In this document: piece after piece, positions 1 to 64,000 of the stretch
Numbering within the stretch: position 1 is the stretch's first letter
Layout: each line of letters opens with the position of its first letter
From: an uncultured archaeon
Lineage (GTDB): Archaea; Aenigmatarchaeota; Aenigmatarchaeia; PWEA01; JAGHBM01
Direction of reading: 5' to 3'
Length of the DNA stretch: 64,000 bases
Assembly (NCBI GenBank): GCA_964640225.1
Contig: CAZXFI010000001.1
Coordinates: 51,507-115,506, forward strand
Program-made: the position numbers and the translations under genes
Notes under the pieces: model-generated
Told to the model about the DNA's origin: nothing
The model's input: the letters and a program-made list of their open reading frames with translations, nothing else
The model's database searches: none

Positions 1-781
1 TGAAACCGGACAAGCTGTCAATGGGCTTTGTTCTGGCTCCGAGAGTGGAAGATTAACTCCTTCCGAAAGTTGCTATGGCGTGCCTGTGTCTCCAGTAGAA
101 CTTGAAGAAAGCGAGCAGAAAGCCTATAACGAACCCTATCACAAATCCTATTATAATACCTCCCACGTCTGAAAAAACGGGGTTGGAAAAAAACGCGCTG
201 AAATCAAACTCCTGGGCCAAATTATCACCTAATAGTATTGTGTTCCTATATTTAAAAATTTTTATTTGGGCGTTTCCAGAATTATAGCATGGGGGTCGTG
301 AATATAGAGGAACAAATGAGGTTCTATTATTTCAGGCGGGTGGACAACTATTTCGCTTTTGCAGATCCTGACTGCTACGTGAACATAGAGAATTGCACTA
401 AGCGGCTGTAAAATCAGCAATTGTCGATTTTGTCACTACTTTTTAGAGTTAACTATTTAACTTTCAGAAACCAGTTATGTTTACAGTAATGAAAGCAACC
501 ATCCCAGTGACTGCAGAGGGATGACGTTAATTCTGACTTCACCCTGACGTGTTTAGGGATGGCTGGCTTTGCGGGGGGTGATGAGAATGAAGAAGGAAGA
601 AAAACTGCCGATATACGAGGTTTGCGGAAACGACTGCATCGGCATACTGGAGAACGGGAGACTTGTCACTAAGTTCAGGCTGAAGAAAATCAAAAACTTT
701 TTGGGCAAGGAATAATGCGAAAAAGTTTTGGTTTTGCTAGCCCAGAATATTTTTTTATATTCCCGCAATTATAGGTTATTT

Positions 782-3034
782 ATGGTCTGCGAATACGAAC
801 TGGACAACGGCGTTCTCAAGGTCAACTGCCTGGGCTGCATTCACGGCGCAAGCGTGGAGGACTACGACGACTGCATGGCGAGGGTGGTTGACAAGGTAAT
901 AGAAAACAAGGGAGTTGAGAGCATAGTCCTTTCCAAGGAAAGGGAGTACGAATACAACAGGGAGCAGACCCAGATGATAGTTGAGCTGGCCGGAGCCCTC
1001 AAGGAGATAGTGAGAAACAAGGCCCTTCTCAACCCGCTTGAAGAGGGGGAATGCAAAAACGTAACAGACAAAAAAGCGGCCAGCCTCAGGAGGCTTATAC
1101 TCGGGAGGATGAGAAGCGATCCCATAGGAACTTACGTGGCACTGAAAAGAATGATAAGGCACACGAGAATAAGAATAAGCTCCCTCCCGGAAAAAAAGGC
1201 CCGGTGCAACGAGATTTTTCTTGAAAAGGTTCTTATCCCCATAAGGGGCATTTTTGAGGAGCTTGAAATCATAAAGAAGGTAAGGCCCTTCCTGGGAAAA
1301 TACAGGACCGGAGACCGCTCGGTATACAGGGAAATATTCCACCCCACGATAAAGCCCAAGTTCATGAGAACCAAGTACGTTTCCGTGCCCCCGGAAAAAA
1401 GCGAGATAGTGGACAGGTACGAGCTTCCAGGAAAGATACAGGTTGAGATATACAGGAAGCCCGACACGGTGCGCTGCTTTTACCACGTCACCCCCCCGGA
1501 ACTTAGGCTTTCCGAGGACAAGTACACCATCCTGGACGCTGCCATAAGGTACATGACCCAGCACAAGCCCAAGACAACTGAATTCGCCGAGCCCGATAAG
1601 ATGAGGGAGGTCTTCTCCAACATAGGAAGGGACCTGATAGCCGACATAACAGAGCAGATGGGGCTGCGGCTGTCCTCCCAGGACGTGGAGGAGCTCACCT
1701 CAATACTCGTACGATACACCTCGGGGCTGGGCATAATAGAGGTCATACTGGCGGACCAGAAGATCCAGGACGTTTACATAAACTCCCCCGCGGGAGAGCT
1801 CCCCATTTACCTTTACCACTCCGACTTCCAGGAATGCGAGACCAACCTGATTCCCACGCAGGAAGACGCGGAATACTGGGCCACCAGGTTCAGGATTCTT
1901 TCCGGCAGGCCCCTGGACGAGGCGAATCCCGTCCTGGACACGCAGGTTTCCGTTCCCGGAGGAAGCGCGAGGATAGCCGTGATAACCAGGAGCCTGTCAC
2001 CGGAGGGCCTGGGATTTGCCATAAGGAGGCACAGGGACCAACCCTGGACTTACCCGCTTTTCATTCAGCCCAGCGTGGGATATATGAGCCCGCTTTTCGC
2101 GGGATTCATGTCTTTCGTGATTGACGGAGCCCGGACATTCCTGATAGGAGGAACCAGGTCCTCGGGCAAGACCTCCCTGCTGAACGCCTCCCTGCTGGAG
2201 ATAATGAAGAAAAACAGGATAATCACGGTTGAGGACACGCTGGAACTCAGCGTGGAGAGGATGAAACAGCTGGGCTTCAACGTGGAGAGGCTGAAATCCC
2301 GCTCGGTGATAACGCAGGTTGAAACGGAGCTGCCCACCGAGGAAGCCATAAGGACCGCCCTCAGGCTCGGAGACTCTTGCCTTATTCTGGGGGAAGTCAG
2401 GTCAACTGAGGCCAAGGCGCTTTACGAGGCCATGAGAGTCGGAGCGCTGGCCAACACGGTCGCGGGCACCATACACGGGGAAAGCGCCTACGGGGTTTTT
2501 GACAGGGTCGTGAACGACCTTGAGGTGCCGGCCACCTCGTTCAAGGCGACCGATTTGATAGTGATATGCAACATGCTCAGGTCCCCGGACGGGCTTCACA
2601 ACTTCAGGAGGGTCGTGGCCGTCACCGAGGTAAGGAAGCACTGGAAGGACGACCCCGTAAGGGAGAACGGCTTCGTGAACCTCATGGAATACTCGGCCAA
2701 GGATGACGAACTGAAACCCACATCCACCTTCCTTAACGGGGAAAGCATGGTCCTTAACGACATAGCAAGAAAAGTCAGGGAATGGTCCGGGAACTGGGCG
2801 GCTGTATGGGAGAACATAGAGCTGAGGAGCAGGGTAAAGAAGACGATAACGGACACGGCCCTCAGGACGGGAAAGCTTGAGCTCATGGAGGCACCTTTCG
2901 TGGTAAGGTCAAACGAGAAGTTCCACATAATCTCGGACGAGGTCAAGAGGGAACTGGGCTCAATAGACGCTAACGTGGTCTATGAAAAGTGGAGCGGCTG
3001 GCTAAGGGAAGTAATAAAGAAGGAAAGATTCTAG
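782..3034 (+). CDS. Type II/IV secretion-family assembly ATPase (archaeal FlaI/PilB/GspE-VirB11 superfamily); ORF track starts at 728 but ATG 782 is preferred
   Basis: Walker A GGTRSSGKTSLLNA and Walker B-like CLILGEVRSTEA in a roughly 750 aa protein. A polytopic platform gene lies immediately downstream. A TATA-like TTTTTTATATTCC sits about 20 nt upstream of ATG 782, suggesting a leaderless start. Confidence 0.8.
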   Translation: MVCEYELDNGVLKVNCLGCIHGASVEDYDDCMARVVDKVIENKGVESIVLSKEREYEYNREQTQMIVELAGALKEIVRNKALLNPLEEGECKNVTDKKAASLRRLILGRMRSDPIGTYVALKRMIRHTRIRISSLPEKKARCNEIFLEKVLIPIRGIFEELEIIKKVRPFLGKYRTGDRSVYREIFHPTIKPKFMRTKYVSVPPEKSEIVDRYELPGKIQVEIYRKPDTVRCFYHVTPPELRLSEDKYTILDAAIRYMTQHKPKTTEFAEPDKMREVFSNIGRDLIADITEQMGLRLSSQDVEELTSILVRYTSGLGIIEVILADQKIQDVYINSPAGELPIYLYHSDFQECETNLIPTQEDAEYWATRFRILSGRPLDEANPVLDTQVSVPGGSARIAVITRSLSPEGLGFAIRRHRDQPWTYPLFIQPSVGYMSPLFAGFMSFVIDGARTFLIGGTRSSGKTSLLNASLLEIMKKNRIITVEDTLELSVERMKQLGFNVERLKSRSVITQVETELPTEEAIRTALRLGDSCLILGEVRSTEAKALYEAMRVGALANTVAGTIHGESAYGVFDRVVNDLEVPATSFKATDLIVICNMLRSPDGLHNFRRVVAVTEVRKHWKDDPVRENGFVNLMEYSAKDDELKPTSTFLNGESMVLNDIARKVREWSGNWAAVWENIELRSRVKKTITDTALRTGKLELMEAPFVVRSNEKFHIISDEVKRELGSIDANVVYEKWSGWLREVIKKERF

Positions 3035-3066
3035 TTATTTATAAAAACGGCTATCATAATTAAATC

Positions 3067-5166
3067 ATGGCCAAGCCCCCGAAGAAGACAGAGGAAGACA
3101 TAAGAAGGGAGGAAATAAAGAAAATTCTCAGCGAGACAAGCCCGGAGTTCAAGCATCTTGCCGGGAGCAGAATAGAGACCCAGAGCAAGGAATACAAGGA
3201 GTTCAAGGAAGAAGAGATTGAAAAAAAGCTTTCTGTTTATGAAAAACTGTGCAACTTATCCGAGAAAATAGGTCTGGAACCGGATAAGGAAATGGCACGG
3301 AAAATGCAGGATGCCATAGATTTTGCGCACCTCAGGATTACACCGAAAGGGGCCTTTTCCTTTGCCATAGTGGCATGCGTCTCAATAATTTTCCTTACCA
3401 TAATCGGAACAATAACCGAGCTGGCCCTGACCGGAACCGCCAACGTAAACAATCTGCTAATATTCTTCGGTATTTCCATAGCCTCCCTGTTCGCGCTTAC
3501 AAAATACCCGGAATTCGTTGCCGACAACTTCAGGATAAAGGCCGCGCAGGAGATAATACTTGCCATAATTTACATGGTAATATACATGAGGACTTCGCCC
3601 CAGATGGAGGGGGCGGTAAGGTTCGCGGCCAAGAACCTCTCCGGCCCGCTGGCCTACGACCTGAGAAAGATACTTTGGGACGTGGAAACCAGAAGGTACG
3701 AGACAATTTACGACGCGATGACGGACTACCTGAAAGGGTGGGAAAAGAACAAGGAATTCATGGAGGCCATACAGCTCATAAGAACTAGCCTGGAGCAGCC
3801 CGAGGCCAAAAGGTACCAGATGCTGGACGAGGCAATAAACATAATACTTCAGGGGACCGAGGAGAAAATGAGACACTATTCGCAGTCTCTGAGGACTCCG
3901 GTGACCATAATATACGCGCTCGGGATAACGCTCCCCGTGCTCGTACTGGTTTTATTTCCCATCATCATGCTCATGCTGAGCGACACCATAAACCCGCTTT
4001 TCCTGGTAGTGGGCTATGACGTGGTGCTGCCGATATTGATATTCGTTATAAGCTACGAGATTCTCATGCGAAGGCCCATAGGATACAGTACGCCCGACAT
4101 AACGCTTCACCCCAAATATTCCCCGCTGGGAAAGCTCAAGCTGGTGCTAATGGGAAAGGAAAAGTTTATGCCGCTATGGCCCATGGGCGCCGCGGTGTCC
4201 GTACCCTTTGTTATTGCCGGGGTGCTGATAATGCTTTCGGACCCGTCTCCCGTGGGCTTCATCAACCTGGTCGGCTCCCTTGTCTTCGTGTGGGGCCTGG
4301 GAATAGGTTTTGCCGTGGTGTTCCTGATTGAAAGCAAGATGAAAATAGGCATCAGGAACCAGATAAAGAGCATACAGGACGAGTTCAGCGAGGCCCTGTT
4401 CCAGCTTGGCAACAGGCTGGCCCTGGGCAACCCCATGGAAAAGGCAATGGAGCAGACCATAGAAAAGGCTTCAAACCTGAAAATATCGGACCTTTTCAGG
4501 AAGGCCCTCCGCAACATAAAGAGAAGCAGCCTCCCGCTTGAGGCGGCGCTGTTTGACAGGAAAGTGGGGGCAATATGGGAATACCCATCCAAGCTCGTGA
4601 TAAACGTCATGAAAATACTCTTTGAGGCCACGAAAAAAGGCGTGAAGAACGCGGCACTGAGCGCCATATCAATATCCCGCTACGTCAAGCAGATACACAA
4701 CATAGAGGAAAGCCTGAAAGAGATGCTCAGCGAATCCACGGCAAGCATGAGGGTTCTGGGAATGTTCATCGCGCCCCTGATAGCCGGGGTAACTGTAACG
4801 ATGACAGCCATAATGATGATGATATTCAAGACTCTGGGAGAGCTCATGGGAACGCTTGAGATTACGGAAGGCAACACGGTCGGGGGAATGGGACTCCAGA
4901 ACCTCATGATAGGCTCCTGGGGAACAGTAGGAAACATACTGACAATAGGCGTTTTCCAGATAATCGTGGGTGTGTATATGATTGAAATCGGGTATCTGCT
5001 GGCCTACCTGGTCTCGGGAATAGACAACGGCCAGGGAGACCTTATTGGTAGGAGGGAACTGGCCGGGTACAACATTTTAATAGGACTGGCTGTATATACT
5101 CTTACAGTGCTTGTCACGTATTTCATATTCGCTCCCATGGTGGGAGTGCTCGTGGGCACAATGTAG
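3067..5166 (+). CDS. Polytopic membrane platform protein of archaeal type IV pilus/archaellum-like systems (FlaJ/TadC/GspF-like)
   Basis: 699 aa with multiple hydrophobic helices in N- and C-terminal blocks separated by a cytoplasmic domain, as in FlaJ/TadC. It is translationally coupled downstream of the secretion ATPase. Confidence 0.65.
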   Translation: MAKPPKKTEEDIRREEIKKILSETSPEFKHLAGSRIETQSKEYKEFKEEEIEKKLSVYEKLCNLSEKIGLEPDKEMARKMQDAIDFAHLRITPKGAFSFAIVACVSIIFLTIIGTITELALTGTANVNNLLIFFGISIASLFALTKYPEFVADNFRIKAAQEIILAIIYMVIYMRTSPQMEGAVRFAAKNLSGPLAYDLRKILWDVETRRYETIYDAMTDYLKGWEKNKEFMEAIQLIRTSLEQPEAKRYQMLDEAINIILQGTEEKMRHYSQSLRTPVTIIYALGITLPVLVLVLFPIIMLMLSDTINPLFLVVGYDVVLPILIFVISYEILMRRPIGYSTPDITLHPKYSPLGKLKLVLMGKEKFMPLWPMGAAVSVPFVIAGVLIMLSDPSPVGFINLVGSLVFVWGLGIGFAVVFLIESKMKIGIRNQIKSIQDEFSEALFQLGNRLALGNPMEKAMEQTIEKASNLKISDLFRKALRNIKRSSLPLEAALFDRKVGAIWEYPSKLVINVMKILFEATKKGVKNAALSAISISRYVKQIHNIEESLKEMLSESTASMRVLGMFIAPLIAGVTVTMTAIMMMIFKTLGELMGTLEITEGNTVGGMGLQNLMIGSWGTVGNILTIGVFQIIVGVYMIEIGYLLAYLVSGIDNGQGDLIGRRELAGYNILIGLAVYTLTVLVTYFIFAPMVGVLVGTM

Positions 5167-5174
5167 GTGTAAAA

Positions 5175-5288
5175 ATGAAAGGAATCTTGGGTTACGGGCT
5201 TTGGCAGACCATAGTGGCCGTCACGATAGGCCTTGCACTTGTGCTTTTCATAATAGCAATGTTCTACAACGTGTGGGGGGCGATATAA
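5175..5288 (+). CDS. Mini single-pass membrane peptide (37 aa), pilin-like N-terminus MKG-ILGYGLWQTIVAV
   Basis: ATG preceded by GGTGTAAAAATG. Sequence is MKGILGYGLWQTIVAVTIGLALVLFIIAMFYNVWGAI. Its stop overlaps the next start (TAATG). Confidence 0.45.
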   Translation: MKGILGYGLWQTIVAVTIGLALVLFIIAMFYNVWGAI

Positions 5289-5416
5289 TGGAGATGAGAA
5301 TCGTGATAACAATAGCGCTTTTCCTGGTGCTGTTCGTGGTGGCTCTCTTCATACTTGCGCCCAGCCTTTCGGCTTTTTTGGGGCATATCTCTGATATGGG
5401 TTTCACTCCTGAATAA
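5288..5416 (+). CDS. Mini single-pass membrane peptide (42 aa)
   Basis: MEMRIVITIALFLVLFVVALFILAPSLSAFLGHISDMGFTPE. Start overlaps the previous stop. Lies in frame within ORF 5111..5416. Confidence 0.4.
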   Translation: MEMRIVITIALFLVLFVVALFILAPSLSAFLGHISDMGFTPE

Positions 5417-5448
5417 TTTTATATTTAAAACAGGATATAATATTATTC

Positions 5449-5646
5449 ATGGACAAGAAGATGGCCGAAATAATATTTGTTATACTTGTTTTCCTGGTAG
5501 GCTTCATATTTTTCATAGCAATGTTCGGTGAAACTTTGGGAATAGGTACTATTTTCACAAAAATGTGGTGCTACGGGTACTGCGCCATGAAGATAACCAA
5601 TCCGTTGTGGGGCGGCGCAATTCCGGGAGGTTTTTGCGGATGCTGA
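5449..5646 (+). CDS. Small membrane peptide (65 aa) with C-terminal Cys/Gly-rich tail
   Basis: MDKKMAEIIFVILVFLVGFIFFIAMF followed by CYGYC and GGFCGC. ORF-track entry. Confidence 0.45.
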   Translation: MDKKMAEIIFVILVFLVGFIFFIAMFGETLGIGTIFTKMWCYGYCAMKITNPLWGGAIPGGFCGC

Positions 5647-5798
5647 AGGGGGTGTCGCACCTGATGTGGTTCGTGCTTGCCTTCGTGGTTATAGTGATAC
5701 TGATAGCAGTCAGCGTGCTTATACTCAATCAGGGGCAAGGCTATGCCCTGGGTGGCATAGAAGACATGATAAACAGCGTCAGTGACATGATAGGGTGA
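5640..5798 (+). CDS. Mini single-pass membrane peptide (52 aa), class III-like MLKG-VSHLMWFVLAF
   Basis: ATG overlaps the previous gene's stop (GGATGCTGA). KG followed by a roughly 25-residue hydrophobic helix. Confidence 0.45.
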   Translation: MLKGVSHLMWFVLAFVVIVILIAVSVLILNQGQGYALGGIEDMINSVSDMIG

Positions 5799-5802
5799 TT
5801 AT

Positions 5803-5970
5803 TTGAAAAAGGGATTTTCCGGCTTGCCTTCAATGGTTTACATAATAATAATACTGGTAGTGGCAGTCGCGGTGTTCTTTTTCATCTACATGAACGTGGA
5901 GGGCAACGCGGACAGCATATTTGATGCTATGAGGGACATTTTAAAGGGTATCCCTCCCGACTTGGGGTGA
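5803..5970 (+). CDS. Mini single-pass membrane peptide; probable TTG start (KKG-FSGLPSMVYIIIILVVAV), alternative ATG at 5833
   Basis: In-frame TTG AAA AAG GGA TTT begins 5 nt after the previous stop. K-K-G then a hydrophobic helix. Ends GIPPDLG. Confidence 0.35.
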   Translation: MKKGFSGLPSMVYIIIILVVAVAVFFFIYMNVEGNADSIFDAMRDILKGIPPDLG

Positions 5971-5998
5971 CTTTGTGGGATATCTAACGTGGCAGAGC

Positions 5999-6118
5999 AT
6001 GACAGGAAAAATATGGACAATCCTGCTGTTCGTCATCATCCTTATAATAATGTTCCTGATAATAACCGCCGTGGTGCCGGAAATGCAGCTGATAGCGGGA
6101 GTTTTTGAGGAGATGTGA
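5999..6118 (+). CDS. Mini single-pass membrane peptide (39 aa)
   Basis: MTGKIWTILLFVIILIIMFLIITAVVPEMQLIAGVFEEM. Stop lies 3 nt before the next gene's ATG (6122). Confidence 0.4.
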   Translation: MTGKIWTILLFVIILIIMFLIITAVVPEMQLIAGVFEEM

Positions 6119-6121
6119 AAA

Positions 6122-6904
6122 ATGGCGAAAGGCTCAATAGACAAAATACTTTCAATATTCATAGCAGCGGTCGTGATTCTTTTGATAGTTGCCGCTGCCT
6201 ACAACGTCATAAAAGGATTGGGAGCCCACATGGCCGAGTCTATATCAACCGGAAGTTCGGCTGAAGACATAGCAGACGCGGTGAACGACATCAACGAATG
6301 CATAGAGGAAAACGGCGAAGGCAGATGCACCGAGGAAATAACCCTGGATATAAGCGTGCCACAGGGGCTCGAAGACAGCGGAATGCCTTACGTAGGTGCG
6401 GACCCCCTGTGGGTAATTTACCACGACAAGTGCCTTTCAAACGATGATGATACGGGCTTGCCGGGAGAAAACGACGACTCCTGTGAAAACATAGGGGATG
6501 TGGAACCCCTGGTGAAGGAAAGTGACTGCGAGTGCCACAGTCTGTGGGACAGCGGAAAATTCGCGCCCAGGTGCGAGAACGACTTTTGCTGGGGAATGGT
6601 GGAAAACCAGGCTCCGGGAAGGTCGCAGGTAAACCCGAGAGCCCTGGAAAGGCTCCAGTCTTTCTACATAATAGACCCGTGCTACGCCAGAATCAAAGTG
6701 CGCGAGAACCCGGCCAATCCCGGGAAGATAGAGATATGCTTTGAAGAGCCTCTTGAACCTCCCGTGCCCGGCTACGCCAACTGGTGCTGCGCTGATCCAG
6801 ACAAGGTGGACTGTGCCTTGCAACCGCCCATGGGAAAAGAGTGGCCGTTTACTGCTAACGGGGTGTGGAATGGTCTGCAAACAGGCACCTGCCATAAATG
6901 CTAG
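6122..6904 (+). CDS. Secreted Cys-rich protein with archaeal class III (prepilin-like) signal peptide
   Basis: N-terminus MAKG-SIDKILSIFIAAVVILLIVAAAY (K-G-S then a hydrophobic helix). The remainder is hydrophilic with about 20 Cys. Confidence 0.55.
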   Translation: MAKGSIDKILSIFIAAVVILLIVAAAYNVIKGLGAHMAESISTGSSAEDIADAVNDINECIEENGEGRCTEEITLDISVPQGLEDSGMPYVGADPLWVIYHDKCLSNDDDTGLPGENDDSCENIGDVEPLVKESDCECHSLWDSGKFAPRCENDFCWGMVENQAPGRSQVNPRALERLQSFYIIDPCYARIKVRENPANPGKIEICFEEPLEPPVPGYANWCCADPDKVDCALQPPMGKEWPFTANGVWNGLQTGTCHKC

Positions 6905-6912
6905 TGATTTGA

Positions 6913-7353
6913 ATGCCCTCAACTGAATCCCTGATGGAGATGTTCGCGACTCTGATACTTTTCGCGCTGATAGCCATGCTACTTCTCACCGTTTTCGGCA
7001 AAACCGTGGGAGGAGGGGAAGTTCCCATGGGCCAGGCTTACCCGGTGACTCAGAAAATCGTGTTCAGGATTAACACAATGTCGGCGAGTCTGCAGAACGA
7101 GACAGCGATACTTAAGATAGACCCCTTCCAGTACAACATAACTTTTGACGTTAACAACAACTACGTGGAAAGCAAAGTCAAGTATTTCGGCGATACAAAG
7201 TACGGACTTTTCCTTTTTCCGGACATAAGCCTAATTGCCCCGGACTACATAGACTGTCCCCACGGCGAATGCCTGCCCAAGAACCTTGTCATAGAAAAGA
7301 AAGTTTATGAAGACGGTCCTGTTGAGATAACGGTCTGGGAGGAGATAATATGA
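6913..7353 (+). CDS. N-terminally membrane-anchored or pilin-like secreted protein
   Basis: N-terminal helix MFATLILFALIAMLLLTVFGKTV followed by a soluble domain containing a CPHGEC motif. Lies inside the pilin-like gene array. Confidence 0.45.
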   Translation: MPSTESLMEMFATLILFALIAMLLLTVFGKTVGGGEVPMGQAYPVTQKIVFRINTMSASLQNETAILKIDPFQYNITFDVNNNYVESKVKYFGDTKYGLFLFPDISLIAPDYIDCPHGECLPKNLVIEKKVYEDGPVEITVWEEII

Positions 7354-8132
7354 AAGGCTCCCTTTCAACAGCAGTAACTGCCGGGCTTATAATACTTTCC
7401 ATGATTTTCATTGTAATCTTGCTTTTTAGCACGGCCGAATTGACAGCGGAATCATACGCCAGCGCCACTCTTCAGATAAGCAAGTTTTCCGTGTTCCACA
7501 AGATAATGACCTCAAGGAACTGCGTGAGCACTGGGGAAACAGGCATACTCAACAAGACTCTTCTGGATGACGCAAACAACGGGGGAGAACTTGAATGCGC
7601 ATACCTGCCAGACTGCGCCCATTACGTGAGAGTGGACAACCTGAACAACGGGGAAAGCTGGGACTGGAAATTCGGCTACAAGGGCGACGGGGACTGGCAG
7701 GACTACATGGAGACTTACGTCTCTATAATGGACGGCAGCGACGTCATACCCGGGTTCGTGTCAATGAAGATAAACTGCAAGGACCCCGTGATAAACGAGG
7801 AGGAAGACAACTTCATAATATGCCTGACCGCGGCAGCGGAGAGGGCGTGGATAACGGGGGAACTGGAAAAGAAATGCAACATGGGGAGCGAGATTATGGC
7901 AGACAAACTAATAGACGTGGACTTTGACCCCGACAAGATATGCCTCAAGGACAGCGGAGGTGTGATAGAATGCAGAAACTTTTACCAGGCGGTTGCCGAC
8001 GACGTGACAAAGCAAAAAGGTAGCCAGAAAGACATGTGCACCGTGAAATATGTTAAAGTTGGTACAGAACTGATAATAGACGAGTTTGAATGCGAAAAAG
8101 GTAAATTTAACGGACTGGACGGAGTTGATTGA
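7350..8132 (+). CDS. Secreted Cys-rich protein with class III signal peptide (MKG-SLSTAVTAGLIILSMIF)
   Basis: K-G-S motif then a hydrophobic helix. A Cys-rich hydrophilic domain follows. The 4-nt start/stop overlap with the upstream gene indicates translational coupling. Confidence 0.55.
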   Translation: MKGSLSTAVTAGLIILSMIFIVILLFSTAELTAESYASATLQISKFSVFHKIMTSRNCVSTGETGILNKTLLDDANNGGELECAYLPDCAHYVRVDNLNNGESWDWKFGYKGDGDWQDYMETYVSIMDGSDVIPGFVSMKINCKDPVINEEEDNFIICLTAAAERAWITGELEKKCNMGSEIMADKLIDVDFDPDKICLKDSGGVIECRNFYQAVADDVTKQKGSQKDMCTVKYVKVGTELIIDEFECEKGKFNGLDGVD

Positions 8133-8580
8133 AATTAGGAAAGGTTTCGTGATACAGGTATTCACTCTGTTTTTCATAATAGGCCTTACGATGGGCATTT
8201 TCATAGCAGGCATCCTTATAGCTTCGGGCCACCTGAAGCTAATACTGGCCGTTGAAACCAATTTTGAAAGACCCTCCATGACGCAGATTTCCGCCAATTC
8301 TTTCATGAGAATGGAAAACAGCTACCCGGATCAGGGAAACGAGATGAGAAACATTATGTCCAACTTCAGGAACAGCGGCGACGACGCCGTTCTCAGGCAG
8401 GCCATAACAGATTCCATGGATGAGATGTTTGACGTGGTGGGGGACAGCAGCAACGTGATGGTGAAGGTGGGAGACCTTTACTTCAACAAGGGGCTTATGG
8501 GAGACCATGACACGGGCTTCGGGCTGGTTGCTTACCCTGAAGGCCAGGCGGAAAAAATACAGGTGAGGGTTTACAAATGA
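8086..8580 (+). CDS. Pilin-like secreted protein; the real start is probably TTG around 8128-8131, giving MIEIRKG-FVIQVFTLFFIIGL
   Basis: ATG 8086 overlaps the upstream gene by 47 nt. The in-frame sequence TTG ATT GAA ATT AGG AAA GGT TTC gives a canonical R-K-G-F class III motif just before the hydrophobic helix. Confidence 0.45.
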   Translation: MNAKKVNLTDWTELIEIRKGFVIQVFTLFFIIGLTMGIFIAGILIASGHLKLILAVETNFERPSMTQISANSFMRMENSYPDQGNEMRNIMSNFRNSGDDAVLRQAITDSMDEMFDVVGDSSNVMVKVGDLYFNKGLMGDHDTGFGLVAYPEGQAEKIQVRVYK

Positions 8581-10079
8581 CTGGTAGAAAAGGCATTGCC
8601 ATAGGAATAGCCCTTTTGATAGGATTTTTCTTGGCAATGGGAGGCATTCTCCTGGCAATACTCGGCTTCACGCTGGGCCTGACCCAGGCAATAACCATGG
8701 AAACTGCATACGACGCCAAAACCCTCATAGAGGACAAGCTCCATTTTGACTCGGAAAGGCACTACCTTGAGAACGGGCTCTGGGTCGCCGGGGCTTACGC
8801 CGCCTTCAAGAACGGGGAAAACGGGGGCATATACAACGACGGGTGGGACACCTGCTCCGGCTACGTTTGCTGGAGGGACCACGACGACCTGAAAATACCA
8901 CCGGAGAATCAGGTAACTGACGAGGTTTTTGAAAGAACCGACGACACCTTTCAGGATTATTTTTCAAACACGGAGTACACCGTGATGGAAGAAACTCCTT
9001 TGGGGGAGCCGGATATAACCCCGCTGGAAATGGAATACGACAGGCAGGAATTCAGTTTTTCCTACAGGATAGCCGAGCTGAACCTTTCCGGCGATTCATA
9101 CGACCAGTCGCACGAAATGAGGGAGAGACGCGTCTGGATTAACACCACAATTCCCATCAGGTACCTCAGCCTTTACGATGACGCCTCCGGCTTTGCCACG
9201 AACTCGCGCACAAGGCTCAACGACAAGGTAATAGACGCGCTGGACGACGTGACCGTGTGCAAGGGCCAGGGCCAGCTCACGCAGAGCGCCGCGCAGAACA
9301 AGATTCAGGACGCTCTTGACGGAATAGCGGGAGACGAAACAAACGGATTTGAGTGGGAACTGCAGCTGCTTCAGATAGACGACTTTGAGGAAGTACAGGG
9401 CCCGCCCAACCTGAGGTACAGGATAGTTTTCACGGTTCTCGTTACCGTGAGGGACAAGGAGGACGGAAGGAGGGTTCCGAACACCGACAGCGTGGAGAAG
9501 CTGGGAATTAGGTTTGCTTTGAAAGATGAGATAGTCTTTGATAGGGTTGTTTACCAGATATGCGACTGCGGGGTGGAGTGCACGGGCCAGTCCAAATGCC
9601 AGGGCGAGACCATACCCGCGGACACATGCGACGGTAGCGTCAGGGTGATATGGAGGGTTGAAGGGACCACCACGAGCGAGGCCCCGGGAGACTGCTCCTC
9701 CGGAGACGACTGCTACTGCGAGAAGAGGATTGAATGCGCTCCGGCACCTTGCTGCGTGGATGTTTGCTGCGCCGCGGGCGAGTCGTGCTGCGGAGGCACC
9801 ACCTGCTGTGGCAATGCCTGTTGTGGAGGGACGTGCTGTGGAGCAGGGGACTTCTGCTGTGACGACAAGTGCTGCAGCGGCGATTCCTGCTGCGGTACCA
9901 CGTGCTGCTCAAGCACCTGCTGCGACGGGAACTCGTGCTGCACGGACACGTGCATCGGCGGCTCCTGTGTGGACTGCGGAGGCTGCAGTTGCGCACCAAT
10001 GGGCCCGTGCCAGTTCGGTACATGCCCGCTTGCATGCTGCCCCGGCTGCATAGGAATATGCTGTGCCCCTGGGCCTTAA
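8577..10079 (+). CDS. Large secreted pilin-like protein (class III signal MTGRKG-IAIGIALLIGFF) with an extreme C-terminal CC-dipeptide repeat domain
   Basis: 500 aa. The C-terminal roughly 110 residues read CCVDVCCAAGESCCGGTTCCGNACCGGTCCGAGDFCCDDKCCSGDSCCGTTCCSSTCCDGNSCC. The DNA shows TGCTGC recurring about every 21 nt. Confidence 0.6.
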   Translation: MTGRKGIAIGIALLIGFFLAMGGILLAILGFTLGLTQAITMETAYDAKTLIEDKLHFDSERHYLENGLWVAGAYAAFKNGENGGIYNDGWDTCSGYVCWRDHDDLKIPPENQVTDEVFERTDDTFQDYFSNTEYTVMEETPLGEPDITPLEMEYDRQEFSFSYRIAELNLSGDSYDQSHEMRERRVWINTTIPIRYLSLYDDASGFATNSRTRLNDKVIDALDDVTVCKGQGQLTQSAAQNKIQDALDGIAGDETNGFEWELQLLQIDDFEEVQGPPNLRYRIVFTVLVTVRDKEDGRRVPNTDSVEKLGIRFALKDEIVFDRVVYQICDCGVECTGQSKCQGETIPADTCDGSVRVIWRVEGTTTSEAPGDCSSGDDCYCEKRIECAPAPCCVDVCCAAGESCCGGTTCCGNACCGGTCCGAGDFCCDDKCCSGDSCCGTTCCSSTCCDGNSCCTDTCIGGSCVDCGGCSCAPMGPCQFGTCPLACCPGCIGICCAPGP

Positions 10080-10095
10080 GAGGTGAAAAGGGAAA

Positions 10096-10683
10096 ATGAA
10101 AGGAGACATATCCCCGTGGGTCTTGATAACGATAATAATAGTCTTCATAGCCCTGGGAATCACGCTTGTCGCGCTTTACCAGGCCAGGCTCCAGGAGGGA
10201 GTAGATGAGGCCATAACGGAAACGGACATACCGGTTGCTGGTGACGATGAACTTTCAACTTGCACGGACAGCGACGGGGGCAGAAATTATTTTACCGAGG
10301 GCAGTGTTACCACGTACACGGAAACTTATGACGACGAATGTGACTCGGGGCAGGCCACGGAACACCTGTGCCTGACGGTCATGGACGAGGTAGACACGGT
10401 TACCTATGTTTGCCCCAACGGCTGCGACGGGAACGCATGCAGCGACACACCCCATGTACTAGACGAATGCGAGGACAGTGACGGGGGCAAAAACTACTTT
10501 GCCCAAGGCACGGTGACTCTGGGCCCGGAAATCTACCAGGACGAGTGCAAGCCTATAGGAGACCAGAGTGTCCTAGTGAAGGAATACTTCTGTGAAAAGG
10601 AGGAGGACAACCCGGTTGAAGTGAAGTATACCATTTACCAATGTCCTATTCTTTGTGAAGGAGGGGCTTGCTTAGAGGGTTGA
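10096..10683 (+). CDS. Secreted protein with class III signal (MKG-DISPWVLITIIIVFIAL) and two tandem Cys-containing repeats of about 60 aa with a C-[TE]-DSDGG-[RK]-NYF motif
   Basis: The repeats CTDSDGGRNYFTEG...CPNGCDGNAC and CEDSDGGKNYFAQG...CPILCEGGAC are visible in the translation. Confidence 0.55.
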   Translation: MKGDISPWVLITIIIVFIALGITLVALYQARLQEGVDEAITETDIPVAGDDELSTCTDSDGGRNYFTEGSVTTYTETYDDECDSGQATEHLCLTVMDEVDTVTYVCPNGCDGNACSDTPHVLDECEDSDGGKNYFAQGTVTLGPEIYQDECKPIGDQSVLVKEYFCEKEEDNPVEVKYTIYQCPILCEGGACLEG

Positions 10684-10687
10684 TAAA

Positions 10688-11068
10688 ATGAGTAAGGGAG
10701 TTTCATTCTGGGTCATGATAACCATAGTTGCCGTTCTTATACTGCTGGTGGTTATAGCTTCAGGACTGGTCAACCTCAACCCCCAGGGAAGGATAGATGA
10801 CACAATGGGAGAGGTTGAAATCAAAGGGGCATGCGACCATTTTCAATGCCCGCAGGGCTCTTGTTGCAAGGAAGGTGGGGGAACAGACTACCAGACCAGG
10901 CAGTGCATAAAGAACGACACGGAAAGCTTAAGAGACACCTGTACTGACGCCACCGGTGAGAGGCTTGGCTCAACCTACGTAAAGGAATATTATTGCGATG
11001 GGAATATCATAAGGGCAGACATACACTACTGCGGCACGAACAGTTGCATGAACGGAGCCTGCACCTGA
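10688..11068 (+). CDS. Small secreted Cys-rich protein with class III signal (MSKG-VSFWVMITIVAVLIL), related to the C-terminal repeat of the upstream gene
   Basis: KEYYCDGN...YCGTNSCMNGACT resembles KEYFCEKEED...YQCPILCEGGACLEG of 10096..10683. Confidence 0.5.
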   Translation: MSKGVSFWVMITIVAVLILLVVIASGLVNLNPQGRIDDTMGEVEIKGACDHFQCPQGSCCKEGGGTDYQTRQCIKNDTESLRDTCTDATGERLGSTYVKEYYCDGNIIRADIHYCGTNSCMNGACT

Positions 11069-11104
11069 TTGAGCAAGAATTTAAATGATTAAGATGAAAT
11101 CTTA

Positions 11105-12553
11105 TTGTGGTTAATGATGGCAAGCGTGATTTTCCGGATAATCGCCATAATAGCCGCTCTTATTGTTCTCAGCATAGCCATAATTTTCATGCTCGGCCTT
11201 CCGATGGAAGAATCGGCCGAGGTGCTTCGGCAGGAGCAGATTGACCAGCAGGTGGACAAATTGTGCCCCTCCTCCAGGCAGTCGCCTACCATGGTTTTTC
11301 TTCAGCTAAACGGCGACTGCGGGCGGTGTGAAAACCCCGGTCCGCCCCCCTGCAACCCGTTCTGCAACGACGCCTCAGCCTGGTACCAAGTCTGCCAAGA
11401 TGAAAGGCCCGACGGAGAGGTAACTGTGGCAGATTATTGGCAATGTGACGCTCCGGAGGGGGGTAGTTGTATGGTTACCAAGATATCATACTACCAGTGG
11501 GTATACAACGGATGCCGTTTATCAAGAATCAATCCCATACTTGGTTTCAACGATTACAGGATTTACAAGGGCACGGACCCCACGGGCGACCTGGACTTTG
11601 AAGAATGGGACAACTGCAGCGAAGGCTATGGAATGGGCTCCAGGTGGTGGGATTTATTCTGTGCCGATGACGAATGCAAATACATCTCAAGCGTGAGTCC
11701 AATCCTGGACAATAAAGGAGTTTACGGGGAGGGACAAGACTTGTATTTCTCTATAAATTTTGTCACTGCTATAAAAGACCCGTACGACAGACTGCTTAAT
11801 CCCGAATACGGCATCTGCGAGGGAACTGTCTGCAAAAGGCATGAAGAGGAGTTCCACCACTATGAACTGAAAGTAGCGGGAAGGTACTGCTGCCCTGAGG
11901 GCACGGAGTGGAACACGGACTTCCAGGCATGCTGCGGGGAGGATGACTGCGCGGACGCCGACTGCAGGGAAATCGGGGGCACCTGGCTCTACGGTGAATG
12001 CTGGTTCATGGGAAGCGGCGGGGAAAGCTGCAGCGAGGTTTGCGAGGACAAAAACGCGGTGTGCAAGAATCCGGATGACTGGGCGAGCGTGCCGAAAGAC
12101 TGCGCGCTTCACGAGGAGGTTTTCAAGGACATGGGACTTTATCCCGTGCCGTTTAACTGCACTTTTTGCCTTCAGAACATGCTGCCTCCGCCAGAATGGT
12201 ATTCCCCGTATTCAGGCTCCCTGACAAAATGCTATTACAAAAACAACGAGGCCCCGCCACCCTTTGACGATTACATGTGCGACGCGGTGGCTCCGGGAGG
12301 CAAGCCCAGAATCTGCGCCTGCGAGCCCCTTTGCCCCGGGCCGGACCTGAACGGCCGCGTTCCCGCTCCCAGTTATTTTGCCGGGACGTGCCAGGGCGGG
12401 TGCCACGGCGATTATTACTACCACACGGGCTATGGAAGGTGTTACTGGGACTACCTGGGGCACGCGGAAAACGACCCGTGGGGCGAATCATGCATATGGA
12501 GACATTCGGCGGACTGCGCCGAGGCCCAGTGCACGGCCGCGGGCTGCATCTGA
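11105..12553 (+). CDS. Large N-terminally anchored extracellular Cys-rich protein (paralog A)
   Basis: N-terminal helix IFRIIAIIAALIVLSIAIIFMLGL. About 40 Cys. Shares blocks with 12567..13976 (CCPEGTEWNTDFQACCGEDDC, GECWFMGSGGESCSEVCED, CALHEE, RICACEPLCPG). Confidence 0.55.
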   Translation: MWLMMASVIFRIIAIIAALIVLSIAIIFMLGLPMEESAEVLRQEQIDQQVDKLCPSSRQSPTMVFLQLNGDCGRCENPGPPPCNPFCNDASAWYQVCQDERPDGEVTVADYWQCDAPEGGSCMVTKISYYQWVYNGCRLSRINPILGFNDYRIYKGTDPTGDLDFEEWDNCSEGYGMGSRWWDLFCADDECKYISSVSPILDNKGVYGEGQDLYFSINFVTAIKDPYDRLLNPEYGICEGTVCKRHEEEFHHYELKVAGRYCCPEGTEWNTDFQACCGEDDCADADCREIGGTWLYGECWFMGSGGESCSEVCEDKNAVCKNPDDWASVPKDCALHEEVFKDMGLYPVPFNCTFCLQNMLPPPEWYSPYSGSLTKCYYKNNEAPPPFDDYMCDAVAPGGKPRICACEPLCPGPDLNGRVPAPSYFAGTCQGGCHGDYYYHTGYGRCYWDYLGHAENDPWGESCIWRHSADCAEAQCTAAGCI

Positions 12554-12566
12554 TGCGGTGAAAAAG

Positions 12567-13976
12567 ATGAGCAAGGAAAATTTTTTCGGTGTGTTGATAA
12601 CAATCGTGATAATGCTTTTGGTTCTCGTGATAATAACCGGAAGCCTGTCCAACGTGGACTCCCTGGGGAAGACAGACGAGGCCATGGAGCAGTCCATGGG
12701 GCTTGCCGACACCTTCAAGGTGCCCTACACCCTGTGCGGCGACGGAAGGATGTCCGGGGGCTACCAGAGGACCATTGACACCGCGGGCGAGGCTACCGTC
12801 TTTTTCAGGGAACTGAGCGGGACTTTTGACTGCTCCCTGGAAGGCACCGGCGAGGGGGAGTGCATAATATACGGGCTTTACAGGAGAGAGTGGTGCGCAG
12901 ACGGCGGGTTCCTTTGCGGGAACGGCAACGGGGAGAACATAGGCACCTACCAGTTCACCGTGGACTCAGGGGAACCGGAGCTTGCCCTTGACTTCACCCC
13001 GGAATGCGTGGACAACGTCAATGTCCAGGGCTGCTGCGTAAATCCGAAAAAGGGAGACGGAAGGGACTGGCTCTGCGACTGGTGGATTTACGAGTGGACT
13101 TATTACGGAGACAAGGGATTCCTCAACATAACCGTGGGAAACGGGGAAAGCGTGGATGTCTGGAGCAGGTTCGCCGACAAGTGGGAAGGAGGCGCGGTGG
13201 AGGACCCGCACAACTGCAGCTACGGGGGCGACATGTACCAGTTCCACAAGGAAAGCTACAAGTACAAGAATGGGGAGCTGGCCGTCAGATACGTAAAATG
13301 CTGTCCCAATGGTTACACGTGGAACGATAATTATAAAACATGCTGCTATGACGAGGCCTGCACCAACTACCTGTGCAGATACCCGGCCTTTTTCATGTTC
13401 GGGACCTGCTGGATGGTTAGCGAACCCGGGGAAAGCTGCGAGCAGGCCTGCCTGAGAACGGGAAAGACCTGCAGCCTTGAAGCGCTTGAGAACGCGATTT
13501 CTGAAGGCCTGGAAGACAACTGCGACCTGCACGCGGAGGCCGGCTACGCATGCGCAAACTGCAACGAGGCCACGGGATCGGAAAACACGCTTGCCCCGTA
13601 CTTTGACCCCCCCGGCGACTGCTACTATTACAGCGAGGCCGAGGCCGCGGCAAACCCGTTTGACTGCGGGACATCGGACCCGGGCCTGAACAGGATATGC
13701 CCCTGCAAGCTCACCGGAAAAACCGGTGAAGATTATAAATGCGACCATCTGGTCCACGAGCCCGGAACCTGCATGGACGAGGACGGGGGGCTTGTCTGGG
13801 ACGTGGCTGCCTGCGTGATAAACGACAGTTATTCGTGGAGGGACCAGTGCCATGACCCCGGCACGGGAGCCAGCGTGCCGGAGAGCAATACTTTAAGAGA
13901 GCATTTCTGCGGCTCCGGTGACGTTATAGGAACACAGCTCCATTCCTGTGCGTGCAGAGACGGGACCTGCGTCTAG
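12567..13976 (+). CDS. Large N-terminally anchored extracellular Cys-rich protein (paralog B); start taken at ATG 12567 rather than the 12378 track start
   Basis: MSKENFFGVLITIVIMLLVLVIITGSL helix. Shares blocks with paralog A (CCPNGYTWNDNYKTCCYDEAC, GTCWMVSEPGESCEQACLRTGKTC, CDLHAE, RICPCKLTG). The 12378 extension overlaps the upstream gene. Confidence 0.55.
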   Translation: MSKENFFGVLITIVIMLLVLVIITGSLSNVDSLGKTDEAMEQSMGLADTFKVPYTLCGDGRMSGGYQRTIDTAGEATVFFRELSGTFDCSLEGTGEGECIIYGLYRREWCADGGFLCGNGNGENIGTYQFTVDSGEPELALDFTPECVDNVNVQGCCVNPKKGDGRDWLCDWWIYEWTYYGDKGFLNITVGNGESVDVWSRFADKWEGGAVEDPHNCSYGGDMYQFHKESYKYKNGELAVRYVKCCPNGYTWNDNYKTCCYDEACTNYLCRYPAFFMFGTCWMVSEPGESCEQACLRTGKTCSLEALENAISEGLEDNCDLHAEAGYACANCNEATGSENTLAPYFDPPGDCYYYSEAEAAANPFDCGTSDPGLNRICPCKLTGKTGEDYKCDHLVHEPGTCMDEDGGLVWDVAACVINDSYSWRDQCHDPGTGASVPESNTLREHFCGSGDVIGTQLHSCACRDGTCV

Positions 13977-14017
13977 CCTGAAATTTATTTAAGCAAGTAC
14001 AATAATTAAGGGATAAC

Positions 14018-14389
14018 ATGAAAGGACTTTCCATTTCAACCAACGTCCTGGTGGCGCTGGCCATAGCGCTCATAGTGCTCCTGGCACTGGTTTCCATGCT
14101 CATGGGAATAGTCCCGGGAACCTCGGAGGCCCTGGGCTGCGAGGCCGACTTCCGGGTGCAGTGCAACAGGTTCATAGCCGCGGGAGGCTGCAAGGAGACT
14201 TCGGGGATGAGCATACTGGACGGATGTATCGGAGTTACGGATAACTGTCCCGGTGCTGAGGGCTACGACGAAGACTGCAGGTTCGTGAAATGCAGCACGG
14301 CAGACTGCGCCCTGGGAACGCTAATTGGAAGCGAAATAGAGGCGGCGTGCTGCGGAACCGAGACCACGACCACCACCGTGGGTCCCTGA
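14018..14389 (+). CDS. Small secreted Cys-rich protein with class III signal (MKG-LSISTNVLVALAIALIVLLAL) and C-terminal Thr run
   Basis: K-G-L motif plus a hydrophobic helix. 11 Cys. Ends TETTTTTVGP. Confidence 0.5.
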   Translation: MKGLSISTNVLVALAIALIVLLALVSMLMGIVPGTSEALGCEADFRVQCNRFIAAGGCKETSGMSILDGCIGVTDNCPGAEGYDEDCRFVKCSTADCALGTLIGSEIEAACCGTETTTTTVGP

Positions 14390-14467
14390 AAATAAACTTT
14401 AAATATTTCTGAGTTTATTTAGTATTACTGACAAGTAAACAGAGCTTACGGAGGTGTACAAAAATCA

Positions 14468-14492
14468 CTGAGAACAGGTTCTCAGGTTTTTT
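14468..14492 (+). promoter_or_regulatory. Perfect 8-bp hairpin (CTGAGAAC-AG-GTTCTCAG) followed by T6, in the alba leader between two copies of GGAGGTGTACAAAAAT
   Basis: Read directly from the sequence. The first 16-nt copy is at 14450-14465; the second at 14504-14519 carries the alba SD and ATG. Confidence 0.35.
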
Positions 14493-14517
14493 GTAACTGT
14501 AATGGAGGTGTACAAAA

Positions 14518-14808
14518 ATGGCAGAGAAAAAAGGAAAGGCAGACGAAAACATGATATTCGTGGGAAAGAAGCCTACGATGTCTTACGTTCTGGCTTGCGT
14601 GACGCAGTTCAACAGCGGCCTCAAGGAAATCCACATAAAGGCCAGGGGAAAAGCGATTTCAAAGGCCGTGGATGTCGCGGAGATAACCAAGAACAGGTTT
14701 GCAGAGGGTGCAAAAATAAAGGACATAAACATAGGCACCGACGAGATAGAGTCTGAAGAAGGGGACAAGCTGAACGTCTCCACCATAGACATAGGCCTTG
14801 TGAAATAA
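14518..14808 (+). CDS. alba: Alba (Sso10b/Sac10b family chromatin and RNA-binding protein)
   Basis: 96 aa. Motifs [38 protein letters not shown] and VSTIDIGL are typical of Alba. SD GGAGGTG lies 7 nt upstream. Confidence 0.85.
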
Positions 14809-14816
14809 AATACGTC

Positions 14817-14848
14817 AGGGGAACGAACCCCTCCTTTTGTTTTATTTT
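14817..14848 (+). terminator. Hairpin AGGGG-AACGAA-CCCCT followed by a T-rich tract (CCTTTTGTTTTATTTT) after alba
   Basis: Stem-loop plus oligo-T, the usual archaeal termination signal. The psmA promoter (TATA 14866-14874) follows. Confidence 0.4.
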
Positions 14849-14914
14849 GGGAAATGACAGAAACCTTTTTAAATGTGCGAGCCCAAAAGTGATTATTATT
14901 ACGGAGGTTATTTA

Positions 14915-15628
14915 ATGGAAATTATGCCTGATATGGGCAAGATGGGTTATGACAGGGCCATTGTCACCTTCTCGCCCGAAGGAAGATTATTTCAGGTAGA
15001 GTATGCAAGAGAAGCTGTTAAGAGAGGTTCAACTTCAGTAGCCGTAACTTTCAAGAATGGTATAGTATTGGTAGCAGCCAAGCATGTTGATAAGCTGTCC
15101 GCGGAAAATTCCATGAACGAGAAAATACAGCAGGTAGACGAGCACATAGGCGTTGTATCCTCCGGACTGCTCGGAGACGCCAGGGTGGTTATAGACAAGG
15201 CCAGAATAAAGTCACAGATACATAAGGTGACCTATGACGAGAAGATAGACACGCCTACGCTCGCCAAGTACATTTCAGACCTGAAACAGCTCCACACCCA
15301 GTACGCAGGGCTCAGGCCCATGGGAATCTCGTTTTTGATAACCGGGGTGGATGAAAACCCCGTGATATTTGAGACGGACCCCGGGGGCTCCATGTTTGAA
15401 TGGAAAGCCCAGGCAATAGGAAGGGGGGTGGAGACTGCGAGGAAGATTCTGGAAAAGGAATGGAAAGACGGCATGGACAGGGAAAAAGCTATTTCTCTTG
15501 CGCTGAAAGCCCTTAAGAAGTCCGAGAAAGGACTCACAAAGGAATACGTTGAACTGGCCGTGATAGACAAGAAAGGACTTGTAAAGTACAAGGGCAGGGA
15601 AAAAATAAGGATGTTAAAAGGATTTTAA
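14915..15628 (+). CDS. psmA: Proteasome alpha subunit
   Basis: MGYDRAIVTFSPEGRLFQVEYAREAVKRGSTSVAV is the canonical alpha-subunit N-terminus. The 14873 track start lies inside the TATA box TTTTTAAATG. SD GGAGGT lies 8 nt upstream of ATG 14915. Confidence 0.9.
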   Translation: MEIMPDMGKMGYDRAIVTFSPEGRLFQVEYAREAVKRGSTSVAVTFKNGIVLVAAKHVDKLSAENSMNEKIQQVDEHIGVVSSGLLGDARVVIDKARIKSQIHKVTYDEKIDTPTLAKYISDLKQLHTQYAGLRPMGISFLITGVDENPVIFETDPGGSMFEWKAQAIGRGVETARKILEKEWKDGMDREKAISLALKALKKSEKGLTKEYVELAVIDKKGLVKYKGREKIRMLKGF

Positions 15629-15638
15629 CCGGTAATTT

Positions 15639-16355
15639 GTGGGGAATGTTATGTCCATTTCTCTGGAAAAGGCAGTAATAGCCAGACTGAGTTCGTATGG
15701 CAAGGATTTTGAGATTCTTGTGGACCCATACAGGGCCCTGGAAGTCAAGAAAGGCAGGGACGCGGCTCTTGAAGACCTGGTGGTCATAGAGGAAGTCTTT
15801 GAAGACTCCGCAAAGGGGGAAAAAGCCTCCTCAGAGGACCTGAAAAAAGCTTTTAATACTTTAGATTTCAAGACTATTGCCTATCGCATAATAAGAAAGG
15901 GCGACGTGCAGCTCACCACGGAACAGAGAAGAAAGATGAAAGAGGAAAAGACGAAAAAAATCGTGGACATGATAGCAAGAAGGGCTATGGACCCGCAGAA
16001 AAACGTTCCGCACACGCCGCGGAGGATATTAAAAGCGATGGAAGAGGCGAAAGTGCACGTGGATGAAACGCAAAGCGCGGAATCCCAGGTGGAAAAAATC
16101 GTGGACGCCCTGAAGCCCATAATACCCATAAGCATTGAATCACTGGAAATCATGGTCAAAGTGCCTCCCCAGTACACGGGAAAGGCCTACGGAAAGATAT
16201 CGGAATTCGGCAAGCTCAGGAAGGATGAATGGAGAAACGACGGATGCTGGGTTGCCGTGGTGGAAATACCCGCGGGCCTGCAGGGGGAATTTTACAACCT
16301 CCTGAATTCCCTCACGAAAGGGGAGGGGGAGGCGAAAATCGTAAAGAAATCTTAG
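15639..16355 (+). CDS. SBDS/Sdo1 ribosome maturation protein homolog
   Basis: LEKAVIARLSSYGKDFEILVDPYRALEVKKGRD matches the SBDS N-terminal (FYSH) domain. Conserved position between psmA and rrp4 in archaeal exosome superoperons. Confidence 0.8.
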   Translation: MGNVMSISLEKAVIARLSSYGKDFEILVDPYRALEVKKGRDAALEDLVVIEEVFEDSAKGEKASSEDLKKAFNTLDFKTIAYRIIRKGDVQLTTEQRRKMKEEKTKKIVDMIARRAMDPQKNVPHTPRRILKAMEEAKVHVDETQSAESQVEKIVDALKPIIPISIESLEIMVKVPPQYTGKAYGKISEFGKLRKDEWRNDGCWVAVVEIPAGLQGEFYNLLNSLTKGEGEAKIVKKS

Positions 16356-16371
16356 ATTAAGAGGTGTATAT

Positions 16372-17124
16372 ATGACAGATAAAAAAGAAGTTTTGGATAA
16401 AAATTCGGACAAGAAAGAAGAGAGCCAGCTCATGGTTCAGGAAAAGAGCATAGTTGTTCCAGGAGAGCTTCTTGCAAAGGGAATAGATTTCCTGCCCGGG
16501 CACGGGACTTACAAGGAGAACGGGGAGATAAGAAGCAAGATACTCGGACTGGTAAAGGTAAAGGAGCATCTAATAGGCGCGGTGCCCCTGTCCGGCGTCT
16601 ACATACCAATGACAGGCGACGGCGTGATAGGAATAGTAAGCGATGTGCAGATTTCGTCTTGGATGGTTGACATAAACGCGCCTTACATAGGCTTCCTGCC
16701 CCTCTCGGAGGGCACGGAGGAGTTCGTTGACCTGACCAGGAGCGACATAACAGATTACTACGACGTGGGAGACGTTATTTACGCCAGGGTCAACAGGGTG
16801 ACGAAAAGAAAAGACGTGCAGCTCACCATGAAGGACAGGATGTGCAGGAAACTGCACGGCGGAAACATGCTCAGGATAACGCCGGCAAAGGTGCCCAGGC
16901 TCATAGGAAGGTCCGGCAGCATGATAGAGATGATAAAGAAGAAGACCGACTGCCACATAATAGTGGGCCAGAACGGACTGGTATGGATAAAGGGAGAAAA
17001 AGAAAGCCTGGCCAAGGAGGCCGTGATGACAGTGGAAAAGGAAAGCCACACGGAAGGCCTTACGGACAGGATAGAGAAAATGCTTGACGAAAAAACCGGG
17101 GCCGGTAAAGAGGTGGTTAAATGA
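16372..17124 (+). CDS. rrp4: Exosome complex RNA-binding subunit Rrp4 (S1 + KH)
   Basis: VVPGELLAKG...YIPMTGDGVIGIV has the S1 architecture, with a C-terminal KH domain. Operon position. Confidence 0.85.
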   Translation: MTDKKEVLDKNSDKKEESQLMVQEKSIVVPGELLAKGIDFLPGHGTYKENGEIRSKILGLVKVKEHLIGAVPLSGVYIPMTGDGVIGIVSDVQISSWMVDINAPYIGFLPLSEGTEEFVDLTRSDITDYYDVGDVIYARVNRVTKRKDVQLTMKDRMCRKLHGGNMLRITPAKVPRLIGRSGSMIEMIKKKTDCHIIVGQNGLVWIKGEKESLAKEAVMTVEKESHTEGLTDRIEKMLDEKTGAGKEVVK

Positions 17125-17873
17125 GCAACAAACAGATTGCAGAAAAACTGATAATAAAGGGCAAGAGGCCGGACGGCAGGAAACTGGATGAAATGAGGGA
17201 AATGGAGGCCAGGGCAGGAGTCATAGAAAGGGCGGACGGCTCGGGATACTTCAGGCTAGGCAACACCATAGCTGTTGCGGCTGTCTACGGTCCGAGGGAG
17301 CTTCACCCGAAGCACCTGACCGACCCGGTAAGGGCTTACGTGAAGTGCAGGTACAACATGGCACCCTTTTCCACCACGGAGAGAATAAGACCGGGGCCCA
17401 GTAGGAGAAGCACCGAGATAAGCAAGGTCATAAAGGAGGCCCTGGGTTCGGTAATGTTCCTGGAGGAATACCCCGGGACGGGCATAGAGGTATACATAGA
17501 AGTCCTGCAGGCCGACGCAAGCACCAGGTGCGTGGGACTTAACGCGGCTTCAATAGCTCTTGCTGACGCGGGAATACCCATGAAAGACCTCATAGCCTCG
17601 TGTGCCGCGGGAAAGGTTGAAGGGGAAATTCTCCTGGATGTGGCAGGAATAGAGGACTGCGAAGGGGAAGTGGACCTGCCCATAGCTTACGTGCCCAGGG
17701 AAAACAAGATATACCTCCTTCAGATGGACGGAATCATAAGCAAGGATGAGATAAAGAAAGCCGTGGAAATGGGCATAGAAGGATGCAAAATAATTTATGA
17801 AAAACAGAAAGAAGCCCTCAAGAAGAAATACGAGGCTTTGGAAAAGGTTTCACAGGAGGTGAACAAAAAATGA
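17121..17873 (+). CDS. rrp41: Exosome complex exonuclease Rrp41 (RNase PH domain)
   Basis: GKRPDGRKLDEMREMEARAGVIERADGSGYFRLGNTIAVAAVYGPRE is a canonical Rrp41 N-terminus. SD GAGGTGG lies upstream. Confidence 0.9.
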   Translation: MSNKQIAEKLIIKGKRPDGRKLDEMREMEARAGVIERADGSGYFRLGNTIAVAAVYGPRELHPKHLTDPVRAYVKCRYNMAPFSTTERIRPGPSRRSTEISKVIKEALGSVMFLEEYPGTGIEVYIEVLQADASTRCVGLNAASIALADAGIPMKDLIASCAAGKVEGEILLDVAGIEDCEGEVDLPIAYVPRENKIYLLQMDGIISKDEIKKAVEMGIEGCKIIYEKQKEALKKKYEALEKVSQEVNKK

Positions 17874-18646
17874 TTACGGAAATAGACAAGGAATACGTAA
17901 AGAGCGTGGTAAAGGAAGGTAAAAGGATAGATGACAGGGGCTTTGAGGACATAAGGAACCTGAAAATAGAGACAGGATACGTGCAGAACGCCGAGGGCTC
18001 CGCCATGATTACCATGGGTAACACAAAAATCCTTGTGGGCGTCAAGATGAAAGTCGGGGAACCTTTCTCCGACACGCCCGACTCCGGAGTATTGATGGTC
18101 AACTCGGAGCTCGGACCAATAGCCTCGCCCGACTTTGAGACAGGCCCGCCGAAACCCCAGTCGGTTGAGCTGGCAAGGGTTGTTGACAGGGGAGTAAGGG
18201 AATCCAAGTGCATGAATCTTGAAAAGCTCTGCATAGAGAAAGGCGAAAAGGTCTGGATGGTATGTATAGACATACACGTGCTCAACGATGACGGGAACCT
18301 GATAGACGCGTCAAGCATAGGGGCCATAGCAGCGCTGCTTGATGCCAAGGTACCGGGACTTAACGAGGACGGCACCATAAACAGGGATGAAATGAAGGAA
18401 AAACTTGAAACAAGAAACATACCGATAGCCTGCACCATCCACAAGATAGGGGAAAACCTTTTGCTTGACCCCACGCTCAAGGAGGAAAGCGCGGTGGACG
18501 CAAGGCTTACGGTAACCACGATAGACGGCATGGTCTGCGCCATGCAGAAGGGTGGCGAGCAGGGCTTCACGCCGGAAGAAATATATAAAGCTATAGATAT
18601 ATCACTAAAGAAGGGTTCCGAGATAAGAAAAAAGTACTTTAAGTGA
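17870..18646 (+). CDS. rrp42: Exosome complex subunit Rrp42 (inactive RNase PH-like)
   Basis: [41 protein letters not shown]. Operon position after rrp41. Confidence 0.85.
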
Positions 18647-18650
18647 TATT

Positions 18651-18902
18651 ATGAGAAAGAAAAAGAAGACTGGCGGGAAAAAGAAGGTGGGAACTGCCGG
18701 AAGGTTCGGTCCCAGGTACGGGAGAAAAATAAGAATGTCCGTCTCAAAAATAGAGAAGTCCGCGAGAGGGACTTACGAATGCCCTTCCTGCAAGAAAACG
18801 GGACTAAAAAGGGAAAGTTTCGGTATCTGGAAGTGCAGAAAATGCGGAAAGAAATTCGCCGGAGGAGCTTACAGGCCTCCTTCACAGGTCAAGGGTGAAT
18901 GA
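18651..18902 (+). CDS. rpl37ae: 50S ribosomal protein L37Ae
   Basis: [36 protein letters not shown]...[15 protein letters not shown] carries a C4 zinc ribbon typical of L37ae. Confidence 0.9.
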
Positions 18903-18904
18903 AC

Positions 18905-19039
18905 ATGTACAAATGCATGAATTGCGGCAAGGAACTATCGGAAGAGGATTTGAAAAAAAGGATAAGGTGCTCCTACTGCGGGTACAGAATTCTTCTGAAA
19001 AAAAGGCCGGAAATAGTAAAAAAAGTTAAGGCAAGGTGA
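18905..19039 (+). CDS. rpoP: DNA-directed RNA polymerase subunit P (Rpo12/RpoP), 44 aa zinc ribbon
   Basis: Not in the ORF track (<60 aa). MYKCMNCGKELSEEDLKKRIRCSYCGYRILLKKRPEIVKKVKAR, with CxxC...CxxC. Conserved neighbour of rpl37ae. Confidence 0.75.
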   Translation: MYKCMNCGKELSEEDLKKRIRCSYCGYRILLKKRPEIVKKVKAR

Positions 19040-19043
19040 TAAA

Positions 19044-19412
19044 ATGGCAGAGAAAGTTTCTCCGGAAGCGCAGAAGATGTTCCTTCAGCTTCAGCAGCAG
19101 CAGAAGCAGCTTCAGGGCATAGACGTGCAGAGGCAGAGCCTCTCCTACCAGAAAATGGAGATAGAAAAGGCGCTGGAGGAAGTCAAGAAAAGCGAGGACA
19201 GGGAAGAAATGTTCAAGATAGTGGGACCCATACTCATAAAGAGCTCCAAGGACAGGCTTGAAAAGGAGCTTCAGGAAACCACTGACAAGATAAACAATAA
19301 CCTGAAAATACTGGAAGACAGCGAAAAAAAGCTGGGGGAAAGGATGAACAGCAACCAGCAGAAGCTCCAGGAGATGCTCAGCGGGGGCAAGCCGGCCGCA
19401 GAAGCCGGTTAA
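19044..19412 (+). CDS. pfdB: Prefoldin beta subunit
   Basis: 122 aa coiled-coil protein (QKMFLQLQQQQKQLQGIDVQRQSL...KLGERMNSNQQKLQEML). Conserved end of the exosome superoperon. Confidence 0.8.
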   Translation: MAEKVSPEAQKMFLQLQQQQKQLQGIDVQRQSLSYQKMEIEKALEEVKKSEDREEMFKIVGPILIKSSKDRLEKELQETTDKINNNLKILEDSEKKLGERMNSNQQKLQEMLSGGKPAAEAG

Positions 19413-19446
19413 ACCTTTTTATTTATTTCTTTTTCATATTCTACTT

Positions 19447-20394
19447 ATGAAAGAAATAGCCGAGTTTTTGAAGAAAAAGGACAATTACCTGATACTAACG
19501 CACCACAACGCTGACGTTGACGCCGTGGCTTCGGCCGTTGTTCTGAGGGACTCCCTGGTCCGTATGGGCAAAAAGGCAAGAGTCGGTGTTCCGGAAAGCG
19601 TGAGCGAGGTGGCCCGCAACTTTCTCAGGGAGGAGCTGGAAACTGACCCGGAGGTAAGGGATGAAAAAATAATAGTGGTTGACACCTCGGCCCCGGAGCA
19701 GCTTGAACCCGTGAAAATAGAAAAAGCTGACGTGGTTATAGACCACCATATTCAGGGCAACATAAAATCCGGGCTTTCTTACGTGGAACCCGAGGCAAAA
19801 TCCTGCTCCGAACTGGTCTACATGCTATGCGGGGAAATGGGAACGGAAATAACCCCGGAGATGGCAACCCTTCTCACCGGGGGGATTATATACGACACGG
19901 CCCACTTCAGGAGGGCCGGCCCCGAGACGTTCGTACTTGTGGCTGAACTTCTTAAGAAGGCAGACCGGGATTACCAAAAAATACTTAGCATGCTCAGGAC
20001 CGAGACCGACATCTCGGAGAAGATAGCGATTTTCAAGTCAATGAAAAGGCTCAGGACCTACAGGGCTGGGGAGGCCCTGGTCTGCATCACCTCGGTAGGC
20101 TCCTTTGAGGCCTCCGTGGCCCGGAACCTTCTGAGGCTGGGAGCGGACGTGGCCATAGTCGGCGCCCCGAAGAAAAAGGGGCTCCGCATATCAGGCAGGA
20201 TGAACTGGGCTCTCAGGGAGAAGCTGAATCTTGCGGAAATCTTTGCCAAAACCGAAACCCTGATAGGAGGCTCTGCCGGGGGGCATGACGTGGCGGCCTC
20301 CGCGAACGGCAAGAATCCGGAGAACATGGGCAAGGCGCTGAACCTGATACTCAGGGAAATAGAAAACAGGTTCGGAAAAGCAAAAGAATTATAG
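19447..20394 (+). CDS. DHH-DHHA1 family phosphoesterase (NrnA-like nanoRNase/pAp phosphatase)
   Basis: LILTHHNADVDAVASAVV, VVIDHHIQG and GGGHDVAASA are DHH, DHH and GGGH motifs. Confidence 0.7.
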   Translation: MKEIAEFLKKKDNYLILTHHNADVDAVASAVVLRDSLVRMGKKARVGVPESVSEVARNFLREELETDPEVRDEKIIVVDTSAPEQLEPVKIEKADVVIDHHIQGNIKSGLSYVEPEAKSCSELVYMLCGEMGTEITPEMATLLTGGIIYDTAHFRRAGPETFVLVAELLKKADRDYQKILSMLRTETDISEKIAIFKSMKRLRTYRAGEALVCITSVGSFEASVARNLLRLGADVAIVGAPKKKGLRISGRMNWALREKLNLAEIFAKTETLIGGSAGGHDVAASANGKNPENMGKALNLILREIENRFGKAKEL

Positions 20395-21129
20395 GTTTTT
20401 CACCTTTCCCAGATAGGTCCCATCCAAAAGGTAAACGCCACATTCTTTGGTCTTTATAACCCCGTTCTTCATGATGGGCCCCAGCTCCGAGCCCTCCCTG
20501 TTCACAGGAAGGCCGCCCACCAGGGGATTGAACGCGGGCACCACAACAGCTTCCCTTGTTTCTCCCTTCTCCCCGTACTTTTCCGCAACCTTCTTCCTGT
20601 CCAGCCTGCACCTAAGCCAGCAGGGCTCTATTGAGCGGAATCCCAGCGAGTCGCGGAATTCCACCGCGGGGTGGGAGTGCCCCCTTACCAGAACAAAGGC
20701 CTTCAGCAGCTCTTTGCCTGGCCAGCTGTGCCCGTGGTTGAAGAAGTATTCACCGGACCTGAAGCCGGAAGAAGGATGAACGCGAACCTTTTTCGGGGCT
20801 ATTTTTTTGATGTTGCCGTCATGGTTTCCTGGGCACACGTGGACCTCCAGCTCTTCGGACAGCTCCTCCAGGAAAACGGGTACTTCCCTTTCCTCCTGCC
20901 TGCTTATCCCGTAAAAGTCGTGCTTCACGTCTCCCAGGAGCACCAGCCTGCCGCACCCGTTGCCCGAGGCAAGCTTCAGTATTCTGTCCCTTATCTTCCC
21001 TATGTTTGAAATGACCGTAAAACCTGACCTGTAGAACTCGCTCTCTATTCCCAGGTGAAGGTCCCCCACGACGAGAGTCCCGTCTGCCACAAGGGCCGGC
21101 TCGCCTGTTATGAACTTCATGAAAACCAC
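20389..21129 (-). CDS. Calcineurin-like metallophosphoesterase
   Basis: [28 protein letters not shown] and RGHSHP motifs. Confidence 0.6.
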
Positions 21130-21161
21130 TTTTTAATAAACTAAAATCAATTAATTATTGT

Positions 21162-21905
21162 ATGTTTAAATTGGTTCTTCTGAGGCACGGGGAAAGCGTC
21201 TGGAACAGGGACAACCGCTTCACCGGGTGGACTGACGTGGGGCTCAGTGAGAGAGGCGTTAATCAGTCCAGGGAAGCCGGCAGGATTCTCAGGGAAAACG
21301 GGTTCACCTTTGACATAGTTTTCACCTCGGTGCTCAAGAGGGCTATGAAAACCACGGAACTTGTCCTTGAGGAAATGGGCCTGGACGTGCCTGTTGAAAA
21401 GTCATGGCGCCTTAATGAAAAACATTACGGGGCCCTGCAGGGATTGTACAAAAAAAAGACTGCAGAGGAGGTCGGAGAAGAACAGGTCCACAAGTGGAGA
21501 AGGTGCTATGACGTCAGGCCTCCGGCGCTGGAAAAAAGAGACAACAGGCATCCCGCGAAAGACCCGCTTTACAAGGGCTTGGATGAAAAGGATTTGCCCG
21601 CAACGGAGTGCCTGAAGGACGTGGTGGAGAGGTTTCTGCCCTACTGGCACGAAAAGATAAAGCCCGCAATCAAATCCGGAAAAAAGGTTCTTGTTTCGGC
21701 GCACGGCAACAGCCTCCGGGCCCTGGTGAAGCATCTGGATAAAATACCGGACAAAAAAATCGCGGAACTGAACATACCGGTAGGGGTGCCCCTGGTGTAC
21801 GAGTTGGATGACGAACTTAAACCATTGAGACACTACTACCTGGGCGACCAGGAAAAAATAAAGAAAATGGTACAAAGCACGGAAAACGAAGCAAAGATTA
21901 AATAG
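21162..21905 (+). CDS. gpmA: 2,3-bisphosphoglycerate-dependent phosphoglycerate mutase
   Basis: [29 protein letters not shown] and [13 protein letters not shown] are dPGM catalytic His motifs. 247 aa. Confidence 0.85.
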
Positions 21906-21934
21906 GTTTTTGCACAATCTTATAGAGTGGTATT

Positions 21935-23443
21935 ATGAGCATAGGCACAGTCATATCAACGCAGGACGGGCCGAGCGTCTCCTCTTTCAGCTTCGTTATA
22001 AACGAGGACGGGCCCACGGCAAAGCAGGGCCAGTTCGTCACGCTGAAAACCCCCGAGGGCACCATGGTGGCCAGAATATGCGACATTTTCAAGTCCAACC
22101 GCTATTTCCAGAGGGCAGAAAGCGTTCGTGAGTACGAGAAATCGGGGAAAAGGATGTCCGAGATTTTCCCTGTGGAAAGGTGGGAATATCTCATAGGCAA
22201 GGCCAAGCCCCTTGCGGTTTTCTCCGGGTCGCTTTTCCAGAGGCCGTGTTTTCCTCCCTCGCCGGGGGACTCCGTGGAGCTCGCATCAAGCGACGTTTTG
22301 TCGGAATTCATAGGCTTTGACACGAAAGGAATGGACATAGGCAAGATAAACTTTCATGACGTGCGGGCCAGACTCAGCCTTACGAGGCTCCTGCAGAAGC
22401 ATCTGGCCATTCTGAGCATAAGCGGAGGGGGGAAAAGCTACCTGACTTCGGTGATAATAGAGGAACTGCTGGACAGGAAGCCCGAGGACGGACAGGTCGC
22501 CACGATTATAATAGACACCCACGGCGAGTACATAGGTTTCGCCGAGGACGGGAATTACAGAGACAGGGTTTCCGTGGTTACCGGGAAGGACTTTAAGATA
22601 GGGGTGCCCGGGCTTTCCGTATCGCTTCTCTCTCATTTCATACCGGACATGACGCATGTCCAGGAAAGAGAGTTGAGAAGGATACTCAGCGACGCAAGGC
22701 AGACCATGAAAGGCAGGGCCTACGATTTGAACGACATAATAAGGATGGTGGCGGAGGATGAGAAGGTGAAGAGCTCCACCAAGGACATACTGATAACGAT
22801 ACTTTCCCACCTGCGGGGCACGGGCTTCTTCGGTGTCGGGGACAATCCGAGCCTTGACACCCTTGCAAAGCAGGGCCACGTTACGGTCATAGACGTCTCG
22901 GACATAACGTCACTAAGGAAAAGGCAGATGCTTGTCTCCTACCTGGGCAGGAAGCTTTTTGATGCCAGGACCGAGAACAGGATTCCGCCCTTTGTTTTCA
23001 TAGTGGAGGAGGCCCACAACTTCGCCCCCGAGGGAGTCAAGCGGGAGGCCGCGCTGAGCAAGGGCATCATAGAGAAAATAGCAAGGGAAGGCAGGAAATT
23101 CCATGCCTCGCTGTGCCTTATCTCGCAGCGCCCGATTCAACTGTCCACCACGGCGCTTTCCCAGTGCAATACACACATAATCCTCCGAGTAACGAACCCT
23201 TACGACCTGGACCACATAGGAAAGAGCTCCGAGGGGCTCACGAGGGACGTGCTGGACACGATATCCTCGCTGAGGGTAGGGGAGGCCCTGATAGTCGGGG
23301 AGGCCGTGAACTGTCCGGTGTTCGTCAAGGTAAGGAAAAGGAAATCCGTGAAGAGCGAAAGGGGGATGCCGCTTGAGGAAGCGGCCGTGAAGTACCACAA
23401 GGAGCGCGCGGAGAAAAGCAGCGATGCCAGGAGTTTTATGTAA
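21935..23443 (+). CDS. herA: HerA-like (DUF87/FtsK-HerA superfamily) ATPase
   Basis: N-terminal HAS-barrel-like segment. Walker A SISGGGKSYLTSVI and Walker B VFIVEEAHNFAP. About 500 aa, as for HerA. Confidence 0.7.
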   Translation: MSIGTVISTQDGPSVSSFSFVINEDGPTAKQGQFVTLKTPEGTMVARICDIFKSNRYFQRAESVREYEKSGKRMSEIFPVERWEYLIGKAKPLAVFSGSLFQRPCFPPSPGDSVELASSDVLSEFIGFDTKGMDIGKINFHDVRARLSLTRLLQKHLAILSISGGGKSYLTSVIIEELLDRKPEDGQVATIIIDTHGEYIGFAEDGNYRDRVSVVTGKDFKIGVPGLSVSLLSHFIPDMTHVQERELRRILSDARQTMKGRAYDLNDIIRMVAEDEKVKSSTKDILITILSHLRGTGFFGVGDNPSLDTLAKQGHVTVIDVSDITSLRKRQMLVSYLGRKLFDARTENRIPPFVFIVEEAHNFAPEGVKREAALSKGIIEKIAREGRKFHASLCLISQRPIQLSTTALSQCNTHIILRVTNPYDLDHIGKSSEGLTRDVLDTISSLRVGEALIVGEAVNCPVFVKVRKRKSVKSERGMPLEEAAVKYHKERAEKSSDARSFM

Positions 23444-23576
23444 CCGGAAAGTATAAATAATAACAGTGTTATATATTATTGCTCGCCTTTGAAAGGAATT
23501 TAAATAACTTTTGCCACATAATATAATGGCCATGTGGCCGAAAAAGCCACAAAATGCCCCTGAAGAGGTGAGTTAG

Positions 23577-23801
23577 GTGTGCGAAATATACAAAGATTCG
23601 TTAAGACCTGTTTCTTCGGACGAGATGCTGTTCCGCGATGAAGACGGGGAAATTAAAGTATACAACAAAGGAGAAATTTACGGCTGGGTGGCGAGACGTA
23701 GCCCGGATGGTGTGAAAATAGGACTCAGCGAGTATGACCCAAGGGTACAGGAATACATCAAAAAGCATATAGACAGCGAAGATATAGTTGAAAGAAAATA
23801 A
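23577..23801 (+). CDS. Hypothetical small protein (GTG start), in AT-rich island
   Basis: ORF-track entry. SD-like GAGGTGAG upstream. No recognisable domain. Confidence 0.3.
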   Translation: MCEIYKDSLRPVSSDEMLFRDEDGEIKVYNKGEIYGWVARRSPDGVKIGLSEYDPRVQEYIKKHIDSEDIVERK

Positions 23802-23849
23802 ACGAAAAATAAGATGGCGCTTTAATATTTTGTTTTAGGTGGGGGTTGA

Positions 23850-24644
23850 ATGGATAACCCAAAAATAGAATTTGATAGCTTCTATGAGGACTGGCAAAAA
23901 AACTTAGGCATGAAATTCAAGAGAGATAAAAACTACTTAATGGACCTTCTTATGCCGGATAGGAAACTTGTCAAGATATACGAGTCCATAAAGGAACTTT
24001 CTCTGGGCAAATTCGCCAGTTATATCAAAGACTCCGGTAAAGACGAAATAAACGTGGAAGACCTCATAAGCCTTTACTCGCTTGAAAAGAAGCTGAACAA
24101 CGGCGACGGCTCCAAGAGTTTGAAAACTATTGAAATGAAAAACCTGATGGAAGAATATTTTGACACGCAAATAGAGCTTCTGGGATTCGGAAAAACCAAC
24201 GAAAAACTGGAACTAACGGAACCTAAAAGTATAGGAAACAAGAAGAACCTTGAAAGGGCTTACCAAAACGTAACTAATTTTACCAATGAGTTCAAAAAAT
24301 ACACAAACTATTTGAAAAACAAACTACAACCCGTTGAAAAAAATCTTCAAAGCAAAATAGAATGTTATGAAAACAAAATAAAAGAATACGACATGAACCT
24401 AGAAGAAAAGCAATCCCACCCCTTCAAGAGAATTGAGAAGAAGAGGGAAGACACAGAAATCGACAAGAAGGGAGCGGAAATTGAGAAGAAGGAATACGAA
24501 CTAATTCTCCAGAGAATTAACGGCTCCATAGAATACATGCATAACGAAAGGAAAAGGGAAATAAAAAACATAATAGCCCATTTGGAAATAGATAAAATGG
24601 ACAGAACCAGAAATAAAGAAAGCCAGCAAATAATGTACGGCTAA
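23850..24644 (+). CDS. Hypothetical Lys/Glu/Asn-rich protein in AT-rich island
   Basis: 264 aa. Codon usage is AAA/GAA/AAT-rich, unlike the neighbours. No recognisable domain. Confidence 0.4.
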   Translation: MDNPKIEFDSFYEDWQKNLGMKFKRDKNYLMDLLMPDRKLVKIYESIKELSLGKFASYIKDSGKDEINVEDLISLYSLEKKLNNGDGSKSLKTIEMKNLMEEYFDTQIELLGFGKTNEKLELTEPKSIGNKKNLERAYQNVTNFTNEFKKYTNYLKNKLQPVEKNLQSKIECYENKIKEYDMNLEEKQSHPFKRIEKKREDTEIDKKGAEIEKKEYELILQRINGSIEYMHNERKREIKNIIAHLEIDKMDRTRNKESQQIMYG

Positions 24645-26659
24645 TTATAGGGACTGCCGACCAGCCTTACGTGCGTGGGCTCGTTCTTCTCTCTCTTCCT
24701 TTCCAGCCTGTAAAGATATCCGGTAACAGCGCTCTCCAGCTTCTCGTCGTGGGTTATCAAAAACACCTGGTCCACGAACTCGCCGACCCTGGTCCTGAGG
24801 ACCTCGGCCAAATACTCCACAGCCTGCGAATCCAGGTTGTGCGTGGGCTCGTCCAGCACCAGCCACTTCAGGTTGGGAGCCAGCACCAGAGCGAACGCAA
24901 TCCTCAGGGCAAGGCACGCCGTGGTCCTCTCGCCCCCCGAGGCAATTCCCTCAACCGTGACCCAGCTTCCCCGGGATTCCTTGAGCTCCAGGCTGTAATC
25001 GCCCTCATTCACGGAAAGCCTCAGGTTGGTCAAATCCTCGTAAGGGTACAGGTACTCCCATATCCTGTCCATGGTGAAATTCACGGCATCCACGAATTCT
25101 CTTCTCAGGGTTACCTGGGTTTCCTTCAGGGCCTTTTCAAATTTTTTCAGTTCCTCCGAAAGGGCCTGCATCTTTTTTACCTGCTTCCTGTAACTCTCAA
25201 AAAGCTTTTTCTTTTCCTCCACGCCTTTAAGCTGCTCCTCTCTTTCCTTCAGCAGCCTCCGGTTGTTTTCCAGGTTTGCCCCCAGTTCGCTGCATCTCCC
25301 GTAAAGCTCCTGCAGTCTTTTCTGCAGCTTCTCCGCCTTCTCCTTGCCCGCGGCTTTCTTTTTTTCCTCCAATTCCTTCTCCAGCCCATGAAGCTTTTTC
25401 TTGTACTCAACCAGTTTCTTTTTCTTTTCCTCCTGCTCCTTTATTTTTTTCTCCATGCTACCCAGTTCGTATAATTCCTCTTTTGCCCGGTCTATTTTTT
25501 TCTTCAAGGTCCGGTTTTTCTCTTCCAGCTCCTCCAGCTCCTTCCTTGTCTTTTTCATCTCCCCTTCTTTTTTCCTGATTTCCTCCTTGCTCTTCTTTAT
25601 TATTTTTTCCTTGTGCGACTTTGTGAGCTTTTTTTCGCAGACAGGGCATTTCCCTTCCGCGGGCTTGAGGCTTTCTATCCTTTCCACCAGCTCCTTTATG
25701 GAAACCCTGCACCCGCTTTCCTTTTCCAGGGCTTCCCTGATTTTTTTCCGGTTCTCCTCCAGTGCCTTCTCTTCTTTCTCCAGCTCATCCTCAGCCTTTT
25801 TAATTTTTTTCGCGATTTCCTTGCCTGTTTCCAGGTTCCTGAAAGTTTCCAGGTCCTCGGAAAGATTCTTCACGGCTCCCGTAAGCACGTCCAGCTCCTT
25901 TTCCTTTTCCTTAAATAGACTTGCCTTTTCCTTTTCCTTTTCATAATCCTTCTCCAGCTTTTCCTTTTCCTTCCCTGCCTTGCTTCTTTCCTCCTCCAGC
26001 TTTTCCTGCTCTTTCTCCAGTCCCCTTATCTCTTTTTCCAGCTCCCCTATCTTTCCGAAATCCTCCTTGTCCTCCATCTCTCCGATAAGCTTTGTCTTGT
26101 CCCTTACGTTGTCCCTTATCCTGTTGGCCAGCGTGGTGGCGGAAGACCTGGCGCTTTCAAACTTATCTATCCTCAGGAGCGCGTCAATCTTCCTCATCCT
26201 CTGGCCCCTGGGTATGGTGAGAAAAGAATCCAGCCCGTTCTGCTCCGAGTAGATGGCGCGGGAGAAAAGGTCGTAGTTTATTTTGAGGGCCTTCTCCACC
26301 AGCTCGGTGACCCTTGAAGAGCCCGTGTCCAGCAGGATCCCGCCCTTCCTTATCTCCGCCTTCGTGGTGCCCTTGCCCCGCTCCACGACTCTCTTCACCG
26401 TATACTTTTCCCCGGCCTCAAACGAGACCTCCACCTCGGCTTTCTCCCTGACCTGCGGCCTGTTCATTATAACGTTGTCCAGCGTAAGCTTCCTTGCCTG
26501 GAGCGCGGGAAAGGTCCCGAAAAGCGCGAAGCTTATTGAGTCAAGCAGGCTGCTCTTCCCGGCCCCCATCACTCCTATAAGGGCGTTGGTGCCCTTTGAA
26601 AAGGAGAACTCCGAATCCCAGTGGCTCCTCCAGTTTTTCAGCTTTACATCACTAATCAT
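24641..26659 (-). CDS. rad50: DNA double-strand break repair Rad50 ATPase; start taken at internal Met (MISDVKL) to avoid overlap with mre11
   Basis: Walker A GVMGAGKSS. Long coiled coil with a CPVCEKKL zinc hook. C-terminal signature and D-loop LVLDEPTHNLD. Confidence 0.85.
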   Translation of the reverse strand: MISDVKLKNWRSHWDSEFSFSKGTNALIGVMGAGKSSLLDSISFALFGTFPALQARKLTLDNVIMNRPQVREKAEVEVSFEAGEKYTVKRVVERGKGTTKAEIRKGGILLDTGSSRVTELVEKALKINYDLFSRAIYSEQNGLDSFLTIPRGQRMRKIDALLRIDKFESARSSATTLANRIRDNVRDKTKLIGEMEDKEDFGKIGELEKEIRGLEKEQEKLEEERSKAGKEKEKLEKDYEKEKEKASLFKEKEKELDVLTGAVKNLSEDLETFRNLETGKEIAKKIKKAEDELEKEEKALEENRKKIREALEKESGCRVSIKELVERIESLKPAEGKCPVCEKKLTKSHKEKIIKKSKEEIRKKEGEMKKTRKELEELEEKNRTLKKKIDRAKEELYELGSMEKKIKEQEEKKKKLVEYKKKLHGLEKELEEKKKAAGKEKAEKLQKRLQELYGRCSELGANLENNRRLLKEREEQLKGVEEKKKLFESYRKQVKKMQALSEELKKFEKALKETQVTLRREFVDAVNFTMDRIWEYLYPYEDLTNLRLSVNEGDYSLELKESRGSWVTVEGIASGGERTTACLALRIAFALVLAPNLKWLVLDEPTHNLDSQAVEYLAEVLRTRVGEFVDQVFLITHDEKLESAVTGYLYRLERKREKNEPTHVRLVGSPYN

Positions 26660-27920
26660 GCCTGCCACCTGACCACGCAAGGAGGTTCTTCCTCCCGGGC
26701 TTTTCCTCGCTTTCTTTCTCAAAAAACTCCTTTACATTCTCTTCCTCGCCGGACTCTTCCGCGCCCTCCGTCTCCCTCTCGGACGGCTCTCCCGCGGCTT
26801 CCCGGGATTCACCTGAAAGAAGGTGCACCATGGCCGAATCCACGCTGCCCTCCACCAGGAGGTCAAAAATTTCCTCGTATTTGGCCGAAATCCCCAGCTC
26901 CTTCATGTTCTCCCTCAGAATGCGGAAGCCCATCTCCTCAACGCTTATCCTGCTTTCCCTTATGTCCTTCAGCAGCTTCATCTTGCTCTCCATGGCCTCG
27001 TCCGAAACCCTTGATGAGACAGACAATATCATTCTTTTCCCGTGCTTTTCCTTTACGGGAGAGAAATCCAGCTCCTTCCCCTTTTCCAGCCTTCCGGTTA
27101 CCCTTATCCTGACAAGGGGCTTCTTTTTCTCCTTTATTCCCTGCAGGTAAGTGTCAATCTCCTCCATTACGTCACCCCCAAGCTTGAACTCCCTGTAGAA
27201 AACCTTCCTGGGGGACTCCAGCTCCACGAACTCAATGCCTTTTTTCGTGTCCACTATGTAGAATCCCTTGGGGAATTTTGCCTCGGTCTTGTTCACCTGG
27301 GTGGTTACGGTGGAACCCGGTATTATGAATGGCTTTCCCATGACCTCGGTCTTCTCGGGCCAGTGTATGTGCCCCGACACGTAAAGATCAAACCCCTCCG
27401 GCAGGTCCTCCAGCTTCAGGGAAGGAGGTTCCACCGGGTTGTAGATGTAGGGCTGTATGGACTGGTGAAGCATGAATATGTTGTAGCCCTCCGCGGGCTT
27501 CGGGTTCCACTGGAGAAGCACCTCCTTCGCGTAGGCCTCGGGCACCCCGCTCATTCCGTGGACCGTGATTTTCTCGCCCTTTATCTCGTAGCTCTCGGAC
27601 TCGCAGTGCAGGTGCTTCAGGAATCCCGCGTGCTCCAGCCCCTCCACGCAGTTTATGAGCCCCTTGCCTCTTCTTTCGTGCGTTCCGTGTATTGCCGCCA
27701 CGGGAATTTTCAGCTTTGAAAAAATAGCTAGGGCCCCTGCCCAGTCCTCGGGCCTCGGTATTTTCTGGTCAAATATGTCCCCGGGCAGGATTATCAGGTC
27801 GCAGTCCCTGGCCTTCCCGAAGGCCTCCTCAGCGGCCTCCCAGCAGTCCCCAGACCTTTCTGTGTCCCTTCCGAAACCGAAGTGAAGGTCAGAAATAACA
27901 GCTATTCTTGCCAACAACAC
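26652..27920 (-). CDS. mre11: DNA double-strand break repair nuclease Mre11
   Basis: IAVISDLHFG, ILPGDIFD, GTHER and GHIHW phosphoesterase motifs. Acidic C-terminal tail. Immediately upstream of rad50. Confidence 0.85.
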   Translation of the reverse strand: MLLARIAVISDLHFGFGRDTERSGDCWEAAEEAFGKARDCDLIILPGDIFDQKIPRPEDWAGALAIFSKLKIPVAAIHGTHERRGKGLINCVEGLEHAGFLKHLHCESESYEIKGEKITVHGMSGVPEAYAKEVLLQWNPKPAEGYNIFMLHQSIQPYIYNPVEPPSLKLEDLPEGFDLYVSGHIHWPEKTEVMGKPFIIPGSTVTTQVNKTEAKFPKGFYIVDTKKGIEFVELESPRKVFYREFKLGGDVMEEIDTYLQGIKEKKKPLVRIRVTGRLEKGKELDFSPVKEKHGKRMILSVSSRVSDEAMESKMKLLKDIRESRISVEEMGFRILRENMKELGISAKYEEIFDLLVEGSVDSAMVHLLSGESREAAGEPSERETEGAEESGEEENVKEFFEKESEEKPGRKNLLAWSGGRHD

Positions 27921-28260
27921 ACCCCCGATAAGACAAAATAGGGGGCTGAAGAAATAAAAAGTTTAGAGAAACCTGTCCAGCCTTACTCCCTTGGATAAAA
28001 ATTCAGAAAGAGGCACCTGCCTCATATTGGCCGCGGTTTCCATGCTCCTGTCATCTTTCCACTTGCTGATTTCCATCATCACACCCCCAAAAAACACTAA
28101 CAAGTCTTTCTCTTTCATACTTAAAAAGATTAATATACAAAAGAATACAATACCCTTTCGGTAGTGAACTCCGCAATTTATTAATTAAAAAACCGAATTG
28201 TTATTAGGCGAGAAAAATGAGCGAAATTAAAATTTCGTATTTTTTAACGGTGGTTAAAAA

Positions 28261-29688
28261 ATGAGCGAAGAGCTTGGAATGACTTTCAAGAAAAAGAACT
28301 TCAATGAGTGGTATCTGGAGGCCATAAAAAAGGCCGGTATGGCCGATTACTCCCCGGTATCCGGGTGCATGGTGATAAGGCCTTACACCTACAGGATATG
28401 GGAGAGAATCCAGGCCCTCCTAAACGAAAGGTTTGACAGGCTGGGCGTAAAGAACGCCTACTTCCCCGTTTTCATACCCGAGCGGCTCCTAAAGAAGGAG
28501 GAGGAGCATGTGGAAGGCTTCACCCCCGAGGTCGCCTGGGTGACGGAGACAGGCTCTTCCAAGCTGGAGGAAAGGCTGGCTGTAAGGCCCACATCCGAGA
28601 CAATCATGTACGATTCCTACTCCAGGTGGATACGCTCCTGGAGAGACCTGCCCCTGAAAATCAACCAGTGGGTCAACGTAGTCCGCTGGGAGTTCAAGCA
28701 CCCGATACTTTTCCTCAGGAGCCGAGAATTCCTGTGGCAAGAGGGGCACACGGCTTACGCTGACAAGGAGGACGCGGAAAAGGAGGTTCTGGAAATCCTG
28801 GAGGTTTACAGGGAGGTTGTTGAAGACTACATGGCCATACCCTCGGTGAAGGGGAGGAAGTCGGAAAAGGAGAAATTCGCTGGCGGAGAGTACACCGTGA
28901 CGCTGGAGCACCTGCTTCCCAACGGCAAAGCCATACAGGGGCCCGATTCCCACCACCTGGGGCAGAATTTCTCAAAGGTTTTTGATGTCAAGTTCCTGGA
29001 CAGGAACGAGAAGGAAGAATACGTGTGGCAGAACTCGTGGGGATTCTCCACCCGCCAGCTGGGAATAATGTTCGCGGTGCACGGCGACGACAAGGGGCTT
29101 GTAATACCTCCCAAGGTAGCCCCGGTGCAGGTGGTTATAATCCCCATTTACAGGGAAGACACCAAAAAGGAAGTCCTGAAACAGGCCGGCAAAATCCGGG
29201 ACTCCCTTGCAAAAAAATTTTTAACAGAGTTGGACGACAGGGACTGGTACACCCCGGGTTTCAAGTTCAACGAATGGGAACTGAAAGGGGTGCCCCTGAG
29301 GATAGAGATAGGGCCGAAGGACATGAAAAAGGGGCAGGCGATTCTTGTAAGAAGAGATACCGGGGAAAAGAAGGCCGTCGGTACCAAGGATTTGGCAAAG
29401 GAAACGAAGAAAACGCTTGACTCGGTGCAGAAAAGCCTGTTTGAAAAGGCCCGGAAATTCATGGAAGAACACACAAAAGAAGTTGAGAATTATGACGGGC
29501 TGAAGAAGAACCTGGAAGGAAACTGGATAATCGCCCCGTGGTGCGGTTCCGTCTCATGTGAGGAAAAGGTGAAGGACGAAACAGGGGCCAAAATCACCAA
29601 CATACCCTTCGGTCTCAAGGCAAAGGGAAAATGCGTTGTATGCGGGAAAAAGGCCGGGCACGCGGCCTGCTTCGGAAAGAGCTACTAG
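28261..29688 (+). CDS. proS: Prolyl-tRNA synthetase (archaeal/eukaryotic type)
   Basis: 475 aa class II aaRS. FPVFIPE, RPTSET, FLRSREFLWQEGHTA and a C-terminal Zn-binding segment CGSVSCEE...CVVCGK. Confidence 0.9.
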   Translation: MSEELGMTFKKKNFNEWYLEAIKKAGMADYSPVSGCMVIRPYTYRIWERIQALLNERFDRLGVKNAYFPVFIPERLLKKEEEHVEGFTPEVAWVTETGSSKLEERLAVRPTSETIMYDSYSRWIRSWRDLPLKINQWVNVVRWEFKHPILFLRSREFLWQEGHTAYADKEDAEKEVLEILEVYREVVEDYMAIPSVKGRKSEKEKFAGGEYTVTLEHLLPNGKAIQGPDSHHLGQNFSKVFDVKFLDRNEKEEYVWQNSWGFSTRQLGIMFAVHGDDKGLVIPPKVAPVQVVIIPIYREDTKKEVLKQAGKIRDSLAKKFLTELDDRDWYTPGFKFNEWELKGVPLRIEIGPKDMKKGQAILVRRDTGEKKAVGTKDLAKETKKTLDSVQKSLFEKARKFMEEHTKEVENYDGLKKNLEGNWIIAPWCGSVSCEEKVKDETGAKITNIPFGLKAKGKCVVCGKKAGHAACFGKSY

Positions 29689-31064
29689 TCAAATGGATTT
29701 TCCCCTGTTATGCACATGGTGCAAAGATGTTTTTTCGGCAAACCCACCGCCCTGACCACGTTCTCAACTGTGTTGTAATATACCTTGTTTATGGAGGGCA
29801 GATTCCCGGCCACTTCTTCGCCTATTTCAAACACATCCCTGTATTCCATGCCGCCTGCGGCCAGCTTCTTGTTGAATTCATCCGAATGGCAGGAATAGAA
29901 TATCGGGGCATAGCTTACCAGAAGCTCAACCTCCTTGGCTCCCGCGTTCAGAAGCGTCCTTGACACGGCCTCGCTTATGGTGCCCCTTACAACGCTGTCG
30001 TCCCCGAACATGACTTTTTTTCCTCTAACCACTTCTTTTATGGGGTTGTGCTTCAACGTGGCGGCCTGAACCCTTTCACTGGGGTCCGGTATTATGTACG
30101 TGCGACCTATGTACTGGTTCTTTATCAGCCCCTCGTCAAGAGGCATTCCAGTTGCCTCGTGCACTCCCAGTGCCACAGACCTGCCTGAATCCGGTATGCC
30201 TATAATAACCTTGTCTTTATTCTTCCTTATGCCGTGCAAATCCACCAGCAAATGCCCGAGTTTTTTTCTGACCGTGTGGGAGGTCTTTCCCTCAATAACC
30301 GCGTCTGGCCTTGCGGTGTAAACCCACTCAAAAACGCAGTGCCTCCTCTCCGAAGGCAAGGCCTGTTTCTTGTAAAAATCCTGGTCAAAGCCGATGATTT
30401 CTCCCGGAACAACATCCCTCCTTTCTATAAACTCTTCCCCGAAATTCTCAAACATGTCAATTGATCCGGACTCCGAGGCAACGTAAAGGGAATCCTTTGT
30501 CCTTCCAATGTACATGGGCCTCACTCCTCTCTTGTCCCTTCCCCCGATAAGCTGGCTCCTCTGTTCCTTCTTGTCCCTTACCCCCATGACAAAGGAAAAA
30601 TACGCCCTGTCAAGCTCTTTCATTGTATCGGCAAGAGAATCCTTTATGTCGCCGTATTGTTCGGTTTTTTCCAGAAAAAGCCTTCCGAAAATTTCCTCAT
30701 CGGTGGAAGCCCTGAACCCGTGATCTTTGTTTACTTCCCCGCGGTTCAGAACAAAACCGTTTATTGATACGGAAATTTCGTAATTTTCATTCTCAGAGAT
30801 TGTGGGGGGTATGTCCTTTCTTTCAACTTTTTCGCTCCCCAGGTGGCCCACGGCCACATAGTCGGTTGGGTGAATGAAAGACTTGAAGAGTTCTTCATGG
30901 AATACCTTTGATATAAGCCTCTTTCCCTTGTAAGTCCTTAGCGAATGGTTTCCCATGGCGGAAATTCCCACGTTTTCCTGCCCACGGTGCTGGGTCTGGA
31001 AAAGAGCCTGGTGGGCATAAATGCTGGCATTATCCTTGGAGTAGATACCCACGATTCCGGACAT
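29685..31064 (-). CDS. purF: Amidophosphoribosyltransferase-like (PurF family); Ser encoded where the catalytic Cys1 is expected
   Basis: MSGIVGIYS N-terminus (Ntn glutaminase fold). PRTase motif VIIGIPDSGRSVALG. 459 aa. Confidence 0.75.
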   Translation of the reverse strand: MSGIVGIYSKDNASIYAHQALFQTQHRGQENVGISAMGNHSLRTYKGKRLISKVFHEELFKSFIHPTDYVAVGHLGSEKVERKDIPPTISENENYEISVSINGFVLNRGEVNKDHGFRASTDEEIFGRLFLEKTEQYGDIKDSLADTMKELDRAYFSFVMGVRDKKEQRSQLIGGRDKRGVRPMYIGRTKDSLYVASESGSIDMFENFGEEFIERRDVVPGEIIGFDQDFYKKQALPSERRHCVFEWVYTARPDAVIEGKTSHTVRKKLGHLLVDLHGIRKNKDKVIIGIPDSGRSVALGVHEATGMPLDEGLIKNQYIGRTYIIPDPSERVQAATLKHNPIKEVVRGKKVMFGDDSVVRGTISEAVSRTLLNAGAKEVELLVSYAPIFYSCHSDEFNKKLAAGGMEYRDVFEIGEEVAGNLPSINKVYYNTVENVVRAVGLPKKHLCTMCITGENPFD

Positions 31065-31121
31065 ATAAGATAGGAGGCCCTGAAAACATTTAAACCTTTA
31101 CTCCACAAAACTTATTTCATG

Positions 31122-31324
31122 GGCCCGTGGCGTAACCGGATAACGCGCTCGGCTTCGGACAAGCTTTTTAGAAAAAAGCTTGAGCAAAAACACGGAAACA
31201 GGGGAAACCGAGAGACTGGGGGTTCGAAAACAAAAACCTTTTGGAAAAAGGTTCTTGTATCTCCAAAACCTGGAAACGCAAAGCGTTTCCCAGTGGGGAA
31301 CGAAATTCCCTCCGGGCTCACCAA
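31122..31324 (+). tRNA. tRNA-Arg(TCG) with two introns (anticodon loop 31161-31208 and T-loop about 31230-31307); CCA encoded
   Basis: Hand-folded. Acceptor GGGCCCG/CGGGCTC, D-stem GCGT/ACGC, anticodon stem CTCGG/CCGAG with loop CTTCGGA, T-stem GGGGG/CCCTC with loop TTCGAA-T. Confidence 0.6.
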
Positions 31325-31485
31325 CAAATCCTTTTTTAGAAAAAGGCTTTGTAATTTGGAACAAGGTTCCAAGATTCCCAAAAACCTGGAAAAGCCCTGC
31401 TTTTCCCAAATAAAACGTTTAAAAGCATTTGAAAACACAAAATAAAGGTAAGTTGAAGCACATGAAATGTGCTTATTTTCAATTT

Positions 31486-31653
31486 GCTCCCATAGTCTAG
31501 TGGCCAAAACTCAAGGAGTTTTGTACTCCAGCAATAATGCTGAAGTGGCCAAGGATGCTGGCCTCTCGTAAGCTTTTTGGGAAAAAGCTTAAGCAAAAAC
31601 CAAAAGCTTTAAGAAAGCCAGAGACCGGGGTTCAAATCCCCGTGGGAGCACCA
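31486..31653 (+). tRNA. tRNA-Glu(CTC) with two introns (D-loop about 31508-31552 flanked by duplicated AGTGGCCAA; anticodon loop 31570-31616); CCA encoded
   Basis: Hand-folded. Acceptor GCTCCCA/TGGGAGC, anticodon stem CTGGC/GCCAG with loop CTCTCGT, T-arm CGGGG-TTCAAAT-CCCCG. Confidence 0.65.
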
Positions 31654-31677
31654 CCTTTAAAACTAAATTATGGATTT

Positions 31678-33468
31678 CTAATCTCCGGCCCACTTCCAAC
31701 TCTTAGAGCCCTGGGAGCCAAGCCCGAACAAATTCAATGCCTTGTTAAAGAAATCAACTATTGTGTTGTAGAACTCGTCCAATGGATTATAGCTTTTTTC
31801 AGAATATCCCACTCCGCCTCCTCCACCGCCCCCGCCACTGCCTCCGGATGTGGTTGTAGTGGTTGATTCGGATAGGGACGTAGTGGTGAACGTGGAGGTA
31901 GAAGTTGTGGAAGAAACGATCGTAGTTTCAACAGTAGTTGTCTCTGCGGTAGAAGAGGAAGACGTAAAGACAGTAGACGTGGAAGAGGTAGTTGTGCATA
32001 TTGTGGTGGTGGAACCTCCAGACAATGGCGCGAGCGAGGGTCCAAGATCGCCCGGAGCGCCGGTTTTTCTTTCACTGTACCACTGGTTCCATGTCCTGTA
32101 TCCGGTGTTTACCCCGTCTGTATCAAAAACCTGCACGGTGCCTCTACGATTTAAACCGCCTATGGATTTAACCCCCATTCCAACTATTTCATTTAATCCG
32201 TCATTGTCAATGTCCTGGACTATCATCTGGTTCAAATAAACATTCAAATCCTGTTTTATATCAAAATCATGGGCGCCCGGATTCCACTGGTAAATGACCA
32301 ACCAGCCCCGGTTTAATCCGCTGGTAAATCCTATAAGCTCCATTTCATTGCCATTTCCGTTTTGCCACACGTTCCCAATGGCAAGAGGGTGGCTGTAACC
32401 AACTCCGCTTGCAGCCCAAACAGGGGAGTAATCCTCCATTTTCCAGTCTCCCAAATCAAAAATATCAGCGCCACTGTTTTTGTTGTTGTCGCCGCTAATC
32501 AGTTCAAGATTGCCGTCTCCGTCAATGTCGTAGACATTGTTATTGTCATGGGCGCCGAAATTTGGTATATTCTCCTGCCACTTTCCAGTCATCGGAGACA
32601 TTGTTGAGCCGTCGACAACGCCTATACCGTCACCGGCCTGGTCTGTTATTACCACATCTAAAACTCCGTCACCGTCAACATCCACTATTGTTGAACAGTG
32701 ACTGCTGCAATATATGGATTTCCATGCATGCATTATGTTCAAACTACTGTCCAGTTGCATCAAACCGTTGCAACTATCACCGCCACTGCCTCCCCTGTCT
32801 GTGTCAAATATTTCAACAGTCCCGTCACCATCCAAATCCCAGCCTGTAAATCCCCCGTGGCAAGTGTGGCAGGCGACCGGCTCCGATTCTATTATTGCAC
32901 CGTCCGTGCCCCTGAATTTCATTACCGGAGAAACGGCACCGTTGCCTGACACGTAAATGTAAACTGTTCCGGCCTCCTTTAAAAGCAGGGGGTGCTTGTC
33001 TTTTCTCCCGTGGGTGGTTGGATTGTTGTGATTGGGGTCATTCCAGTAATCCCATTTCATAGTGCCTGATTCGGCCTCAAACACCGCGACCTGGTTCATA
33101 CCGCATGCGACCAGCTCAAGCTTCCCGTCCTGGTCCACATCGCCAAGTTCCACGACGGTATGACGGCCCAAACCGTTGCTTGTATAAACCCATTCCAAAG
33201 CCCCTGTCTGCCCATCCAAGCATATCACGAAACCTGGATGCGGCTCGCCGCTTCCTGCATCTGTTCCACCGGCCTGGAATATTTCGTGGTATCCATCGCC
33301 GTCCACATCCGCAGTAACAGGCAACGTGCTGCTGCTGTACGAAGAGGACAATCCTGTATGCACAGACGTGTCTGTATACCACTTTAGAGAAATGTCTGCA
33401 TTTACAGGAACTGCCATGAAAACAATCATAACAACAGGAAGTAGCTTGAGATATCTCGTTTGCCGCAC
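31678..33468 (-). CDS. Secreted FG-GAP/beta-propeller repeat protein with C-terminal Ser/Thr-rich stalk
   Basis: N-terminal signal peptide LLPVVMIVFMAVPVNA. At least six D-x-D-G-D-G FG-GAP-type calcium-binding motifs. Near the C-terminus a roughly 60-residue S/T run, then GGSGGGGGGGG. Confidence 0.7.
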   Translation of the reverse strand: MRQTRYLKLLPVVMIVFMAVPVNADISLKWYTDTSVHTGLSSSYSSSTLPVTADVDGDGYHEIFQAGGTDAGSGEPHPGFVICLDGQTGALEWVYTSNGLGRHTVVELGDVDQDGKLELVACGMNQVAVFEAESGTMKWDYWNDPNHNNPTTHGRKDKHPLLLKEAGTVYIYVSGNGAVSPVMKFRGTDGAIIESEPVACHTCHGGFTGWDLDGDGTVEIFDTDRGGSGGDSCNGLMQLDSSLNIMHAWKSIYCSSHCSTIVDVDGDGVLDVVITDQAGDGIGVVDGSTMSPMTGKWQENIPNFGAHDNNNVYDIDGDGNLELISGDNNKNSGADIFDLGDWKMEDYSPVWAASGVGYSHPLAIGNVWQNGNGNEMELIGFTSGLNRGWLVIYQWNPGAHDFDIKQDLNVYLNQMIVQDIDNDGLNEIVGMGVKSIGGLNRRGTVQVFDTDGVNTGYRTWNQWYSERKTGAPGDLGPSLAPLSGGSTTTICTTTSSTSTVFTSSSSTAETTTVETTIVSSTTSTSTFTTTSLSESTTTTTSGGSGGGGGGGGVGYSEKSYNPLDEFYNTIVDFFNKALNLFGLGSQGSKSWKWAGD

Positions 33469-33746
33469 CTCATTTAGTTATGAAATTCGGGTTATTAAAA
33501 AATTTCAAAGCCCGAATTCATACGTAACCGGTAATGTACTCGGGAGAATCCGGCTTTTTCATCGGCTTGAACGGGTACTTCTTTAACAGTTCCATTTTCC
33601 GGTCAAATTCTTCCAGATTTCTCATGATGCGGTAAAAGCAGGACATTTCTTGCACCTGTTCAATATTAAGACCTGAAAAGATTTAAAACAGCGGATCCGG
33701 ACAAGAACTGAATAAAAACCTCTGAAAAAACCTGTTTCAGAGCAGT

Positions 33747-33950
33747 TTAGTTTTTGAAACAGTTTGTGAAAAAACCCGGCCTTAACTCCCCGTCCATGCC
33801 TCTTAAGGTATCCCTGCATACGGTGCAAAGCCAGGTGCCGTCCGACCTCTGGAGAAACGGGCTGAAGTTCTCGCACCTTTCGCAGAATCCGCTTATTTTC
33901 TTCATTCCAACCCCCACTGAGTTTATAGAAGTAGGAACACGGTTCTTCAT
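33747..33950 (-). CDS. Small putative zinc-ribbon protein
   Basis: CERC...CTVC pairs in 67 aa. No other support. Confidence 0.25.
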   Translation of the reverse strand: MKNRVPTSINSVGVGMKKISGFCERCENFSPFLQRSDGTWLCTVCRDTLRGMDGELRPGFFTNCFKN

Positions 33951-34011
33951 CCTTCCATTGATATATGGGAACGGATGCTTAAATTATTTTGCCTTTTTCA
34001 GGTCCTAAAGT

Positions 34012-35268
34012 CTATTCATACCTCAAAGCCTCCGTGGGTTGCATTCGCGAGGCCATTCTTGCCGGAATCAGGCCTGATACCACCCCCATGGCCGTGGAGA
34101 AACCCAGGGCAAATGCTATTAGTTCCGGCCTGATTGTGGCTATAGAGCTGACTCTGCCCATGGCCAGGCTGAACCCCATTTCCGACATGATTCCTATAAG
34201 GATGAAAGAAAGGAAAATACCCACAAGCCCTCCCGCGAACCCTATTATCGCGGATTCTGTCAGGAAGAGTTTCATTATTTCAAAATTCGTGGTCCCGAGG
34301 GCCTTCAGAATTCCTATCTGCTTTGTCCTCTCCATGACCGACATGAACATCGTGTTGGCTATTCCTATTGCGCCAACCAGAAGTGATACCGCGGCGATGC
34401 CCGCAAGAAACATGCTGAGAGTTGAGGAAACCTCCGAGATCGTCTCTATCATTGACTGGGAAGAGCTGACCGTGAAATCCTTTGTTTTTTCCGTGACGTG
34501 CCTTGAAAGCATAAGTTTTTGTTCAATCTCCTCTATCACCTCCTCAACCAGCTCCTCGTTCGAGACCTTGACCTCCACTGACGTGTAATGGTTCGCGTCT
34601 ATGTCCTCAAAAATATTTACTGCAGAATCGTACGGCACGAACACGGACCTGTCGTTTCCCCCGCCAAAGCCCCCTGACTCTTCCAGTATGCCTATTATCT
34701 TGAAAGAAACTCCCTCTATGCTTATCTGGGAATTGAGCGAAAGCGGCTCCTTGAACATTTCCCCGGCCACTCCGCTTCCGAGAATGACCACGTTCCCGTC
34801 GTTCTGCGTGAAATACCTTCCGGACGCCAGCTCGGATGTTGTTATTTCCTTCCAGGCTATGGGGTCCACCCCCTCCACCGTCAGGGAAACGCTCTCCGAC
34901 AAATATGAAATTTCAGCCCTGTCCGACGCCACTCCGTTGACGTACTGCACTCCCGGAACAGATTTTATTATCTGTATGTCCCTGTTGGTTATGTTTTCCT
35001 GGGAACTGGAATCTTCACCGGGTCCCCCTCCAGGCCCTCCGCCGAAGCCCCTCATGGAGGCCCTGCTGAACCCGGGACTGACCCTGATTATGTCCGCCCC
35101 CAGGTTCCCAAGCTGGCTTTCAACGCTCTGCTGCATGCCCTCTCCCAGTGACAGTATAGCAACCACCGCGGCCACGCCTATCACTATTCCCAGTATCGTC
35201 AGCCAGCTTCTCAGTTTCCTCTGCATGAAGCTTTTCGCGGAAAGCCTCAGGATATAACCAAACCTCAT
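34012..35268 (-). CDS. ABC transporter permease, MacB/FtsX family
   Basis: N-terminal TM, a large extracytoplasmic domain, then a C-terminal 3-TM FtsX-like bundle. Operon with an ABC ATPase. Confidence 0.8.
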   Translation of the reverse strand: MRFGYILRLSAKSFMQRKLRSWLTILGIVIGVAAVVAILSLGEGMQQSVESQLGNLGADIIRVSPGFSRASMRGFGGGPGGGPGEDSSSQENITNRDIQIIKSVPGVQYVNGVASDRAEISYLSESVSLTVEGVDPIAWKEITTSELASGRYFTQNDGNVVILGSGVAGEMFKEPLSLNSQISIEGVSFKIIGILEESGGFGGGNDRSVFVPYDSAVNIFEDIDANHYTSVEVKVSNEELVEEVIEEIEQKLMLSRHVTEKTKDFTVSSSQSMIETISEVSSTLSMFLAGIAAVSLLVGAIGIANTMFMSVMERTKQIGILKALGTTNFEIMKLFLTESAIIGFAGGLVGIFLSFILIGIMSEMGFSLAMGRVSSIATIRPELIAFALGFSTAMGVVSGLIPARMASRMQPTEALRYE

Positions 35269-35274
35269 GTTTCA

Positions 35275-36243
35275 TCACTTGGGCTTCTTCTTTTTGTGCC
35301 AAATCCTGAACAATACCGCTATCGCGATTATTCCTGCAACGCCGGTTCCTATGTACAGGAATCCGTTTCCTCCCGTCCCGGAACTTTCTCCCGACATTCT
35401 GGTAACGGCCCCGGTTACCCCCGTCCCGGCCAGCTCCACCCTGACTTCTTTCTGGGTTGTTCTTCTTATGCCAAGTTCGTCCGTGTAGGACAGCTCCACC
35501 AGAACGTTTCTGGGTCCGGTTTCCCTGATAGTTTCCCTGGTAACGTTTTCCTGAACGAAGTCTCTTTGCCTGAAGGGAATGTCTGTCACGTTTAGCGCGC
35601 CTGAATTTACCTGGAAGCTTGCCAGAGTATAATCCCCCGCGTCCAGGTTACCGATGACGTTGGCGGAAGCCCCGGTTATTCTGTAGCTTTCCTGTTCCGG
35701 AATTCTTATAATAAGGGAATAAGCCGTGTTTTTTCCCGTGTTGACTATGGCAAAAGTAACGGAATCTTCCGAGGAATCCTGCATAACCACCTCAAATTCC
35801 GTCTTGGGGTCCGAAATCTCTATATCAAATTTTTTTGAATAGGTGACCCCGCCGGAGCCGTACCTGTAGCTTACGCCGATTTTATTCTCCCCGTCTATTG
35901 CATCCTTGTCAACCCTTGCCTTGTACTTTATCAGAAAAGCCCTCTCGCCATTTTGCAGGCTTTCCACGGTTCCCAGTTCCCTTGCTGCGCTGACTCCGGA
36001 ATCCAGGGAAAACGGGTATTCCGGCGCCAGCTCCAAAACCACGTTTTCCGCTTTCTTGTTTCCCTGATTCTCCACCTTGAAAAGCAAATCAACGTACCCT
36101 CCCGGCTCGGCCGGGTAGGGATCCTGGTTTACCAGCGAAATGTCCAGAGAAACCCCCTCAACTACGCTGTACGTTGAGTTCGTGGCCGCGCCTGCCAGCG
36201 GACTCAGGAAAACCAGAAAAAACAGTGCCAAAAATCTCTTCAA
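35275..36243 (-). CDS. Exported protein with C-terminal membrane anchor, encoded within the MacB-type ABC operon
   Basis: Signal peptide FLALFFLVFLSPLAGAA, a beta-rich body, then C-terminal TM GVAGIIAIAVLF + KKKKPK. Confidence 0.5.
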   Translation of the reverse strand: MKRFLALFFLVFLSPLAGAATNSTYSVVEGVSLDISLVNQDPYPAEPGGYVDLLFKVENQGNKKAENVVLELAPEYPFSLDSGVSAARELGTVESLQNGERAFLIKYKARVDKDAIDGENKIGVSYRYGSGGVTYSKKFDIEISDPKTEFEVVMQDSSEDSVTFAIVNTGKNTAYSLIIRIPEQESYRITGASANVIGNLDAGDYTLASFQVNSGALNVTDIPFRQRDFVQENVTRETIRETGPRNVLVELSYTDELGIRRTTQKEVRVELAGTGVTGAVTRMSGESSGTGGNGFLYIGTGVAGIIAIAVLFRIWHKKKKPK

Positions 36244-36932
36244 TTCATTTCACCTCCTTTTATTATCCGCCCGTCTCTCAGATTAACAATTCTCCGGGCG
36301 TACTTTGCCACATCTTCCTCATGAGTGACCATTACAATCGTTTCGCCTTCTTTGTGAAGTTTTTCAAAAAAATCCATGATTTCTCCGGCCGTCTTCGTGT
36401 CCACGTTCCCTGTGGGCTCGTCCGCCAGGATTATTGACGGGTTCGTGGAAAGAGCTCTGGCTATCGCTACCCTCTGTATCTCGCCGCCGGACAGCTGGGA
36501 AGGCAGGTGCTCGTGCCTGTTTTCCAGGCCCACCATTTTCAGCAACCCTGACACCCTGTTCCTTACCTCTTTCTCGCTGTAGTTGTGTATTCTCATGGGC
36601 AAGGACACGTTCTCCGTGACCGTAAGGGAGGGGTACAGGTTGAAAAACTGGAATATGAATCCAATCTTACTTCCTCTTATTCTCGCCAATCCGCTCTCTC
36701 TCAGCTCTGAAATGTCATGCCCCTCCAGAAACACGGTGCCGCTGGTGGGAACGTTCAGGCATCCTATCATGTCCATGAGTGTGGATTTCCCGGACCCGCT
36801 GGGGCCCATTATGGAAACGAATTCCCCTCTCCTAACTTTCATGCTCACTCCTCTGAGTGCATGGACTTCCACTTCTCCCATACGGTAAATCTTGCTCACG
36901 TTTTTTAATTCTATTATCGTTCTGGATTTCAT
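36240..36932 (-). CDS. ABC transporter ATP-binding protein (MacB/LolD-like)
   Basis: Walker [11 protein letters not shown], signature [15 protein letters not shown], Walker [12 protein letters not shown]. Confidence 0.9.
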
Positions 36933-37052
36933 TTCTTCATCTCCTGTGTAAGATTTTGCTTTTATATACCTGAAAAGGTAGATTAAGTTATAGTGAAACG
37001 GATTGAAACGGTATATAAGACCCTGAAGAAATCAAGTGAAACGTGATGCTTT

Positions 37053-37577
37053 ATGAAAAAGAGGTACGTAACAGTAATGATTCTGTGTTTTGTTTTCGGG
37101 GGATATTTCCTGTTCTCTTCCCTGTACCAGATGCGCATCTTTTCTCTGGGGGAGGGAAGCGGCATTTTTCCTGAACCTCCCAATTTTTCCGATGACTTGA
37201 ACGACAGCTTTAACAGAAGTAGAATAAGCAGGGGTTTCCAGCAAAACCCGTTTACGGCTTCAATACCGTTCCAGTTTGCGGGAGGCCTGGTGCTGATTAT
37301 GGCCGGAATAACCGTATGGTATCTTACAAATGAAAAAGAACTGAAAAACGTAAAGGAAGGTGTGACCAATTCGCTCCTGCTTCCCGAGGAAAAGGTCATA
37401 CTGGAGGAACTGAAGAAACACGCAGGCCAGCTCACACAGAAGAAGCTGGCGAGGGAAACCGGTCTGACCAGGGTGAAGATACACAGGGTCTTGAACAAGC
37501 TTGAGGAAAAGGGGCTGGTAAAAAGACACCCCTACGGCTCTACCAAGATGGTGGTTATAAAAAAGGATAGAATGTGA
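37053..37577 (+). CDS. Membrane-anchored winged-helix transcriptional regulator
   Basis: Two predicted TM segments, then LTQKKLARETGLTRVKIHRVLNKLEEKGLVKR (HTH/wHTH). Divergent from the ABC operon. Confidence 0.55.
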   Translation: MKKRYVTVMILCFVFGGYFLFSSLYQMRIFSLGEGSGIFPEPPNFSDDLNDSFNRSRISRGFQQNPFTASIPFQFAGGLVLIMAGITVWYLTNEKELKNVKEGVTNSLLLPEEKVILEELKKHAGQLTQKKLARETGLTRVKIHRVLNKLEEKGLVKRHPYGSTKMVVIKKDRM

Positions 37578-38659
37578 TAATTTCCTGTTCTCTGAAAATC
37601 AGTCCATAAATTCCTTGCCCAGTATGTTTTCCCTGTAATCCCTGATTGCAAAGGGTTCCACTGAAATGCTTTCCTGCATGTAGTATATGTTCACCAGGGC
37701 ATTGCTTTTTAATTTCTTTTCTTCGGGCGGTATGCTCATGGACCGGATTTTTTCCAAATCTCTGTTGAGTATCTCTTCCGGATATAATTCCATTGTATTC
37801 CCTTTAGTAGTTGGGAAGAAAAAGATTTAAACCCGTTCTGTATCAAAAGGGGTTATTTCTGGCTCCGTTAAAACTCGCTCCCGGAGCCTTATGGAGCCAC
37901 TTGAATCCAGTCTGTCTGAAATATATCTTGCCGGAGAGATATCTTTATATCCCGAATTCTGCGATAGAGAATCGTCAAACTGGAACGGAGGTGGGGTGGG
38001 ATGGCAATCAAGAAAAAGAAGAAGGTAAACAAAGAGATGGAAGAATAGACGGCAGATACTTTAGGCTTATTTTTTTCTTTTTTTTTATTTTAACATTTCA
38101 TTTCCTTTACACGGCTTCTGATCCTGTCCATTCCAACGTAAACCCTGTCGGGAGCGTCGCAAAGCACCGGCTCTTCTCCGGACTCCCCGCCGTAATGGCA
38201 AGGCGCGTACCTGTTTATCTCCCTTAAAAGTCCCTTCATCTCCGGATTCATTTCCCCGAACAAAGTGAGCGCAGGGCCGGTTTTCCTGCCCATGAAAAAT
38301 ATTGGGTGAGGGAAAATTTAAATTTTTGGATTTAGCCGATGTAGCTGACGTCCCTGCGGGGAACCTTTTTCTTCTGTTTCTCCACGGCTTTCTGGAGCTT
38401 TTCTATGAGGGATTCCACCTGGGGCAGCCGCATGTGTATCTTGGTGAGCTTCTCCTTTCCCTTAGGGGTGGAGCCCAGAAGCTCTATGTAGAACATGTCC
38501 CTTTTCCATTTTATTGAAAATCCCTTTACAAGAACCATGGGTTATTATTCGGGGAAGAATTATTTAAATGCCTCCCGCAAAACCTGTTCGGGAAAGAAAG
38601 TTAGGGAAAAACCGAACAAAATAAGCAGTTTTTTATTTGTCCCTGTCCTAAAAATTAGC

Positions 38660-40768
38660 ATGATAAGCGTTGCAAAAATCATAGGCGTTTTGTCCGTGGC
38701 TTTGGTGATTTTACTGGGTTTTGTTTATTTTTCCCCGGAATCCGTAACCTACGAGGAAGAGGAGGAATACAAGACTTTCTCTTCATGCGAGCAGATGGAA
38801 TCTTTCATCAACGAGACCTCAGACTATTATAATTTTTACGGCCTGGATACGGGAATTATGAGAACGGCAGAAGCCCTGGAGTCCGCGCCGCAGGCTATGG
38901 GTGAGATGGCAGGCAAGGGAGCCGACGAATCCTACGGCACGCCGGAGTACTCCGAGACCAACGTGCAGGTTGAGGGGGTTGACGAGGCCGACATAGTAAA
39001 AACCGACGGCAACTACATCTATGTTCTGTCCCAGAATAAAGTTTCAATAATAGACGCTTATCCCGCAGAAGACGCGGAAATAGTGTCAACCATAGAGTTT
39101 GAAAGCGCCCCGCAGGAGCTTTTCATAAACGGGGACAGGCTCATAGTTTTCGGCCAGTCTTCCCGTTATTACGATTACTACCCGGAGCCTGTGAAAGGCT
39201 TGGCCGTGGACATGGAAATTGGGGAAGAACCCGTGACCAGAGGCTACAGGCACGTGCCCCATGCCTTCATGATGGTCTACGACGTGGAGGCCAGGGAAGA
39301 CCCGGAGCTGGAGAAGAACGTCACGCTGGAAGGATACTACTACGACTCAAGGATGATAGGAGACTACGTCTACATGATAGCAAGCAAGGACGCGAACAGG
39401 AACGACCCGGCGATACCCGTGATATACGAGGACGGGGAATCTAGGTCAGCGTGCAGCTGCGGGGACGTGGGATATTTTGGGATAAAAGACAGCTCCTACA
39501 GGTTCACCACTATTCTCTCCCTTAACACACAGAGCGGGGAAATAAGCAGCGACGTTTACCTGATGGGATACGCCCAGAACCTTTACGTTTCGCGGGACAA
39601 CATTTACATAACCTCCATGAAGAGAATGAGCTACACTAAGTACAGGGAAATGATGATAGAGCAGGTCATAAAATCCTTCGTGCCCCTGGACGTGGCCCTG
39701 AAACTGGACGAGGTCATGAACTCCGACATGAAGGATTACGAGAAGTGGCAGGAAGTGGAGGAAATCATGCAGGATTATTTCAACAGGCTTACCCCCGAAG
39801 AAAAGGAAATGCTGATGACCGAGGGGGAGGAAAAGATGGAGGAGTTTGAAAGGAAGATGGCAAAGGAAATGGAAAAAACAGTCATACACAAAATCGGAAT
39901 AAAGGAATCAGAAATATCGTACAGGGGCAAGGGCGAGGTTCCCGGCTACGCGCTCAACCAGTTTTCCATGGACGAGCACGACGGCTACTTCAGGATAGCC
40001 ACCACCACCGGAAGCTGGAGGTCCGAGAATTACAACCACCTTTACGTCCTGGATTCTGACCTGGAGATATCCGGGAAGCTGGAGGATTTGGCCGAAGGGG
40101 AAAGGATAAAGTCCGCCAGGTTCATAGGCGACCGCTGCTACCTGGTGACTTTCGTGCAGATAGACCCGCTGTTCGTGATAGACCTCTCGGACCCTGAGGA
40201 CCCGGAAGTCCTGGGCGAGCTCAAGGTAAGCGGCTACTCAAGCTACCTTCACCCCTACGACGAGGACCACCTGATAGGCATAGGAAAAGAGACCGAGGAA
40301 GGCAAGTGGGGCCCCATAGAGACCGGGGTCAAGCTCGCGCTTTTTGACGTAAGCGATGTCTCCGAGCCCGAGGAGGTTTCCAAGTACGTGATAGGAGGAG
40401 GCTGGGCCTACACTCCCGTTATGGACGACCACAAGGCCTTCCTGTTTGACAGGGACAGGAACCTGCTCGTAATACCGGCGCAGATAAGCGGAAGAACCCT
40501 GGGATTTTACACGACCTGGCAGGGGGCGTACGTGTTTGACCTAACGCTTGAGGAAGGCTTTGAGCTCAGGGGAACCGTGAGCCACGAGGAAACCAAAGAG
40601 GAAAGCGAGGAAGAGGAGGATTACTATTACAAGTACAGGACCGGATGGGAAAACTACGTGAAAAGGAGCTTTTACATAGACGACGTGCTCTACACCGTGT
40701 CGCAGAGGCTTGTGAAGATGAACGAGCTGGATGACCTGGAGGAAGTTGGGGAAGTCAGCCTAGCATAA
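38660..40768 (+). CDS. Secreted beta-propeller domain protein (PF09826-like) with N-terminal anchor/signal; start at internal ATG 38660
   Basis: MISVAKIIGVLSVALVILLGFVYF. YSETNVQVEGVDEADIVKTDGNYIYV is characteristic of this beta-propeller family. Acidic C-terminal region. Confidence 0.6.
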   Translation: MISVAKIIGVLSVALVILLGFVYFSPESVTYEEEEEYKTFSSCEQMESFINETSDYYNFYGLDTGIMRTAEALESAPQAMGEMAGKGADESYGTPEYSETNVQVEGVDEADIVKTDGNYIYVLSQNKVSIIDAYPAEDAEIVSTIEFESAPQELFINGDRLIVFGQSSRYYDYYPEPVKGLAVDMEIGEEPVTRGYRHVPHAFMMVYDVEAREDPELEKNVTLEGYYYDSRMIGDYVYMIASKDANRNDPAIPVIYEDGESRSACSCGDVGYFGIKDSSYRFTTILSLNTQSGEISSDVYLMGYAQNLYVSRDNIYITSMKRMSYTKYREMMIEQVIKSFVPLDVALKLDEVMNSDMKDYEKWQEVEEIMQDYFNRLTPEEKEMLMTEGEEKMEEFERKMAKEMEKTVIHKIGIKESEISYRGKGEVPGYALNQFSMDEHDGYFRIATTTGSWRSENYNHLYVLDSDLEISGKLEDLAEGERIKSARFIGDRCYLVTFVQIDPLFVIDLSDPEDPEVLGELKVSGYSSYLHPYDEDHLIGIGKETEEGKWGPIETGVKLALFDVSDVSEPEEVSKYVIGGGWAYTPVMDDHKAFLFDRDRNLLVIPAQISGRTLGFYTTWQGAYVFDLTLEEGFELRGTVSHEETKEESEEEEDYYYKYRTGWENYVKRSFYIDDVLYTVSQRLVKMNELDDLEEVGEVSLA

Positions 40769-40943
40769 ATATTTGTAAAACTCGTACTTCCAGTACCCCA
40801 CTTTTTTCAGCACGTCATTAATGGAGGCGCCTTTCTTTATCACGTAGAAGTTTTCATTGTGGAACAATATGAACTCGTTTTTCATTACATCTGTTGGAAT
40901 GTAAATTATTTAAACCTCCCGGGAAAAGAAATATTGTGGGGTT

Positions 40944-41924
40944 ATGTACGAAAAAAAGCAGCCCATATCCTCCCTCAACGAGGGGGACAGGGTGGAAGAC
41001 ATATTCGTGGTCAAGATAAAAAAAGGTATGATGCCCTATAGGAACAAGGAGGGCTCCTACTTCAGGCTTCTTCTTTCAGACAAATCGGGAAAAACACTGG
41101 AATACAACTACTGGGGTTCCGAGGACACGGCGGCGGTAAAGAAAATCTACGACTCCGTAAAGCCGGACTCCGTGATACTGGTAAAGGGTGTCGTTTCAAG
41201 CTTCGGGGGAAAGCTCCAGCTCACATCAAACGAGCCCTCCGAACTAACAGTGCTTAAACCGGGTGAATACGACGAGAGGGAATTCATAAAGCCCCCGAAA
41301 AGGGACCCGAAAAAAATGTACGAAGAGCTTCTCAGGGAAATAGACTCGGTTAAAAACGCCCAAATAAAAAAGCTCCTGGAAAAGATTTTCAAGAACAAGG
41401 ATACAGGTAAAAAGTTCATGAACTACCCCGGGGGGATAGAGATACACCACAATTGGACAGGCGGACTGCTCCAGCACACCCTTGAAGTTCTGGAATACTG
41501 CAAGCTCAGCAGGGAGCAGTTCCCGGAGCTTGACATGGATTTGCTGACAGCGGGAGCGCTTCTTCACGACATAGGGAAGCTGGAGGAGCTGGCAGTAACC
41601 TCAAGGATAAAGGGCACCAACAGGGGCCAGCTGGTCGGGCACATAGTTTTGGGGGCCACCTACGTTTCAAACAGGATGGACGAGACAGGGATGGATGAAG
41701 AGCTCAGGGACAAGATTCTCCACATGATGGTAAGCCACCACGGGAAGCTGGAGTACGGCTCGGCGAAGGAGCCCATGTTCCCGGAGGCCTTGGTTCTTTA
41801 CTACGCGGACGAGATGAGCTCAAAGATAGCCGAGATAAGCGATTTCGTGAAGTCCTCCAGGGAGGATACCGAGGACGACTTCATGTACAACAGGAGAAAA
41901 AGAAGGAACATACTGCTGAAGTAG
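40944..41924 (+). CDS. OB-fold + HD-domain phosphohydrolase (YhaM-like 3'-5' exoribonuclease architecture)
   Basis: N-terminal OB-fold segment. HD motifs HHNWTGGLLQHTLEV, LLHDIGK and VSHHGKLEYGS. Confidence 0.65.
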   Translation: MYEKKQPISSLNEGDRVEDIFVVKIKKGMMPYRNKEGSYFRLLLSDKSGKTLEYNYWGSEDTAAVKKIYDSVKPDSVILVKGVVSSFGGKLQLTSNEPSELTVLKPGEYDEREFIKPPKRDPKKMYEELLREIDSVKNAQIKKLLEKIFKNKDTGKKFMNYPGGIEIHHNWTGGLLQHTLEVLEYCKLSREQFPELDMDLLTAGALLHDIGKLEELAVTSRIKGTNRGQLVGHIVLGATYVSNRMDETGMDEELRDKILHMMVSHHGKLEYGSAKEPMFPEALVLYYADEMSSKIAEISDFVKSSREDTEDDFMYNRRKRRNILLK

Positions 41925-41951
41925 TCTCGGTTTTCTCATAAACATTAACTA

Positions 41952-42548
41952 TTATTTCTTCCTGGCCTTTTTGGACTTGGGTTTTTTCTTTTTCCCAAGC
42001 CTGACCAGCTTCTTAAGCTTTTTCTTTTTCCTTTCCTTTCTTTTTTCCATTCTCATCTCCCTTACGACCCTGCTCCTCTCAAGAAGTATTATGGTCAGCC
42101 TGCTAATCTTGTAGCGGAAAAACAGGTATATTGAAAAATATAGTACAAGGAATCCTGCAAAAGAAAGCGCCATGTAGGAGTAGTTGAATTTCGTGACGAA
42201 GGTGAGAAATATGGCGCCCAGAGAATACACGGTCAGGGCTATGGCAATCGTGTTCCCCTTGTTCTCCAGGTACTCCTCCCTCAGCTCCCTGTACTCGTTT
42301 ACCTGCTCCATTTTTCCCAGTTCCCTTGAGACTTCCTCGTTCGTGTGGAGAGGCTTGCCCCTTTTTACAAAGCCCGTAATGAGTATCTCCGCCAGAAGTA
42401 CCACTACCGCGGTCTCTATGAAAGTCCAGCCGTTTGAATTCAGGAAAAGAACCACAAGGAAAACTGCGAGAACCATGTAGAAGACCAGAAAATTGAATAT
42501 CTTCCTTTCCCTTGATACAAGCTCCTCTATTCTCCCTATCCCCACCAT
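41952..42548 (-). CDS. Polytopic membrane protein with poly-basic C-terminal tail
   Basis: Four hydrophobic helices. The C-terminus is KRKERKKKKLKKLVRLGKKKKPKSKKARKK. Confidence 0.4.
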   Translation of the reverse strand: MVGIGRIEELVSRERKIFNFLVFYMVLAVFLVVLFLNSNGWTFIETAVVVLLAEILITGFVKRGKPLHTNEEVSRELGKMEQVNEYRELREEYLENKGNTIAIALTVYSLGAIFLTFVTKFNYSYMALSFAGFLVLYFSIYLFFRYKISRLTIILLERSRVVREMRMEKRKERKKKKLKKLVRLGKKKKPKSKKARKK

Positions 42549-42579
42549 GAATAAAATAGGTTTTTTGGCTTTAAAAGCA

Positions 42580-42981
42580 TTAGATTCTGTCAGCGAATAT
42601 GTATTTTTTCTTTACCACAAAGGCCGCGAGCAGGCACAGAATAAACTGGGCCACGTAAAGCATAAAATTCTGCAGGTTGAATATCTGGGACTCCAAAAAA
42701 ATGAAAAGCACGCCGTAATCCATGAGGATATGTATTATTATGAATACTATGCCGAAGGCCGGGCCCTCAAGCCACTCAAACCTCTTTATCTTTCTCATGT
42801 ATACGAAGGCGGCCGCGAAAGTCCCTGCCGCCGCGAAAACCATGTAGTTGTGCATCCACAGCTCGGTGCTTCCCATCAGGGACAGGGTGAGAACCGCCTC
42901 CAGAAATATGAAGAGCCATACCAAAACCGCCAGAAGTATGGCAAGGCCCCAGTTGCTGAGGAATTTCCTCTCTTCTATCAT
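42580..42981 (-). CDS. Small polytopic membrane protein
   Basis: 133 aa with four hydrophobic segments. ORF track. Confidence 0.4.
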   Translation of the reverse strand: MIEERKFLSNWGLAILLAVLVWLFIFLEAVLTLSLMGSTELWMHNYMVFAAAGTFAAAFVYMRKIKRFEWLEGPAFGIVFIIIHILMDYGVLFIFLESQIFNLQNFMLYVAQFILCLLAAFVVKKKYIFADRI

Positions 42982-43045
42982 ATTGATATTATAGGGAGAT
43001 AGACTTAAAAAGTTTTTAAATGTATTGTGCCATAACTATAGTTAT

Positions 43046-43285
43046 GCGGGGGTGTCCGAGTAAGTTTTTAGAAAAAGCTTAAGCAAAAACTAAAAGCTTC
43101 GGGAATGGCCAAAACTGAAGTTTTGAACCCCGCCGGCAGACCGGCAAGGTGGCCAGAGGAGCAAGGTTGAGGGCCTTGTGGCTTAGTGCCTTCGCGAGTT
43201 CAAATCGGTCGACATGCACGAAGTGTATGTCCGTGCGTAGCACGTAAGGCGGAAGCCTACCGTGGAGTTCTCGTCCCCCGCACCA
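43046..43285 (+). tRNA. tRNA-Leu(GAG), type II, with two introns (D-loop 43061-43149; T-loop 43206-43269); CCA encoded
   Basis: Hand-folded. Acceptor GCGGGGG/CCCCCGC. D-arm TCC-GAG[intron]TGGCCAGA-GGA. Anticodon stem CAAGG/CCTTG with loop TTGAGGG. Variable arm GGC-TTAGT-GCC. T-stem GCGAG/CTCGT with loop TTCAAAT. Confidence 0.55.
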
Positions 43286-43439
43286 CACTTTGAAATGACC
43301 CCTCTCTTTTCAGGTTTCCGCATTTTTCAAAGCATAAATGTTTGCGCGTAATTGACTTCCGTTGAAGGTATTATATGTTCTCTCCCCGGACTGTCCAGCA
43401 ACCGGCCGCTGATTATCCCGATTTTACCATGTCCCCGCA

Positions 43440-44960
43440 TCACGGATTGAGCTCCTCAAGCAGGCCCTCTATCTCTTCCAGCTTCCTCTCTATCTCCACT
43501 ATGGTTTCTGTTGTATTCCGGGTTTCCTGTTCCTCCGCCTCTGTTTCGTTAACGGAGCCGATCTTTATGAAATCCTGGATTTCCCTGTCGGTCTTGAACT
43601 CCATAACCTCGTTTGTCCTGCTATTGACGAATGCCTGGTAGGCTATACCGGCCGCGTCGTTCGGCACCACCGCAACCTTCCAGTAAAGCGTGTCGTCGGT
43701 CACGAAGGGCAGGGACTCCACCATCCTGAACTTGCTCCAGTCAACCACCGGGTTCTCCCTCCTCACGAAATCCGTGGACTTCACCGGACCGGTGAGAGTC
43801 TCCTTCAGGGGAAGCTCGTACCTCTCTATGGAGCCGTCCGCGGCGTCAATAAGGAAAATCTTGAAAATCCCATGGCTTTCTCCGTAGGGCTCCGTGCTTA
43901 TGAACCACTTAAGCCCTTCAGACGTGTTCATGAGGAAAGGCTGCCTGTTGCTTGAGTCTATGTCCTGTATGTCTATCTGGTCATCGTGTATGAACCACTT
44001 GTTTATCAGGCCCTTGTGGTACTCGTAGGCCCCTATGTAGTAGCGGGCAAGGTTCTCGGGGAATATCCTGTTGTTCTCCAGGACCGGGTTTTCCTGCGCC
44101 TCGTCCGGCTCAAGGAACTGCGTGTTTCCGGAGGAGTCTATTAGAAGAATGCCCTCAAACCTGGGCACTGTGTAAACCAGCCCGAACCAGTGGTGGAAAG
44201 AATAGGATATGGTTGGCACCACAGTGTAAAGCTCGCCGTCCTTCTCCAGGTAATACGGGTCGTCCAGGTCCACCCAGTACTTTTCCTTGTAGATGTTCCA
44301 CTGCAAGTTGTCAAACACCTGCATGCTTTCCCCGACCGCCATGTCCTTCCACACTATGTTGGTGTTTTTTCTCTGCATGGTGGCGTCCACGAAAATCACT
44401 CCCTTGTTCTTTAGCATGAACTCCAGTATGAACCCGTCAGGCACCAGCGGGAACATCCATGTCAGGTTGCCGTTGACGTTGGCTATGTTTTCCGTTCCCA
44501 GCCTGTACTGGCTCAGCTGCAGCGAGTCCTTGCTGTACCTGTAGGCCACTTCAAAGGGCATGAGCCTTATGTTTTCCCTTGTTTCCGGCAGGCTGTCTAT
44601 CGGCCTGTATTCAAGTTCTTCCACCAGGTGCAGTTGCGGGAGCAGGGACGAGAAAACCGGTGAAACCGCGAAAAGTACTATGAGAAGCGGCAGCAGTGAA
44701 AAGGCAAGATTGAACTCCCTGGAAGAGAATTTTCCGTTCTCAAATTTCTGCAGCCTGATTCTTTTCTTGAACACGAATTTAACCAGGACCAGGAGTACAA
44801 CAAGAATCTCTATTATTATAGGAGACCTGTAAAAGAACATGAAAAATCCGTGGAACCAGGGCCTGAAGTACCACACGAAAACAAGTATTACGAGGGCTGG
44901 AATAATTTTCTTGAGAAGATTGCGGGAAATTTTCAGCTTTTTTTTCTTTGCCTGGGCCAT
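43440..44960 (-). CDS. Hypothetical membrane-anchored protein
   Basis: 506 aa. Basic N-terminus, 4-5 TM helices, a large soluble domain and an acidic coiled C-terminus. Confidence 0.45.
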   Translation of the reverse strand: MAQAKKKKLKISRNLLKKIIPALVILVFVWYFRPWFHGFFMFFYRSPIIIEILVVLLVLVKFVFKKRIRLQKFENGKFSSREFNLAFSLLPLLIVLFAVSPVFSSLLPQLHLVEELEYRPIDSLPETRENIRLMPFEVAYRYSKDSLQLSQYRLGTENIANVNGNLTWMFPLVPDGFILEFMLKNKGVIFVDATMQRKNTNIVWKDMAVGESMQVFDNLQWNIYKEKYWVDLDDPYYLEKDGELYTVVPTISYSFHHWFGLVYTVPRFEGILLIDSSGNTQFLEPDEAQENPVLENNRIFPENLARYYIGAYEYHKGLINKWFIHDDQIDIQDIDSSNRQPFLMNTSEGLKWFISTEPYGESHGIFKIFLIDAADGSIERYELPLKETLTGPVKSTDFVRRENPVVDWSKFRMVESLPFVTDDTLYWKVAVVPNDAAGIAYQAFVNSRTNEVMEFKTDREIQDFIKIGSVNETEAEEQETRNTTETIVEIERKLEEIEGLLEELNP

Positions 44961-45263
44961 AGACTATTATTGTGCGCGCTCCATATAAATGGTTCCAAGC
45001 CAGGCAATAGTTTAAATATGTCCGGGTTGAAATATTTTTGGTGATATTATGGAGACCTACAGAGGCTTGGAAATTCTTAAGCGGCCTGAAGTGTCTGCCA
45101 GGGATGTGGAGTACGTAAAGAAAACACTTGAATCCGGGAATTTCACGCAAGAGGTCAAGGACGGCGTGCTGCACATCTATCCCAGGGAGCAAACCAGCTT
45201 GGAAAAAGCTTAAACAGTTAACGGGCCTGATATTGGCTTCAGTTTATATTCTTTCCATTATTT

Positions 45264-45464
45264 CTATTCCTTGTATTTTATCTTCACAATCAGGGCCGCT
45301 ATGAACCCCATGGCCAGGCCCAGGAAGGGTGCTATGTCCCACCTTCCGTAGAAAGCTCCCAGCGCCATCCCCAGGAAGAAAAATCCCACGAAAGCCGTTC
45401 CGAACAAGTCCTTATCCTTGAACTTCTTTGCCATACATATTTTAGAATTGGTTAAATAAAACAT
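45264..45464 (-). CDS. Small two-helix membrane protein
   Basis: 66 aa, hydrophobic. ORF track. Confidence 0.3.
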   Translation of the reverse strand: MFYLTNSKICMAKKFKDKDLFGTAFVGFFFLGMALGAFYGRWDIAPFLGLAMGFIAALIVKIKYKE

Positions 45465-45520
45465 AATTCCGGGTTTTCAGGGAGATTTTTGCAAAATCGG
45501 CCTTATTGCCCTGTGGAAAG

Positions 45521-45529
45521 ATATATAAA
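45521..45529 (+). promoter_or_regulatory. Archaeal BRE/TATA-like element (GGAAAG-ATATATAAA) upstream of the small zinc-ribbon gene
   Basis: TATA-like octamer about 90 nt upstream of ATG 45616. SD AAGGAGGT at 45601-45608. Confidence 0.3.
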
Positions 45530-45615
45530 GGTTCGGTTATTAAGAATAATATCAATACCATAGAAGAGGGAACTTTTTCTCTTGTATGTTATTTGACTAA
45601 AAGGAGGTTTAGACA

Positions 45616-45780
45616 ATGGGAGATTTTAGGAGAGGCGGCTTCAAGAAAAGCTTCGGCCCTAGGGAAATGCACAAGGCAGTTTGTTCTGACTGCGGCAAAG
45701 AGTGTGAAGTTCCGTTCAAGCCGACAGAAGGCAAGCCTGTTTACTGCAAAGATTGTTACATGAAAAAGAAGAAGTGGTAA
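45616..45780 (+). CDS. Small zinc-ribbon protein (54 aa), not in ORF track
   Basis: MGDFRRGGFKKSFGPREMHKAVCSDCGKECEVPFKPTEGKPVYCKDCYMKKKKW. Strong SD AAGGAGGT lies 8 nt upstream. CxxC-x16-CxxC. Confidence 0.5.
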   Translation: MGDFRRGGFKKSFGPREMHKAVCSDCGKECEVPFKPTEGKPVYCKDCYMKKKKW

Positions 45781-45873
45781 TTCTTTATAGGATTATTTTA
45801 CATTTTTATTTTATTATTTTTCAATAAAAAGGGATTAATGCTTAATTTATTCTAACCAGGCCAAATACTACAC

Positions 45874-47112
45874 ATGGAAGTCTTCAAAGCTTTCTCCGAA
45901 GAGGTCAACGGCCCGGAAGGGAAAAAACTCGGGGAAAATATTTCAAAACTGACGGGAAAGCCGGACCTGGTTATATTGTATTTCACAATAGAGCATTCAG
46001 GGGAAGAGGACGTGAGGGCTTACCTGGAAAAAATCCGGGAAAGCCTTCCTGAAGGAACCGTGCTGGCGGGGGTTTCCGTTGCCGCCTTCAAGACCAACGA
46101 AAACAGGCTCATACGAACCCAAGGGGGAGTGGCCATAATTCTGAAGGGAATTCAAGTTAAAGCCAACCGGCTGGAGAAGAGTATATGGAACGCGAGCGTG
46201 GATGAGGTAAAAAAAGTGTACATGGAAAATTCAGGCAGTGGCTCTTTCAACTTCATCTTCTGCTGCGGGCCGCGGCAGAGCAGGAAGGAATCCGTTGTAT
46301 GGAAGTACGCGCAAAAACAGGCAATCAAGGCCCTGAAAATACCCCTCTTAAGGGAAAAAATAATTAACATGACTCTGAAAAGGGCGTGGAAAGACAAGAT
46401 AGGTTACCCTCCCGGATATTTCGGGCTCAATTCCCTTGCGTCCGGGGGCAGAAAATTCCTTTGGAACGACTCGGTTGACGGGGGCTCCTGGACGAAAGGT
46501 TACGAGATCCTGAACACGAAAATTTTCAATTCCGAAACACTCATAAATGTTTCCCTGAGCCCTGCTTCAAATATCAAGGTTTTGGAAACCCTCCCGCTGA
46601 CAGACGAGAATATGAAAAAACTGGACGTGGTAAGGGAGTACAAAAAGGTGGATTATTACAAGAGTGTTATATACGGCCTTGACGGGAAATCAATCAGTAG
46701 CGTTAGGGAAGAGCTGCCGGTGGCTACAAGAAGGCTTGAAAGGGGCGGATTCGGTTACTACGGAATTTTTGTTTCAAAAAAAAGGAGAATACCGCTTACG
46801 TTCGGTAACATAGACGTGATTCCCCTGGAGTTCCTGGTGGAGGAGCCAGGGAAAGTGCTTATAGTAAGGGCCGAGGGCCTGGGGGACTACAAGGAAAAGC
46901 TGGAGAAAAAAGTTGAGAGCCTGGACAGAAACAAGCTGGTGCAGGTGAACATCCACAGCTCCGTTATAAATTTCTTCGGGGAAAAGATGGAAAAGGTAAT
47001 GGACTCCCTGAACGGGAAACTAAATAACTGGGTGGTTATTATAGGGGACAATTTTTATTGTTCAAAAGGCAGCCAGAACTTTTTTTATCCCGTTATTGTT
47101 ACTTACGGTTAA
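45874..47112 (+). CDS. Hypothetical protein (weak FIST-domain-like N-terminus)
   Basis: 412 aa. PDLVILYFTIEHSGEE and GVSVAAF resemble FIST_N, but this is not conclusive. Confidence 0.35.
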   Translation: MEVFKAFSEEVNGPEGKKLGENISKLTGKPDLVILYFTIEHSGEEDVRAYLEKIRESLPEGTVLAGVSVAAFKTNENRLIRTQGGVAIILKGIQVKANRLEKSIWNASVDEVKKVYMENSGSGSFNFIFCCGPRQSRKESVVWKYAQKQAIKALKIPLLREKIINMTLKRAWKDKIGYPPGYFGLNSLASGGRKFLWNDSVDGGSWTKGYEILNTKIFNSETLINVSLSPASNIKVLETLPLTDENMKKLDVVREYKKVDYYKSVIYGLDGKSISSVREELPVATRRLERGGFGYYGIFVSKKRRIPLTFGNIDVIPLEFLVEEPGKVLIVRAEGLGDYKEKLEKKVESLDRNKLVQVNIHSSVINFFGEKMEKVMDSLNGKLNNWVVIIGDNFYCSKGSQNFFYPVIVTYG

Positions 47113-47168
47113 TTTTTTTCTTCATTCGGGATTTCAAAGTCTTAAGACTTTGTCTTAAGTATTGAAAA

Positions 47169-47579
47169 TTACCCTCCTTTATCGGGATTTTCAAAATCTT
47201 CCAGCGTGCGCTCCCCGAAGAACTTCCTCTTGGCCGCCTTCATGGTGCCGCTCACCCCGAGCGTGTAGGGTATAACCCTGGTGTCGCCTATCCTTTCTAT
47301 AAGCGCAAGCGCGGCTCTCACGTACTCCACGTAGTTGTTGTCGCACCTTATGAGCCCTCTCTGGTTGGCCTCATCCCAGCTGTCGCTTACAAACCATATG
47401 TTGGCCTCCGAGGCCCCCAGCTCCCCGACCAAATTGAGCAGGGAATGCCAGAAGGCGTTTAGAATGTCGCCGAAATTGATTTTTTCCTGGCTTATTATCT
47501 CAAAGGCCAGGTACCTCTTCTTTTCCCTGAGAGTCGGGGGAAGGATTTTGGTCCGGTCAGCCACCCGCACCACCTGCAA
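47169..47579 (-). CDS. rnp2: RNase P protein subunit Pop5 (Rnp2)
   Basis: LREKKRYLAFEIIS is the Pop5 signature N-terminus. About 130 aa. Adjacent to the Rpp30 gene. Confidence 0.7.
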   Translation of the reverse strand: MQVVRVADRTKILPPTLREKKRYLAFEIISQEKINFGDILNAFWHSLLNLVGELGASEANIWFVSDSWDEANQRGLIRCDNNYVEYVRAALALIERIGDTRVIPYTLGVSGTMKAAKRKFFGERTLEDFENPDKGG

Positions 47580-48222
47580 TCATTTTAGGCACGTCGGACA
47601 CGGATTTCATTGACTCCTCAAGCCCCATGCCAAGCACCTGCCCCAAGGCCGCGAGCTCCCTCGGGTCCCTCATGTCCCATTTGCTTCTTGAAGCCGAGGT
47701 TATGACCACGGGAGCCCTGTATTTCCTGGCAAGCTCTATGTTGAGCCTCATGTGGCTCAGAACGAAGGACCTTACCTTTTTGAAAGTCTCAAGAACCTCG
47801 TGGAAGTTTATTTCTATCGCCACGTTGTTTTCCATGCAGAACCTTGCTATCACGTGGTCAACGCCCGAATCAGACCTCCTGTACTCCGGGTGCGAGAGAA
47901 GCGAAACGCGGGAATCCTCCGAGGCGGCACGGTTTATCTTGTATTCCCCGCCCGAAACTATTATAAATTTTGAATGCTTCCCGGCCTTGGTCAAGGACCT
48001 CTTCATCTCCTTGACCCCGTCGGCCTCAACCTCTATTCCCGGCACTATCTTCAGGTTCTTCACGGAACGGGCCATTTCGCTTATTTTCCTGAACCTGTCC
48101 AGGTTTGCGTATTTCTCTACAAGGCCTATTCCGGAATATCCGAGCCTCTTGGCGGTTTCCACTACCTCGTCAAACTCTTCCAGGTTGTCTAGATGTATGT
48201 TTAAATCGTAAAAGTCCATCAA
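47557..48222 (-). CDS. rnp3: RNase P protein subunit Rpp30 (Rnp3), TIM/PHP-like barrel
   Basis: MMDFYDLNIHL start and about 220 aa, typical of archaeal Rpp30. Overlaps the Pop5 start by 23 nt. Confidence 0.7.
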   Translation of the reverse strand: MMDFYDLNIHLDNLEEFDEVVETAKRLGYSGIGLVEKYANLDRFRKISEMARSVKNLKIVPGIEVEADGVKEMKRSLTKAGKHSKFIIVSGGEYKINRAASEDSRVSLLSHPEYRRSDSGVDHVIARFCMENNVAIEINFHEVLETFKKVRSFVLSHMRLNIELARKYRAPVVITSASRSKWDMRDPRELAALGQVLGMGLEESMKSVSDVPKMIAGGAGG

Positions 48223-48292
48223 ACCCCCACCAAATAAATATAACAGGAAAGCATATTAAAAGCTTAAAAAACGGCAATTATCGGGCTTTCCC

Positions 48293-48850
48293 TTATTTTT
48301 TTGAGGATTTGGATTTTTCAAAGCCTTTTCCTCTGCCGTGGAGTCCCCTGCCTTCCTTTCCCGAGGAAGTCTTGCCCCTGAATACCCTTCCGCTTCCTGC
48401 CTTGCAAATCCAGTTTATCTTGTCATCCTTCTTTATGACAGGGTGGCTAGGATCCACCATTATTACCTCGTACCACTTGTGGACTCCGTCTTCGGCCACG
48501 TAGTAGGAATTCAGGACTTCCAGGTTGGAGAATTTTCTTCCGGCCCTTTCCTCGGCTATCCACTTGAGGCTCTTGGACGGGGAAAACCTGGTCATTCCGT
48601 ACTTGCTGGGTTTCCTTCCTCCTTTCGGTCTGGGCCTCTTCCTTCCTCCTCTCTTGACCCTTACCCTGGCAAGAACATAGCCCTGCTTGGCCTTGTAGCC
48701 CAGGCTCCGGGCCCTGTCAATCCTGGTGGGCTTGTCTATCCTCTCTATCACGTTCTGCTTTCTCCAGTCAACAAGCCTCTGCTTCCACAAATCTCCGAGA
48801 TTTTCCTTGGGCCTTTTCCACAGGTCCCTTACTCTTCCGTACATTCCCAT
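48293..48850 (-). CDS. rpl15e: 50S ribosomal protein L15e
   Basis: [16 protein letters not shown]...[28 protein letters not shown]...[20 protein letters not shown] is canonical L15e. Confidence 0.9.
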
Positions 48851-49018
48851 GCTTTCACCTTTTTTTGAGGCGAAAATTGAAACTTCAGTTTCATTTTTTC
48901 ACCTCTTAACCTTCACCAATCCTCCCTCAAGCCGGGAGGTATCGGAACCATGCTGAATGGTTCTGATGGCACATCGCAGGTTTACAGAAAAACTATGGAA
49001 GACACGTATTTAAATGTT

Positions 49019-50266
49019 TCACCTTTTCAAGAGCACTCTCAAATCGTTCAGGTTGGTTCCCGTGGGGCCCGTGACTATGAGGCAGTTCCTTTTCTTCAGG
49101 AAAGTGTAGGAATCGCTGCCCTTCAGGGCCTTTTCCACCTCGTTTTTTTCAAAGCCCCTGAAATCTCTCTCGTCCGCAACCGCCCCCGCGGCGCGCGAGT
49201 TGCCGTCTATCCCGTCCGAATCCATGGAGGCCGAGGTGCACGGAATTTTGCGGCAGTAAAGAACGAACTCCTGGTTGGGCCCGCCCCGGCCCCTTCCCCT
49301 TACCTTGGTGCTCAGCTCCCCGCCCGATATCAAGCAGGTCTTTCTTTTCAGCTTGGGGAGCGCGGAAAACTTGCGGGCAAGGGCTTCGGGACTTCCCTCG
49401 TATTCCGGAAACTTTACCATGGCTTTGTAGCCCAGCTTCCTTGCTTTCTCAGCAGCCTTTTTGAGAAGCATTGTGTTGTTCAGCAGTACAAAACTGTCCG
49501 CTTTCCTTTTTTTTCTTTTCTCCTTCTCCTTGATAGCCTTCAGGATTTTCAGGCTCAGCGGAATTTTGTGTTTTTTCAATATTTTGAGCACGCGACTGGA
49601 AGATGGGTTTGAATAAACCATTGGCCCGGAGCCCACATAATCCAGGGGGTCGCCCACAACGTCTGAAACCACCAGGTTCACGGCCTTGCCCCTGATGAAA
49701 CTCAGAAGCCTGCCTGCCTTGACCCTGGAAATTTTTTTCCTTACGGTATTTATTTCCTTCACGGTCATTCCCGCCTCAATCATTCTCTTGTTCAGGACCC
49801 TGTATTCCCTCAGGCCCGTCCTGGGGCAGCAGAGGAGCGATGAAGTCCCGCCGGAAGTCAGGTAAATTATAAGGTCGTTCGCACCGGCCTTTTCAAGCAT
49901 GCCGACCATTTTCCTGGTTGCCGCGAGGTTCTGCGCGGACGGAAGTGGATGCGTCCCCTTAACAACCCGTATCCTGCCAAGGTTCCTGTGCTTTTCCGTG
50001 TGGATCACGAGCCCGCCCGCTATTCTGTCCCCCAGAAGGGATTTTAGAAAGGAGGCCATCCCGTAGGAGGCCTTGCCCGACCCGAAAACGTAAATTTTTT
50101 CGTATTTGTCCAGCCTGTATTTCCTTTTCTTTACCTTCAACGCGTTTCCTTTAAGCTTTATGTTTTCCCTCATGGCTTTCTCTATGGATGTCTCTTTCAA
50201 AGCGTGCTTTAATATGGACAAAGCGTCTCTCCTGGTTTTAGAAAAAGTCTTATGCATATTACACAC
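49019..50266 (-). CDS. Glycerate 2-kinase (MOFRL family)
   Basis: 415 aa. N-terminal DUF4147-like region with IYVFGSGKAS. C-terminal MOFRL-like region GGELSTKVRGRGRGGPNQEF. Confidence 0.65.
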   Translation of the reverse strand: MCNMHKTFSKTRRDALSILKHALKETSIEKAMRENIKLKGNALKVKKRKYRLDKYEKIYVFGSGKASYGMASFLKSLLGDRIAGGLVIHTEKHRNLGRIRVVKGTHPLPSAQNLAATRKMVGMLEKAGANDLIIYLTSGGTSSLLCCPRTGLREYRVLNKRMIEAGMTVKEINTVRKKISRVKAGRLLSFIRGKAVNLVVSDVVGDPLDYVGSGPMVYSNPSSSRVLKILKKHKIPLSLKILKAIKEKEKRKKRKADSFVLLNNTMLLKKAAEKARKLGYKAMVKFPEYEGSPEALARKFSALPKLKRKTCLISGGELSTKVRGRGRGGPNQEFVLYCRKIPCTSASMDSDGIDGNSRAAGAVADERDFRGFEKNEVEKALKGSDSYTFLKKRNCLIVTGPTGTNLNDLRVLLKR

Positions 50267-51485
50267 GGGTGTATTTTTCTAAAAATTCCTGCCTGTGGCT
50301 CTTGAAGGTCGAGTATATGCTCTCAACCTCGTCCTCGGATTCCCTGTGGCTCATGTCTTTTATTTTTTTCACGTGGTTGTAGTACCTGCCGTACCATAGG
50401 CTCAGCAGGGCCTCCAGAACTTTCTGGCTTTTTTTCTTTTTGTAATAGAATGCGGCGGCGTAAACGAATTTTATCCAGTCCTCCTTTTCAACCCCCTTTC
50501 CGTTGGCAATTATTCTGGAAACTTTTTGCGCCAGGCTTTCGTCGTAGTCCCTGGCTATCCTACCAATCATGGTCCTGTTTTTTCTTGTCCTGCCCTTGAA
50601 GGAGCCCTTTATTTTTTCCACGTCAATCTTGAGAGGTATCTGCTCCTTGTCTTTCGTACCTCCGGGTATTTCCCTGTAGTCCGGCTTCCTCCCGCCGGTC
50701 CATATACACTCGTGCTGCTCAAGCATCCTGAACATCTGCCCCACAACCTGGCAGAACATGGGATCTATGTGCTTTTTTGGTATCACATACTTCCTGGTGC
50801 TGCTGTGTATCTTACTTCCCAATATGGCCTCCCCTATCTTGTAGTTCTTCACCAGGGCAGTGGTGGTTATGAAAATGTCTATCCCGAAATCGTGCGGCAC
50901 CTCCTCGGCCAGCAGGTCCTCAAGGAGCGGCCTTGATATTGAGAAGTCCCCGCCTATGGGCTGGCGCCTGTAGCCCCCGTATATAGCCTTGGTGAAAGGG
51001 TAAGCCAGCACATTGGTTATCATCCCGTCGTACTTGTGCCTGTGGTAAAACGGGGCAACCAGGCCGGCCCTTCCGTAAAGCGTTGGCTTTGCCAGAAGCT
51101 CTATCCAGCTGGGGGTTATGAAAACCAGGTCCGAGTCCACGATTGTAGTGGAGTAAGCCCCCACCTGCCTGCCTATTTCAAGCGTGGATTTCACCCCGGC
51201 CCCCTTTCCGTAGGGCTTTTCATCTTTTACCGAAACCAGGTCCACGCTTTTGGGAAGAGGAAGCATCTCGGCCAGGGCAAGGGTATTGTCTCTGGAGTGC
51301 CCGTCGGCTATCACTATAAGGCTTTTTTCGGAAAAATGCCTTGAAAGCCCCTCGGCCACGTTAGAAAGAACGTGAAGTATTGTTGACTCGGAATTCTTGG
51401 TGGGAATCCCCACAACAAGAGGATAATGACCCATTTTTTTGGCCTCATGCCTGCTTATGTTCCTCATGCTCGTTAATCCTCGCAT
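50259..51485 (-). CDS. GT-A fold glycosyltransferase (family 2-like; possibly glycosyl-3-phosphoglycerate synthase-like)
   Basis: LVVGIPTKNSESTI, IVIADGHSRDNT and a DSD (DxD) motif. 408 aa. Confidence 0.45.
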   Translation of the reverse strand: MRGLTSMRNISRHEAKKMGHYPLVVGIPTKNSESTILHVLSNVAEGLSRHFSEKSLIVIADGHSRDNTLALAEMLPLPKSVDLVSVKDEKPYGKGAGVKSTLEIGRQVGAYSTTIVDSDLVFITPSWIELLAKPTLYGRAGLVAPFYHRHKYDGMITNVLAYPFTKAIYGGYRRQPIGGDFSISRPLLEDLLAEEVPHDFGIDIFITTTALVKNYKIGEAILGSKIHSSTRKYVIPKKHIDPMFCQVVGQMFRMLEQHECIWTGGRKPDYREIPGGTKDKEQIPLKIDVEKIKGSFKGRTRKNRTMIGRIARDYDESLAQKVSRIIANGKGVEKEDWIKFVYAAAFYYKKKKSQKVLEALLSLWYGRYYNHVKKIKDMSHRESEDEVESIYSTFKSHRQEFLEKYTRV

Positions 51486-51604
51486 TCATCTTTTAATTAA
51501 AATTGTTTTGGATATTAATAAATTTTATATTTGAAACCGAGTTTAAAGTTTATATATAAGAATTATTTAAATTGTAACACGCTATTATAAAAGGAGGTTT
51601 TCAA

Positions 51605-51910
51605 ATGCATGCAGCAATAAAACTCGTATTTGGACTGATTTTAATTCTGCTGGGACTCTGGTTGCTTGTGCCCGTAGGCGCTCCCGTGCTTACCGCGGTG
51701 AAGCCTGCCAGCTGGGCGATGTTTGACTGGTGGTCGGAGTTCAAGACCGTGTTGAAGGGAATCATACCGCCGGTTGTAATAATACTGGGCCTGCTGATAG
51801 TATGGATTGAAAGCGAGGAGCTCAAGTCTCCGGTAGTGCCGGAACCCGAGGCAAAACCCGAGCCAGCCAAAAAGAAGAAGGCAGCCGGAAAGGCCCGGAA
51901 AAAGAAGTAA
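51605..51910 (+). CDS. Small membrane protein with Lys-rich C-terminus
   Basis: Three hydrophobic segments. TATA TTTATATATAAG at 51549 and SD AAGGAGGT at 51591. C-terminal AKKKKAAGKARKKK. Confidence 0.45.
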   Translation: MHAAIKLVFGLILILLGLWLLVPVGAPVLTAVKPASWAMFDWWSEFKTVLKGIIPPVVIILGLLIVWIESEELKSPVVPEPEAKPEPAKKKKAAGKARKKK

Positions 51911-51952
51911 ACCCTTTAAATTATTTATTGTTTCTTCGTTATTTTACTCTAT

Positions 51953-53146
51953 ATGGTTTCTACAGCCCAGCTCTGCATATACTGCAAGGGAGGAAAGAAC
52001 CTGTGCGGGCTCGGGAAGTGCCCCCTTCTTGACAAAGTCAGGATGGAGCAGAAAATAACCGGGATAAAGGACGGGTTCTTCGGGCCGTCCCCGTCCATCT
52101 TTGTGGGCAGGTTCGGATATCCTGATGTTTTTGTGGGGCCCCTCGGGAATATCGCACCCTCTAACATGCCCGAGAATCCCGGCACTTGGTTCGGCCGAAG
52201 TTACGGGGAGATAGTAGAAAAGAGGTCCCTGATTCTCCGTTCCAAGCACAGGCAAAACATCTTCTCCAAGTCCGGCCTCGTGGAGGACAACAAGCTTCTT
52301 GCTATGGCCAAAAAACCGGCCGACGTGGAAATGGAGTTCAGGGGGAAGCCGGTGTACCGCATGAGCTTTTCCAGCGTCGTGCAACCCATGGGGCCCTCTG
52401 TTTCCGTGAACAAAGTCAGGATAGCTGAAAACGTGAAAGTCCCCAGGATAGTGGACAAGGTTGTCAACGACGAGCTCAGGGCGGCGGAGGCCTCCTTTAT
52501 AATGTACAAAAAAAACGTGGACATTTACAAGCTTACCAACATACTTTCTTCGGGCGCCCTGGGCCTGGAGAAAAAGATGGTTCCAACCAGATGGAGCATA
52601 ACCGCCATGGATGACATCATAGGCAAGAGCCTGATGAAACAGGTCAGGAACTTCCCCCAGGTGAACGAGTTCCGGGTTTACGAATCCAGTTTTCTCAACA
52701 ATAAATTCGTGGTATTGATGATGCCGGGAAGCTGGGAGTTTGAGAACTTTGAGGCATGGAAGCCGGGCTCGTTCTGGAGCTTCAATCTCAAGAAGACGGA
52801 AATCGTTGAGGAGTACGAGCCGTTCCGCGGCAGGACCAGGTACGCGGACAAACAGGCAGGAGGGTATTATGCCGCAAGGCTGGGAGTTCTTGAGGAGCTA
52901 CTCAGGATGGGCAGGCAGGCCCGCGTGGTGAGTTTCAGGGAGGTTTACGAGGGATACGTTGTTCCGGTGGGCGTGTGGCAGGTCCGCGAGAACGTAAGGA
53001 ACGCCATGAAGTCCGGGTGCGAAAAGTTCGCGACCCTTGAGGAGGCGCTGGACTACATAAGGCCCAGACTGAAGATAAAACTCGGGGAATACAGGAAAAA
53101 AAGCGTTATGCTTAGGCAGAAAAGGCTCTCCGATTTCGCAACATAA
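51953..53146 (+). CDS. Hypothetical protein with N-terminal Cys cluster (possibly archaeal Nre-family DNA repair protein)
   Basis: CIYCKGGKNLCGLGKCP N-terminus. About 400 aa, archaeal-type. The family assignment is recalled from memory, not verified. Confidence 0.3.
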   Translation: MVSTAQLCIYCKGGKNLCGLGKCPLLDKVRMEQKITGIKDGFFGPSPSIFVGRFGYPDVFVGPLGNIAPSNMPENPGTWFGRSYGEIVEKRSLILRSKHRQNIFSKSGLVEDNKLLAMAKKPADVEMEFRGKPVYRMSFSSVVQPMGPSVSVNKVRIAENVKVPRIVDKVVNDELRAAEASFIMYKKNVDIYKLTNILSSGALGLEKKMVPTRWSITAMDDIIGKSLMKQVRNFPQVNEFRVYESSFLNNKFVVLMMPGSWEFENFEAWKPGSFWSFNLKKTEIVEEYEPFRGRTRYADKQAGGYYAARLGVLEELLRMGRQARVVSFREVYEGYVVPVGVWQVRENVRNAMKSGCEKFATLEEALDYIRPRLKIKLGEYRKKSVMLRQKRLSDFAT

Positions 53147-53174
53147 TTTATTTTTAACAGGTCCATTATTCTAC

Positions 53175-54332
53175 ATGCACCACTTCAACCGCGCTCATTT
53201 CTTCAGGAAAAAGGAAATCAACAGCATCTATGTTTCAATATTTTTAATGACGCTAGCCGAGTCCCTTATCTCCATATTCGTGCCCATATATCTCTACTCG
53301 CTGGGCTACTCCATACCGGCTGTAATTTTCTATTATTTTCTTATAAGCTTCTTTTTCGTCCTGCTGTCCACCCTGGGCGCAAGAGTGCTTTCAAGGGTGG
53401 GTATAAAGTACGCCATGCTTCTCTCAACTCCCCTTACAATCTTTTATTACATGGGGCTCAACTTCATCCAGTCCTCGGCCCTGGTCTTCCTGTTATTGCC
53501 CTCGCTCCTGGCTTCGGGTCTGATTCTGTTCAATTACGGGTTCCATATGAACTACATAGAGCACTCGGATATGAAAAAGGAAGGCCGACAGTACTCCTTC
53601 ATAGGAATTCTTGTAACAGTTGCAACGGCTCTAGGCCCCCTGGTGGCGGGCTACGTGATACTGGTCCTGGGCTACAGCATTCTATTCGCTCTGGGCTCTC
53701 TTATTCTCGTGTCCGGAACATTGCCCCTGTTTTTCATAAAGGAAAGGCACGAGGAGGTCCCGATTGACTTCGGGCTTGTGAAAAAATACCTTTTTGACAG
53801 GAAGCACGCCAGAAACGTGGCGAGCTTCATGGGCTACGCGGTGGAGTCAATTATAGGAAGAACCATCTGGCCCGTGTTCCTGATTATTCTCCTGCTCAAA
53901 ACCGAAACCGTGGGGCTGCTGGTTACGGCCACGCTCTTGGTTTCCATAATGACTTTCTATCTGATAGGAAATTTTACGGACAGGATAAAGGACAAAATGA
54001 AACTTGTAAGAACAGGCACCCTGCTCTACTTTTTCGGCTGGCTGGGCAGGCTGTTCGTGAACAGCCCCCTCAGCTTCATGATGGTGGACTCCTACAAGAA
54101 TGTCACGGAAAAAGTCCTGCGCGTGCCTTTCTGGGTGAACTCCTACGACATAGCCAGGAAGGAGCAGTACTTTGTTTTCATAGTCATGAGGGAGATATCC
54201 TTCAACCTTGTGAGAATAATAGTGCTGCCCCTGCTTGCCCTGGTTTTCTGGGCGGGATTTTACCCGTTTGAGATTTCCTTCATCACAGCGGCCCTGTTTA
54301 CCCTGCTATACCCTCTGCTGAAAAAGGCCTAG
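53175..54332 (+). CDS. MFS-type transporter
   Basis: 385 aa with about 12 hydrophobic helices in two 6-TM halves. Confidence 0.65.
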   Translation: MHHFNRAHFFRKKEINSIYVSIFLMTLAESLISIFVPIYLYSLGYSIPAVIFYYFLISFFFVLLSTLGARVLSRVGIKYAMLLSTPLTIFYYMGLNFIQSSALVFLLLPSLLASGLILFNYGFHMNYIEHSDMKKEGRQYSFIGILVTVATALGPLVAGYVILVLGYSILFALGSLILVSGTLPLFFIKERHEEVPIDFGLVKKYLFDRKHARNVASFMGYAVESIIGRTIWPVFLIILLLKTETVGLLVTATLLVSIMTFYLIGNFTDRIKDKMKLVRTGTLLYFFGWLGRLFVNSPLSFMMVDSYKNVTEKVLRVPFWVNSYDIARKEQYFVFIVMREISFNLVRIIVLPLLALVFWAGFYPFEISFITAALFTLLYPLLKKA

Positions 54333-55498
54333 GTTAGAATCTTTATAACATCCCCGTCCTTCAGCTCGTGGTCGGCCCCGATTTTTCTCTTGGTCCTGGC
54401 GTCTATGGCCCCTATGAACTTATCCCCGATATCCGAGTGTATGCGGTAAGCCAGCTCCCTGGCCGTGATTCCCTTCGGCACCAGGTGGGCATCGGGGAGC
54501 ACGTTACCCTTACGGTCCGACCAGTGCGTCTCGTCCTCAACCGGATAGACAACCATATAACCCATTAAGCCGAACACTGCCTTATTGAGACAATACTGCA
54601 CTCCCGTGGAGCCGTATTTTTCCAGCAGTTTTTTTATTTTTTCCAGTGCATGTTCCTGGCTTTTATTCAGGTCCTTCAGCAGGTCAAAAGACCCGGCCCC
54701 GGGCACGTACTTTATGAGGCCGGATTCCGCGGCCTTGCGAAGAGCCAGCTCCGCGTCAGCGCAGCAGGGCACCATGTTTTCACTCTTCAGGCGCCCGTAG
54801 TTTTCCGTGCTGCCCGGCAGGTCCATCTTGTTTGCGGCAGTTATTATGGGCTTTGACTCCTGGCGGAGGCACTTTGCAAACCTGTAAACGTCTTCTTCAG
54901 ACCATTCTGTGGGCCTTGTGGGGTCCACGTCCGCCTTTCTAACGGCCTCGTGCACTTGGTCTTTGTTTATACCCAGCCCGGAGAACCTGCCCAGTATCTG
55001 CTTCTCAAAGTCGCTTCTCTCTATCTCTGATTGCTTCGCCATCTGGTGCCACTCGCGTTTAAAGATGTTAGCATACCAGTAGTCCAGCTCCTCCTCAAAG
55101 AAAACCATGTCTTCCTTGGGGTCATGACCCCCAGAAGGGTTTCCCTCGGAATCGGTGGTCCCGGACATGTCCAGCACGTGAATCATTACCGGGGCGGGCC
55201 TGAGGTCGTCAAGGAACTGGTTTCCCAGGCCCCGGCCTTCGTGAGCTCCGGGAACTAGTCCGGCCACGTCCAGCAGTTTTACGGGTATCAGGCGCTTTCC
55301 CTCGTGGCACCTTGAATTTTTTGGAGAACAGGACTTTTCCAGCTCGGTGCAGGGGCATGAAGCAGAGACGTAAGCCACGCCCTCGTTCGGTTTTATGGTT
55401 GTGAAAATCCGGTTGGATATCTCCACATCCAACAGCGTGGCGGCCTTGAAGAAGGTGGATTTACCCACATTTGTCTTGCCCACGAGAGCTATCAGCAT
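54329..55498 (-). CDS. Obg-family GTPase (YchF/Ygr210-like) with C-terminal TGS domain
   Basis: G1 [12 protein letters not shown]3 [10 protein letters not shown]4 NKMD. C-terminal TGS-like GDVIKILT. Confidence 0.8.
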
Positions 55499-55566
55499 AA
55501 AACCCTGTAAAGAGATGGGGTCAGATTCTTAAATATCTTTTTAAGTTTTGTTCTCTTACTCTAATT

Positions 55567-57288
55567 ATGACAAGAATCGCTGTTATAGACCTGGACAAGT
55601 GCAACCCGAAAAAATGCAACCTGGAATGCATGAGGTTCTGCCCCAGGAACAGGGCGGGAGACAAGTGCGTCCAGGAAGGCGAGAGCGGGAAGCCGGTTAT
55701 AGACGAGAGCATTTGCATAGGGTGCGGCATCTGCGTCAAAAAATGCCCTTTCCATGCACTGCAGATAGTCAACACCCCGGAGGCCCTGAAGGAGGGACCC
55801 GTGCACAGGTTCGGCAAAAACGGATTTGTGCTCTACAGGCTGCCGGTGCCCGTTCCGGGAAAGGTTATAGGTCTGCTTGGCTCAAACGGGACAGGCAAAT
55901 CCACAGCCATGAAAATCCTGTCCGGGAAGCTCAGCCCCAACATGGGAGCAGACGGGGATGTGTCAAAGCTTTTCAGGGGGAGCGAGCTCCAGGACTACTT
56001 CAAAAAACTTTCCTCGGGAACAAAGACCGTTTACAAGCCCCAGCAGGTGGATGAAATTGTTGAAGTGTACGAAGGCAGCGTGAAAAAAATAACCAGGGGC
56101 AAAACCATGGAGCTCCTGGAAAGGCTCAACCTGGGCTACATCACCGAAAGGGATGTTGACGAACTTTCAGGCGGCGAGCTGCAGCGCCTGGCCATAGCGA
56201 TAGCGCTTTCAATGGAGGGGGACTTCTACTTCATAGACGAGCCTTCCTCTTACCTGGACGTGAGGGAAAGGCTTGAAGTCGGGAAGCTTATAAGGGAAAA
56301 AAGCCGGGAGAAAACAATCATTGTTGTGGAGCACGACCTGGCCACGCTGGATTTCATGGCGGACCAGATACACATATTCTACGGAGTGCCGGGGGCTTAC
56401 GGGGTTGTGAGCAAGCCTTACGGAGTCAGGGTGGGGATAAACGCCTTCCTTGACGGGTACATAAAGGAGGACAACGTCAGGATAAGGCCGGATCCTGTAA
56501 GGTTTGACGTCATGTCGCCGGCCAAGGGGGAGAAGAAGCCCATGCTTACAAGGTTCACCGACGTAAAAAAGGCCTTGGAAAAATTCAGCCTGGAAGTGGA
56601 AGCCGGAGAAATCTTCATTGAGGATGTTTTGGGGGTATTCGGGGCGAACGCCCTGGGTAAGACGACTTTTGCCAAGATACTTGCCGGGGAGATGGAACCG
56701 GACTCGGGAACCATAAATCCCCGGGTAAGAATAAGCTACAAGCCCCAGTACATACACCCCACCTACGAGGGAACCCTCGGAGAGGCCTTGGGCAAAAACA
56801 GGAACTTTTCAAAATACAAGAATTACCTCGTGGCCCCGCTGGGGCTGGAAAGGCTCATGACTTCTTCCGTAAAGACTCTCAGCGGGGGGGAAGCCCAGAG
56901 GCTTGCGATAGCGCTTTCCCTTCTCCATGATGCCGATATGTACCTTTTTGACGAGCCATCCGCCTACCTTGACGTGGAGCAGAGGCTTGCGGCGGCGAGG
57001 GTAATACAGAACGTGATACAGATGAGAGAGGCCACCTGCATGGTGATAGACCACGACCTGCTTTTCCTGGACCTTATATCAAAAAGGGGCATGGTTTTCC
57101 TGGGCGAATCCGGTATCAAAGGTAAGGCGCTTGAAACTTCAGGGCTGGAGAAATCCTTTAACGTTTTCCTGAAAGACCTTGACGTGACTTTCAGGAGGGA
57201 CCCGGAAAACGGCAGGCCGAGAGCAAACAAGCCTGGTTCCGTGAAAGACAGAGAACAGAAAGAAAAGGGAAATTACTACTACAGCTAG
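55567..57288 (+). CDS. abcE1: ABCE1 (RNase L inhibitor/Rli1) ribosome recycling factor
   Basis: N-terminal RIAVIDLDKCNPKKC plus a second CxxCxxC ferredoxin cluster. Two ABC cassettes (GSNGTGKST and GANALGKTT) with LSGGE signatures. Confidence 0.9.
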   Translation: MTRIAVIDLDKCNPKKCNLECMRFCPRNRAGDKCVQEGESGKPVIDESICIGCGICVKKCPFHALQIVNTPEALKEGPVHRFGKNGFVLYRLPVPVPGKVIGLLGSNGTGKSTAMKILSGKLSPNMGADGDVSKLFRGSELQDYFKKLSSGTKTVYKPQQVDEIVEVYEGSVKKITRGKTMELLERLNLGYITERDVDELSGGELQRLAIAIALSMEGDFYFIDEPSSYLDVRERLEVGKLIREKSREKTIIVVEHDLATLDFMADQIHIFYGVPGAYGVVSKPYGVRVGINAFLDGYIKEDNVRIRPDPVRFDVMSPAKGEKKPMLTRFTDVKKALEKFSLEVEAGEIFIEDVLGVFGANALGKTTFAKILAGEMEPDSGTINPRVRISYKPQYIHPTYEGTLGEALGKNRNFSKYKNYLVAPLGLERLMTSSVKTLSGGEAQRLAIALSLLHDADMYLFDEPSAYLDVEQRLAAARVIQNVIQMREATCMVIDHDLLFLDLISKRGMVFLGESGIKGKALETSGLEKSFNVFLKDLDVTFRRDPENGRPRANKPGSVKDREQKEKGNYYYS

Positions 57289-57662
57289 TATCTTCTGGGC
57301 TGTGGACCCGGCTGGGGTCGGTAGCCTTCAAGCCTGTCCAGCCTCCTTTCTATGTTATCAAGCCTGTAGAGTATCTGGTTAATCACGTTGTTGTTTTCTG
57401 GGATTCTGGGCTCGGCCATGTGGGGAGGCTCTTCTGCGGGGGGCGGCATCCGGGCAGGCCTTTCCGGCACCGGCGACCTGGGCTCCGGCGCGTAGCTTCT
57501 GGTTGGAGGACTCTGCATTCCCGGATTGGGAAGCCTCCTTATGTCCCGTGGCTCCGGTATCCTGTAGTCTTCCCGCGGCGCGTAATCCCTTTCAATCCGC
57601 GGGCTGTCCAAATCCGAGTCGTCTTTCTTACGGAGAATCATTTTTTTCAGCGTATCAAGCAA
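57285..57662 (-). CDS. Hypothetical Pro-rich, probably disordered, protein
   Basis: PEPRSPVPERPARMPPPAEEPP, with a short C-terminal coiled segment. Confidence 0.35.
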   Translation of the reverse strand: MLDTLKKMILRKKDDSDLDSPRIERDYAPREDYRIPEPRDIRRLPNPGMQSPPTRSYAPEPRSPVPERPARMPPPAEEPPHMAEPRIPENNNVINQILYRLDNIERRLDRLEGYRPQPGPQPRRY

Positions 57663-57740
57663 ATTCTCACCTATTTTTTTGATTTTGATTTACTATAAAA
57701 TATTAAAATAGCGCTATTTAAATAATTAAATGGTGTAAAA

Positions 57741-59003
57741 ATGGGCGCTATAGGTGGAACCAACAGGAAGCTTAAGATAAAAGGAGTTGCTGGTTTCCCC
57801 ACGGATGTGTACTTCAAAATAATCTCGCTTCTCAAGGACAAGTACAATTACGAGGTCAAAAAGTACAGGGACTGGCTGGAGATAAACCCCACCAGCCCGT
57901 ACCAGCAGGACATACTCCAGAAAAAACAGGCCCTGGAGCAGAGCGTGGGAAGGATTCTTAGCAACATAAGCGATATGAGAAGGGACATAGAGCTTATAAA
58001 CCACGACCTGAGAAAATTTGAGCAGGTGCTCAACCACTTCAGGGAAAACAAGTTTGATTCTCTCAAGTCGGATTTTGTGGACCTGGTGGACAGCCAGACT
58101 CCTTCGGGAATGCACAAGCTTGTTTCAAGCGGCAAGTTCCCTACCCTGGTGATAGACTTCTTCAAGATAGAAAAGAAGGAGGACATAGACAAGCTGAAGG
58201 TTTCAAACAGTGAAAAGGGTCTGCTGAAGACCAAGTGGATGCTTTACCAGGAATGGCTCAAGATGTACTCCAGGGGAGTTGAGGAAAGGGTAAGGATGCT
58301 CAGGGCGGAGCTTAACAACAGGCAGGCCGCCGTAGAAAACTACAAAAAATCCGTGGAGCCCTACCTGAAGGCCATACACAAGATAAAGATAGCGCAGGGA
58401 GGTCCGGAGGACTACACGGGCCTGGACGACCCAATGATGGTGGAGGGGTACAACACGAGCGTGTCCGGGGTGGAGCTTTTCTGCTGGAAGGAAATATCCG
58501 CGGAGACCGAGTACGAGTACAACAAGGAGAAGTACGCATTCTACTCATACATAGACATCAAAATACAGAAAAAAACCAGGATACTCAAGTCAGGGGAAAA
58601 GGAGGCGCTTGAGGTAAAACTTGAAGCCCATGTTAAAACCAGGAAAGACATAGACGAGCTCAAGAGGCTGCTCAAGGAAAAGGAAGAGATTATGTGGAGG
58701 GAAATAGAGCAGTTCAAGGGAGAAGTGGAGGAAGAGAAGAAGCCGGAACCCAAAGGAATCGAGAAAATAAGGGAATCCGTGAAAAAGTTCATGGGCGTGG
58801 CGGAGGAGAAGAAAGAGAAAAGCAGGACCTTTGAAGCGCTGGAGAAATCAGTCAGAAAAGTTATAGGGGCCCCGATTGAGGGGGAATTTCATATACCAAA
58901 AGGCATGGGCGGCAAGCTGGAAAAAATAGCCTACAGGGATTTTATAAATTTTTACGATGACATAAAAGACCTTTTCGGCGGCGTGAAGCTGAAGAGGCAC
59001 TAA
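57741..59003 (+). CDS. Hypothetical coiled-coil protein
   Basis: 420 aa, K/E-rich heptad-like regions. No recognisable catalytic motif. Confidence 0.4.
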   Translation: MGAIGGTNRKLKIKGVAGFPTDVYFKIISLLKDKYNYEVKKYRDWLEINPTSPYQQDILQKKQALEQSVGRILSNISDMRRDIELINHDLRKFEQVLNHFRENKFDSLKSDFVDLVDSQTPSGMHKLVSSGKFPTLVIDFFKIEKKEDIDKLKVSNSEKGLLKTKWMLYQEWLKMYSRGVEERVRMLRAELNNRQAAVENYKKSVEPYLKAIHKIKIAQGGPEDYTGLDDPMMVEGYNTSVSGVELFCWKEISAETEYEYNKEKYAFYSYIDIKIQKKTRILKSGEKEALEVKLEAHVKTRKDIDELKRLLKEKEEIMWREIEQFKGEVEEEKKPEPKGIEKIRESVKKFMGVAEEKKEKSRTFEALEKSVRKVIGAPIEGEFHIPKGMGGKLEKIAYRDFINFYDDIKDLFGGVKLKRH

Positions 59004-59015
59004 AACGGTTAGATT

Positions 59016-60554
59016 ATGATAAAGAAAGTTATAAAAAAAATTTTCAGTTCTGAGGAAAACAACAGGTTTCTAGAGCCGAAGAAATACAAGGTGGGAATCA
59101 CCACGGGCATACCCTCCTTTGACAAGGCCACGGTGGTGCAGCAGACCCAGATGGTTGTCTCAAAGGGCACCAAGGTGATACAGGTGGACCTTGAGTACCC
59201 CCAAAGCCCCACGCCCCACGACGTGGACGAGATAAAGAGAATCATAAAGGCCCAGAACGTGGATTTCACCATGCACGCCGCCACGAACATGACCCTGCCC
59301 ACCACCTCCGCGGAGCAGACGGACTACCAGATGGTTGAAAGGGACATGAAGGAATACATAAAGCTCTCCAAGAAAATAGGGTTCAAGGCAATAAACATAC
59401 ACTCCTCTTACCTACCCAGCCCGTTTCTGATGAGGGAGTACAGGAGGCTTTCCTGGAACATGGTGGACGACGAGGGGAAGCCGGTCAAGGAAAAGTTCCT
59501 CAAGTCCAAGAAAGCCATAGAGTGGTATGCAAAGGAAAGGATGAAAAGGGAGGACTACACCACCAGGCTGTCCCTCATGAGGGATTATATTTCAAAAAAA
59601 GAAAAGCTTTCCGGGGAAGAGCTTGAGGCAAGGATAAAATCCATATCCCCCGAGGAGAAAGAAAAGAAGGTCATGGAGGCCTTAAAGGACTATTTCAGAA
59701 GCAACCCTCCCGAGGAACTGATGGAACATCAGGCATACATAATAATGGGGTGGTACATGTACGAGAGAGGGGACAAGCTCTGGAAAAACATAGTGGGCAA
59801 GGAAAGCCCGGAGAAGCTGATTGATAAGGGGGAGGAGAAAAAGCTCGTGGACGCAGTGGCCGGCAAGTACCTTGAGGGCCATATAAAAAACATGCTGAAG
59901 GATCTCAAGGGCGCCAACGTAATGCTGTTGATAGAGACCCCGGACTGCAGGCAGAAGGAATTCAGGGGCTACCACAGGCTGGAAAGGCCCAGGGACCTGT
60001 TCCAGGTCATAAGGATCGTGGACCACCCGCTAGTAAGGATGACAGTTGACTTTGAGCACGTGGCAACGCACGGGATGGATGTGATGGAGGAAATAAAAAA
60101 CAGCCCGAGGGACATGGGCGAATACACCAAGATGCTTCACGTGGGCTCCTATCCCTCGCCGGCGCACCTGCACCATCCCGTGGAAAGGGACGATGTCTAC
60201 CTTTACAAGCTTATCTGGTATCTCAGGGAAAGGGGCTTCAGGGACGGCTACATAATCTATGAATGGGGAGGCGGCAGAAAAGAGGAGGAAAGGTGGCTTG
60301 ACAGCGTGAACGCCCTGAAGTGGATGTCAATGTGGCTTGAAAGGAACGTGGCTCCCGAAGACCTGCCGCCGGAATTTTTCGGCATAACGCCCGGGGAAAT
60401 AGAAAGGGAGAGAAGGATAATAGAAAAAAACACATTCAAACCGCTTGAAGGAACCCTTGAGTCTCCCGAGCTTTCACACGGCTGGCTGAGAGGGGAAGTT
60501 ATGAACAAGAAAAAGAAGCCGAGGGAAGTCTGGGACCAGGAAGAATATCGCTAA
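59016..60554 (+). CDS. Hypothetical protein (possibly TIM-barrel-like)
   Basis: 512 aa. No confident motif. Confidence 0.35.
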   Translation: MIKKVIKKIFSSEENNRFLEPKKYKVGITTGIPSFDKATVVQQTQMVVSKGTKVIQVDLEYPQSPTPHDVDEIKRIIKAQNVDFTMHAATNMTLPTTSAEQTDYQMVERDMKEYIKLSKKIGFKAINIHSSYLPSPFLMREYRRLSWNMVDDEGKPVKEKFLKSKKAIEWYAKERMKREDYTTRLSLMRDYISKKEKLSGEELEARIKSISPEEKEKKVMEALKDYFRSNPPEELMEHQAYIIMGWYMYERGDKLWKNIVGKESPEKLIDKGEEKKLVDAVAGKYLEGHIKNMLKDLKGANVMLLIETPDCRQKEFRGYHRLERPRDLFQVIRIVDHPLVRMTVDFEHVATHGMDVMEEIKNSPRDMGEYTKMLHVGSYPSPAHLHHPVERDDVYLYKLIWYLRERGFRDGYIIYEWGGGRKEEERWLDSVNALKWMSMWLERNVAPEDLPPEFFGITPGEIERERRIIEKNTFKPLEGTLESPELSHGWLRGEVMNKKKKPREVWDQEEYR

Positions 60555-60597
60555 CGTTTATATAGAAGCCTTTGTAATTATTATATAGTGATTACTT

Positions 60598-61920
60598 ATG
60601 GTTAAAAAATCCAAAACCAAGGCCCGTGCAAGGAAAAAAACCGGAAAGAAGATAAGGGAATTCGCCAAGCAGAGAAGGGCCAGGGTGGTGAAGGAGTTCT
60701 CCAAAAAAATTCTTGACAAGTTCGGCCCGGCAATCAAGGCGATAATCGTCTGGGGCTCCACCGCAAGGGACCAGTTCAAGTGCGAAAGCGACATAGACGT
60801 GGTCGTGCTCGTGGACGACACCAAGAGGGGCTTTTCCAAGGAAATTAGGGAAAAGATAGACGAGTTCGTGAGGGACACGGCCTGCAAGATTGACGACAAG
60901 CTTTCTCCCCAGCCGGTGTGGACCATAACGGAGTTCATGAGGATGGCAAAGAATTACGCCCCACTTGCTTACGCGCTTCTCAAGGACGGTATACCTGTTT
61001 ACGACACGGGATTCTTCATGACCAACAAGAAGCTCCTGGAGATGGGCGAAATGCCCGCAACCCCGGAAGCTTCCGAAAGGAGAATGGGCTCGGTTCCGAA
61101 AAGGCTGGTAAGGGCAAACCACGCCAAGCTGTGGATAATAGCCGAGGACCTGTACTACGCAATGATAGGAGCCGAGGAGGCAGTGATGATGTACCTGGGC
61201 AGGGGGCCGCCCGACCCGATAAACGCGGCCGAAGCCTGCAGGGAGTACCTGGTAAAAACAGGCATGCTTGAGGAAAAATACGCGGCCTTCCTTGACAAGG
61301 TTGTCAGGTTCAGGAAGGACGTGGAACACAGGAAAATAAACGAGATAAAGGGGGAGGAACTGGACAAGTACCTGAAGGAAGGGGAGGAATTCGTTGAGAG
61401 GTTCAAGAAGCTTCTATTTGAGCTCACCATAAGAAGAAAAAGGAGCGAGATACAGAAAAGCTACGAAATGATGGTCAAGGCCTCCGTCGCCGCCCTGAAG
61501 GCGCTGGACAAGCTCCCGGAAGACCCCAAGGAGCTTCCAAAGGCTTTCAAGAAATACCTTATAGACGACGGGAAGGTAAGCCCTGTCTACGAGGAGGTTT
61601 TCGGCAAAGTCCTTGAGATGAAGAAAAAGATGAACGACAAGAAAGTGGAGGACGTTCCCGAGAGGGAGATACACATAACCAAGGAGTACGTCAGGAGGTT
61701 CATAGGAAGCGTCAGGGAAATCTTCAAGGAGATAGAACTGGAAAGGGACGTGCCGGAAATACCGGTTGAAGAAAAGTCAGAGAAAGGGGCGAAAAAAAAG
61801 AAGCAGGAAAAGAGCAAGCCCGTAAGGCCGGGAACCGCCGAGGAATCCATGGGAGAACAGATAGAAACAATCAGGAAACACGAGGAGCCCGAGGAAAAGA
61901 TCCTGAAGAAATCAAACTAA
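60598..61920 (+). CDS. Nucleotidyltransferase-domain protein (Pol-beta superfamily) with long K/E-rich C-terminal extension
   Basis: GSTARDQFKCESDIDVVVLVDD matches the GS-x9-DxD minimal NTase motif. Confidence 0.55.
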   Translation: MVKKSKTKARARKKTGKKIREFAKQRRARVVKEFSKKILDKFGPAIKAIIVWGSTARDQFKCESDIDVVVLVDDTKRGFSKEIREKIDEFVRDTACKIDDKLSPQPVWTITEFMRMAKNYAPLAYALLKDGIPVYDTGFFMTNKKLLEMGEMPATPEASERRMGSVPKRLVRANHAKLWIIAEDLYYAMIGAEEAVMMYLGRGPPDPINAAEACREYLVKTGMLEEKYAAFLDKVVRFRKDVEHRKINEIKGEELDKYLKEGEEFVERFKKLLFELTIRRKRSEIQKSYEMMVKASVAALKALDKLPEDPKELPKAFKKYLIDDGKVSPVYEEVFGKVLEMKKKMNDKKVEDVPEREIHITKEYVRRFIGSVREIFKEIELERDVPEIPVEEKSEKGAKKKKQEKSKPVRPGTAEESMGEQIETIRKHEEPEEKILKKSN

Positions 61921-62547
61921 AGAAACGTTCACTTCTCCGTCATTCATTTCAAGGAGCACGGTTTTCATCGCGGCATTTATCACAGTGGTCTCGCCCAACC
62001 TTGCTATTCCCGCGGCCTCGTGTATGTGCCCGCACAGGAACACGGGAGGCCTGAATTCTTCTATTATTTTCATGAGCTCCTTTTTTCCCGCATTGACTCC
62101 CGTGTCGGTCATGTCCGCCACCCCTCTCGGAGGGTAGTGGCTTATCACTATTGTTTTCTCCGGAGACTTCTCCAGAAGGGACCTGAACATTTTCAGAGCG
62201 TAATCCGCTCCGGTGAAGGGGTAAAGGTAGTCGCCCAGGCCCACAACATAGTACTTCCCGAATTTTACCCTCCTGAGATGGACGAAATGCAGGTTGCCGT
62301 GTCGCTTTTCCGCATTTTCAAAAAAGGACATGTCAGGGTCAATGTTCCCGTTCACCAGAAAAAAGGGCAGCCCCAGGCCCAGCATGAACTCTAGGGGGGC
62401 CTCTGCGCTCTCACCCTCCCCTCCGAACCAGCCGTGGGGGGACAGGTCCCCGCCGTAAAGTATGGCGTCAATTTTTCTTTCCTTTACTATGCTTTTCATC
62501 TGCACCGGAACCACGCCGTGCAGGTCGCTTGAGCAGAGAAAATTCAT
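61912..62547 (-). CDS. Calcineurin-like metallophosphoesterase (YfcE/MJ0936-like)
   Basis: CSSDLHG, GGDLSPHG, VNGNID and CGHIHEAAG motifs. 211 aa. Confidence 0.7.
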   Translation of the reverse strand: MNFLCSSDLHGVVPVQMKSIVKERKIDAILYGGDLSPHGWFGGEGESAEAPLEFMLGLGLPFFLVNGNIDPDMSFFENAEKRHGNLHFVHLRRVKFGKYYVVGLGDYLYPFTGADYALKMFRSLLEKSPEKTIVISHYPPRGVADMTDTGVNAGKKELMKIIEEFRPPVFLCGHIHEAAGIARLGETTVINAAMKTVLLEMNDGEVNVSLV

Positions 62548-62604
62548 AAATAAACTAATGGCGGCAAACTTAAATCTTTTATTTCTATCCCTGGAATATT
62601 ATCT

Positions 62605-63693
62605 ATGGAAGAAACAAAAGAAGGCTCCGTCTCCATAAAGGTTCCCCGGGCCGACATGCCCGAGCATGCGGAGGTTTTTTATAACCCGGTGATGGAAAGG
62701 GACAGGAACATATCCGTGTGCGTTTGCAAACTCATCCCGGAAATCCTAGGCAAGAAAATGGGGGAAATTGAAGCCCTGGACGCCCTCTCGGCCACCGGGG
62801 TAAGAGCCCTCAGATACAAGAAGGAGGCGGGACTGGAAGCGTGGGCCAACGACTGCAACCCCAAGGCCGTGCTGCTCATGAAGGAGAATGCCGAGAGGAA
62901 CGGGGTAAAGCTGGAAATCAGTGAAAAGGATGCCAATCTGCTCCTGAGGGAGAAACACTTTGACTTCGTGGACATAGACCCCTTCGGGTCGCCTATCGGC
63001 TTCATTGACTCCGCTTCTGCAAGCCTTGGCGGGAAAGGCTTCCTGGCAATAACGGCCACAGACACCGCGCCCCTCTGCGGAAGCTATCCGAAAGTGGCGG
63101 AGAGACGGTACGGGATAAAATCCATGAAAACGGATTACTACAGCGAGCTGGGCCTGAGAATACTCATAACAGCCGTTATGAGAATTTTTGCAAGGTACGA
63201 AAGGGTTTTCATTCCGTATCTCAGCTACTCGCGGCTGCACTATTTTAGAGTTTACGGAAAGGTGGAGAAAGGCGTGAAGCGGGTCAACCGGGGGCTGAAG
63301 GATTTTTCTTACGTGAGCCACTGCTTCAAGTGCGGCTGGCGGGCAAATGTCCTGGAAAAAACATGTCCCCTGTGCGGCGAAGCCATCCGGTTCTGCAAAG
63401 TTTATCTCGGCCCTGTAAAGAACGAAGGGTTCCTGGAGAAATTGAAAAAGGGGCTAGAGAAAAACATGTTCGTGCAGGAGAGAAAGTTAGTTTCATTTGT
63501 AAAACAGGAAGAAAGCTTTCCGTTTTATTACGACCTGCACTACCTGTACAAGAAAACCGGGAAACGCCCGGACAAAATGGACAAAACCATGGAAAGGCTG
63601 AGAGAAAAGGGCTTCCGCGTCTCCAGAACCCATTTCTGCCCCACGGCCCTGAAGACGAACGCCTCCTTTGAGGAAATTAAAGAAATTATTTAG
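62605..63693 (+). CDS. trm1: tRNA (guanine26-N2)-dimethyltransferase Trm1
   Basis: FYNPVMERDRNISVCV, DALSATGVRALRY and DIDPFGSP are Trm1 hallmarks. C-terminal Zn motif CFKCGW...CPLCGE. Confidence 0.85.
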   Translation: MEETKEGSVSIKVPRADMPEHAEVFYNPVMERDRNISVCVCKLIPEILGKKMGEIEALDALSATGVRALRYKKEAGLEAWANDCNPKAVLLMKENAERNGVKLEISEKDANLLLREKHFDFVDIDPFGSPIGFIDSASASLGGKGFLAITATDTAPLCGSYPKVAERRYGIKSMKTDYYSELGLRILITAVMRIFARYERVFIPYLSYSRLHYFRVYGKVEKGVKRVNRGLKDFSYVSHCFKCGWRANVLEKTCPLCGEAIRFCKVYLGPVKNEGFLEKLKKGLEKNMFVQERKLVSFVKQEESFPFYYDLHYLYKKTGKRPDKMDKTMERLREKGFRVSRTHFCPTALKTNASFEEIKEII

Positions 63694-63922
63694 CCTTGTT
63701 GTTCTTCTCAAAGAACGGGCACTCGCCGTTCCTTGTCCAGAAGCATCTGGTTCCGAAGCACTGGCCTGTGGACTTGAAGAAGTTGCAGTCCTTTACAGTT
63801 CTACCGTCTCTGGAAACCACTGGCTTCCTTATCTTGACAAGGTCCTGCATGTCCCTAAAAGGAAACATATCCATGTCCATGGCCAAATCCGACCTGTACT
63901 TGTCCTGAATTCTGTTTTGCAT
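63686..63922 (-). CDS. Small Cys-containing hypothetical protein
   Basis: 78 aa with C-x8-C-x4-C-x7-C spacing. ORF track only. Confidence 0.25.
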   Translation of the reverse strand: MQNRIQDKYRSDLAMDMDMFPFRDMQDLVKIRKPVVSRDGRTVKDCNFFKSTGQCFGTRCFWTRNGECPFFEKNNKAK

Positions 63923-64000
63923 TTCAACCCCCCGCTTTACATATAAAAAATTTGAATTTACTCTTCTTCTCTTACCTTCTTCTCAACTTCCTCTTCTATT

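What the first reader, a model, noticed from the sequence alone, without database searches (positions are those of the whole stretch)
782..14389. 13.6 kb surface-filament or bindosome-like locus: secretion ATPase + platform + six mini-peptides + at least ten class III signal-peptide proteins
A FlaI/PilB-family ATPase and a FlaJ/TadC-like platform lie at the head of a tightly packed, same-strand, translationally coupled array. Six mini-ORFs (37-65 aa) follow, each a single-pass membrane peptide. At least ten secreted or anchored proteins come next. At least six begin with a textbook archaeal class III signal peptide, a basic residue, Gly and a small or hydrophobic residue followed by about 20 hydrophobic residues (MAKG-S, MKG-S, RKG-F, RKG-I, MKG-D, SKG-V, MKG-L). 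Their mature domains are large and very Cys-rich, unlike ordinary short archaeal pilins or archaellins. The architecture resembles, by inference, the Sulfolobus bindosome assembly system (an ATPase, a membrane protein, small pilin-like proteins and large class III-signal substrates) or an adhesive pilus with many minor pilins. The cargo set appears novel. No FlaH/FlaF/FlaG accessory genes are present, so it is not an archaellum.
Basis: partly seen in the sequence, partly recalled or inferred. Interest (0 to 1): 0.8.

Follow-up and report, generated by a model that had tools for sequence, protein, structure and literature searches.

The report
DPANN archaeal pilus locus with mini-pilins
This is a type IV pilus-like surface-filament gene cluster of a tiny symbiotic (DPANN, Aenigmatarchaeota-like) archaeon. 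Its motor genes are already widely seen in such genomes, but its pilin genes, including six conserved mini-proteins and fast-evolving cysteine-rich surface proteins, are not described in the papers I could search.

Summary
Window 782-14389 carries, on one strand and tightly packed:
- a 750-aa T2SSE-family ATPase;
- a 699-aa polytopic platform;
- six mini-ORFs of 37-65 aa;
- ten larger proteins.

All 16 post-platform ORFs start with one N-terminal TM helix. Ten have [KR]-G directly before it: seven large proteins and three mini-ORFs. The large proteins are 6.7% Cys, against 0.88% in the window's other genes.

The architecture is not unique. The same ATPase-platform pair (45-83% identical ATPase) followed by arrays of class III-type proteins occurs in loci labelled Aenigmat-, Nano-, Undin-, Woese-, Pace- and Micrarchaeota. 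Three related loci end with a peptidase A24 gene. The mini-ORFs keep order and reading frame in relatives whose synonymous sites are saturated, so they are real genes.

Best reading: a DPANN-type type IV filament. Helix-only mini-pilins and a small conserved pilin would build the fibre. A conserved A-E set would act as minor or tip pilins. Variable Cys-rich or lectin modules would act as adhesins.

It is not an archaellum, and it fails the bindosome and Tad model cutoffs. The filament, the processing and the function are all inferred. No prepilin peptidase lies in the window, and structure prediction of the cargo failed.

The parts
782..3034 (+). Secretion/assembly ATPase (750 aa) of the T2SSE/VirB11 superfamily. 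It has about 210 extra N-terminal residues and about 60 extra C-terminal residues relative to FlaI. Walker A GTRSSGKTS, Asp box/Walker B LRLGDSCLILGEVR, His box AGTIHG.
   Evidence: Pfam T2SSE 7e-17. NCBIfam FlaI 2e-39, but 136 bits against a 550 cutoff. PDB AfGspE 2OAP 4e-27, FlaI and CpaF about 1e-17. The listed best 120 of 2493 relatives are about 740-770 aa (longer where inteins are inserted) and 52-100% identical over the aligned part. Conserved over its full length across DPANN phyla.
3067..5166 (+). Polytopic membrane platform protein (699 aa, about 9-10 TM segments) with two T2SSF-like repeats, encoded as a single fused gene.
   Evidence: T2SSF E=0.038 at residues 169-296 in the window copy. 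9 of 23 orthologs hit T2SSF, best 1.6e-9. The ortholog profile hits the GspF cytoplasmic domain at positions 440-488, E=0.03. It lies next to the ATPase in nearly all related loci.
5175..5288 (+). m1, mini-pilin candidate (37 aa; MKG|ILGYGLW...; predicted mature length 34 aa).
   Evidence: K-G motif followed by a TM helix. Orthologs in L037 and L038. pN 0.43 < pS 0.85. SD-like TAGGTG upstream.
5288..5416 (+). m2, conserved single-pass mini membrane protein (42 aa) with no K-G motif.
   Evidence: Orthologs in L037 and L038. pN 0.42 < pS 0.69.
5449..5646 (+). m3, conserved mini membrane protein (65 aa) with a C-terminal 4-Cys motif C-x3-C...GGFCGC and no K-G motif.
   Evidence: Orthologs in L037, L038 (two copies) and L002. 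pN 0.39-0.45 < pS 0.81-0.84. A TATA-like box lies in the 32-nt gap upstream.
5640..5798 (+). m4, mini-pilin candidate (52 aa; MLKG|VSHLMWF...; predicted mature length 48 aa: hydrophobic helix plus acidic amphipathic tail).
   Evidence: The K/R-G motif is conserved in L037 (RRG|TSHVLWF), L038 (DKG|VSNMLWF) and L002 (AKG|DSNIVWW). dN/dS about 0.16 against L037.
5803..5970 (+). m5, mini-pilin candidate (55 aa from a TTG start; MKKG|FSGLPSMVYIII...; predicted mature length 51 aa).
   Evidence: SD GGGTGA lies 4 nt upstream of the TTG. KKG is conserved in L037 and L038. The iterated profile reaches 10 loci including Pace- and Woesearchaeota-type ones.
5975..6118 (+). m6, conserved mini membrane protein (47 aa; MGYLTWQSMTGK-TM) with no canonical K-G motif.
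   Evidence: Orthologs in L037 and L038 share the N-terminus MG[YF]LTW..TGK. SD GGGGTGA upstream of the GTG start. pN 0.35 < pS 0.74.
6122..6904 (+). A260, class III-type protein (MAKG|S), 15 Cys, acidic.
   Evidence: Orthologs in L037, L038 (two copies) and L013. No Pfam or NCBIfam hit.
6913..7353 (+). B146, N-terminal TM protein. The first member of a conserved B-C-D-E quartet. No K-G motif in this genome.
   Evidence: Orthologs in L037, L038, L013 (there starting MKG|I) and L002.
7350..8132 (+). C260, class III-type protein (MKG|S), 10 Cys; candidate minor pilin.
   Evidence: Found in 11 loci including Undinarchaeota L017. 46 cluster representatives among 1.84 billion. AF2 model with pLDDT 69: helix 3-54 followed by an antiparallel sheet. 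No significant PDB fold match.
8086..8580 (+). D164, class III-type protein (start probably TTG 8125: MIEIRKG|F), no Cys.
   Evidence: Orthologs in L037 and L038. Proteins of similar size (149-189 aa) sit at the same position in other loci.
8577..10079 (+). E500, modular class III-type protein (MTGRKG|I). It has a conserved N-terminal module of about 330 aa. Its variable C-terminal module here has 48 Cys, including 12 CC doublets spaced 5-7 residues apart.
   Evidence: The N-terminal module is conserved in L038, L031, L002, L034, L007 and L037. The L002 ortholog ends in a C-type lectin domain, 6e-13. It is not a DNA tandem repeat.
10096..10683 (+). F195, class III-type protein (MKG|D) with two copies of a roughly 70-aa 6-Cys domain (C.DSDGG.NY..G...D.C...EYFC...C..C..GAC).
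10688..11068 (+). G126, class III-type protein (MSKG|V) with one copy of the same 6-Cys domain.
11114..12553 (+). H482/479, Cys-rich (39 Cys) protein with an N-terminal TM helix and no K-G motif; paralog of I468.
   Evidence: BLASTP against I468 1.8e-12. Only 2 non-self relatives among 5.8 billion proteins. No Pfam hit.
12567..13976 (+). I468, Cys-rich (35 Cys) protein. Its N-terminus is paralogous to G126 but reads MSKE instead of MSKG. It has the central domain shared with H482 and a C-terminal 6-Cys domain shared with F195 and G126.
   Evidence: The AF2 model is unusable (pLDDT 37.6).
14018..14389 (+). J123, small class III-type pilin candidate (MKG|LSISTNVLVALAIAL...), 10 Cys, Thr-rich tail. 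It is the window protein whose family recurs most widely among the related loci.
   Evidence: The iterated profile finds 39 ORFs across nearly all related loci. The alignment consensus is KKG-x-x-L-x-x-N-x-I-I. A TATA-like box lies in the 41-nt gap upstream.

Best explanation
This is a DPANN-type member of the type IV filament (archaeal type IV pilus) superfamily.

Proposed mechanism:
- A hexameric secretion ATPase (782-3034) drives a polytopic platform (3067-5166).
- The platform extracts membrane-inserted proteins whose short basic leader has been cut after [KR]-G by a prepilin peptidase encoded elsewhere in this genome.
- The freed proteins polymerise through their N-terminal hydrophobic helices into a surface filament.

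Proposed roles of the parts:
- The helix-only mini-pilins m1, m4 and m5 (predicted mature lengths 34-51 aa), together with the small conserved pilin J123, are the likeliest fibre subunits.
- The conserved A-B-C-D-E set acts as minor or priming/tip pilins.
- E500, F195 and G126 display fast-evolving Cys-rich modules on the fibre. H482 and I468 lack a cleavable motif, so they would display theirs on the membrane. In relatives the module is a C-type lectin.
- These modules would act as adhesins for attachment to a host cell or a surface.
- The non-K-G mini-proteins m2, m3 and m6 are probably membrane accessory subunits of the machine.

Shown: the families of the ATPase and platform; the N-terminal motif pattern and its enrichment; conservation of the gene set and its order; coding constraint on the mini-ORFs; and a peptidase A24 gene inside three related loci.

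Inferred: cleavage, filament formation, which protein is the major subunit, the tip-complex role and the adhesive function.
For: - ATPase family.
- Platform family.
- All 16 downstream ORFs have an N-terminal TM helix, 10 of them with [KR]G. Only 4 other hits occur in the whole window (three artefacts, one unexamined small ORF).
- Across 26 loci there are 165 class III-type ORFs downstream of the platform (0.88 per kb) against 0.097 per kb in controls. The consensus is [N/M]-K-K-G, the median leader is 6 aa, and about 30% have a predicted mature length of 31-65 aa.
- A peptidase A24 gene (PF01478, 2e-10, with both Asp motifs) closes the arrays in L028, L025 and L029.
- The mini-ORFs keep order, frame and K-G motifs in L037 and L038, with pN < pS while synonymous sites are saturated.
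- The C260 model has a 52-residue N-terminal helix followed by a beta-sheet.
- E500 orthologs carry Lectin_C or Cys/Thr-rich tails.
- In L002, LamG proteins with the pilin-type N-terminus MRPKG|VSPVIASIILVLIAIA lie just upstream of the ATPase.
- Known precedent for globular-domain-less pilins: the Epd major pilin and Tad/Flp pilins (bioRxiv 10.64898/2026.04.22.720090, section 9; PMC10710030 abstract).
Against: - No prepilin peptidase lies in the 64-kb window, so processing in this organism is unproven.
- No array protein matches any pilin, Flp or class III-signal HMM.
- The I468 model failed (pLDDT 37.6), so an adhesin fold is not shown for this window's cargo.
- Three of the ten large proteins and three of the six mini-proteins lack the K-G motif.
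- No expression, proteomic or imaging data were available.
Confidence: 0.62

Rival explanations
1. A bindosome-like or pseudopilus anchoring system. The machine would build only a short stub or sheet of mini-pilins at the membrane. Its job would be to hold the large Cys-rich class III proteins in the cell envelope, as a surface layer, a metal- or substrate-binding coat, or a contact patch, rather than to extend a long adhesive pilus.
For: - The layout matches the Bas idea: an ATPase, a membrane protein, several very small pilin-like proteins and many large class III-signal proteins.
- Three large proteins lack a cleavable motif and would stay membrane-anchored.
- The 2026 preprint argues that class III-signal binding proteins functionalising TFF machines are widespread in archaea (10.64898/2026.04.22.720090, abstract).
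Against: - The BasE model scores 65.5 bits against a cutoff of 1000.
- None of the large proteins has a solute-binding-protein domain or any Pfam domain.
- No ABC importer is linked to the locus. The only ABC genes in the window (34012-36932, minus strand) are MacB/FtsX-type and lie 20 kb away.
- A conventional small pilin family (J123) is conserved in almost all loci.
Confidence: 0.2
2. A DNA-uptake (competence-type) pilus. The filament would bind and retract extracellular DNA, which the nucleotide-auxotrophic DPANN cell imports as a nutrient.
For: This has been proposed in the literature for DPANN pili in general (PMC7414124, PMC9563170). Com-type pili likewise have a set of about four minor pilins.
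Against: - No ComEA/ComEC-like channel, nuclease or DNA-binding domain was found in the locus or in the Pfam-scanned remainder of the window.
- There is no second (retraction) ATPase. According to PMC4858521, archaea lack PilT.
- The array proteins are strongly acidic (for example F195 has 40 D+E against 8 K+R), which is unfavourable for DNA binding.
- Lectin and LamG modules in relatives point to glycan or cell binding.
Confidence: 0.1
3. A type II secretion-like piston. A short pseudopilus of mini-pilins would push the Cys-rich proteins out of the cell as soluble effectors against the host.
For: The core machinery is the same as in T2SS. The cargo genes are hypervariable and strain-specific, as effectors often are.
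Against: T2SS cargo uses Sec or Tat signals and is not pilin-like. Here the 'cargo' itself carries the pilin-type N-terminus, which would be retained after cleavage and would keep it in the membrane or the fibre. Archaea have no outer-membrane secretin to pass.
Confidence: 0.05

Closest known systems
Epd pilus of Methanococcus maripaludis (archaeal TFF 'system 1')
   Same: - One same-strand multigene cluster (11 genes in M. maripaludis).
- A major pilin that lacks a globular domain.
- Several minor pilins, each required for piliation.
- A dedicated A24 peptidase encoded with the system in some genomes, as in L025, L028 and L029 here.
- A role in adhesion.
(Sources: 10.64898/2026.04.22.720090 section 9; PMC3875500.)
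   Different: - System 1 is defined by two separate platform genes. Here there is one fused 699-aa platform.
- The ATPase here is 750 aa with large extra N- and C-terminal regions.
- No array protein hits the class III-signal or pilin HMMs.
- There are six distinct mini-protein families rather than one short pilin.
- The modules are Cys-rich.
- The clade of the ATPase relative to Epd was not determined.
Bacterial Tad/Flp pilus (CpaF-TadB/C-Flp-TadE/F-TadV)
   Same: - An ATPase of the same branch (CpaF 4e-17 in PDB; TadA model 1.5e-32).
- Helix-only pilins of about 45-50 mature residues.
- Accompanying larger pseudopilins.
- The peptidase encoded in the locus in some genomes.
   Different: - The TadA/CpaF model scores 113 bits against a 373 cutoff.
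- There is no Flp G/XXXXEY motif and no Flp_Fap HMM hit.
- There is one platform gene rather than TadB plus TadC.
- The host is an archaeon, so there is no secretin or RcpA-type outer-membrane part.
Haloferax volcanii / euryarchaeal PilB-PilC adhesion pili (Makarova clades 2, 4C, 4F)
   Same: - An ATPase and TadC-like platform pair with sets of several distinct pilins, including a variable-length minor pilin.
[quoted passage not shown]
- There are weak hits from L002's ortholog of C260 to DUF7285 (0.004) and from one other, unidentified quartet-family member to DUF7287 (0.03); I recall these as haloarchaeal families, which I did not check.
   Different: - No PilA-family (PF07790-type) major pilin is present in the array.
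- Mini-pilins are present.
- Clade membership of this ATPase could not be tested, because no reference arCOG sequences were available.
Sulfolobus bindosome assembly system (BasEF-BasABC)
   Same: An ATPase, a membrane protein and small pilin-like proteins, plus large class III-signal proteins that are not classical pilins.
   Different: - The BasE model scores far below its cutoff (65.5 against 1000).
- Bas substrates are sugar-binding proteins encoded with ABC transporters elsewhere in the genome.
- Here the large proteins sit in the locus, have no binding-protein domains and are Cys-rich.
Modular pilins and minor-pilin tip complexes of bacterial T4P/T2SS (S. sanguinis PilB/PilC; GspH-I-J-K; PilVWX-FimU-PilY1)
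   Same: - A conserved set of about four pilin-like proteins of graded size.
- The largest (E500 family) carries a swappable C-terminal binding module: a lectin in L002, Cys-rich here.
- The concept is described in PMC8179133 and PMC9934059.
   Different: No sequence or fold similarity was detected. The complex itself was not modelled. This is analogy only.
Type IV pili of Saccharibacteria (CPR episymbionts)
   Same: An ultrasmall episymbiont lineage in which T4P are highly conserved and mediate host binding (PMC9894109, PMC12206443). This is the functional analogy for a DPANN cell.
   Different: Those are bacterial T4aP machinery with PilT retraction and conventional globular pilins. They are evolutionarily separate from this locus.

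Membership tests
Type IV filament superfamily (archaeal type IV pilus-like systems) | Secretion ATPase of the T2SSE/VirB11 family with Walker A, Walker B/Asp and His boxes | tested here: met
   Pfam T2SSE 61.6 bits, above the 24.9 cutoff. PDB hits to AfGspE, FlaI and CpaF. The motifs GTRSSGKTS, LRLGDS..GEVR and AGTIHG are invariant across orthologs.
Type IV filament superfamily (archaeal type IV pilus-like systems) | Polytopic platform protein with T2SSF (GspF/PilC/TadC/FlaJ) domains next to the ATPase | tested here: met
   The window copy is below the cutoff (14.4 against 25.2 bits). However, 9 of 23 orthologs hit T2SSF, best 1.6e-9, and the ortholog profile hits the GspF cytoplasmic domain at the second repeat (E=0.03). 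It lies next to the ATPase in nearly all related loci.
Type IV filament superfamily (archaeal type IV pilus-like systems) | Filament proteins with a class III signal peptide: a short basic leader, [KR]-[GA] at positions -2/-1, then a hydrophobic helix of about 20 residues | tested here: met
   10 of the 16 array ORFs fit, against 4 other hits in the whole window, three of them artefacts. In 160 motifs from the related loci, position -1 is G 135 times and A 25 times, and position -2 is K 130 times and R 30 times. This is motif-level evidence only; cleavage was not shown.
Type IV filament superfamily (archaeal type IV pilus-like systems) | Prepilin (class III signal) peptidase of family A24 in the genome | tested here: inconclusive
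   None was found in the 64-kb window (multi-TM ORFs scanned; tblastn). One is present inside three related loci, L028, L025 and L029 (PF01478, 2e-10). The rest of this genome was not available.
Archaellum | FlaI/ArlI-equivalog ATPase | tested here: not met
   NF058587 scores 135.8 bits against a cutoff of 550. The ATPase also carries about 270 extra residues.
Archaellum | Archaellins plus FlaH/ArlH (KaiC-like), FlaF, FlaG and FlaJ in the locus | tested here: not met
   No Arch_flagellin, KaiC-type or FlaF/G hit on any array protein or on the other scanned ORFs of the window.
Bindosome assembly system (Bas) | BasE-type ATPase | tested here: not met
   NF053672 scores 65.5 bits against a cutoff of 1000.
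Bindosome assembly system (Bas) | Substrates are solute-binding proteins with class III signals, linked to ABC importers | tested here: not met
   No SBP domain in any of the ten large proteins. No ABC importer lies next to the locus.
Tad/Flp pilus | TadA/CpaF-equivalog ATPase and Flp-family pilin (G/XXXXEY motif, PF04964) | tested here: not met
   TIGR03819 scores 113.1 bits against a cutoff of 373. No Flp_Fap hit for any mini-protein even at E<=10. There is no EY motif after the K-G.
Epd pilus / archaeal TFF system 1 | Two separate platform genes | tested here: not met
   There is a single 699-aa platform gene.
Epd pilus / archaeal TFF system 1 | Major pilin without a globular domain | tested here: met
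   m1, m4 and m5 have predicted mature lengths of 34, 48 and 51 aa. This is a resemblance in form only; homology to arCOG06620 was not tested.
Makarova 2016 ATPase clades (1, 2, 3, 4A-J) / arCOG01817-01819 | Phylogenetic placement of the ATPase among reference arCOG sequences | not testable with these tools
The only indirect information is from PDB, where AfGspE (97.8 bits) scores above FlaI (66) and CpaF (65).

The most novel reading that the evidence does not exclude
The DPANN-wide machine (750-aa ATPase plus fused 700-aa platform) may assemble a fibre whose body is a heteropolymer of several distinct helix-only subunits of only 31-51 residues. These would be among the smallest pilins proposed. 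The conserved A-E set would form a tip complex carrying hypervariable Cys-rich or lectin modules that determine host range. Such a thin, largely hydrophobic fibre would be an archaeal counterpart of Tad/Flp pili. It could be the long-sought device by which DPANN cells attach to, and possibly breach or bridge, the host envelope.
Probability: 0.2. Interest if true: 0.75.

Novelty: new variant of a known kind. Interest (0 to 1): 0.5.

Why it matters
DPANN archaea are obligate or likely symbionts, and how they attach to their hosts is an open question.

Genome papers routinely report 'type IV pili' in them from the ATPase and platform genes alone. Two of them say explicitly that no pilins could be found (PMC4858521 for 'nanoarchaea'; PMC9563170 for Nanohalo- and Undinarchaeota).

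This locus and its relatives suggest that the missing pilins sit directly downstream of the platform. They were probably overlooked because many are 33-75-aa ORFs, and the rest evolve too fast for HMM annotation.

This gives three concrete leads:
- a candidate subunit list for cryo-EM and proteomics of DPANN filaments;
- a conserved minor-pilin set that can be tested as a tip complex;
- a hypervariable, Cys-rich or lectin-bearing module that is a plausible determinant of host specificity.

It is not a new kind of machine.

Tried and rejected
- Pfam and NCBIfam on all large array proteins gave no hits. Pfam at E<=10 on the mini-proteins and J123 gave only noise, with no Flp_Fap or Class_IIIsignal hit.
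- Pfam at E<=1 on 31 members of the A, B, C, D and E families from nine loci gave only isolated weak hits: DUF7285 at 0.004 and DUF7287 at 0.03.
- Prepilin peptidase in the window: I scanned the multi-TM ORFs and ran tblastn with the L028 and L025 peptidases. All negative. ORF 41952-42548 (4 TM) is not A24.
- AF2 of I468 with its few relatives failed (pLDDT 37.6), so disulfide pairing and the adhesin fold could not be assessed.
The afdb50 library was unavailable.
- The platform against PDB by sequence gave nothing on its own.
- H482 is essentially an orphan.
- tRNA and Rfam scans of the window were empty. TRF found no DNA repeats behind the CC-repeat tail.
An exact look-up of the platform protein found nothing.
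- Chance or artefact was rejected because of the 9-fold motif enrichment and the conserved synteny. The archaellum, Bas, Tad and Epd memberships were rejected as set out in the membership table.

Full report
**What is in the sequence**

Between 782 and 14389 the + strand carries 18 consecutive ORFs with gaps of -7 to +41 nt. An independent gene call on the identical public contig (Logan SRR7048224_77838, L001) gives almost the same set. Downstream lie unrelated housekeeping genes: Alba-like, proteasome alpha-like and SBDS-like ORFs (named from their translations), then ORFs at the Rrp4 position and two RNase PH-domain (Rrp41/42-type) proteins, prefoldin and a HerA/Mre11/Rad50 cluster. The unit therefore ends at 14389. 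Most starts are preceded by SD-like GGTGA/GGAGG motifs. These include the TTG at 5803 and the GTG at 5975, which restore conserved N-termini.

**The two machine genes**

ORF 782-3034 (750 aa) passes the Pfam T2SSE cutoff (61.6 against 24.9 bits). Its best solved relatives are the Archaeoglobus GspE-type ATPase 2OAP (4e-27), FlaI (1e-17) and CpaF (4e-17). It falls far below the NCBIfam cutoffs for FlaI (136/550), TadA (113/373) and BasE (65.5/1000). So it belongs to the superfamily but to none of those named systems.

ORF 3067-5166 (699 aa, about 9-10 TM segments) hits T2SSF only weakly by itself (E=0.038). However, 9 of 23 orthologs hit T2SSF, down to 1.6e-9. An ortholog profile also matches the GspF cytoplasmic domain at a second position. 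That fits a two-repeat GspF/PilC/TadC/FlaJ-type platform.

**The array**

A FlaFind-like scan shows that every one of the 16 ORFs after the platform begins with a single hydrophobic helix. Ten have [KR]-G immediately in front of it. The same scan over the rest of the window, on both strands and with internal starts allowed, gives four other hits: two in antisense ORFs, one at an internal start of the platform, and the small ORF 51719-51910, which I did not examine.

The ten larger proteins are 6.7% Cys against 0.88% for 37 other genes in the window. All their Cys residues lie after the N-terminal helix. None of these proteins has a second TM segment or a C-terminal anchor. They are acidic.

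E500 ends in twelve CC doublets spaced 5-7 residues apart. This is not a DNA tandem repeat. F195 (two copies), G126 and the C-terminus of I468 share a roughly 70-residue six-Cys domain. H482 and I468 share a central domain.

**This is a clade-wide locus type**

The ATPase has 2493 relatives at E<=0.001. The 120 best listed are about 740-770 aa (longer where inteins are inserted) and 52-100% identical over the aligned part. Where a source names them, most are Aenigmatarchaeota or Micrarchaeota. A scan of GTDB species genomes returned 30 archaeal loci labelled Aenigmat-, Nano-, Undin-, Woese-, Pace- and Micrarchaeota, with 44-79% ATPase identity. The platform lies next to the ATPase in nearly all of them.

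Downstream of the platform these loci carry the same kind of array. Across 26 loci there are 165 class III-type ORFs (0.88 per kb), against 0.097 per kb on the antisense strand and upstream. The consensus is [N/M]-K-K-G, and the median leader is 6 residues. About 30% of the predicted mature products are only 31-65 residues long.

In L028, L025 and L029 the array ends with a 281-aa peptidase A24 gene (PF01478, 2e-10; motifs VVQD and FAGGDAKLM). This ties the motif to the enzyme class that cleaves it. The window itself has no such gene.

**The mini-ORFs are genes**

Two closer relatives, L037 (ATPase 83% identical) and L038 (74%), keep m1 to m6, A, B, C, D and E in the same order. For all six mini-ORFs pN (0.24-0.45) is well below pS (0.69-0.96), with synonymous sites saturated.

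They form six different families:
- m1, m4 and m5 keep the K/R-G motif.
- m3 keeps a C-terminal C-x3-C...GGFCGC motif.
- m6 keeps MG[YF]LTW..TGK.
- m2 has no motif.

After cleavage, m1, m4 and m5 would be 34, 48 and 51 residues: a hydrophobic helix, followed in m4 and m5 by a short acidic amphipathic tail. That is the size and layout of the Tad/Flp pilins and of the Epd major pilin, which also lack a globular domain (10.64898/2026.04.22.720090 section 9; PMC10710030). No HMM links them to those families.

**Conserved and variable large proteins**

- J123 belongs to a small-pilin family (about 100-180 aa, 6-10 Cys, N-terminus KKG-x-x-L-x-x-N-x-I-I) that recurs in nearly all loci.
- C260 recurs in 11 loci, including an Undinarchaeota one. 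It has only 46 cluster representatives among 1.84 billion, so it evolves much faster than the ATPase.
- A run of four proteins of graded size (B about 150 aa, C about 200-260, D about 165-185, E about 250-1000) recurs across loci.
- In the E family the N-terminal 330 residues or so are conserved. The C-terminus is swapped: Cys-rich here, a C-type lectin in the complete Aenigmatarchaeota genome CP066684.1, and Cys/Thr-rich in L034 and L038.
- In CP066684.1, two LamG-domain proteins with a textbook pilin N-terminus lie directly upstream of the ATPase.
- F195, G126, H482 and I468 are specific to this lineage. H482 has two non-self relatives among 5.8 billion proteins.

**Interpretation**

The simplest account is a type IV filament of a DPANN-specific variant. 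Three of the four defining components are met. The fourth, the peptidase, is found only in related loci.

The division of labour I propose is inferred from size, conservation pattern and analogy with bacterial minor-pilin complexes and modular pilins (PMC8179133, PMC9934059):
- mini-pilins and J123 as the fibre;
- A-E as the minor or tip set;
- Cys-rich, lectin and LamG modules as adhesins.

An adhesive, host-contact role fits the lectin and LamG modules, the hypervariability of the distal genes, and the precedent of T4P-dependent episymbiosis in Saccharibacteria (PMC9894109). It is not demonstrated.

A bindosome-like anchoring role remains a real alternative. DNA uptake and T2SS-like secretion are less likely.

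**Limits**

- Transcription was not tested. The only gaps longer than 30 nt (before 782, 3067, 5449, 11105 and 14018) each contain a TATA-like AT-rich box about 20-35 nt upstream of the start. Several promoters in series are therefore possible.
- Placement of the ATPase among the Makarova clades could not be done.
- Structure prediction of the Cys-rich cargo failed.

**Relation to the literature**

DPANN 'type IV pili' are commonly reported from the ATPase and platform genes. PMC4858521 states that the cognate pilins of the 'nanoarchaeal' ATPases could not be identified. PMC9563170 states that no pilins are annotated in the Tad-like clusters of Nanohalo- and Undinarchaeota. The 2026 TFF census places DPANN systems in system 1 or 4A without describing such arrays.

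Within the searchable literature I found no description of the mini-pilin arrays or of the conserved A-E set. I therefore rate this as a new variant of a known kind, of moderate interest.

Noticed in passing
window 587-715 (+): A small soluble ORF (42 aa, MKKEEKLPIYEVCGNDCIGILENGRLVTKFRLKKIKNFLGKE) lies just upstream of the ATPase. It is conserved at the same position in L037 (9773-9913) and L038 (9793-9939). Its function is unknown, and it may be an additional component or regulator of the locus.
   Followed up: partly
ATPase orthologs P0038, P0073, P0091 (about 1264 aa), P0086, P0094 (about 915 aa): Some orthologs of this ATPase carry intein domains (PF14890 Intein_splicing, with or without PF14528 LAGLIDADG_3).
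   Followed up: no
L002 (CP066684.1) 5717-6790 and 8317-9957: Two LamG (Laminin_G_3) surface proteins directly upstream of the ATPase start with canonical pilin-type N-termini (MRPKG|VSPVIASIILVLIAIA and MRLKG|ISGLMVAIFLTLIAVG). DPANN LamG 'host-interaction' proteins may therefore be pilin fusions.
   Followed up: partly
window 12567-13976 compared with 10688-11068: The N-terminus of I468 is paralogous to that of G126 but reads MSKE where G126 has MSKG. That is a Gly-to-Glu change at the predicted -1 cleavage position, which should block prepilin-peptidase processing and leave the protein membrane-anchored.
   Followed up: no
window 3035-3066, 5417-5448, 11069-11104, 13977-14017 and about 745-781: Each of the only intergenic gaps longer than 30 nt contains a TATA-like AT-rich box (TTTATAAAAA, TTTTATATTTAAAA, ATTTAAAT, AAATTTATTTAA, TTTTTTATATT) about 20-35 nt before the start codon. 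These may be internal promoters with short or absent leaders.
   Followed up: partly
window 9750-9945 (E500 residues 392-455): Twelve CC doublets are spaced 5-7 residues apart (CCxxx(x)(x) repeats), followed by further Cys. There is no DNA-level tandem repeat. The fold and any metal or disulfide chemistry are unknown.
   Followed up: partly
window 21935-27920: A DNA-end-processing cluster: HerA-type helicase (DUF87, 21935-23443), an unannotated 264-aa ORF (23850-24644, possibly NurA), Rad50 with a zinc hook (24641-26722, minus strand) and an Mre11-type phosphoesterase (26652-27920, minus strand).
   Followed up: no
window 38495-40768 (+), 31678-33468 (-), 43440-44960 (-): Other probable surface or membrane proteins that lack class III-type N-termini. 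They are a 757-aa Beta_propel protein (PF09826, 3.9e-167), a 596-aa FG-GAP repeat protein, and a 506-aa protein with 3 TM segments and no Pfam hit.
   Followed up: no
window 51719-51910 (+): A lone 63-aa ORF (MFDWWSEFKTVLKG|IIPPVVIILGLLIVW..., with a Lys-rich tail) is the only K-G-plus-helix hit outside the array that is not an evident artefact. It may be a chance match or a stray small membrane protein.
   Followed up: no
L037 12273-16246; L002 12259-12555 (-): The ATPase and platform are not always contiguous. In L037 four genes (UbiA-family and three unknowns) are inserted between them. In L002 an FeS_assembly_P gene sits between them on the opposite strand.
   Followed up: no
L022 (labelled 'uncultured Methanosarcinales') and P0027 (labelled 'Thorarchaeota'): ATPases of this DPANN type appear in MAGs labelled as non-DPANN. 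L022 has no class III array downstream of the platform. This could reflect mis-binning or lateral transfer.
   Followed up: no

What the first reader, a model, noticed from the sequence alone, without database searches (positions are those of the whole stretch)
5175..6118. Tandem array of six mini-ORFs encoding single-pass membrane peptides immediately downstream of the platform gene
Six consecutive ORFs of 37-65 aa have overlapping or near-abutting stops and starts: TAATG at 5286-5290, GGATGCTGA at 5638-5646, and a TTG 5 nt after a stop. Each encodes essentially one hydrophobic helix. Three begin with K-G motifs (MKG-IL, MLKG-VS, KKG-FS), like prepilins that lack any globular head. Such minimal pilin-like peptides are not annotated by standard pipelines. 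They could be core or priming subunits of the filament or accessory membrane components.
Basis: seen in the sequence. Interest (0 to 1): 0.6.

Follow-up and report, generated by a model that had tools for sequence, protein, structure and literature searches.

The report
Conserved mini pilin-like peptide gene cassette
Six tiny genes that follow the membrane platform gene of an archaeal (DPANN, Aenigmatarchaeota-like) type IV pilus locus are real, conserved and under purifying selection; they encode single-helix peptides, three of which carry a conserved prepilin-type cleavage motif, so they resemble the known "headless" pilins, but no function has been shown.

Summary
Window 5175-6118 holds six same-strand ORFs of 37, 42, 65, 52, 55 and 47 aa, each with one hydrophobic helix. 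Their stops and starts overlap or lie within a few bases, except for a 32-nt gap before p3. All six recur in the same order in at least nine related loci, with non-synonymous change far below synonymous change. They are genes, not chance ORFs or a frameshifted gene.

They sit in a type IV filament locus: ATPase, platform, the six peptides, then about ten larger proteins with K-G plus hydrophobic N-termini. In p1, p4 and p5 the [K/R]-G motif never varies among orthologs. p2 and p3 lack it here, but some orthologs keep it. AlphaFold predicts p4 as one continuous helix, like Tad/Flp pilins.

No HMM links any peptide to Flp, EpdE or another family. A conserved TATA-like box splits the array into p1-p2, expressed with the motor genes, and p3-p6, a module also found in more distant loci.

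Mini-ORF arrays follow this platform type in 53 of 63 loci. Best reading: pilin-derived, helix-only subunits or assembly partners. A membrane-accessory role is not excluded. This is a new variant of a known kind, of moderate interest.

The parts
754..761 (+). TATA-like box TTTATATT, 28 nt before the probable ATPase start (ATG 782); candidate operon promoter P1
   Evidence: for the motif position; gene callers start the ATPase at window 782 (750 aa). TTTAWATW is enriched in intergenic DNA: 22 of 27 hits in the window.
782..3034 (+). Secretion/pilus-assembly ATPase (the ORF opens at 728; the likely start is 782)
   Evidence: Pfam T2SSE, E=7e-17. Best PDB sequence matches are A. fulgidus GspE 2oap (4.5e-27), FlaI (1.5e-17) and CpaF (4.3e-17).
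3067..5166 (+). Polytopic membrane platform protein (TadC/FlaJ-like, 699 aa, about 9 TM segments)
   Evidence: Weak Pfam T2SSF match, E=0.038. TM count. 79 homologous loci found.
5175..5288 (+). p1, 37 aa, MKG|ILGYGL...; K-G does not vary in 7 orthologs; it would be 34 aa after cleavage and is entirely hydrophobic
   Evidence: The AGGTG motif lies 5 nt before the ATG.
5288..5416 (+). p2, 42 aa, MEMRIV...; no K-G here (the L011 ortholog has MKG); conserved Pro after the helix
   Evidence: The p2 start overlaps the p1 stop (TAATG).
5417..5426 (+). TTTTATATTT, a conserved TATA-like box directly after the p2 stop and 22 nt before the p3 ATG; candidate internal promoter P2 giving a leaderless p3 mRNA
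   Evidence: Identical 10-mer at the same position in W, L004, L002, L007, L008, L011, L084 and L085/86, although synonymous sites are saturated. Spacing is similar to P1 (31 nt from TTTATATT to the ATG, against 28 nt at P1). A TTTATAAA box sits before the module in L088.
5449..5646 (+). p3, 65 aa; TM helix plus a second helix; four invariant Cys (CxxxC...CxC at the C-terminus); no K-G here, but four of ten family members have M[KD][KS]G|T
   Evidence: AF2 mean pLDDT 69; helices 3-29, 33-50 and a short one at 52-55.
5640..5798 (+). p4, 52 aa, MLKG|VSHLMWF...; [K/R]-G is present in every relative apart from one 5'-truncated gene call; predicted to be one continuous helix
   Evidence: AF2 pLDDT 89.5, helix 2-51. 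The 7-nt ATGCTGA overlap with p3 is conserved. GGAGG lies upstream.
5803..5970 (+). p5, 55 aa, TTG start, MKKG|FSG...; K-G does not vary; amphipathic acidic C-terminal tail
5975..6118 (+). p6, 47 aa, GTG start, conserved N-terminal MG[YFL]L[TS]W...G motif before the helix; no K/R at position -2
6122..14389 (+). About ten larger genes. Most have an N-terminal [K/R]-G followed by a hydrophobic stretch (6122 MAKG|S, 7350 MKG|S, 8577 MTGRKG|I, 10096 MKG|D, 10688 MSKG|V, 14018 MKG|L). They are presumed pilins or adhesins of the same system; several are Cys-rich
   Evidence: No Pfam or NCBIfam hits.

Best explanation
The six ORFs are a conserved cassette of minimal, helix-only, pilin-derived membrane peptides that belong to a DPANN-type archaeal type IV filament machinery. 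What the sequence shows: the genes are translationally coupled through overlapping or abutting stops and starts with SD-like motifs, and they sit between the platform gene and a run of larger proteins with class III signal-like N-termini. What is inferred, step by step: (1) A TATA box at 754 drives ATPase, platform, p1 and p2. A second conserved TATA box at 5417 drives a leaderless p3 with coupled p4, p5, p6 and the larger pilin-like genes. (2) All six insert N-in/C-out. (3) A class III (prepilin) signal peptidase cuts after the conserved Gly of p1 (MKG|), p4 (MLKG|) and p5 (MKKG|), leaving peptides of 34, 48 and 51 residues. p2, p3 and p6 are pilin-derived relatives that have lost, or never had, the canonical site. 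(4) The ATPase and platform handle these helices as filament-core or assembly-initiating subunits, together with the larger pilin-like proteins. The fixed order and tight coupling of p3-p6 point to a stoichiometric subcomplex rather than one abundant major pilin. p1-p2, which are co-expressed with the motor, may stay at the platform.
For: Real genes under purifying selection, with conserved synteny. Locus context of T2SSE ATPase plus T2SSF-like platform plus many K-G N-termini. K-G does not vary in p1 (7 sequences), in p5, or in the p4 family, including all 14 hits from an exhaustive search of 1.84 billion proteins. Orthologs of p2 (L011) and p3 (four of ten members) carry MKG or MKKG, so those families also derive from class III signal proteins. 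Charge asymmetry fits N-in/C-out, and p4-p6 have amphipathic acidic tails. AF2 predicts p4 as a single continuous helix at pLDDT 89.5. The predicted mature sizes of p4 and p5 (48 and 51 aa) fall in the published 40-60 residue range of headless Tad pilins (PMC10710030). EpdE of Methanococcus is likewise headless (bioRxiv 10.64898/2026.04.22.720090). A conserved TATA-like 10-mer precedes p3. The p3-p4-p5-p6 order recurs in more distant loci, where it is detached from the platform gene. Mini-ORF arrays follow this platform type in 53 of 63 loci.
Against: No experimental evidence of cleavage or filament incorporation. No prepilin peptidase gene was found among ten candidate membrane/unannotated ORFs of the window scanned against Pfam (not every ORF was scanned) or in the multi-TM ORFs of the flanks of related loci. 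No HMM or structural link to Flp_Fap, Class_IIIsignal, Pilin_N or any PDB pilin. Three of the six lack a canonical site in this window. In the loci with 36-40% platform identity, the four mini-peptides almost never have K-G and lie upstream of the internal promoter, which looks more like machine components. Mature p1 would have no polar surface at all, which is hard to reconcile with an exposed filament subunit. Paralogy among the six could not be shown above reversed-sequence controls.
Confidence: 0.55

Rival explanations
1. The peptides are integral-membrane accessory subunits of the assembly platform, forming a collar or stabilising ring around the TadC-like protein. They are never extracted into a filament, and the K-G motifs serve topology or docking only.
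For: p1 and p2 are co-transcribed and translationally coupled with the platform and lie upstream of the internal TATA box. In the loci with 36-40% platform identity, all four mini-peptides lie upstream of the TATA box and lack K-G. Mature p1 is fully hydrophobic. p6 has a strongly conserved N-terminal cytoplasmic motif (MGxLTW), which is unusual for a discarded leader. The fixed set of distinct families in fixed order suggests a stoichiometric complex.
Against: The conserved [K/R]-G directly before the helix in p1, p4 and p5, across sequences that are otherwise about 25-60% identical, is the signature of class III signal peptidase substrates. p3-p6 share a transcription unit with the larger pilin-like proteins. 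p4 and p5 have the size and single-helix shape of known headless pilins (PMC10710030).
Confidence: 0.3
2. The peptides are exported cargo or membrane-active peptides (bacteriocin-, holin- or toxin-like) that are merely encoded next to the secretion machinery.
For: They are small hydrophobic peptides. p3 has four conserved Cys, as in some disulfide-stabilised peptides.
Against: No precursor-processing, immunity or transporter genes typical of such systems were seen. The order is stable and selection is purifying across divergent lineages, rather than the rapid turnover of conflict systems. The N-terminal K-G motif plus helix is pilin-like, not a double-glycine or Sec leader.
Confidence: 0.04
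3. These are not separate genes: they are chance ORFs or the remains of one longer frameshifted gene.
For: None beyond the small size. Gene callers disagree on some starts.
Against: Six hydrophobic-helix ORFs against at most one in 2000 shuffles. Each ORF keeps its own start, stop and frame in at least nine divergent loci, with pN well below pS. The 7-nt p3/p4 overlap is conserved.
Confidence: 0.01

Closest known systems
Flp/Tad (type IVc) pilins of bacteria, e.g. Caulobacter PilA (PDB 8U1K)
   Same: Tiny prepilins with a short leader ending in Gly. The mature protein is 40-60 residues with no globular domain and forms a single continuous helix (PMC10710030). p4 and p5 would be 48 and 51 aa, and p4 is predicted to be one helix. 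Both are encoded beside an archaeal-type ATPase and TadC-like platform. p1 has a G-x3-4-[EGS][YH]G[LA] stretch that recalls the flp motif.
   Different: No match to Pfam Flp_Fap or to the PDB Tad pilin. The G/xxxxEY register is not kept. Here there are six distinct families in fixed order, half of them without a cleavage motif, rather than one or a few flp paralogs. The host is archaeal (DPANN).
EpdE and other small (~70 aa) major pilins of Methanococcus (arCOG06620; Pfam Class_IIIsignal/DUF361)
   Same: An archaeal class III signal pilin that lacks the C-terminal globular domain. Its predicted mature mass is about 6.4 kDa (PMC4390842; PMC4858521; bioRxiv 10.64898/2026.04.22.720090).
   Different: EpdE-type genes are usually stand-alone and carry Q at +1 with the QxSxExxxL motif. 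None of the six has this motif or hits the HMM. No N-glycosylation sequons are visible in the p4 or p5 tails on reading the sequence.
BasABC of Saccharolobus solfataricus (bindosome assembly system)
   Same: [quoted passage not shown] No filament has been seen for them (PMC2910488).
   Different: A different lineage, and the system serves sugar-binding proteins. Homology was not tested here because no Bas sequences were at hand.
Minor-pilin priming sets (GspH-I-J-K, FimU-PilVWX, TadE/TadF)
   Same: An operon-encoded set of several distinct pilin-like proteins in fixed order, presumed to be stoichiometric. This fits the conserved p3-p4-p5-p6 module.
   Different: Known minor pilins have globular domains that form the tip complex. 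These peptides have essentially none. This comparison rests on general knowledge of these systems and was not tested here.
'Dark matter' pilins of DPANN type IV pili loci (Makarova, Wolf & Koonin 2019)
   Same: A general statement that unannotated, signal-peptide-bearing proteins next to the ATPase and TadC in DPANN genomes are diverse pilins (PMC6393860).
   Different: In the text passages I read, that paper does not describe mini-ORF arrays, the mix of members with and without K-G, the internal promoter, or the conserved p3-p6 module. I could not see its figure.

Membership tests
Archaeal class III (type IV prepilin-like) signal peptide proteins | Short N-terminal leader ending in [K/R]-[G/A] at positions -2/-1 | tested here: met
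   Met for p1 (MKG), p4 (MLKG) and p5 (MKKG); conserved in orthologs. Not met in the window for p2 (MEMR), p3 (MDKKMAE) or p6 (…MTG, no K/R at -2). Some p2 and p3 orthologs do have it.
Archaeal class III (type IV prepilin-like) signal peptide proteins | Uncharged hydrophobic stretch of about 20 residues directly after the cleavage site | tested here: met
   Uncharged stretches of 20-22 aa in all six.
Archaeal class III (type IV prepilin-like) signal peptide proteins | Cleavage by a PibD/FlaK/EppA-type aspartic peptidase | not testable with these tools
   No Peptidase_A24-like gene among ten candidate ORFs scanned in the window or in the flanks of related loci. The rest of the genome is not available.
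Archaeal class III (type IV prepilin-like) signal peptide proteins | Encoded with a secretion ATPase and a TadC/FlaJ-type platform | tested here: met
   Synteny in 79 loci.
Flp/Tad pilins (Pfam PF04964 Flp_Fap) | Match to the family HMM, with the flp motif G/xxxxEY | tested here: not met
   No Flp_Fap hit at E<=10 for any of the six or for 20 'first peptides'. No PDB Tad pilin hit. p1 has only a shifted [EGS][YH]G[LA] stretch.
Flp/Tad pilins (Pfam PF04964 Flp_Fap) | Mature length 40-60 residues, no globular domain, single continuous helix | tested here: met
   p4 would be 48 aa and p5 51 aa after the predicted cut. AF2 predicts helix 2-51 for p4 at pLDDT 89.5. p1 (34 aa) is shorter than the range. 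p3 has an extra Cys-pinned helix.
EpdE-type pilins (Pfam PF04021 Class_IIIsignal / DUF361) | Q at +1 with the QxSxExxxL motif, and a match to the HMM | tested here: not met
   The +1 residues are I, V and F. No HMM hit.
Minor-pilin priming complex (GspHIJK-like) | Pilin fold with a globular domain that forms the tip complex | tested here: not met
   There is no room for a globular domain (37-65 aa). The AF2 models are helices only. Only the operon logic is similar.

The most novel reading that the evidence does not exclude
The p3-p4-p5-p6 module (with p1-p2) builds a heteromeric, helix-only filament core or initiation complex from several distinct headless subunits. Some of these (p2, p3, p6 here, and all four peptides in the loci with 36-40% platform identity) are made without a cleavable leader, so they would be prepilin-peptidase-independent pilin-like subunits. 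Mature p1, at 34 residues, would be shorter than the 40-60 residue range published for headless Tad pilins. Because similar arrays follow the platform gene in contigs that probably come from Nanohaloarchaeota (including one named NAR1_11), this could be a general feature of the DPANN cell-to-host attachment apparatus.
Probability: 0.2. Interest if true: 0.7.

Novelty: new variant of a known kind. Interest (0 to 1): 0.45.

Why it matters
DPANN archaea are ultrasmall and mostly host-dependent, and their type IV filament loci are among the few candidate attachment devices they encode. Yet almost every gene in these loci beyond the ATPase is unannotated. This work shows that a fixed cassette of mini single-helix proteins is conserved next to the platform gene, and that such arrays are common in this platform family (53 of 63 loci). 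Three of the six carry a conserved prepilin cleavage motif. That gives concrete, testable candidates for the filament core or assembly initiator. It also flags a systematic annotation problem: TTG and GTG starts and overlapping starts lead gene callers to drop these genes or to truncate away the diagnostic motif. The repeated loss of the K-G motif within otherwise conserved families raises the question of whether pilin-like helices can work without peptidase processing.

Tried and rejected
- Pfam and NCBIfam scans of the six peptides, of 20 'first peptides' from other loci and of the larger downstream proteins gave only sub-threshold hydrophobic noise.
- PDB sequence searches with profiles of p1, p3 and p4/p5 gave nothing relevant.
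- A Foldseek search of the p4 model against the PDB gave no matches, as expected for a single helix.
- Profile-profile tests among p1-p6, and between these and the four peptide families of the 36-40% loci, did not clearly exceed reversed-sequence controls. Best scores were 24 forward and 22 reversed, so common ancestry is unproven.
- The idea that p1 is a true Flp pilin was rejected as a membership claim. The motif register differs and there is no HMM hit.
- A search for a prepilin peptidase among ten candidate ORFs of the window and in multi-TM ORFs of 80 loci found none. The candidates were MFS, SpoIIM, glycosyltransferase or unannotated proteins.
- An exact look-up of the platform protein in the contig index failed, although the peptides were found.
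- The 808-aa member of one peptide's 90% cluster is an unrelated enzyme, so this is a clustering artefact.
- The sigma-70 promoter scan does not apply to an archaeon and was not used.

Full report
**Observation**

Window 5175-6118 contains six consecutive plus-strand ORFs:
- p1, 5175-5288, 37 aa
- p2, 5288-5416, 42 aa
- p3, 5449-5646, 65 aa
- p4, 5640-5798, 52 aa
- p5, 5803-5970, TTG start, 55 aa
- p6, 5975-6118, GTG start, 47 aa

Shine-Dalgarno-like motifs precede p1, p2, p4, p5 and p6. Each product has one uncharged stretch of 20-22 residues. The N-side is neutral or positive and the C-side is mostly acidic, which fits an N-in/C-out orientation.

The region has six ORFs of at least 37 aa with a hydrophobic helix. 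None of 2000 dinucleotide shuffles gave more than one.

**Are they genes?**

The platform protein (3067-5166) retrieved three genome loci and 76 metagenome loci. More loci came from peptide look-ups.

Where the platform is 55-76% identical (L001-L011, L081-L086; two of them are labelled Candidatus Aenigmatarchaeota MAGs), the same peptide families recur in the same order, five or six of them wherever the contig reaches far enough, each with its own starts and stops. The 7-nt ATGCTGA overlap of p3 and p4 is kept.

Synonymous sites are saturated while non-synonymous change is low:
- Window vs L004: pS 0.64-0.89, pN 0.21-0.38.
- L002 vs L007: dN/dS 0.05-0.37 for all six.

Ortholog N-termini support the upstream starts of p4 (MLK(x)KG), p5 (M[KR]KG; TTG in the window) and p6 (MG[YFL]LTW; GTG in the window). 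The region is therefore six genes, not a frameshifted gene and not noise.

Gene callers did predict all six on this contig, and NCBI lists orthologs as hypothetical proteins. However, p4 and p5 were called from later ATGs that delete the K-G motif. In several related contigs p1, p2 or p3 were not called at all.

**Context**

- Upstream lie a T2SSE-family ATPase and a weakly T2SSF-like nine-TM platform. The ATPase's best PDB matches are archaeal GspE, FlaI and CpaF.
- Downstream, to about 14.4 kb, lie roughly ten larger proteins. Most start with M-x-[K/R]-G followed by a hydrophobic stretch.
- Beyond that are housekeeping genes such as Alba and proteasome, so this is a chromosomal type IV filament locus.
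- None of these proteins matches Pfam or NCBIfam. That fits the published view that DPANN pilus loci are 'dark matter' whose signal-peptide proteins are probably diverse pilins (PMC6393860).

**The six peptides**

p1, p4 and p5 carry the class III signal signature: a short leader ending in K-G, then the hydrophobic helix.
- The K-G does not vary in seven p1 orthologs.
- It does not vary in p5 orthologs.
- It is kept in every p4 relative apart from one 5'-truncated gene call. This includes the 14 hits (51-64 aa, E <= 0.001) from an exhaustive HMMER search of 1.84 billion representatives, even the most divergent, and all 14 read [K/R]-G|[V/A/E/D].
- A word-indexed search of 5.8 billion proteins found only 18 p4/p5 relatives, 10 p3 relatives and 4 p1 relatives. 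These are narrow, fast-evolving families.

AlphaFold2 predicts p4 as one continuous helix (residues 2-51, pLDDT 89.5). This is the shape of Tad/Flp pilins, which are 40-60 residues long and lack a globular domain (PMC10710030).

p2 and p3 lack K-G in the window. An L011 ortholog of p2 begins MKG, and four of ten p3 family members begin M[KD][KS]G|T. In p3 the window lineage shows a deletion of about 7-8 residues at exactly that place. These two families therefore also look pilin-derived.

p3 has four invariant Cys (CxxxC...CxC at the C-terminus) and a predicted second helix. This could be a tiny head pinned by disulfides or by a metal; that is an inference.

p6 has a strongly conserved N-terminal MGxLTW...G motif but no basic residue at position -2.

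Mature p1 would be 34 residues with no charged residue. Its [EGS][YH]G[LA] stretch recalls the flp motif but is out of register. It gives no Flp_Fap or PDB hit.

**Operon substructure**

The only real gap in the array is 32 nt between p2 and p3. It begins with TTTTATATTT, which is identical in W, L004, L002, L007, L008, L011, L084 and L085/86 even though synonymous sites are saturated. The 10-mer ends 22 nt before the p3 ATG, and p3 has no SD motif.

The same TTTATATT lies 28 nt before the probable ATPase start at 782. TTTAWATW is strongly intergenic in this window, with 22 of 27 hits.

I infer an archaeal TATA box that gives a leaderless p3 transcript. That yields two units: ATPase-platform-p1-p2, and p3-p4-p5-p6 with the larger pilin-like genes.

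In line with this, the p3-p4-p5-p6 order recurs in more distant loci (L087, L088). There it is detached from the platform gene, and in L088 it is again preceded by a TATA-like box.

**Wider pattern**

Of 63 related loci with at least 400 nt after the platform gene, 53 have at least one mini single-helix ORF there and 23 have four or more.
- Loci with 36-40% platform identity usually have four peptides. These almost never carry K-G, and they are followed by a TTTATATA box about 23 nt before the first large MKG/MRG protein.
- Loci with 31-33% platform identity come from hypersaline samples and include a contig named NAR1_11. They are probably Nanohaloarchaeota, inferred from names only. They have two peptides, both with [K/R]-G, and the second has two Cys.
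- Profile-profile comparison could not show homology between these sets and p1-p6 above reversed controls, nor paralogy among p1-p6.

**Interpretation**

The best-supported reading is that these are minimal pilin-derived helices handled by the type IV machinery.
- p1, p4 and p5 are probable class III signal peptidase substrates.
- p3-p6 form a fixed, translationally coupled module. That looks more like a stoichiometric filament-core or initiation subcomplex than a single major pilin.
- p1-p2 are co-expressed with the motor.

The main rival is that some or all of them are membrane-resident accessory subunits of the platform. In its favour are the fully hydrophobic p1, the conserved cytoplasmic motif of p6, and the K-G-less peptides upstream of the promoter in the 36-40% loci.

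No prepilin peptidase gene was found among the ten window ORFs scanned or in the flanks. Nothing here shows cleavage or assembly.

**Comparison and novelty**

Headless pilins are known: Flp/Tad in bacteria, and EpdE and about 70-aa pilins in methanococci (PMC10710030, PMC4390842, PMC4858521, bioRxiv 10.64898/2026.04.22.720090). Small class III proteins beside an ATPase and platform are also known, as in BasABC (PMC2910488).

What differs here:
- There is no sequence membership in those families.
- The cassette is a conserved set of two plus four distinct mini-proteins.
- Half of them lack the cleavage motif, with repeated gain or loss of the motif within families.
- An internal leaderless promoter divides the array.
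- One member would be only 34 residues when mature.

I rate this a new variant of a known kind, of moderate interest. It is valuable mainly as a set of testable candidates for the DPANN filament core and as an annotation caveat.

Noticed in passing
window 728-790: The ATPase ORF opens at TTG 728, but a TTTATATT box at 754-761 lies 28 nt before ATG 782, the start chosen by gene callers (750 aa). The ATPase is probably also translated from a leaderless mRNA.
   Followed up: partly
L013:190-2409, L015:823-2495, L045:398-2526, L063:545-2241 and others: In loci with 31-46% platform identity (L012-L078), three or four tandem paralogous genes lie upstream of the ATPase. They encode membrane proteins of about 160-200 aa with about five TM segments and a shared 'LPWLLTFAIVYGVLSQ'-like motif. 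No Pfam match. This looks like an uncharacterised conserved component of these systems. The window starts too close to the ATPase to show whether it has them.
   Followed up: partly
window 8577-10079: This 500-aa K-G protein ends in an extremely Cys-rich repeat region (…CCAAGESCCGGTTCCGNACCGGTCC…). Many neighbouring pilin-like proteins are also Cys-rich.
   Followed up: no
window 6913-7353 vs L002:8256-8678: The 146-aa protein lacks a K-G motif in the window (MPSTESLMEMF…), whereas its L002 ortholog starts MVKMKKG|A. The same within-family gain or loss of the cleavage motif is seen for p2 and p3.
   Followed up: partly
window 5640-5970; L081, L084, L085: Gene callers truncate p4 and p5 to 44 and 45 aa, which removes the K-G motif. 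In other contigs they extend p4 into the p3 frame or skip p1, p2 or p3. Public protein sets are therefore unreliable for these mini-genes.
   Followed up: yes
window 11105-12553 and 12378-13976: The two mechanical ORFs overlap by 176 nt. Gene callers start the second at window 12567 (469 aa), which removes the overlap.
   Followed up: partly
L087:3312-4746: In a distant relative, two genes sit between the platform and the p3-p6-like module: a 276-aa protein with a Peptidase_M64 hit and an N-terminal hydrophobic segment, and a 199-aa protein.
   Followed up: no
protein P0007: An 808-aa methionine-synthase-like protein is listed in the same 90% cluster as a 55-aa p4 ortholog. This is a clustering artefact of the protein collection, not biology.
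   Followed up: yes
window 53-220 (minus strand): A 55-aa ORF with a hydrophobic helix and GFVIGFVIGF repeats lies upstream of the locus on the opposite strand. Its conservation was not checked.
   Followed up: no

What the first reader, a model, noticed from the sequence alone, without database searches (positions are those of the whole stretch)
9750..10079. C-terminal domain made almost entirely of CC dipeptide repeats in a pilin-like secreted protein
The last roughly 110 residues of the 8577..10079 protein contain at least 13 Cys-Cys pairs spaced 3-5 residues apart, followed by CxxC and CC motifs to the C-terminus (roughly 35-40% Cys). At the DNA level TGCTGC recurs about every 21 nt. This generates spurious long antisense ORFs on both strands. 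Such density resembles keratin-associated proteins or metallothionein-like metal-binding domains. It is highly unusual on an archaeal surface protein. It could provide disulfide cross-linking of a filament or matrix, or metal binding.
Basis: seen in the sequence. Interest (0 to 1): 0.7.

Follow-up and report, generated by a model that had tools for sequence, protein, structure and literature searches.

The report
Cysteine-pair repeat tail on archaeal pilin-like protein
The run of twelve Cys-Cys pairs is real and in frame; it is the tail of a large pilin-like surface protein in a type IV pilus operon of a tiny DPANN archaeon, and is most likely an extreme, stripped-down version of a common disulfide-rich extracellular repeat, not a keratin- or metallothionein-type domain.

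Summary
ORF 8577..10079 (500 aa) is intact. Its last 109 residues contain 36 Cys (33%). Twelve Cys-Cys pairs lie 3-5 residues apart (aa 392-455, nt 9750-9941), and two more follow. The DNA units are 15/18/21 nt (mean 16.75, not 21) and only 62-79% alike, so assembly collapse is unlikely.

The protein has a class III (prepilin-type) signal, Lys-Gly followed by a hydrophobic helix. It sits in a conserved operon with a FlaI/PilB-type ATPase, a polytopic membrane protein and about 15 pilin-like genes. The closest named relatives are Aenigmatarchaeota.

The N-terminal ~330-aa domain defines a rare family: 20 clusters among 1.84 billion representatives. It has no Pfam hit and no solved structural relative. 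The C-terminal region is a swappable slot. One relative carries Stig1 repeats there, another an endostatin/DUF1554 module, and a third a module shared with a neighbouring pilin-like gene.

The window's tail starts like the Stig1-bearing relatives (C-1-C-5-C-4-CC-3-C) and follows the pattern C-x4-[CC-x3-5]12-C-x4-C-x2-C. Shorter versions of this pattern sit between Stig1 repeats in an unrelated protein.

Best reading (inferred): a disulfide-laddered, rod-like extracellular module on a minor pilin or adhesin. Metal binding and intermolecular cross-linking are not excluded.

The parts
728..3034 (+). FlaI/PilB/TadA-type secretion ATPase, the first gene of the operon. The real start is probably the internal Met of 'MVCEYELDNG...'. 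It has a short N-terminal extension with 4 Cys.
   Evidence: Pfam T2SSE 7.4e-17. NCBIfam archaellum FlaI 2.1e-39 and TadA 1.6e-32, both below the equivalog cut-offs.
3067..5166 (+). Polytopic membrane protein (699 aa) with roughly 8-9 hydrophobic segments. It is in the position of the TadC/FlaJ/PilC-type platform.
   Evidence: Hydropathy scan. 69% identical to the equivalent gene in L001. No Pfam or NCBIfam hit, so the platform assignment rests on position and topology only.
5175..6118 (+). Cluster of five or six very short ORFs (37-65 aa). Each is essentially one hydrophobic helix, and some have an MKG/MLKG start (mini-pilin-like).
   Evidence: Genes of similar size (38-65 aa) sit at the same position in L001/L002.
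6122..8580 (+). Four upstream pilin-like genes (6122..6904, 6913..7353, 7350..8132, 8086..8580). Three have a K-G motif followed by a hydrophobic helix; 6913..7353 has a hydrophobic N-terminus without that motif.
   Evidence: N-terminal sequences and Cys counts. Orthologues occur in the same order in L001, L005 and L006.
8577..10079 (+). The gene of the finding: a 500-aa pilin-like protein. Its ATG overlaps the stop of the upstream gene (ATGA), and its own stop is TAA at 10077-10079.
   Evidence: Homologues P0002, P0003 and P0005-P0021.
8577..8690 (+). Class III (prepilin-type) signal MTGRKG followed by the hydrophobic helix IAIGIALLIGFFLAMGGILLAILGF. Lys5 and Gly6 are present in at least 90% of the 20 aligned sequences.
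   Evidence: Alignments A1 and A4. AlphaFold predicts one long helix over aa 5-81.
8691..9560 (+). Conserved globular alpha/beta domain (to aa 328). It defines the family, has no Pfam model and has no solved structural relative.
9561..9737 (+). Cys-rich beta-strand junction (aa 329-387, 9 Cys). It contains the conserved motif C-[YF]-C-x5-C, which is shared by the close relatives.
   Evidence: AlphaFold pLDDT is 87-92 for aa 330-390.
9750..9941 (+). The Cys-Cys array: 12 x (CC + 3-5 residues), aa 392-455, 24 Cys in 64 residues. By my hand count about 79% of spacer residues are G/T/D/S/N, with no Pro, His, Trp or Tyr.
9951..10076 (+). C-terminal cap (aa 459-500): C-IGGS-C-VD-C, then CGGCSCAPMGPCQ...CC..C...CC-APGP. 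It is homologous to the C-terminus of P0003, and the family typically ends in a poly-Cys motif.
10096..14389 (+). Five downstream Cys-rich genes, most with a pilin-like N-terminus (10096..10683, 10688..11068, 11105..12553, about 12567..13976, 14018..14389). After them the archaeal proteasome/exosome gene block begins.
   Evidence: Housekeeping genes identified.

Best explanation
The CC array is the middle part of the C-terminal 'business end' of a large minor-pilin or adhesin-like subunit of a DPANN (probably Aenigmatarchaeota) type IV pilus-like system.

The protein would be exported and processed through its class III signal. It would be anchored in the filament or the membrane by its long N-terminal helix, and it would display its C-terminal region to the outside.

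In this protein family that region is a slot filled by different disulfide-rich or lectin-like extracellular modules. In the window's protein, a Stig1-like cysteine repeat has apparently been reduced to its CC-x3 core and iterated. The resulting single module is C-x4-[CC-x3-5]12-C-x4-C-x2-C, with 28 Cys.

I infer that it folds into a narrow rod of tight turns whose core is a continuous ladder of intramolecular disulfides. This would be comparable in principle to the stacked hairpins of granulin or the disulfide-filled beta-helix of the Tenebrio antifreeze protein. Such a rod would be rigid and protease-resistant, and would hold the conserved C-terminal cap away from the pilus for contact with a host cell or a surface.

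Shown: the anatomy, the export signal, the operon, the family, the modular tails and the shared Cys pattern. Inferred: the disulfide bonding, the rod shape and the adhesive role.
For: 1. Export and pilus context. The motif K5-G6 followed by a hydrophobic helix is nearly invariant in the family. The operon has a FlaI/PilB-type ATPase, a polytopic membrane protein and about 15 pilin-like genes. Gene order is conserved in L001, L003, L005 and L006. DPANN type IV pilus loci with unrecognisable 'dark matter' pilins are described in PMC6393860.

2. Exported proteins are selectively Cys-rich. Most pilin-like proteins have 3.8-9.6% Cys, against 0.3-1.3% in the ATPase, the membrane protein and the proteasome subunit. 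PMC4858521 interprets Cys-rich archaeal type IV pilus components as disulfide-stabilised.

3. The C-terminal slot is modular.
- P0007's tail is Stig1 (PF04885): 47 bits against a cut-off of 24.1.
- Another member carries Endostatin/DUF1554.
- P0002's tail is 39% identical (E 2e-17) to the C-terminus of the neighbouring window gene 11105..12553.

4. Positional homology. P0001, P0007 and P0008 share the same entry pattern, C-1-C-5-C-4-CC-3-C. P0001 and P0003 share the same exit, C-2-C-2-C-1-C-5-C with MGPC.

5. The same pattern occurs elsewhere. L011 is an unrelated 1459-aa protein with 13 Stig1 stretches (E 5.5e-40). Between those repeats it contains modules C-x5-[CC-x2-5]4-8-C-x4-C-x2-C. BLASTP of the tail against L011 gives 28.9 bits at a pairwise E of 9e-5, matching 'CAAGESCCGGTTCC' to 'CADGESCCEGGTTCC'.

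6. Cys parity. The protein has 48 Cys and the module as delimited has 28. Nine of the 11 family members with a delimited tail have an even total.

7. The spacers are made of small, turn-forming residues, as in disulfide-cored mini-folds. The granulin ladder is described in PMC4527844.
Against: - There is no structural evidence for the array. AlphaFold gives pLDDT of about 30 for aa 406-500.
- No disulfide-forming enzyme (thioredoxin-fold/DsbA-type or VKOR) and no prepilin peptidase was found among the window ORFs scanned. The rest of the genome is not available.
- DPANN archaea often live in anoxic habitats (own knowledge), where extracellular disulfides are less certain.
- The link to Stig1 rests on Cys patterns and one weak pairwise alignment in highly biased sequence. 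L011 was picked because it has CC arrays. The Stig1 HMM itself does not hit the window's protein.
- Parity is not universal. Three operon proteins and two family members among those with delimited tails have odd Cys counts.
Confidence: 0.5

Rival explanations
1. The array is an intermolecular cross-linker, working like keratin-associated proteins. Its many thiols would form disulfides between neighbouring subunits, filaments or host-surface proteins, hardening a pilus bundle, a matrix or the symbiont-host junction.
For: Cys density (33-37.5%) and CC-based short repeats match the composition of KRTAP/EDCRP cross-linkers, which reach 36% Cys with CCDPCQ repeats (PMC4423139). Most pilin-like proteins of the operon are Cys-rich, and three have odd Cys counts. 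Family members end in an exposed poly-Cys terminus, CCC(C)-x1-4, which could make an intermolecular bond.
Against: No sequence relationship to KAPs was found. The spacers lack the Pro/Gln/Ser/Arg character of KAP repeats. The strict even CC pattern, bracketed by single Cys residues, and its occurrence inside ordinary Stig1-type modular proteins fit closed intramodule bonding better. There is only one copy per operon of a 500-aa subunit, which is unlikely to be the bulk filament component.
Confidence: 0.2
2. The array is a thiolate metal- or mineral-binding domain, working like metallothionein. In an anoxic habitat the Cys residues would stay reduced and bind Zn, Cu, Ni, Fe or Fe-S, or attach the cell to metal-sulfide surfaces.
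For: The tail has 33% Cys, no His/Trp/Tyr and only two Phe, and it has CxxC/CxC/CC motifs in the last 42 residues. No oxidative-folding gene was seen in the window. DPANN habitats are often anoxic (own knowledge).
Against: The array has no CxC or CxxC, which are the dominant metallothionein motifs (own knowledge). There is no HMM match to any metal-binding family at E<=10. Homologous positions in relatives carry classic extracellular disulfide modules (Stig1) or lectin-like domains. Adjacent Cys residues chelate a single ion poorly (own knowledge).
Confidence: 0.15
3. The array is an artefact or functionless low-complexity sequence: an assembly chimera, a frameshifted or decaying gene end, or a neutral slippage product.
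For: AlphaFold gives no confident fold. The array is found in only one genome. Read depth could not be inspected.
Against: There is no DNA-level repeat that could collapse. The identical protein comes from two sources. The frame is kept through the array into a C-terminal cap homologous to P0003. All 24 Cys are kept as exact pairs while the DNA units have diverged to 62-79% identity, which implies selection on the Cys pattern.
Confidence: 0.05

Closest known systems
Stig1-like cysteine-rich repeats (Pfam PF04885), as found in the tail of family member P0007 and in the L011 protein
   Same: It occupies the same position in the protein family and has the same entry pattern (C-x4-CC-x3-C). It has the same CxxGxCxxC-type exit. 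CC-x2-5 arrays sit between bona fide Stig1 repeats in L011. Both are extracellular and Cys-dominated.
   Different: The window's tail lacks the C-x9-C-x2-C-x3-C part of each Stig1 repeat (D..NCG.CG..C) and does not score with the HMM. Twelve consecutive CC units exceed anything seen in L011, where the maximum is 8.
Granulin/epithelin module (12 Cys: C-C-CC-CC-CC-CC-C-C; four stacked beta-hairpins pinned by six disulfides; PMC4527844)
   Same: Central CC pairs are bracketed by single Cys residues and the total is even. It offers a plausible mechanistic model for a laddered disulfide stack.
   Different: No sequence or HMM relationship. Spacers are 3-5 residues rather than 5-8. There are 12 CC pairs rather than 4. 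The single Cys residues are arranged 1+3, not 2+2. No structure is available here.
Ultra-high-sulfur keratin-associated proteins and avian EDCRP (PMC4423139)
   Same: About 35% Cys, and short repeats that start with CC.
   Different: Those are eukaryotic, intracellular, cornified-cell matrix proteins. Their repeats are Pro/Gln/Lys/Ser-rich (CCDPCQ..), they show DNA-level repeat-number variation, and they act by intermolecular cross-linking. There is no homology.
Metallothioneins
   Same: About 30% Cys and almost no aromatic residues or His.
   Different: Metallothioneins are small cytosolic proteins dominated by CxC/CxxC motifs (own knowledge). Here the domain is the exported tail of a 500-aa protein with pure CC units. 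There is no HMM match.
Large minor pilins or adhesins of archaeal type IV pilus loci (Makarova et al. 2016, PMC4858521; DPANN 'dark matter' pilins, PMC6393860)
   Same: Class III signal; location in a locus with an ATPase and a platform-like membrane protein; many Cys presumed to form disulfides; fast evolution (26-50% identity against 69-81% for the neighbouring membrane protein and proteasome subunit).
   Different: The N-terminal domain belongs to no described pilin family and matches no solved pilin fold. The CC array itself is not described in those papers, as far as I searched them.
Tenebrio molitor antifreeze protein beta-helix (own knowledge, not tested)
   Same: Composition dominated by C/T/S/G/A/N/D; short repeats; a core made of disulfides.
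   Different: That protein has a 12-residue repeat with two separated Cys, not CC. No sequence match was found in the PDB search.

Membership tests
Archaeal type IV pilin-like proteins (class III signal peptide) | Short charged N-terminus ending in [KR]-[GA], followed by about 20 or more hydrophobic residues (a prepilin peptidase site) | tested here: met
   The sequence is MTGRKG followed by IAIGIALLIGFFLAMGGILLAILGF. K5 and G6 are present in at least 90% of the 20 family sequences aligned.
Archaeal type IV pilin-like proteins (class III signal peptide) | Encoded in a locus with a FlaI/PilB-type ATPase and a TadC/FlaJ-type platform | tested here: inconclusive
   The ATPase is present (T2SSE 7.4e-17; FlaI model 2.1e-39). 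The adjacent 699-aa polytopic protein has the right position and topology but no T2SSF or other HMM hit.
Archaeal type IV pilin-like proteins (class III signal peptide) | Match to a curated pilin model or to a solved pilin fold | tested here: not met
   [not shown]
Archaeal type IV pilin-like proteins (class III signal peptide) | Cleavage by a prepilin peptidase and incorporation into a filament | not testable with these tools
   No peptidase A24 gene was found among the window ORFs scanned. The rest of the genome was not available.
Stig1 (PF04885) | HMM score above the gathering threshold (24.1 bits) | tested here: not met
   No hit for the window protein or its tail, even at E<=10. The threshold is met by family member P0007 (47 bits) and by L011 (136 bits).
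Stig1 (PF04885) | Repeat pattern CC-x3-C-x9-C-x2-C-x3-C (D..NCG.CG..C) | tested here: not met
   Only the first element, C-x4-CC-x3-C, is shared. The rest of the repeat is absent.
Keratin-associated proteins / EDCRP | HMM or sequence similarity, and CC-x-P-x-type Pro/Gln/Ser-rich repeats | tested here: not met
   No Pfam hit at E<=10. The spacers contain no Pro or Gln. The consensus CCDPCQ is given in PMC4423139.
Metallothionein | CxC/CxxC-dominated Cys clusters in a small protein, and an HMM match | tested here: not met
   The array contains no CxC or CxxC. No HMM match. The domain is the tail of a 500-aa exported protein.
Metallothionein | Stoichiometric metal-thiolate clusters | not testable with these tools
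   This needs biochemistry.
Granulin (PF00396) | 12-Cys motif C-C-CC-CC-CC-CC-C-C with 5-8-residue spacers, and an HMM match | tested here: not met
   The pattern here is C-x4-(CC-x3-5)12-C-x4-C-x2-C. No HMM match.

The most novel reading that the evidence does not exclude
The 12-unit CC array may be a fold not yet seen. One possibility is a single continuous ladder of about 14 disulfides, a 'super-granulin' rod. The other is a reduced poly-thiolate strip that binds metals, Fe-S or sulfide minerals. Either would be displayed on a pilus of an ultra-small symbiotic archaeon, giving it an exceptionally rigid or metal-reactive attachment organ.
Probability: 0.15. Interest if true: 0.7.

Novelty: new variant of a known kind. 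Interest (0 to 1): 0.4.

Why it matters
DPANN archaea depend on physical contact with hosts, and their surface and pilus proteins are almost entirely unannotated. This locus gives three things.

- A concrete, conserved operon with a previously undescribed large pilin-like family: 20 clusters among 1.84 billion representatives, with a confidently predicted but unmatched fold.
- Evidence that the C-terminus of that family is a module-swapping, fast-evolving contact surface.
- An extreme natural example of how far a disulfide-rich repeat can be reduced. CC plus three to five small residues, repeated 12 times, is of interest for protein design and for understanding oxidative folding outside archaeal cells.

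It does not reveal a new biological principle, and the function is inferred.

Tried and rejected
- **Tail-only homology searches.** None returned anything usable: Pfam at E<=10, PDB sequences (only a chance TEX101 match at E 0.66), and the 5.8-billion-protein index (only 9 candidates, not even the protein itself). Low-complexity handling makes these negatives weak.
- **Profile search of the word-indexed database with 17 family members.** It was swamped by Cys-rich words and added only P0006.
- **AlphaFold with 3 sequences.** The model was useless (pLDDT 38). With 20 sequences the N-terminal 400 residues became confident, but the tail did not.
- **Viral-contig DNA pattern scan.** The other in-frame hits were perfect simple repeats, and most matches were not in-frame CC arrays at all.
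- **Disulfide machinery and prepilin peptidase.** Neither was found in the window.
- **Population variation.** The two pairs of near-identical loci (L001/L002 and L006/L007) have identical genes, so they are uninformative.
- **Literature.** Searches for cysteine-rich DPANN pilins or the Stig1 structure found nothing specific.
- **Rejected ideas.**
  - A DNA tandem repeat or assembly collapse.
  - Real antisense genes: the sense frame is conserved across homologues.
  - A relationship to the HdrB 'CCG' domain: only the tripeptide is shared, by inspection and from memory of the domain's spacing; no dedicated test was run.
Full report
**1. Observation**

ORF 8577..10079 (+) is an intact 500-codon frame. 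Its ATG overlaps the stop of the upstream gene, and it ends in TAA.

It contains 48 Cys. Residues 1-330 hold 4, residues 331-391 hold 8, and residues 392-500 hold 36 of 109 (33%).

Fourteen Cys-Cys pairs are present. Twelve form a strictly regular array at aa 392-455 (nt 9750-9941): CC VDV / CC AAGES / CC GGTT / CC GNA / CC GGT / CC GAGDF / CC DDK / CC SGDS / CC GTT / CC SST / CC DGNS / CC. That is 24 Cys in 64 residues, every one in an exact pair, with spacers of 3-5 residues. The last 42 residues carry CxxC, CxC and two more CC.

Chance does not explain this. None of 200,000 shuffles of the 64-residue array reached 12 exact pairs; the maximum was 11 and the mean 3.6. For the whole tail, 5 of 200,000 shuffles reached 14. 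The three-unit DNA pattern occurs nine times in the window, all within 9750-9941, against 0 expected.

- The DNA period is 15, 18 or 21 nt (mean 16.75), not about 21.
- Cys is 33% of the tail and 37.5% of the array.
- The array is not a DNA tandem repeat. Tandem Repeats Finder finds nothing, and the best internal repeats are 19-31 nt at 62-79% identity.

Collapse or expansion during assembly is therefore unlikely. Two further points support the sequence. The same protein sequence is held by two sources, NCBI and Logan. The frame continues through the array into a C-terminal cap that aligns with a homologue.

**2. Context**

The window is archaeal. Downstream lie genes for proteasome alpha, SBDS, exosome Rrp4/Rrp41/Rrp42, prefoldin, HerA, Rad50/Mre11, ProRS, RNase P p30, L15e, Nre and Trm1.

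The operon is laid out as follows:
- The gene lies in a same-strand run that starts with a FlaI/PilB/TadA-type ATPase at 728..3034.
- Next is a 699-aa polytopic membrane protein in the platform position at 3067..5166. It has no HMM hit.
- Five or six tiny one-helix ORFs follow at 5175..6118.
- Then come about ten larger genes up to 14389. Most begin with a short N-terminus, Lys-Gly and a hydrophobic helix, which is the class III (prepilin) signal.

Most of these exported proteins have 3.8-9.6% Cys. The ATPase, the membrane protein and the proteasome subunit have 0.3-1.3%.

The same gene order is found in four other metagenomic loci. One is from a Candidatus Aenigmatarchaeota MAG, and one protein is named 'Candidatus Aenigmarchaeota archaeon' by its source.

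Between the window and L001, the membrane protein is 69% identical and proteasome alpha 81%. The pilin-like proteins are only 26-50% identical. These are fast-evolving surface genes. DPANN type IV pilus loci full of unrecognisable pilins have been described (PMC6393860). Cys-rich archaeal type IV pilus components presumed to be disulfide-stabilised have also been described (PMC4858521).

**3. The protein family**

The word-indexed 5.8-billion-protein search found only two homologues. A profile of the N-terminal 330 residues, run against 1.84 billion cluster representatives, found 20 clusters.

Lys5 and Gly6 are nearly invariant across the family. No Pfam or NCBIfam model matches the N-terminal domain.

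**4. The tail in the light of the family**

All close relatives have Cys-rich tails (15-26% Cys), but the tails differ from one another:
- P0007 carries bona fide Stig1 repeats (PF04885, 47 bits against a cut-off of 24.1).
- Another member carries an Endostatin/DUF1554 module.
- P0002's tail is 39% identical (E 2e-17) to the C-terminus of a different pilin-like gene of the window, 11105..12553.

The C-terminal region is therefore a slot into which extracellular modules are swapped.

Written as Cys patterns, P0001, P0007 and P0008 leave the conserved junction in the same way, C-1-C-5-C-4-CC-3-C. In P0007 and P0008 the Stig1 repeat then continues as C-9-C-2-C-3-C. In P0001 only CC-x3-5 is iterated, twelve times. 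P0001 then closes with C-4-C-2-C and a cap (C-2-C-1-C-5-C, 'MGPC', terminal CC) that is shared with P0003.

A scan of viral contigs for the DNA pattern turned up one informative case, L011. It encodes a protein of at least 1459 aa with 281 Cys and 13 Stig1 stretches (E 5.5e-40). Between the Stig1 repeats sit modules of the form C-x5-[CC-x2-5]4-8-C-x4-C-x2-C, which is the pattern of the window's tail. BLASTP of the tail against L011 gives 28.9 bits at a pairwise E of 9e-5, matching 'CAAGESCCGGTTCC' to 'CADGESCCEGGTTCC'.

This link is suggestive, not proven. The sequence is highly biased, L011 was selected because it has CC arrays, and the Stig1 HMM does not score the window's protein.

**5. Mechanism**

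Several features favour a closed, intramolecular disulfide framework:
- The array is bracketed by single Cys residues, and the module as I delimit it (aa 387-467) holds an even 28 Cys.
- Nine of the 11 family members with delimited tails have an even Cys total, as does this protein with 48.
- By my hand count about 79% of spacer residues are G/T/D/S/N, with no Pro, His, Trp or Tyr.
- The array sits among classic extracellular disulfide modules.

The best structural analogue is the granulin stack of hairpins pinned by a disulfide ladder (PMC4527844). From my own knowledge, disulfide-cored beta-helices such as the Tenebrio antifreeze protein are also comparable.

I therefore propose a rigid, protease-resistant rod that presents the conserved C-terminal cap on a minor pilin or adhesin. 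Confidence is about 0.5.

The rivals are:
- KAP-like intermolecular cross-linking (0.2). It is favoured by the exposed poly-Cys termini of the family and by some odd Cys counts.
- Thiolate metal or mineral binding (0.15). It is favoured by probable anoxic habitats and by the absence of an oxidoreductase in the window. It is disfavoured by the lack of CxC/CxxC in the array and by the nature of the homologous modules.
- Artefact or junk (0.05).

**6. Comparison and novelty**

The tail is not a member of the keratin-associated, metallothionein, granulin or Stig1 families by any test I could run. It works most like, and probably derives from, Stig1-type disulfide repeats.

The whole protein is best filed as a new family of large pilin-like or adhesin subunits in DPANN type IV pilus loci. 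The CC array is a new, extreme variant of a known kind of domain.

Interest is moderate. The feature is real, striking and unique among the family tails I examined. However, Cys-rich modular tails are the norm in this family, and the function is inferred.

Noticed in passing
window 5175..6118 (+): There are five or six very short ORFs (37-65 aa), each little more than one hydrophobic helix, and some start with MKG or MLKG. They lie between the membrane-protein gene and the large pilin-like genes. Genes of 38-65 aa sit at the same place in L001/L002. They could be unusually small pilins or assembly factors.
   Followed up: partly
window 11105..12553 (aa 374-481) and P0002 (aa 356-464): The C-terminal Cys/aromatic-rich module of this neighbouring pilin-like gene is 39% identical (E 2e-17) to the tail of P0002, which is an orthologue of the 500-aa protein in another genome. 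This indicates that C-terminal modules are shuffled between different pilin-like genes of the operon.
   Followed up: yes
window 10096..10683 (+); also L006 3750..4337 and 4771..6087: A Cys-rich module, 'C.DSDGG.NYF..G.V....Y.D.C....EY.C....Y.CP.GC.GNAC', is present twice in the 195-aa pilin-like protein and again in a larger neighbour in L006. It has no Pfam or NCBIfam hit.
   Followed up: no
C-termini of P0003, P0005, P0008, P0014 and the L006 ORF 2057..3730; window 10059..10076: Six of the 11 family members with delimited tails end in a poly-Cys run followed by 1-4 residues: CCCFP, CCCAP, CCCCI, CCCIT and CCCCPI, with CCAPGP in the window. This is a conserved terminal feature of unknown role. 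It might be an intermolecular disulfide or an attachment site.
   Followed up: partly
L011 1080..5456 (+) (IMGVR_UViG_3300034105_004893, 165-kb contig): This is an open frame of 1459 aa with 281 Cys, 13 Stig1 stretches and interspersed CC arrays, on a contig filed as viral. Whether the contig is really viral was not examined.
   Followed up: partly
window 728..3034 (+), N-terminus: The secretion ATPase has an N-terminal extension with four Cys (MVCEYELDNGVLKVNCLGCIH...DDC). It recalls the variable Cys-rich N-terminal domains reported for some archaeal type IV pilus ATPases (PMC4858521).
   Followed up: no
[not shown]
   Followed up: partly
window 12378..13976 (+): The listed ORF overlaps the end of 11105..12553. 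The real start is probably the Met at 12567 (MSKENFFGVLITIVIMLL...), which gives a pilin-like N-terminus.
   Followed up: partly
window 31678..33468 (-) and 38495..40768 (+): There are two further probable surface proteins in the window. One has FG-GAP repeats and the other has a Beta_propel domain (E 3.9e-167).
   Followed up: no
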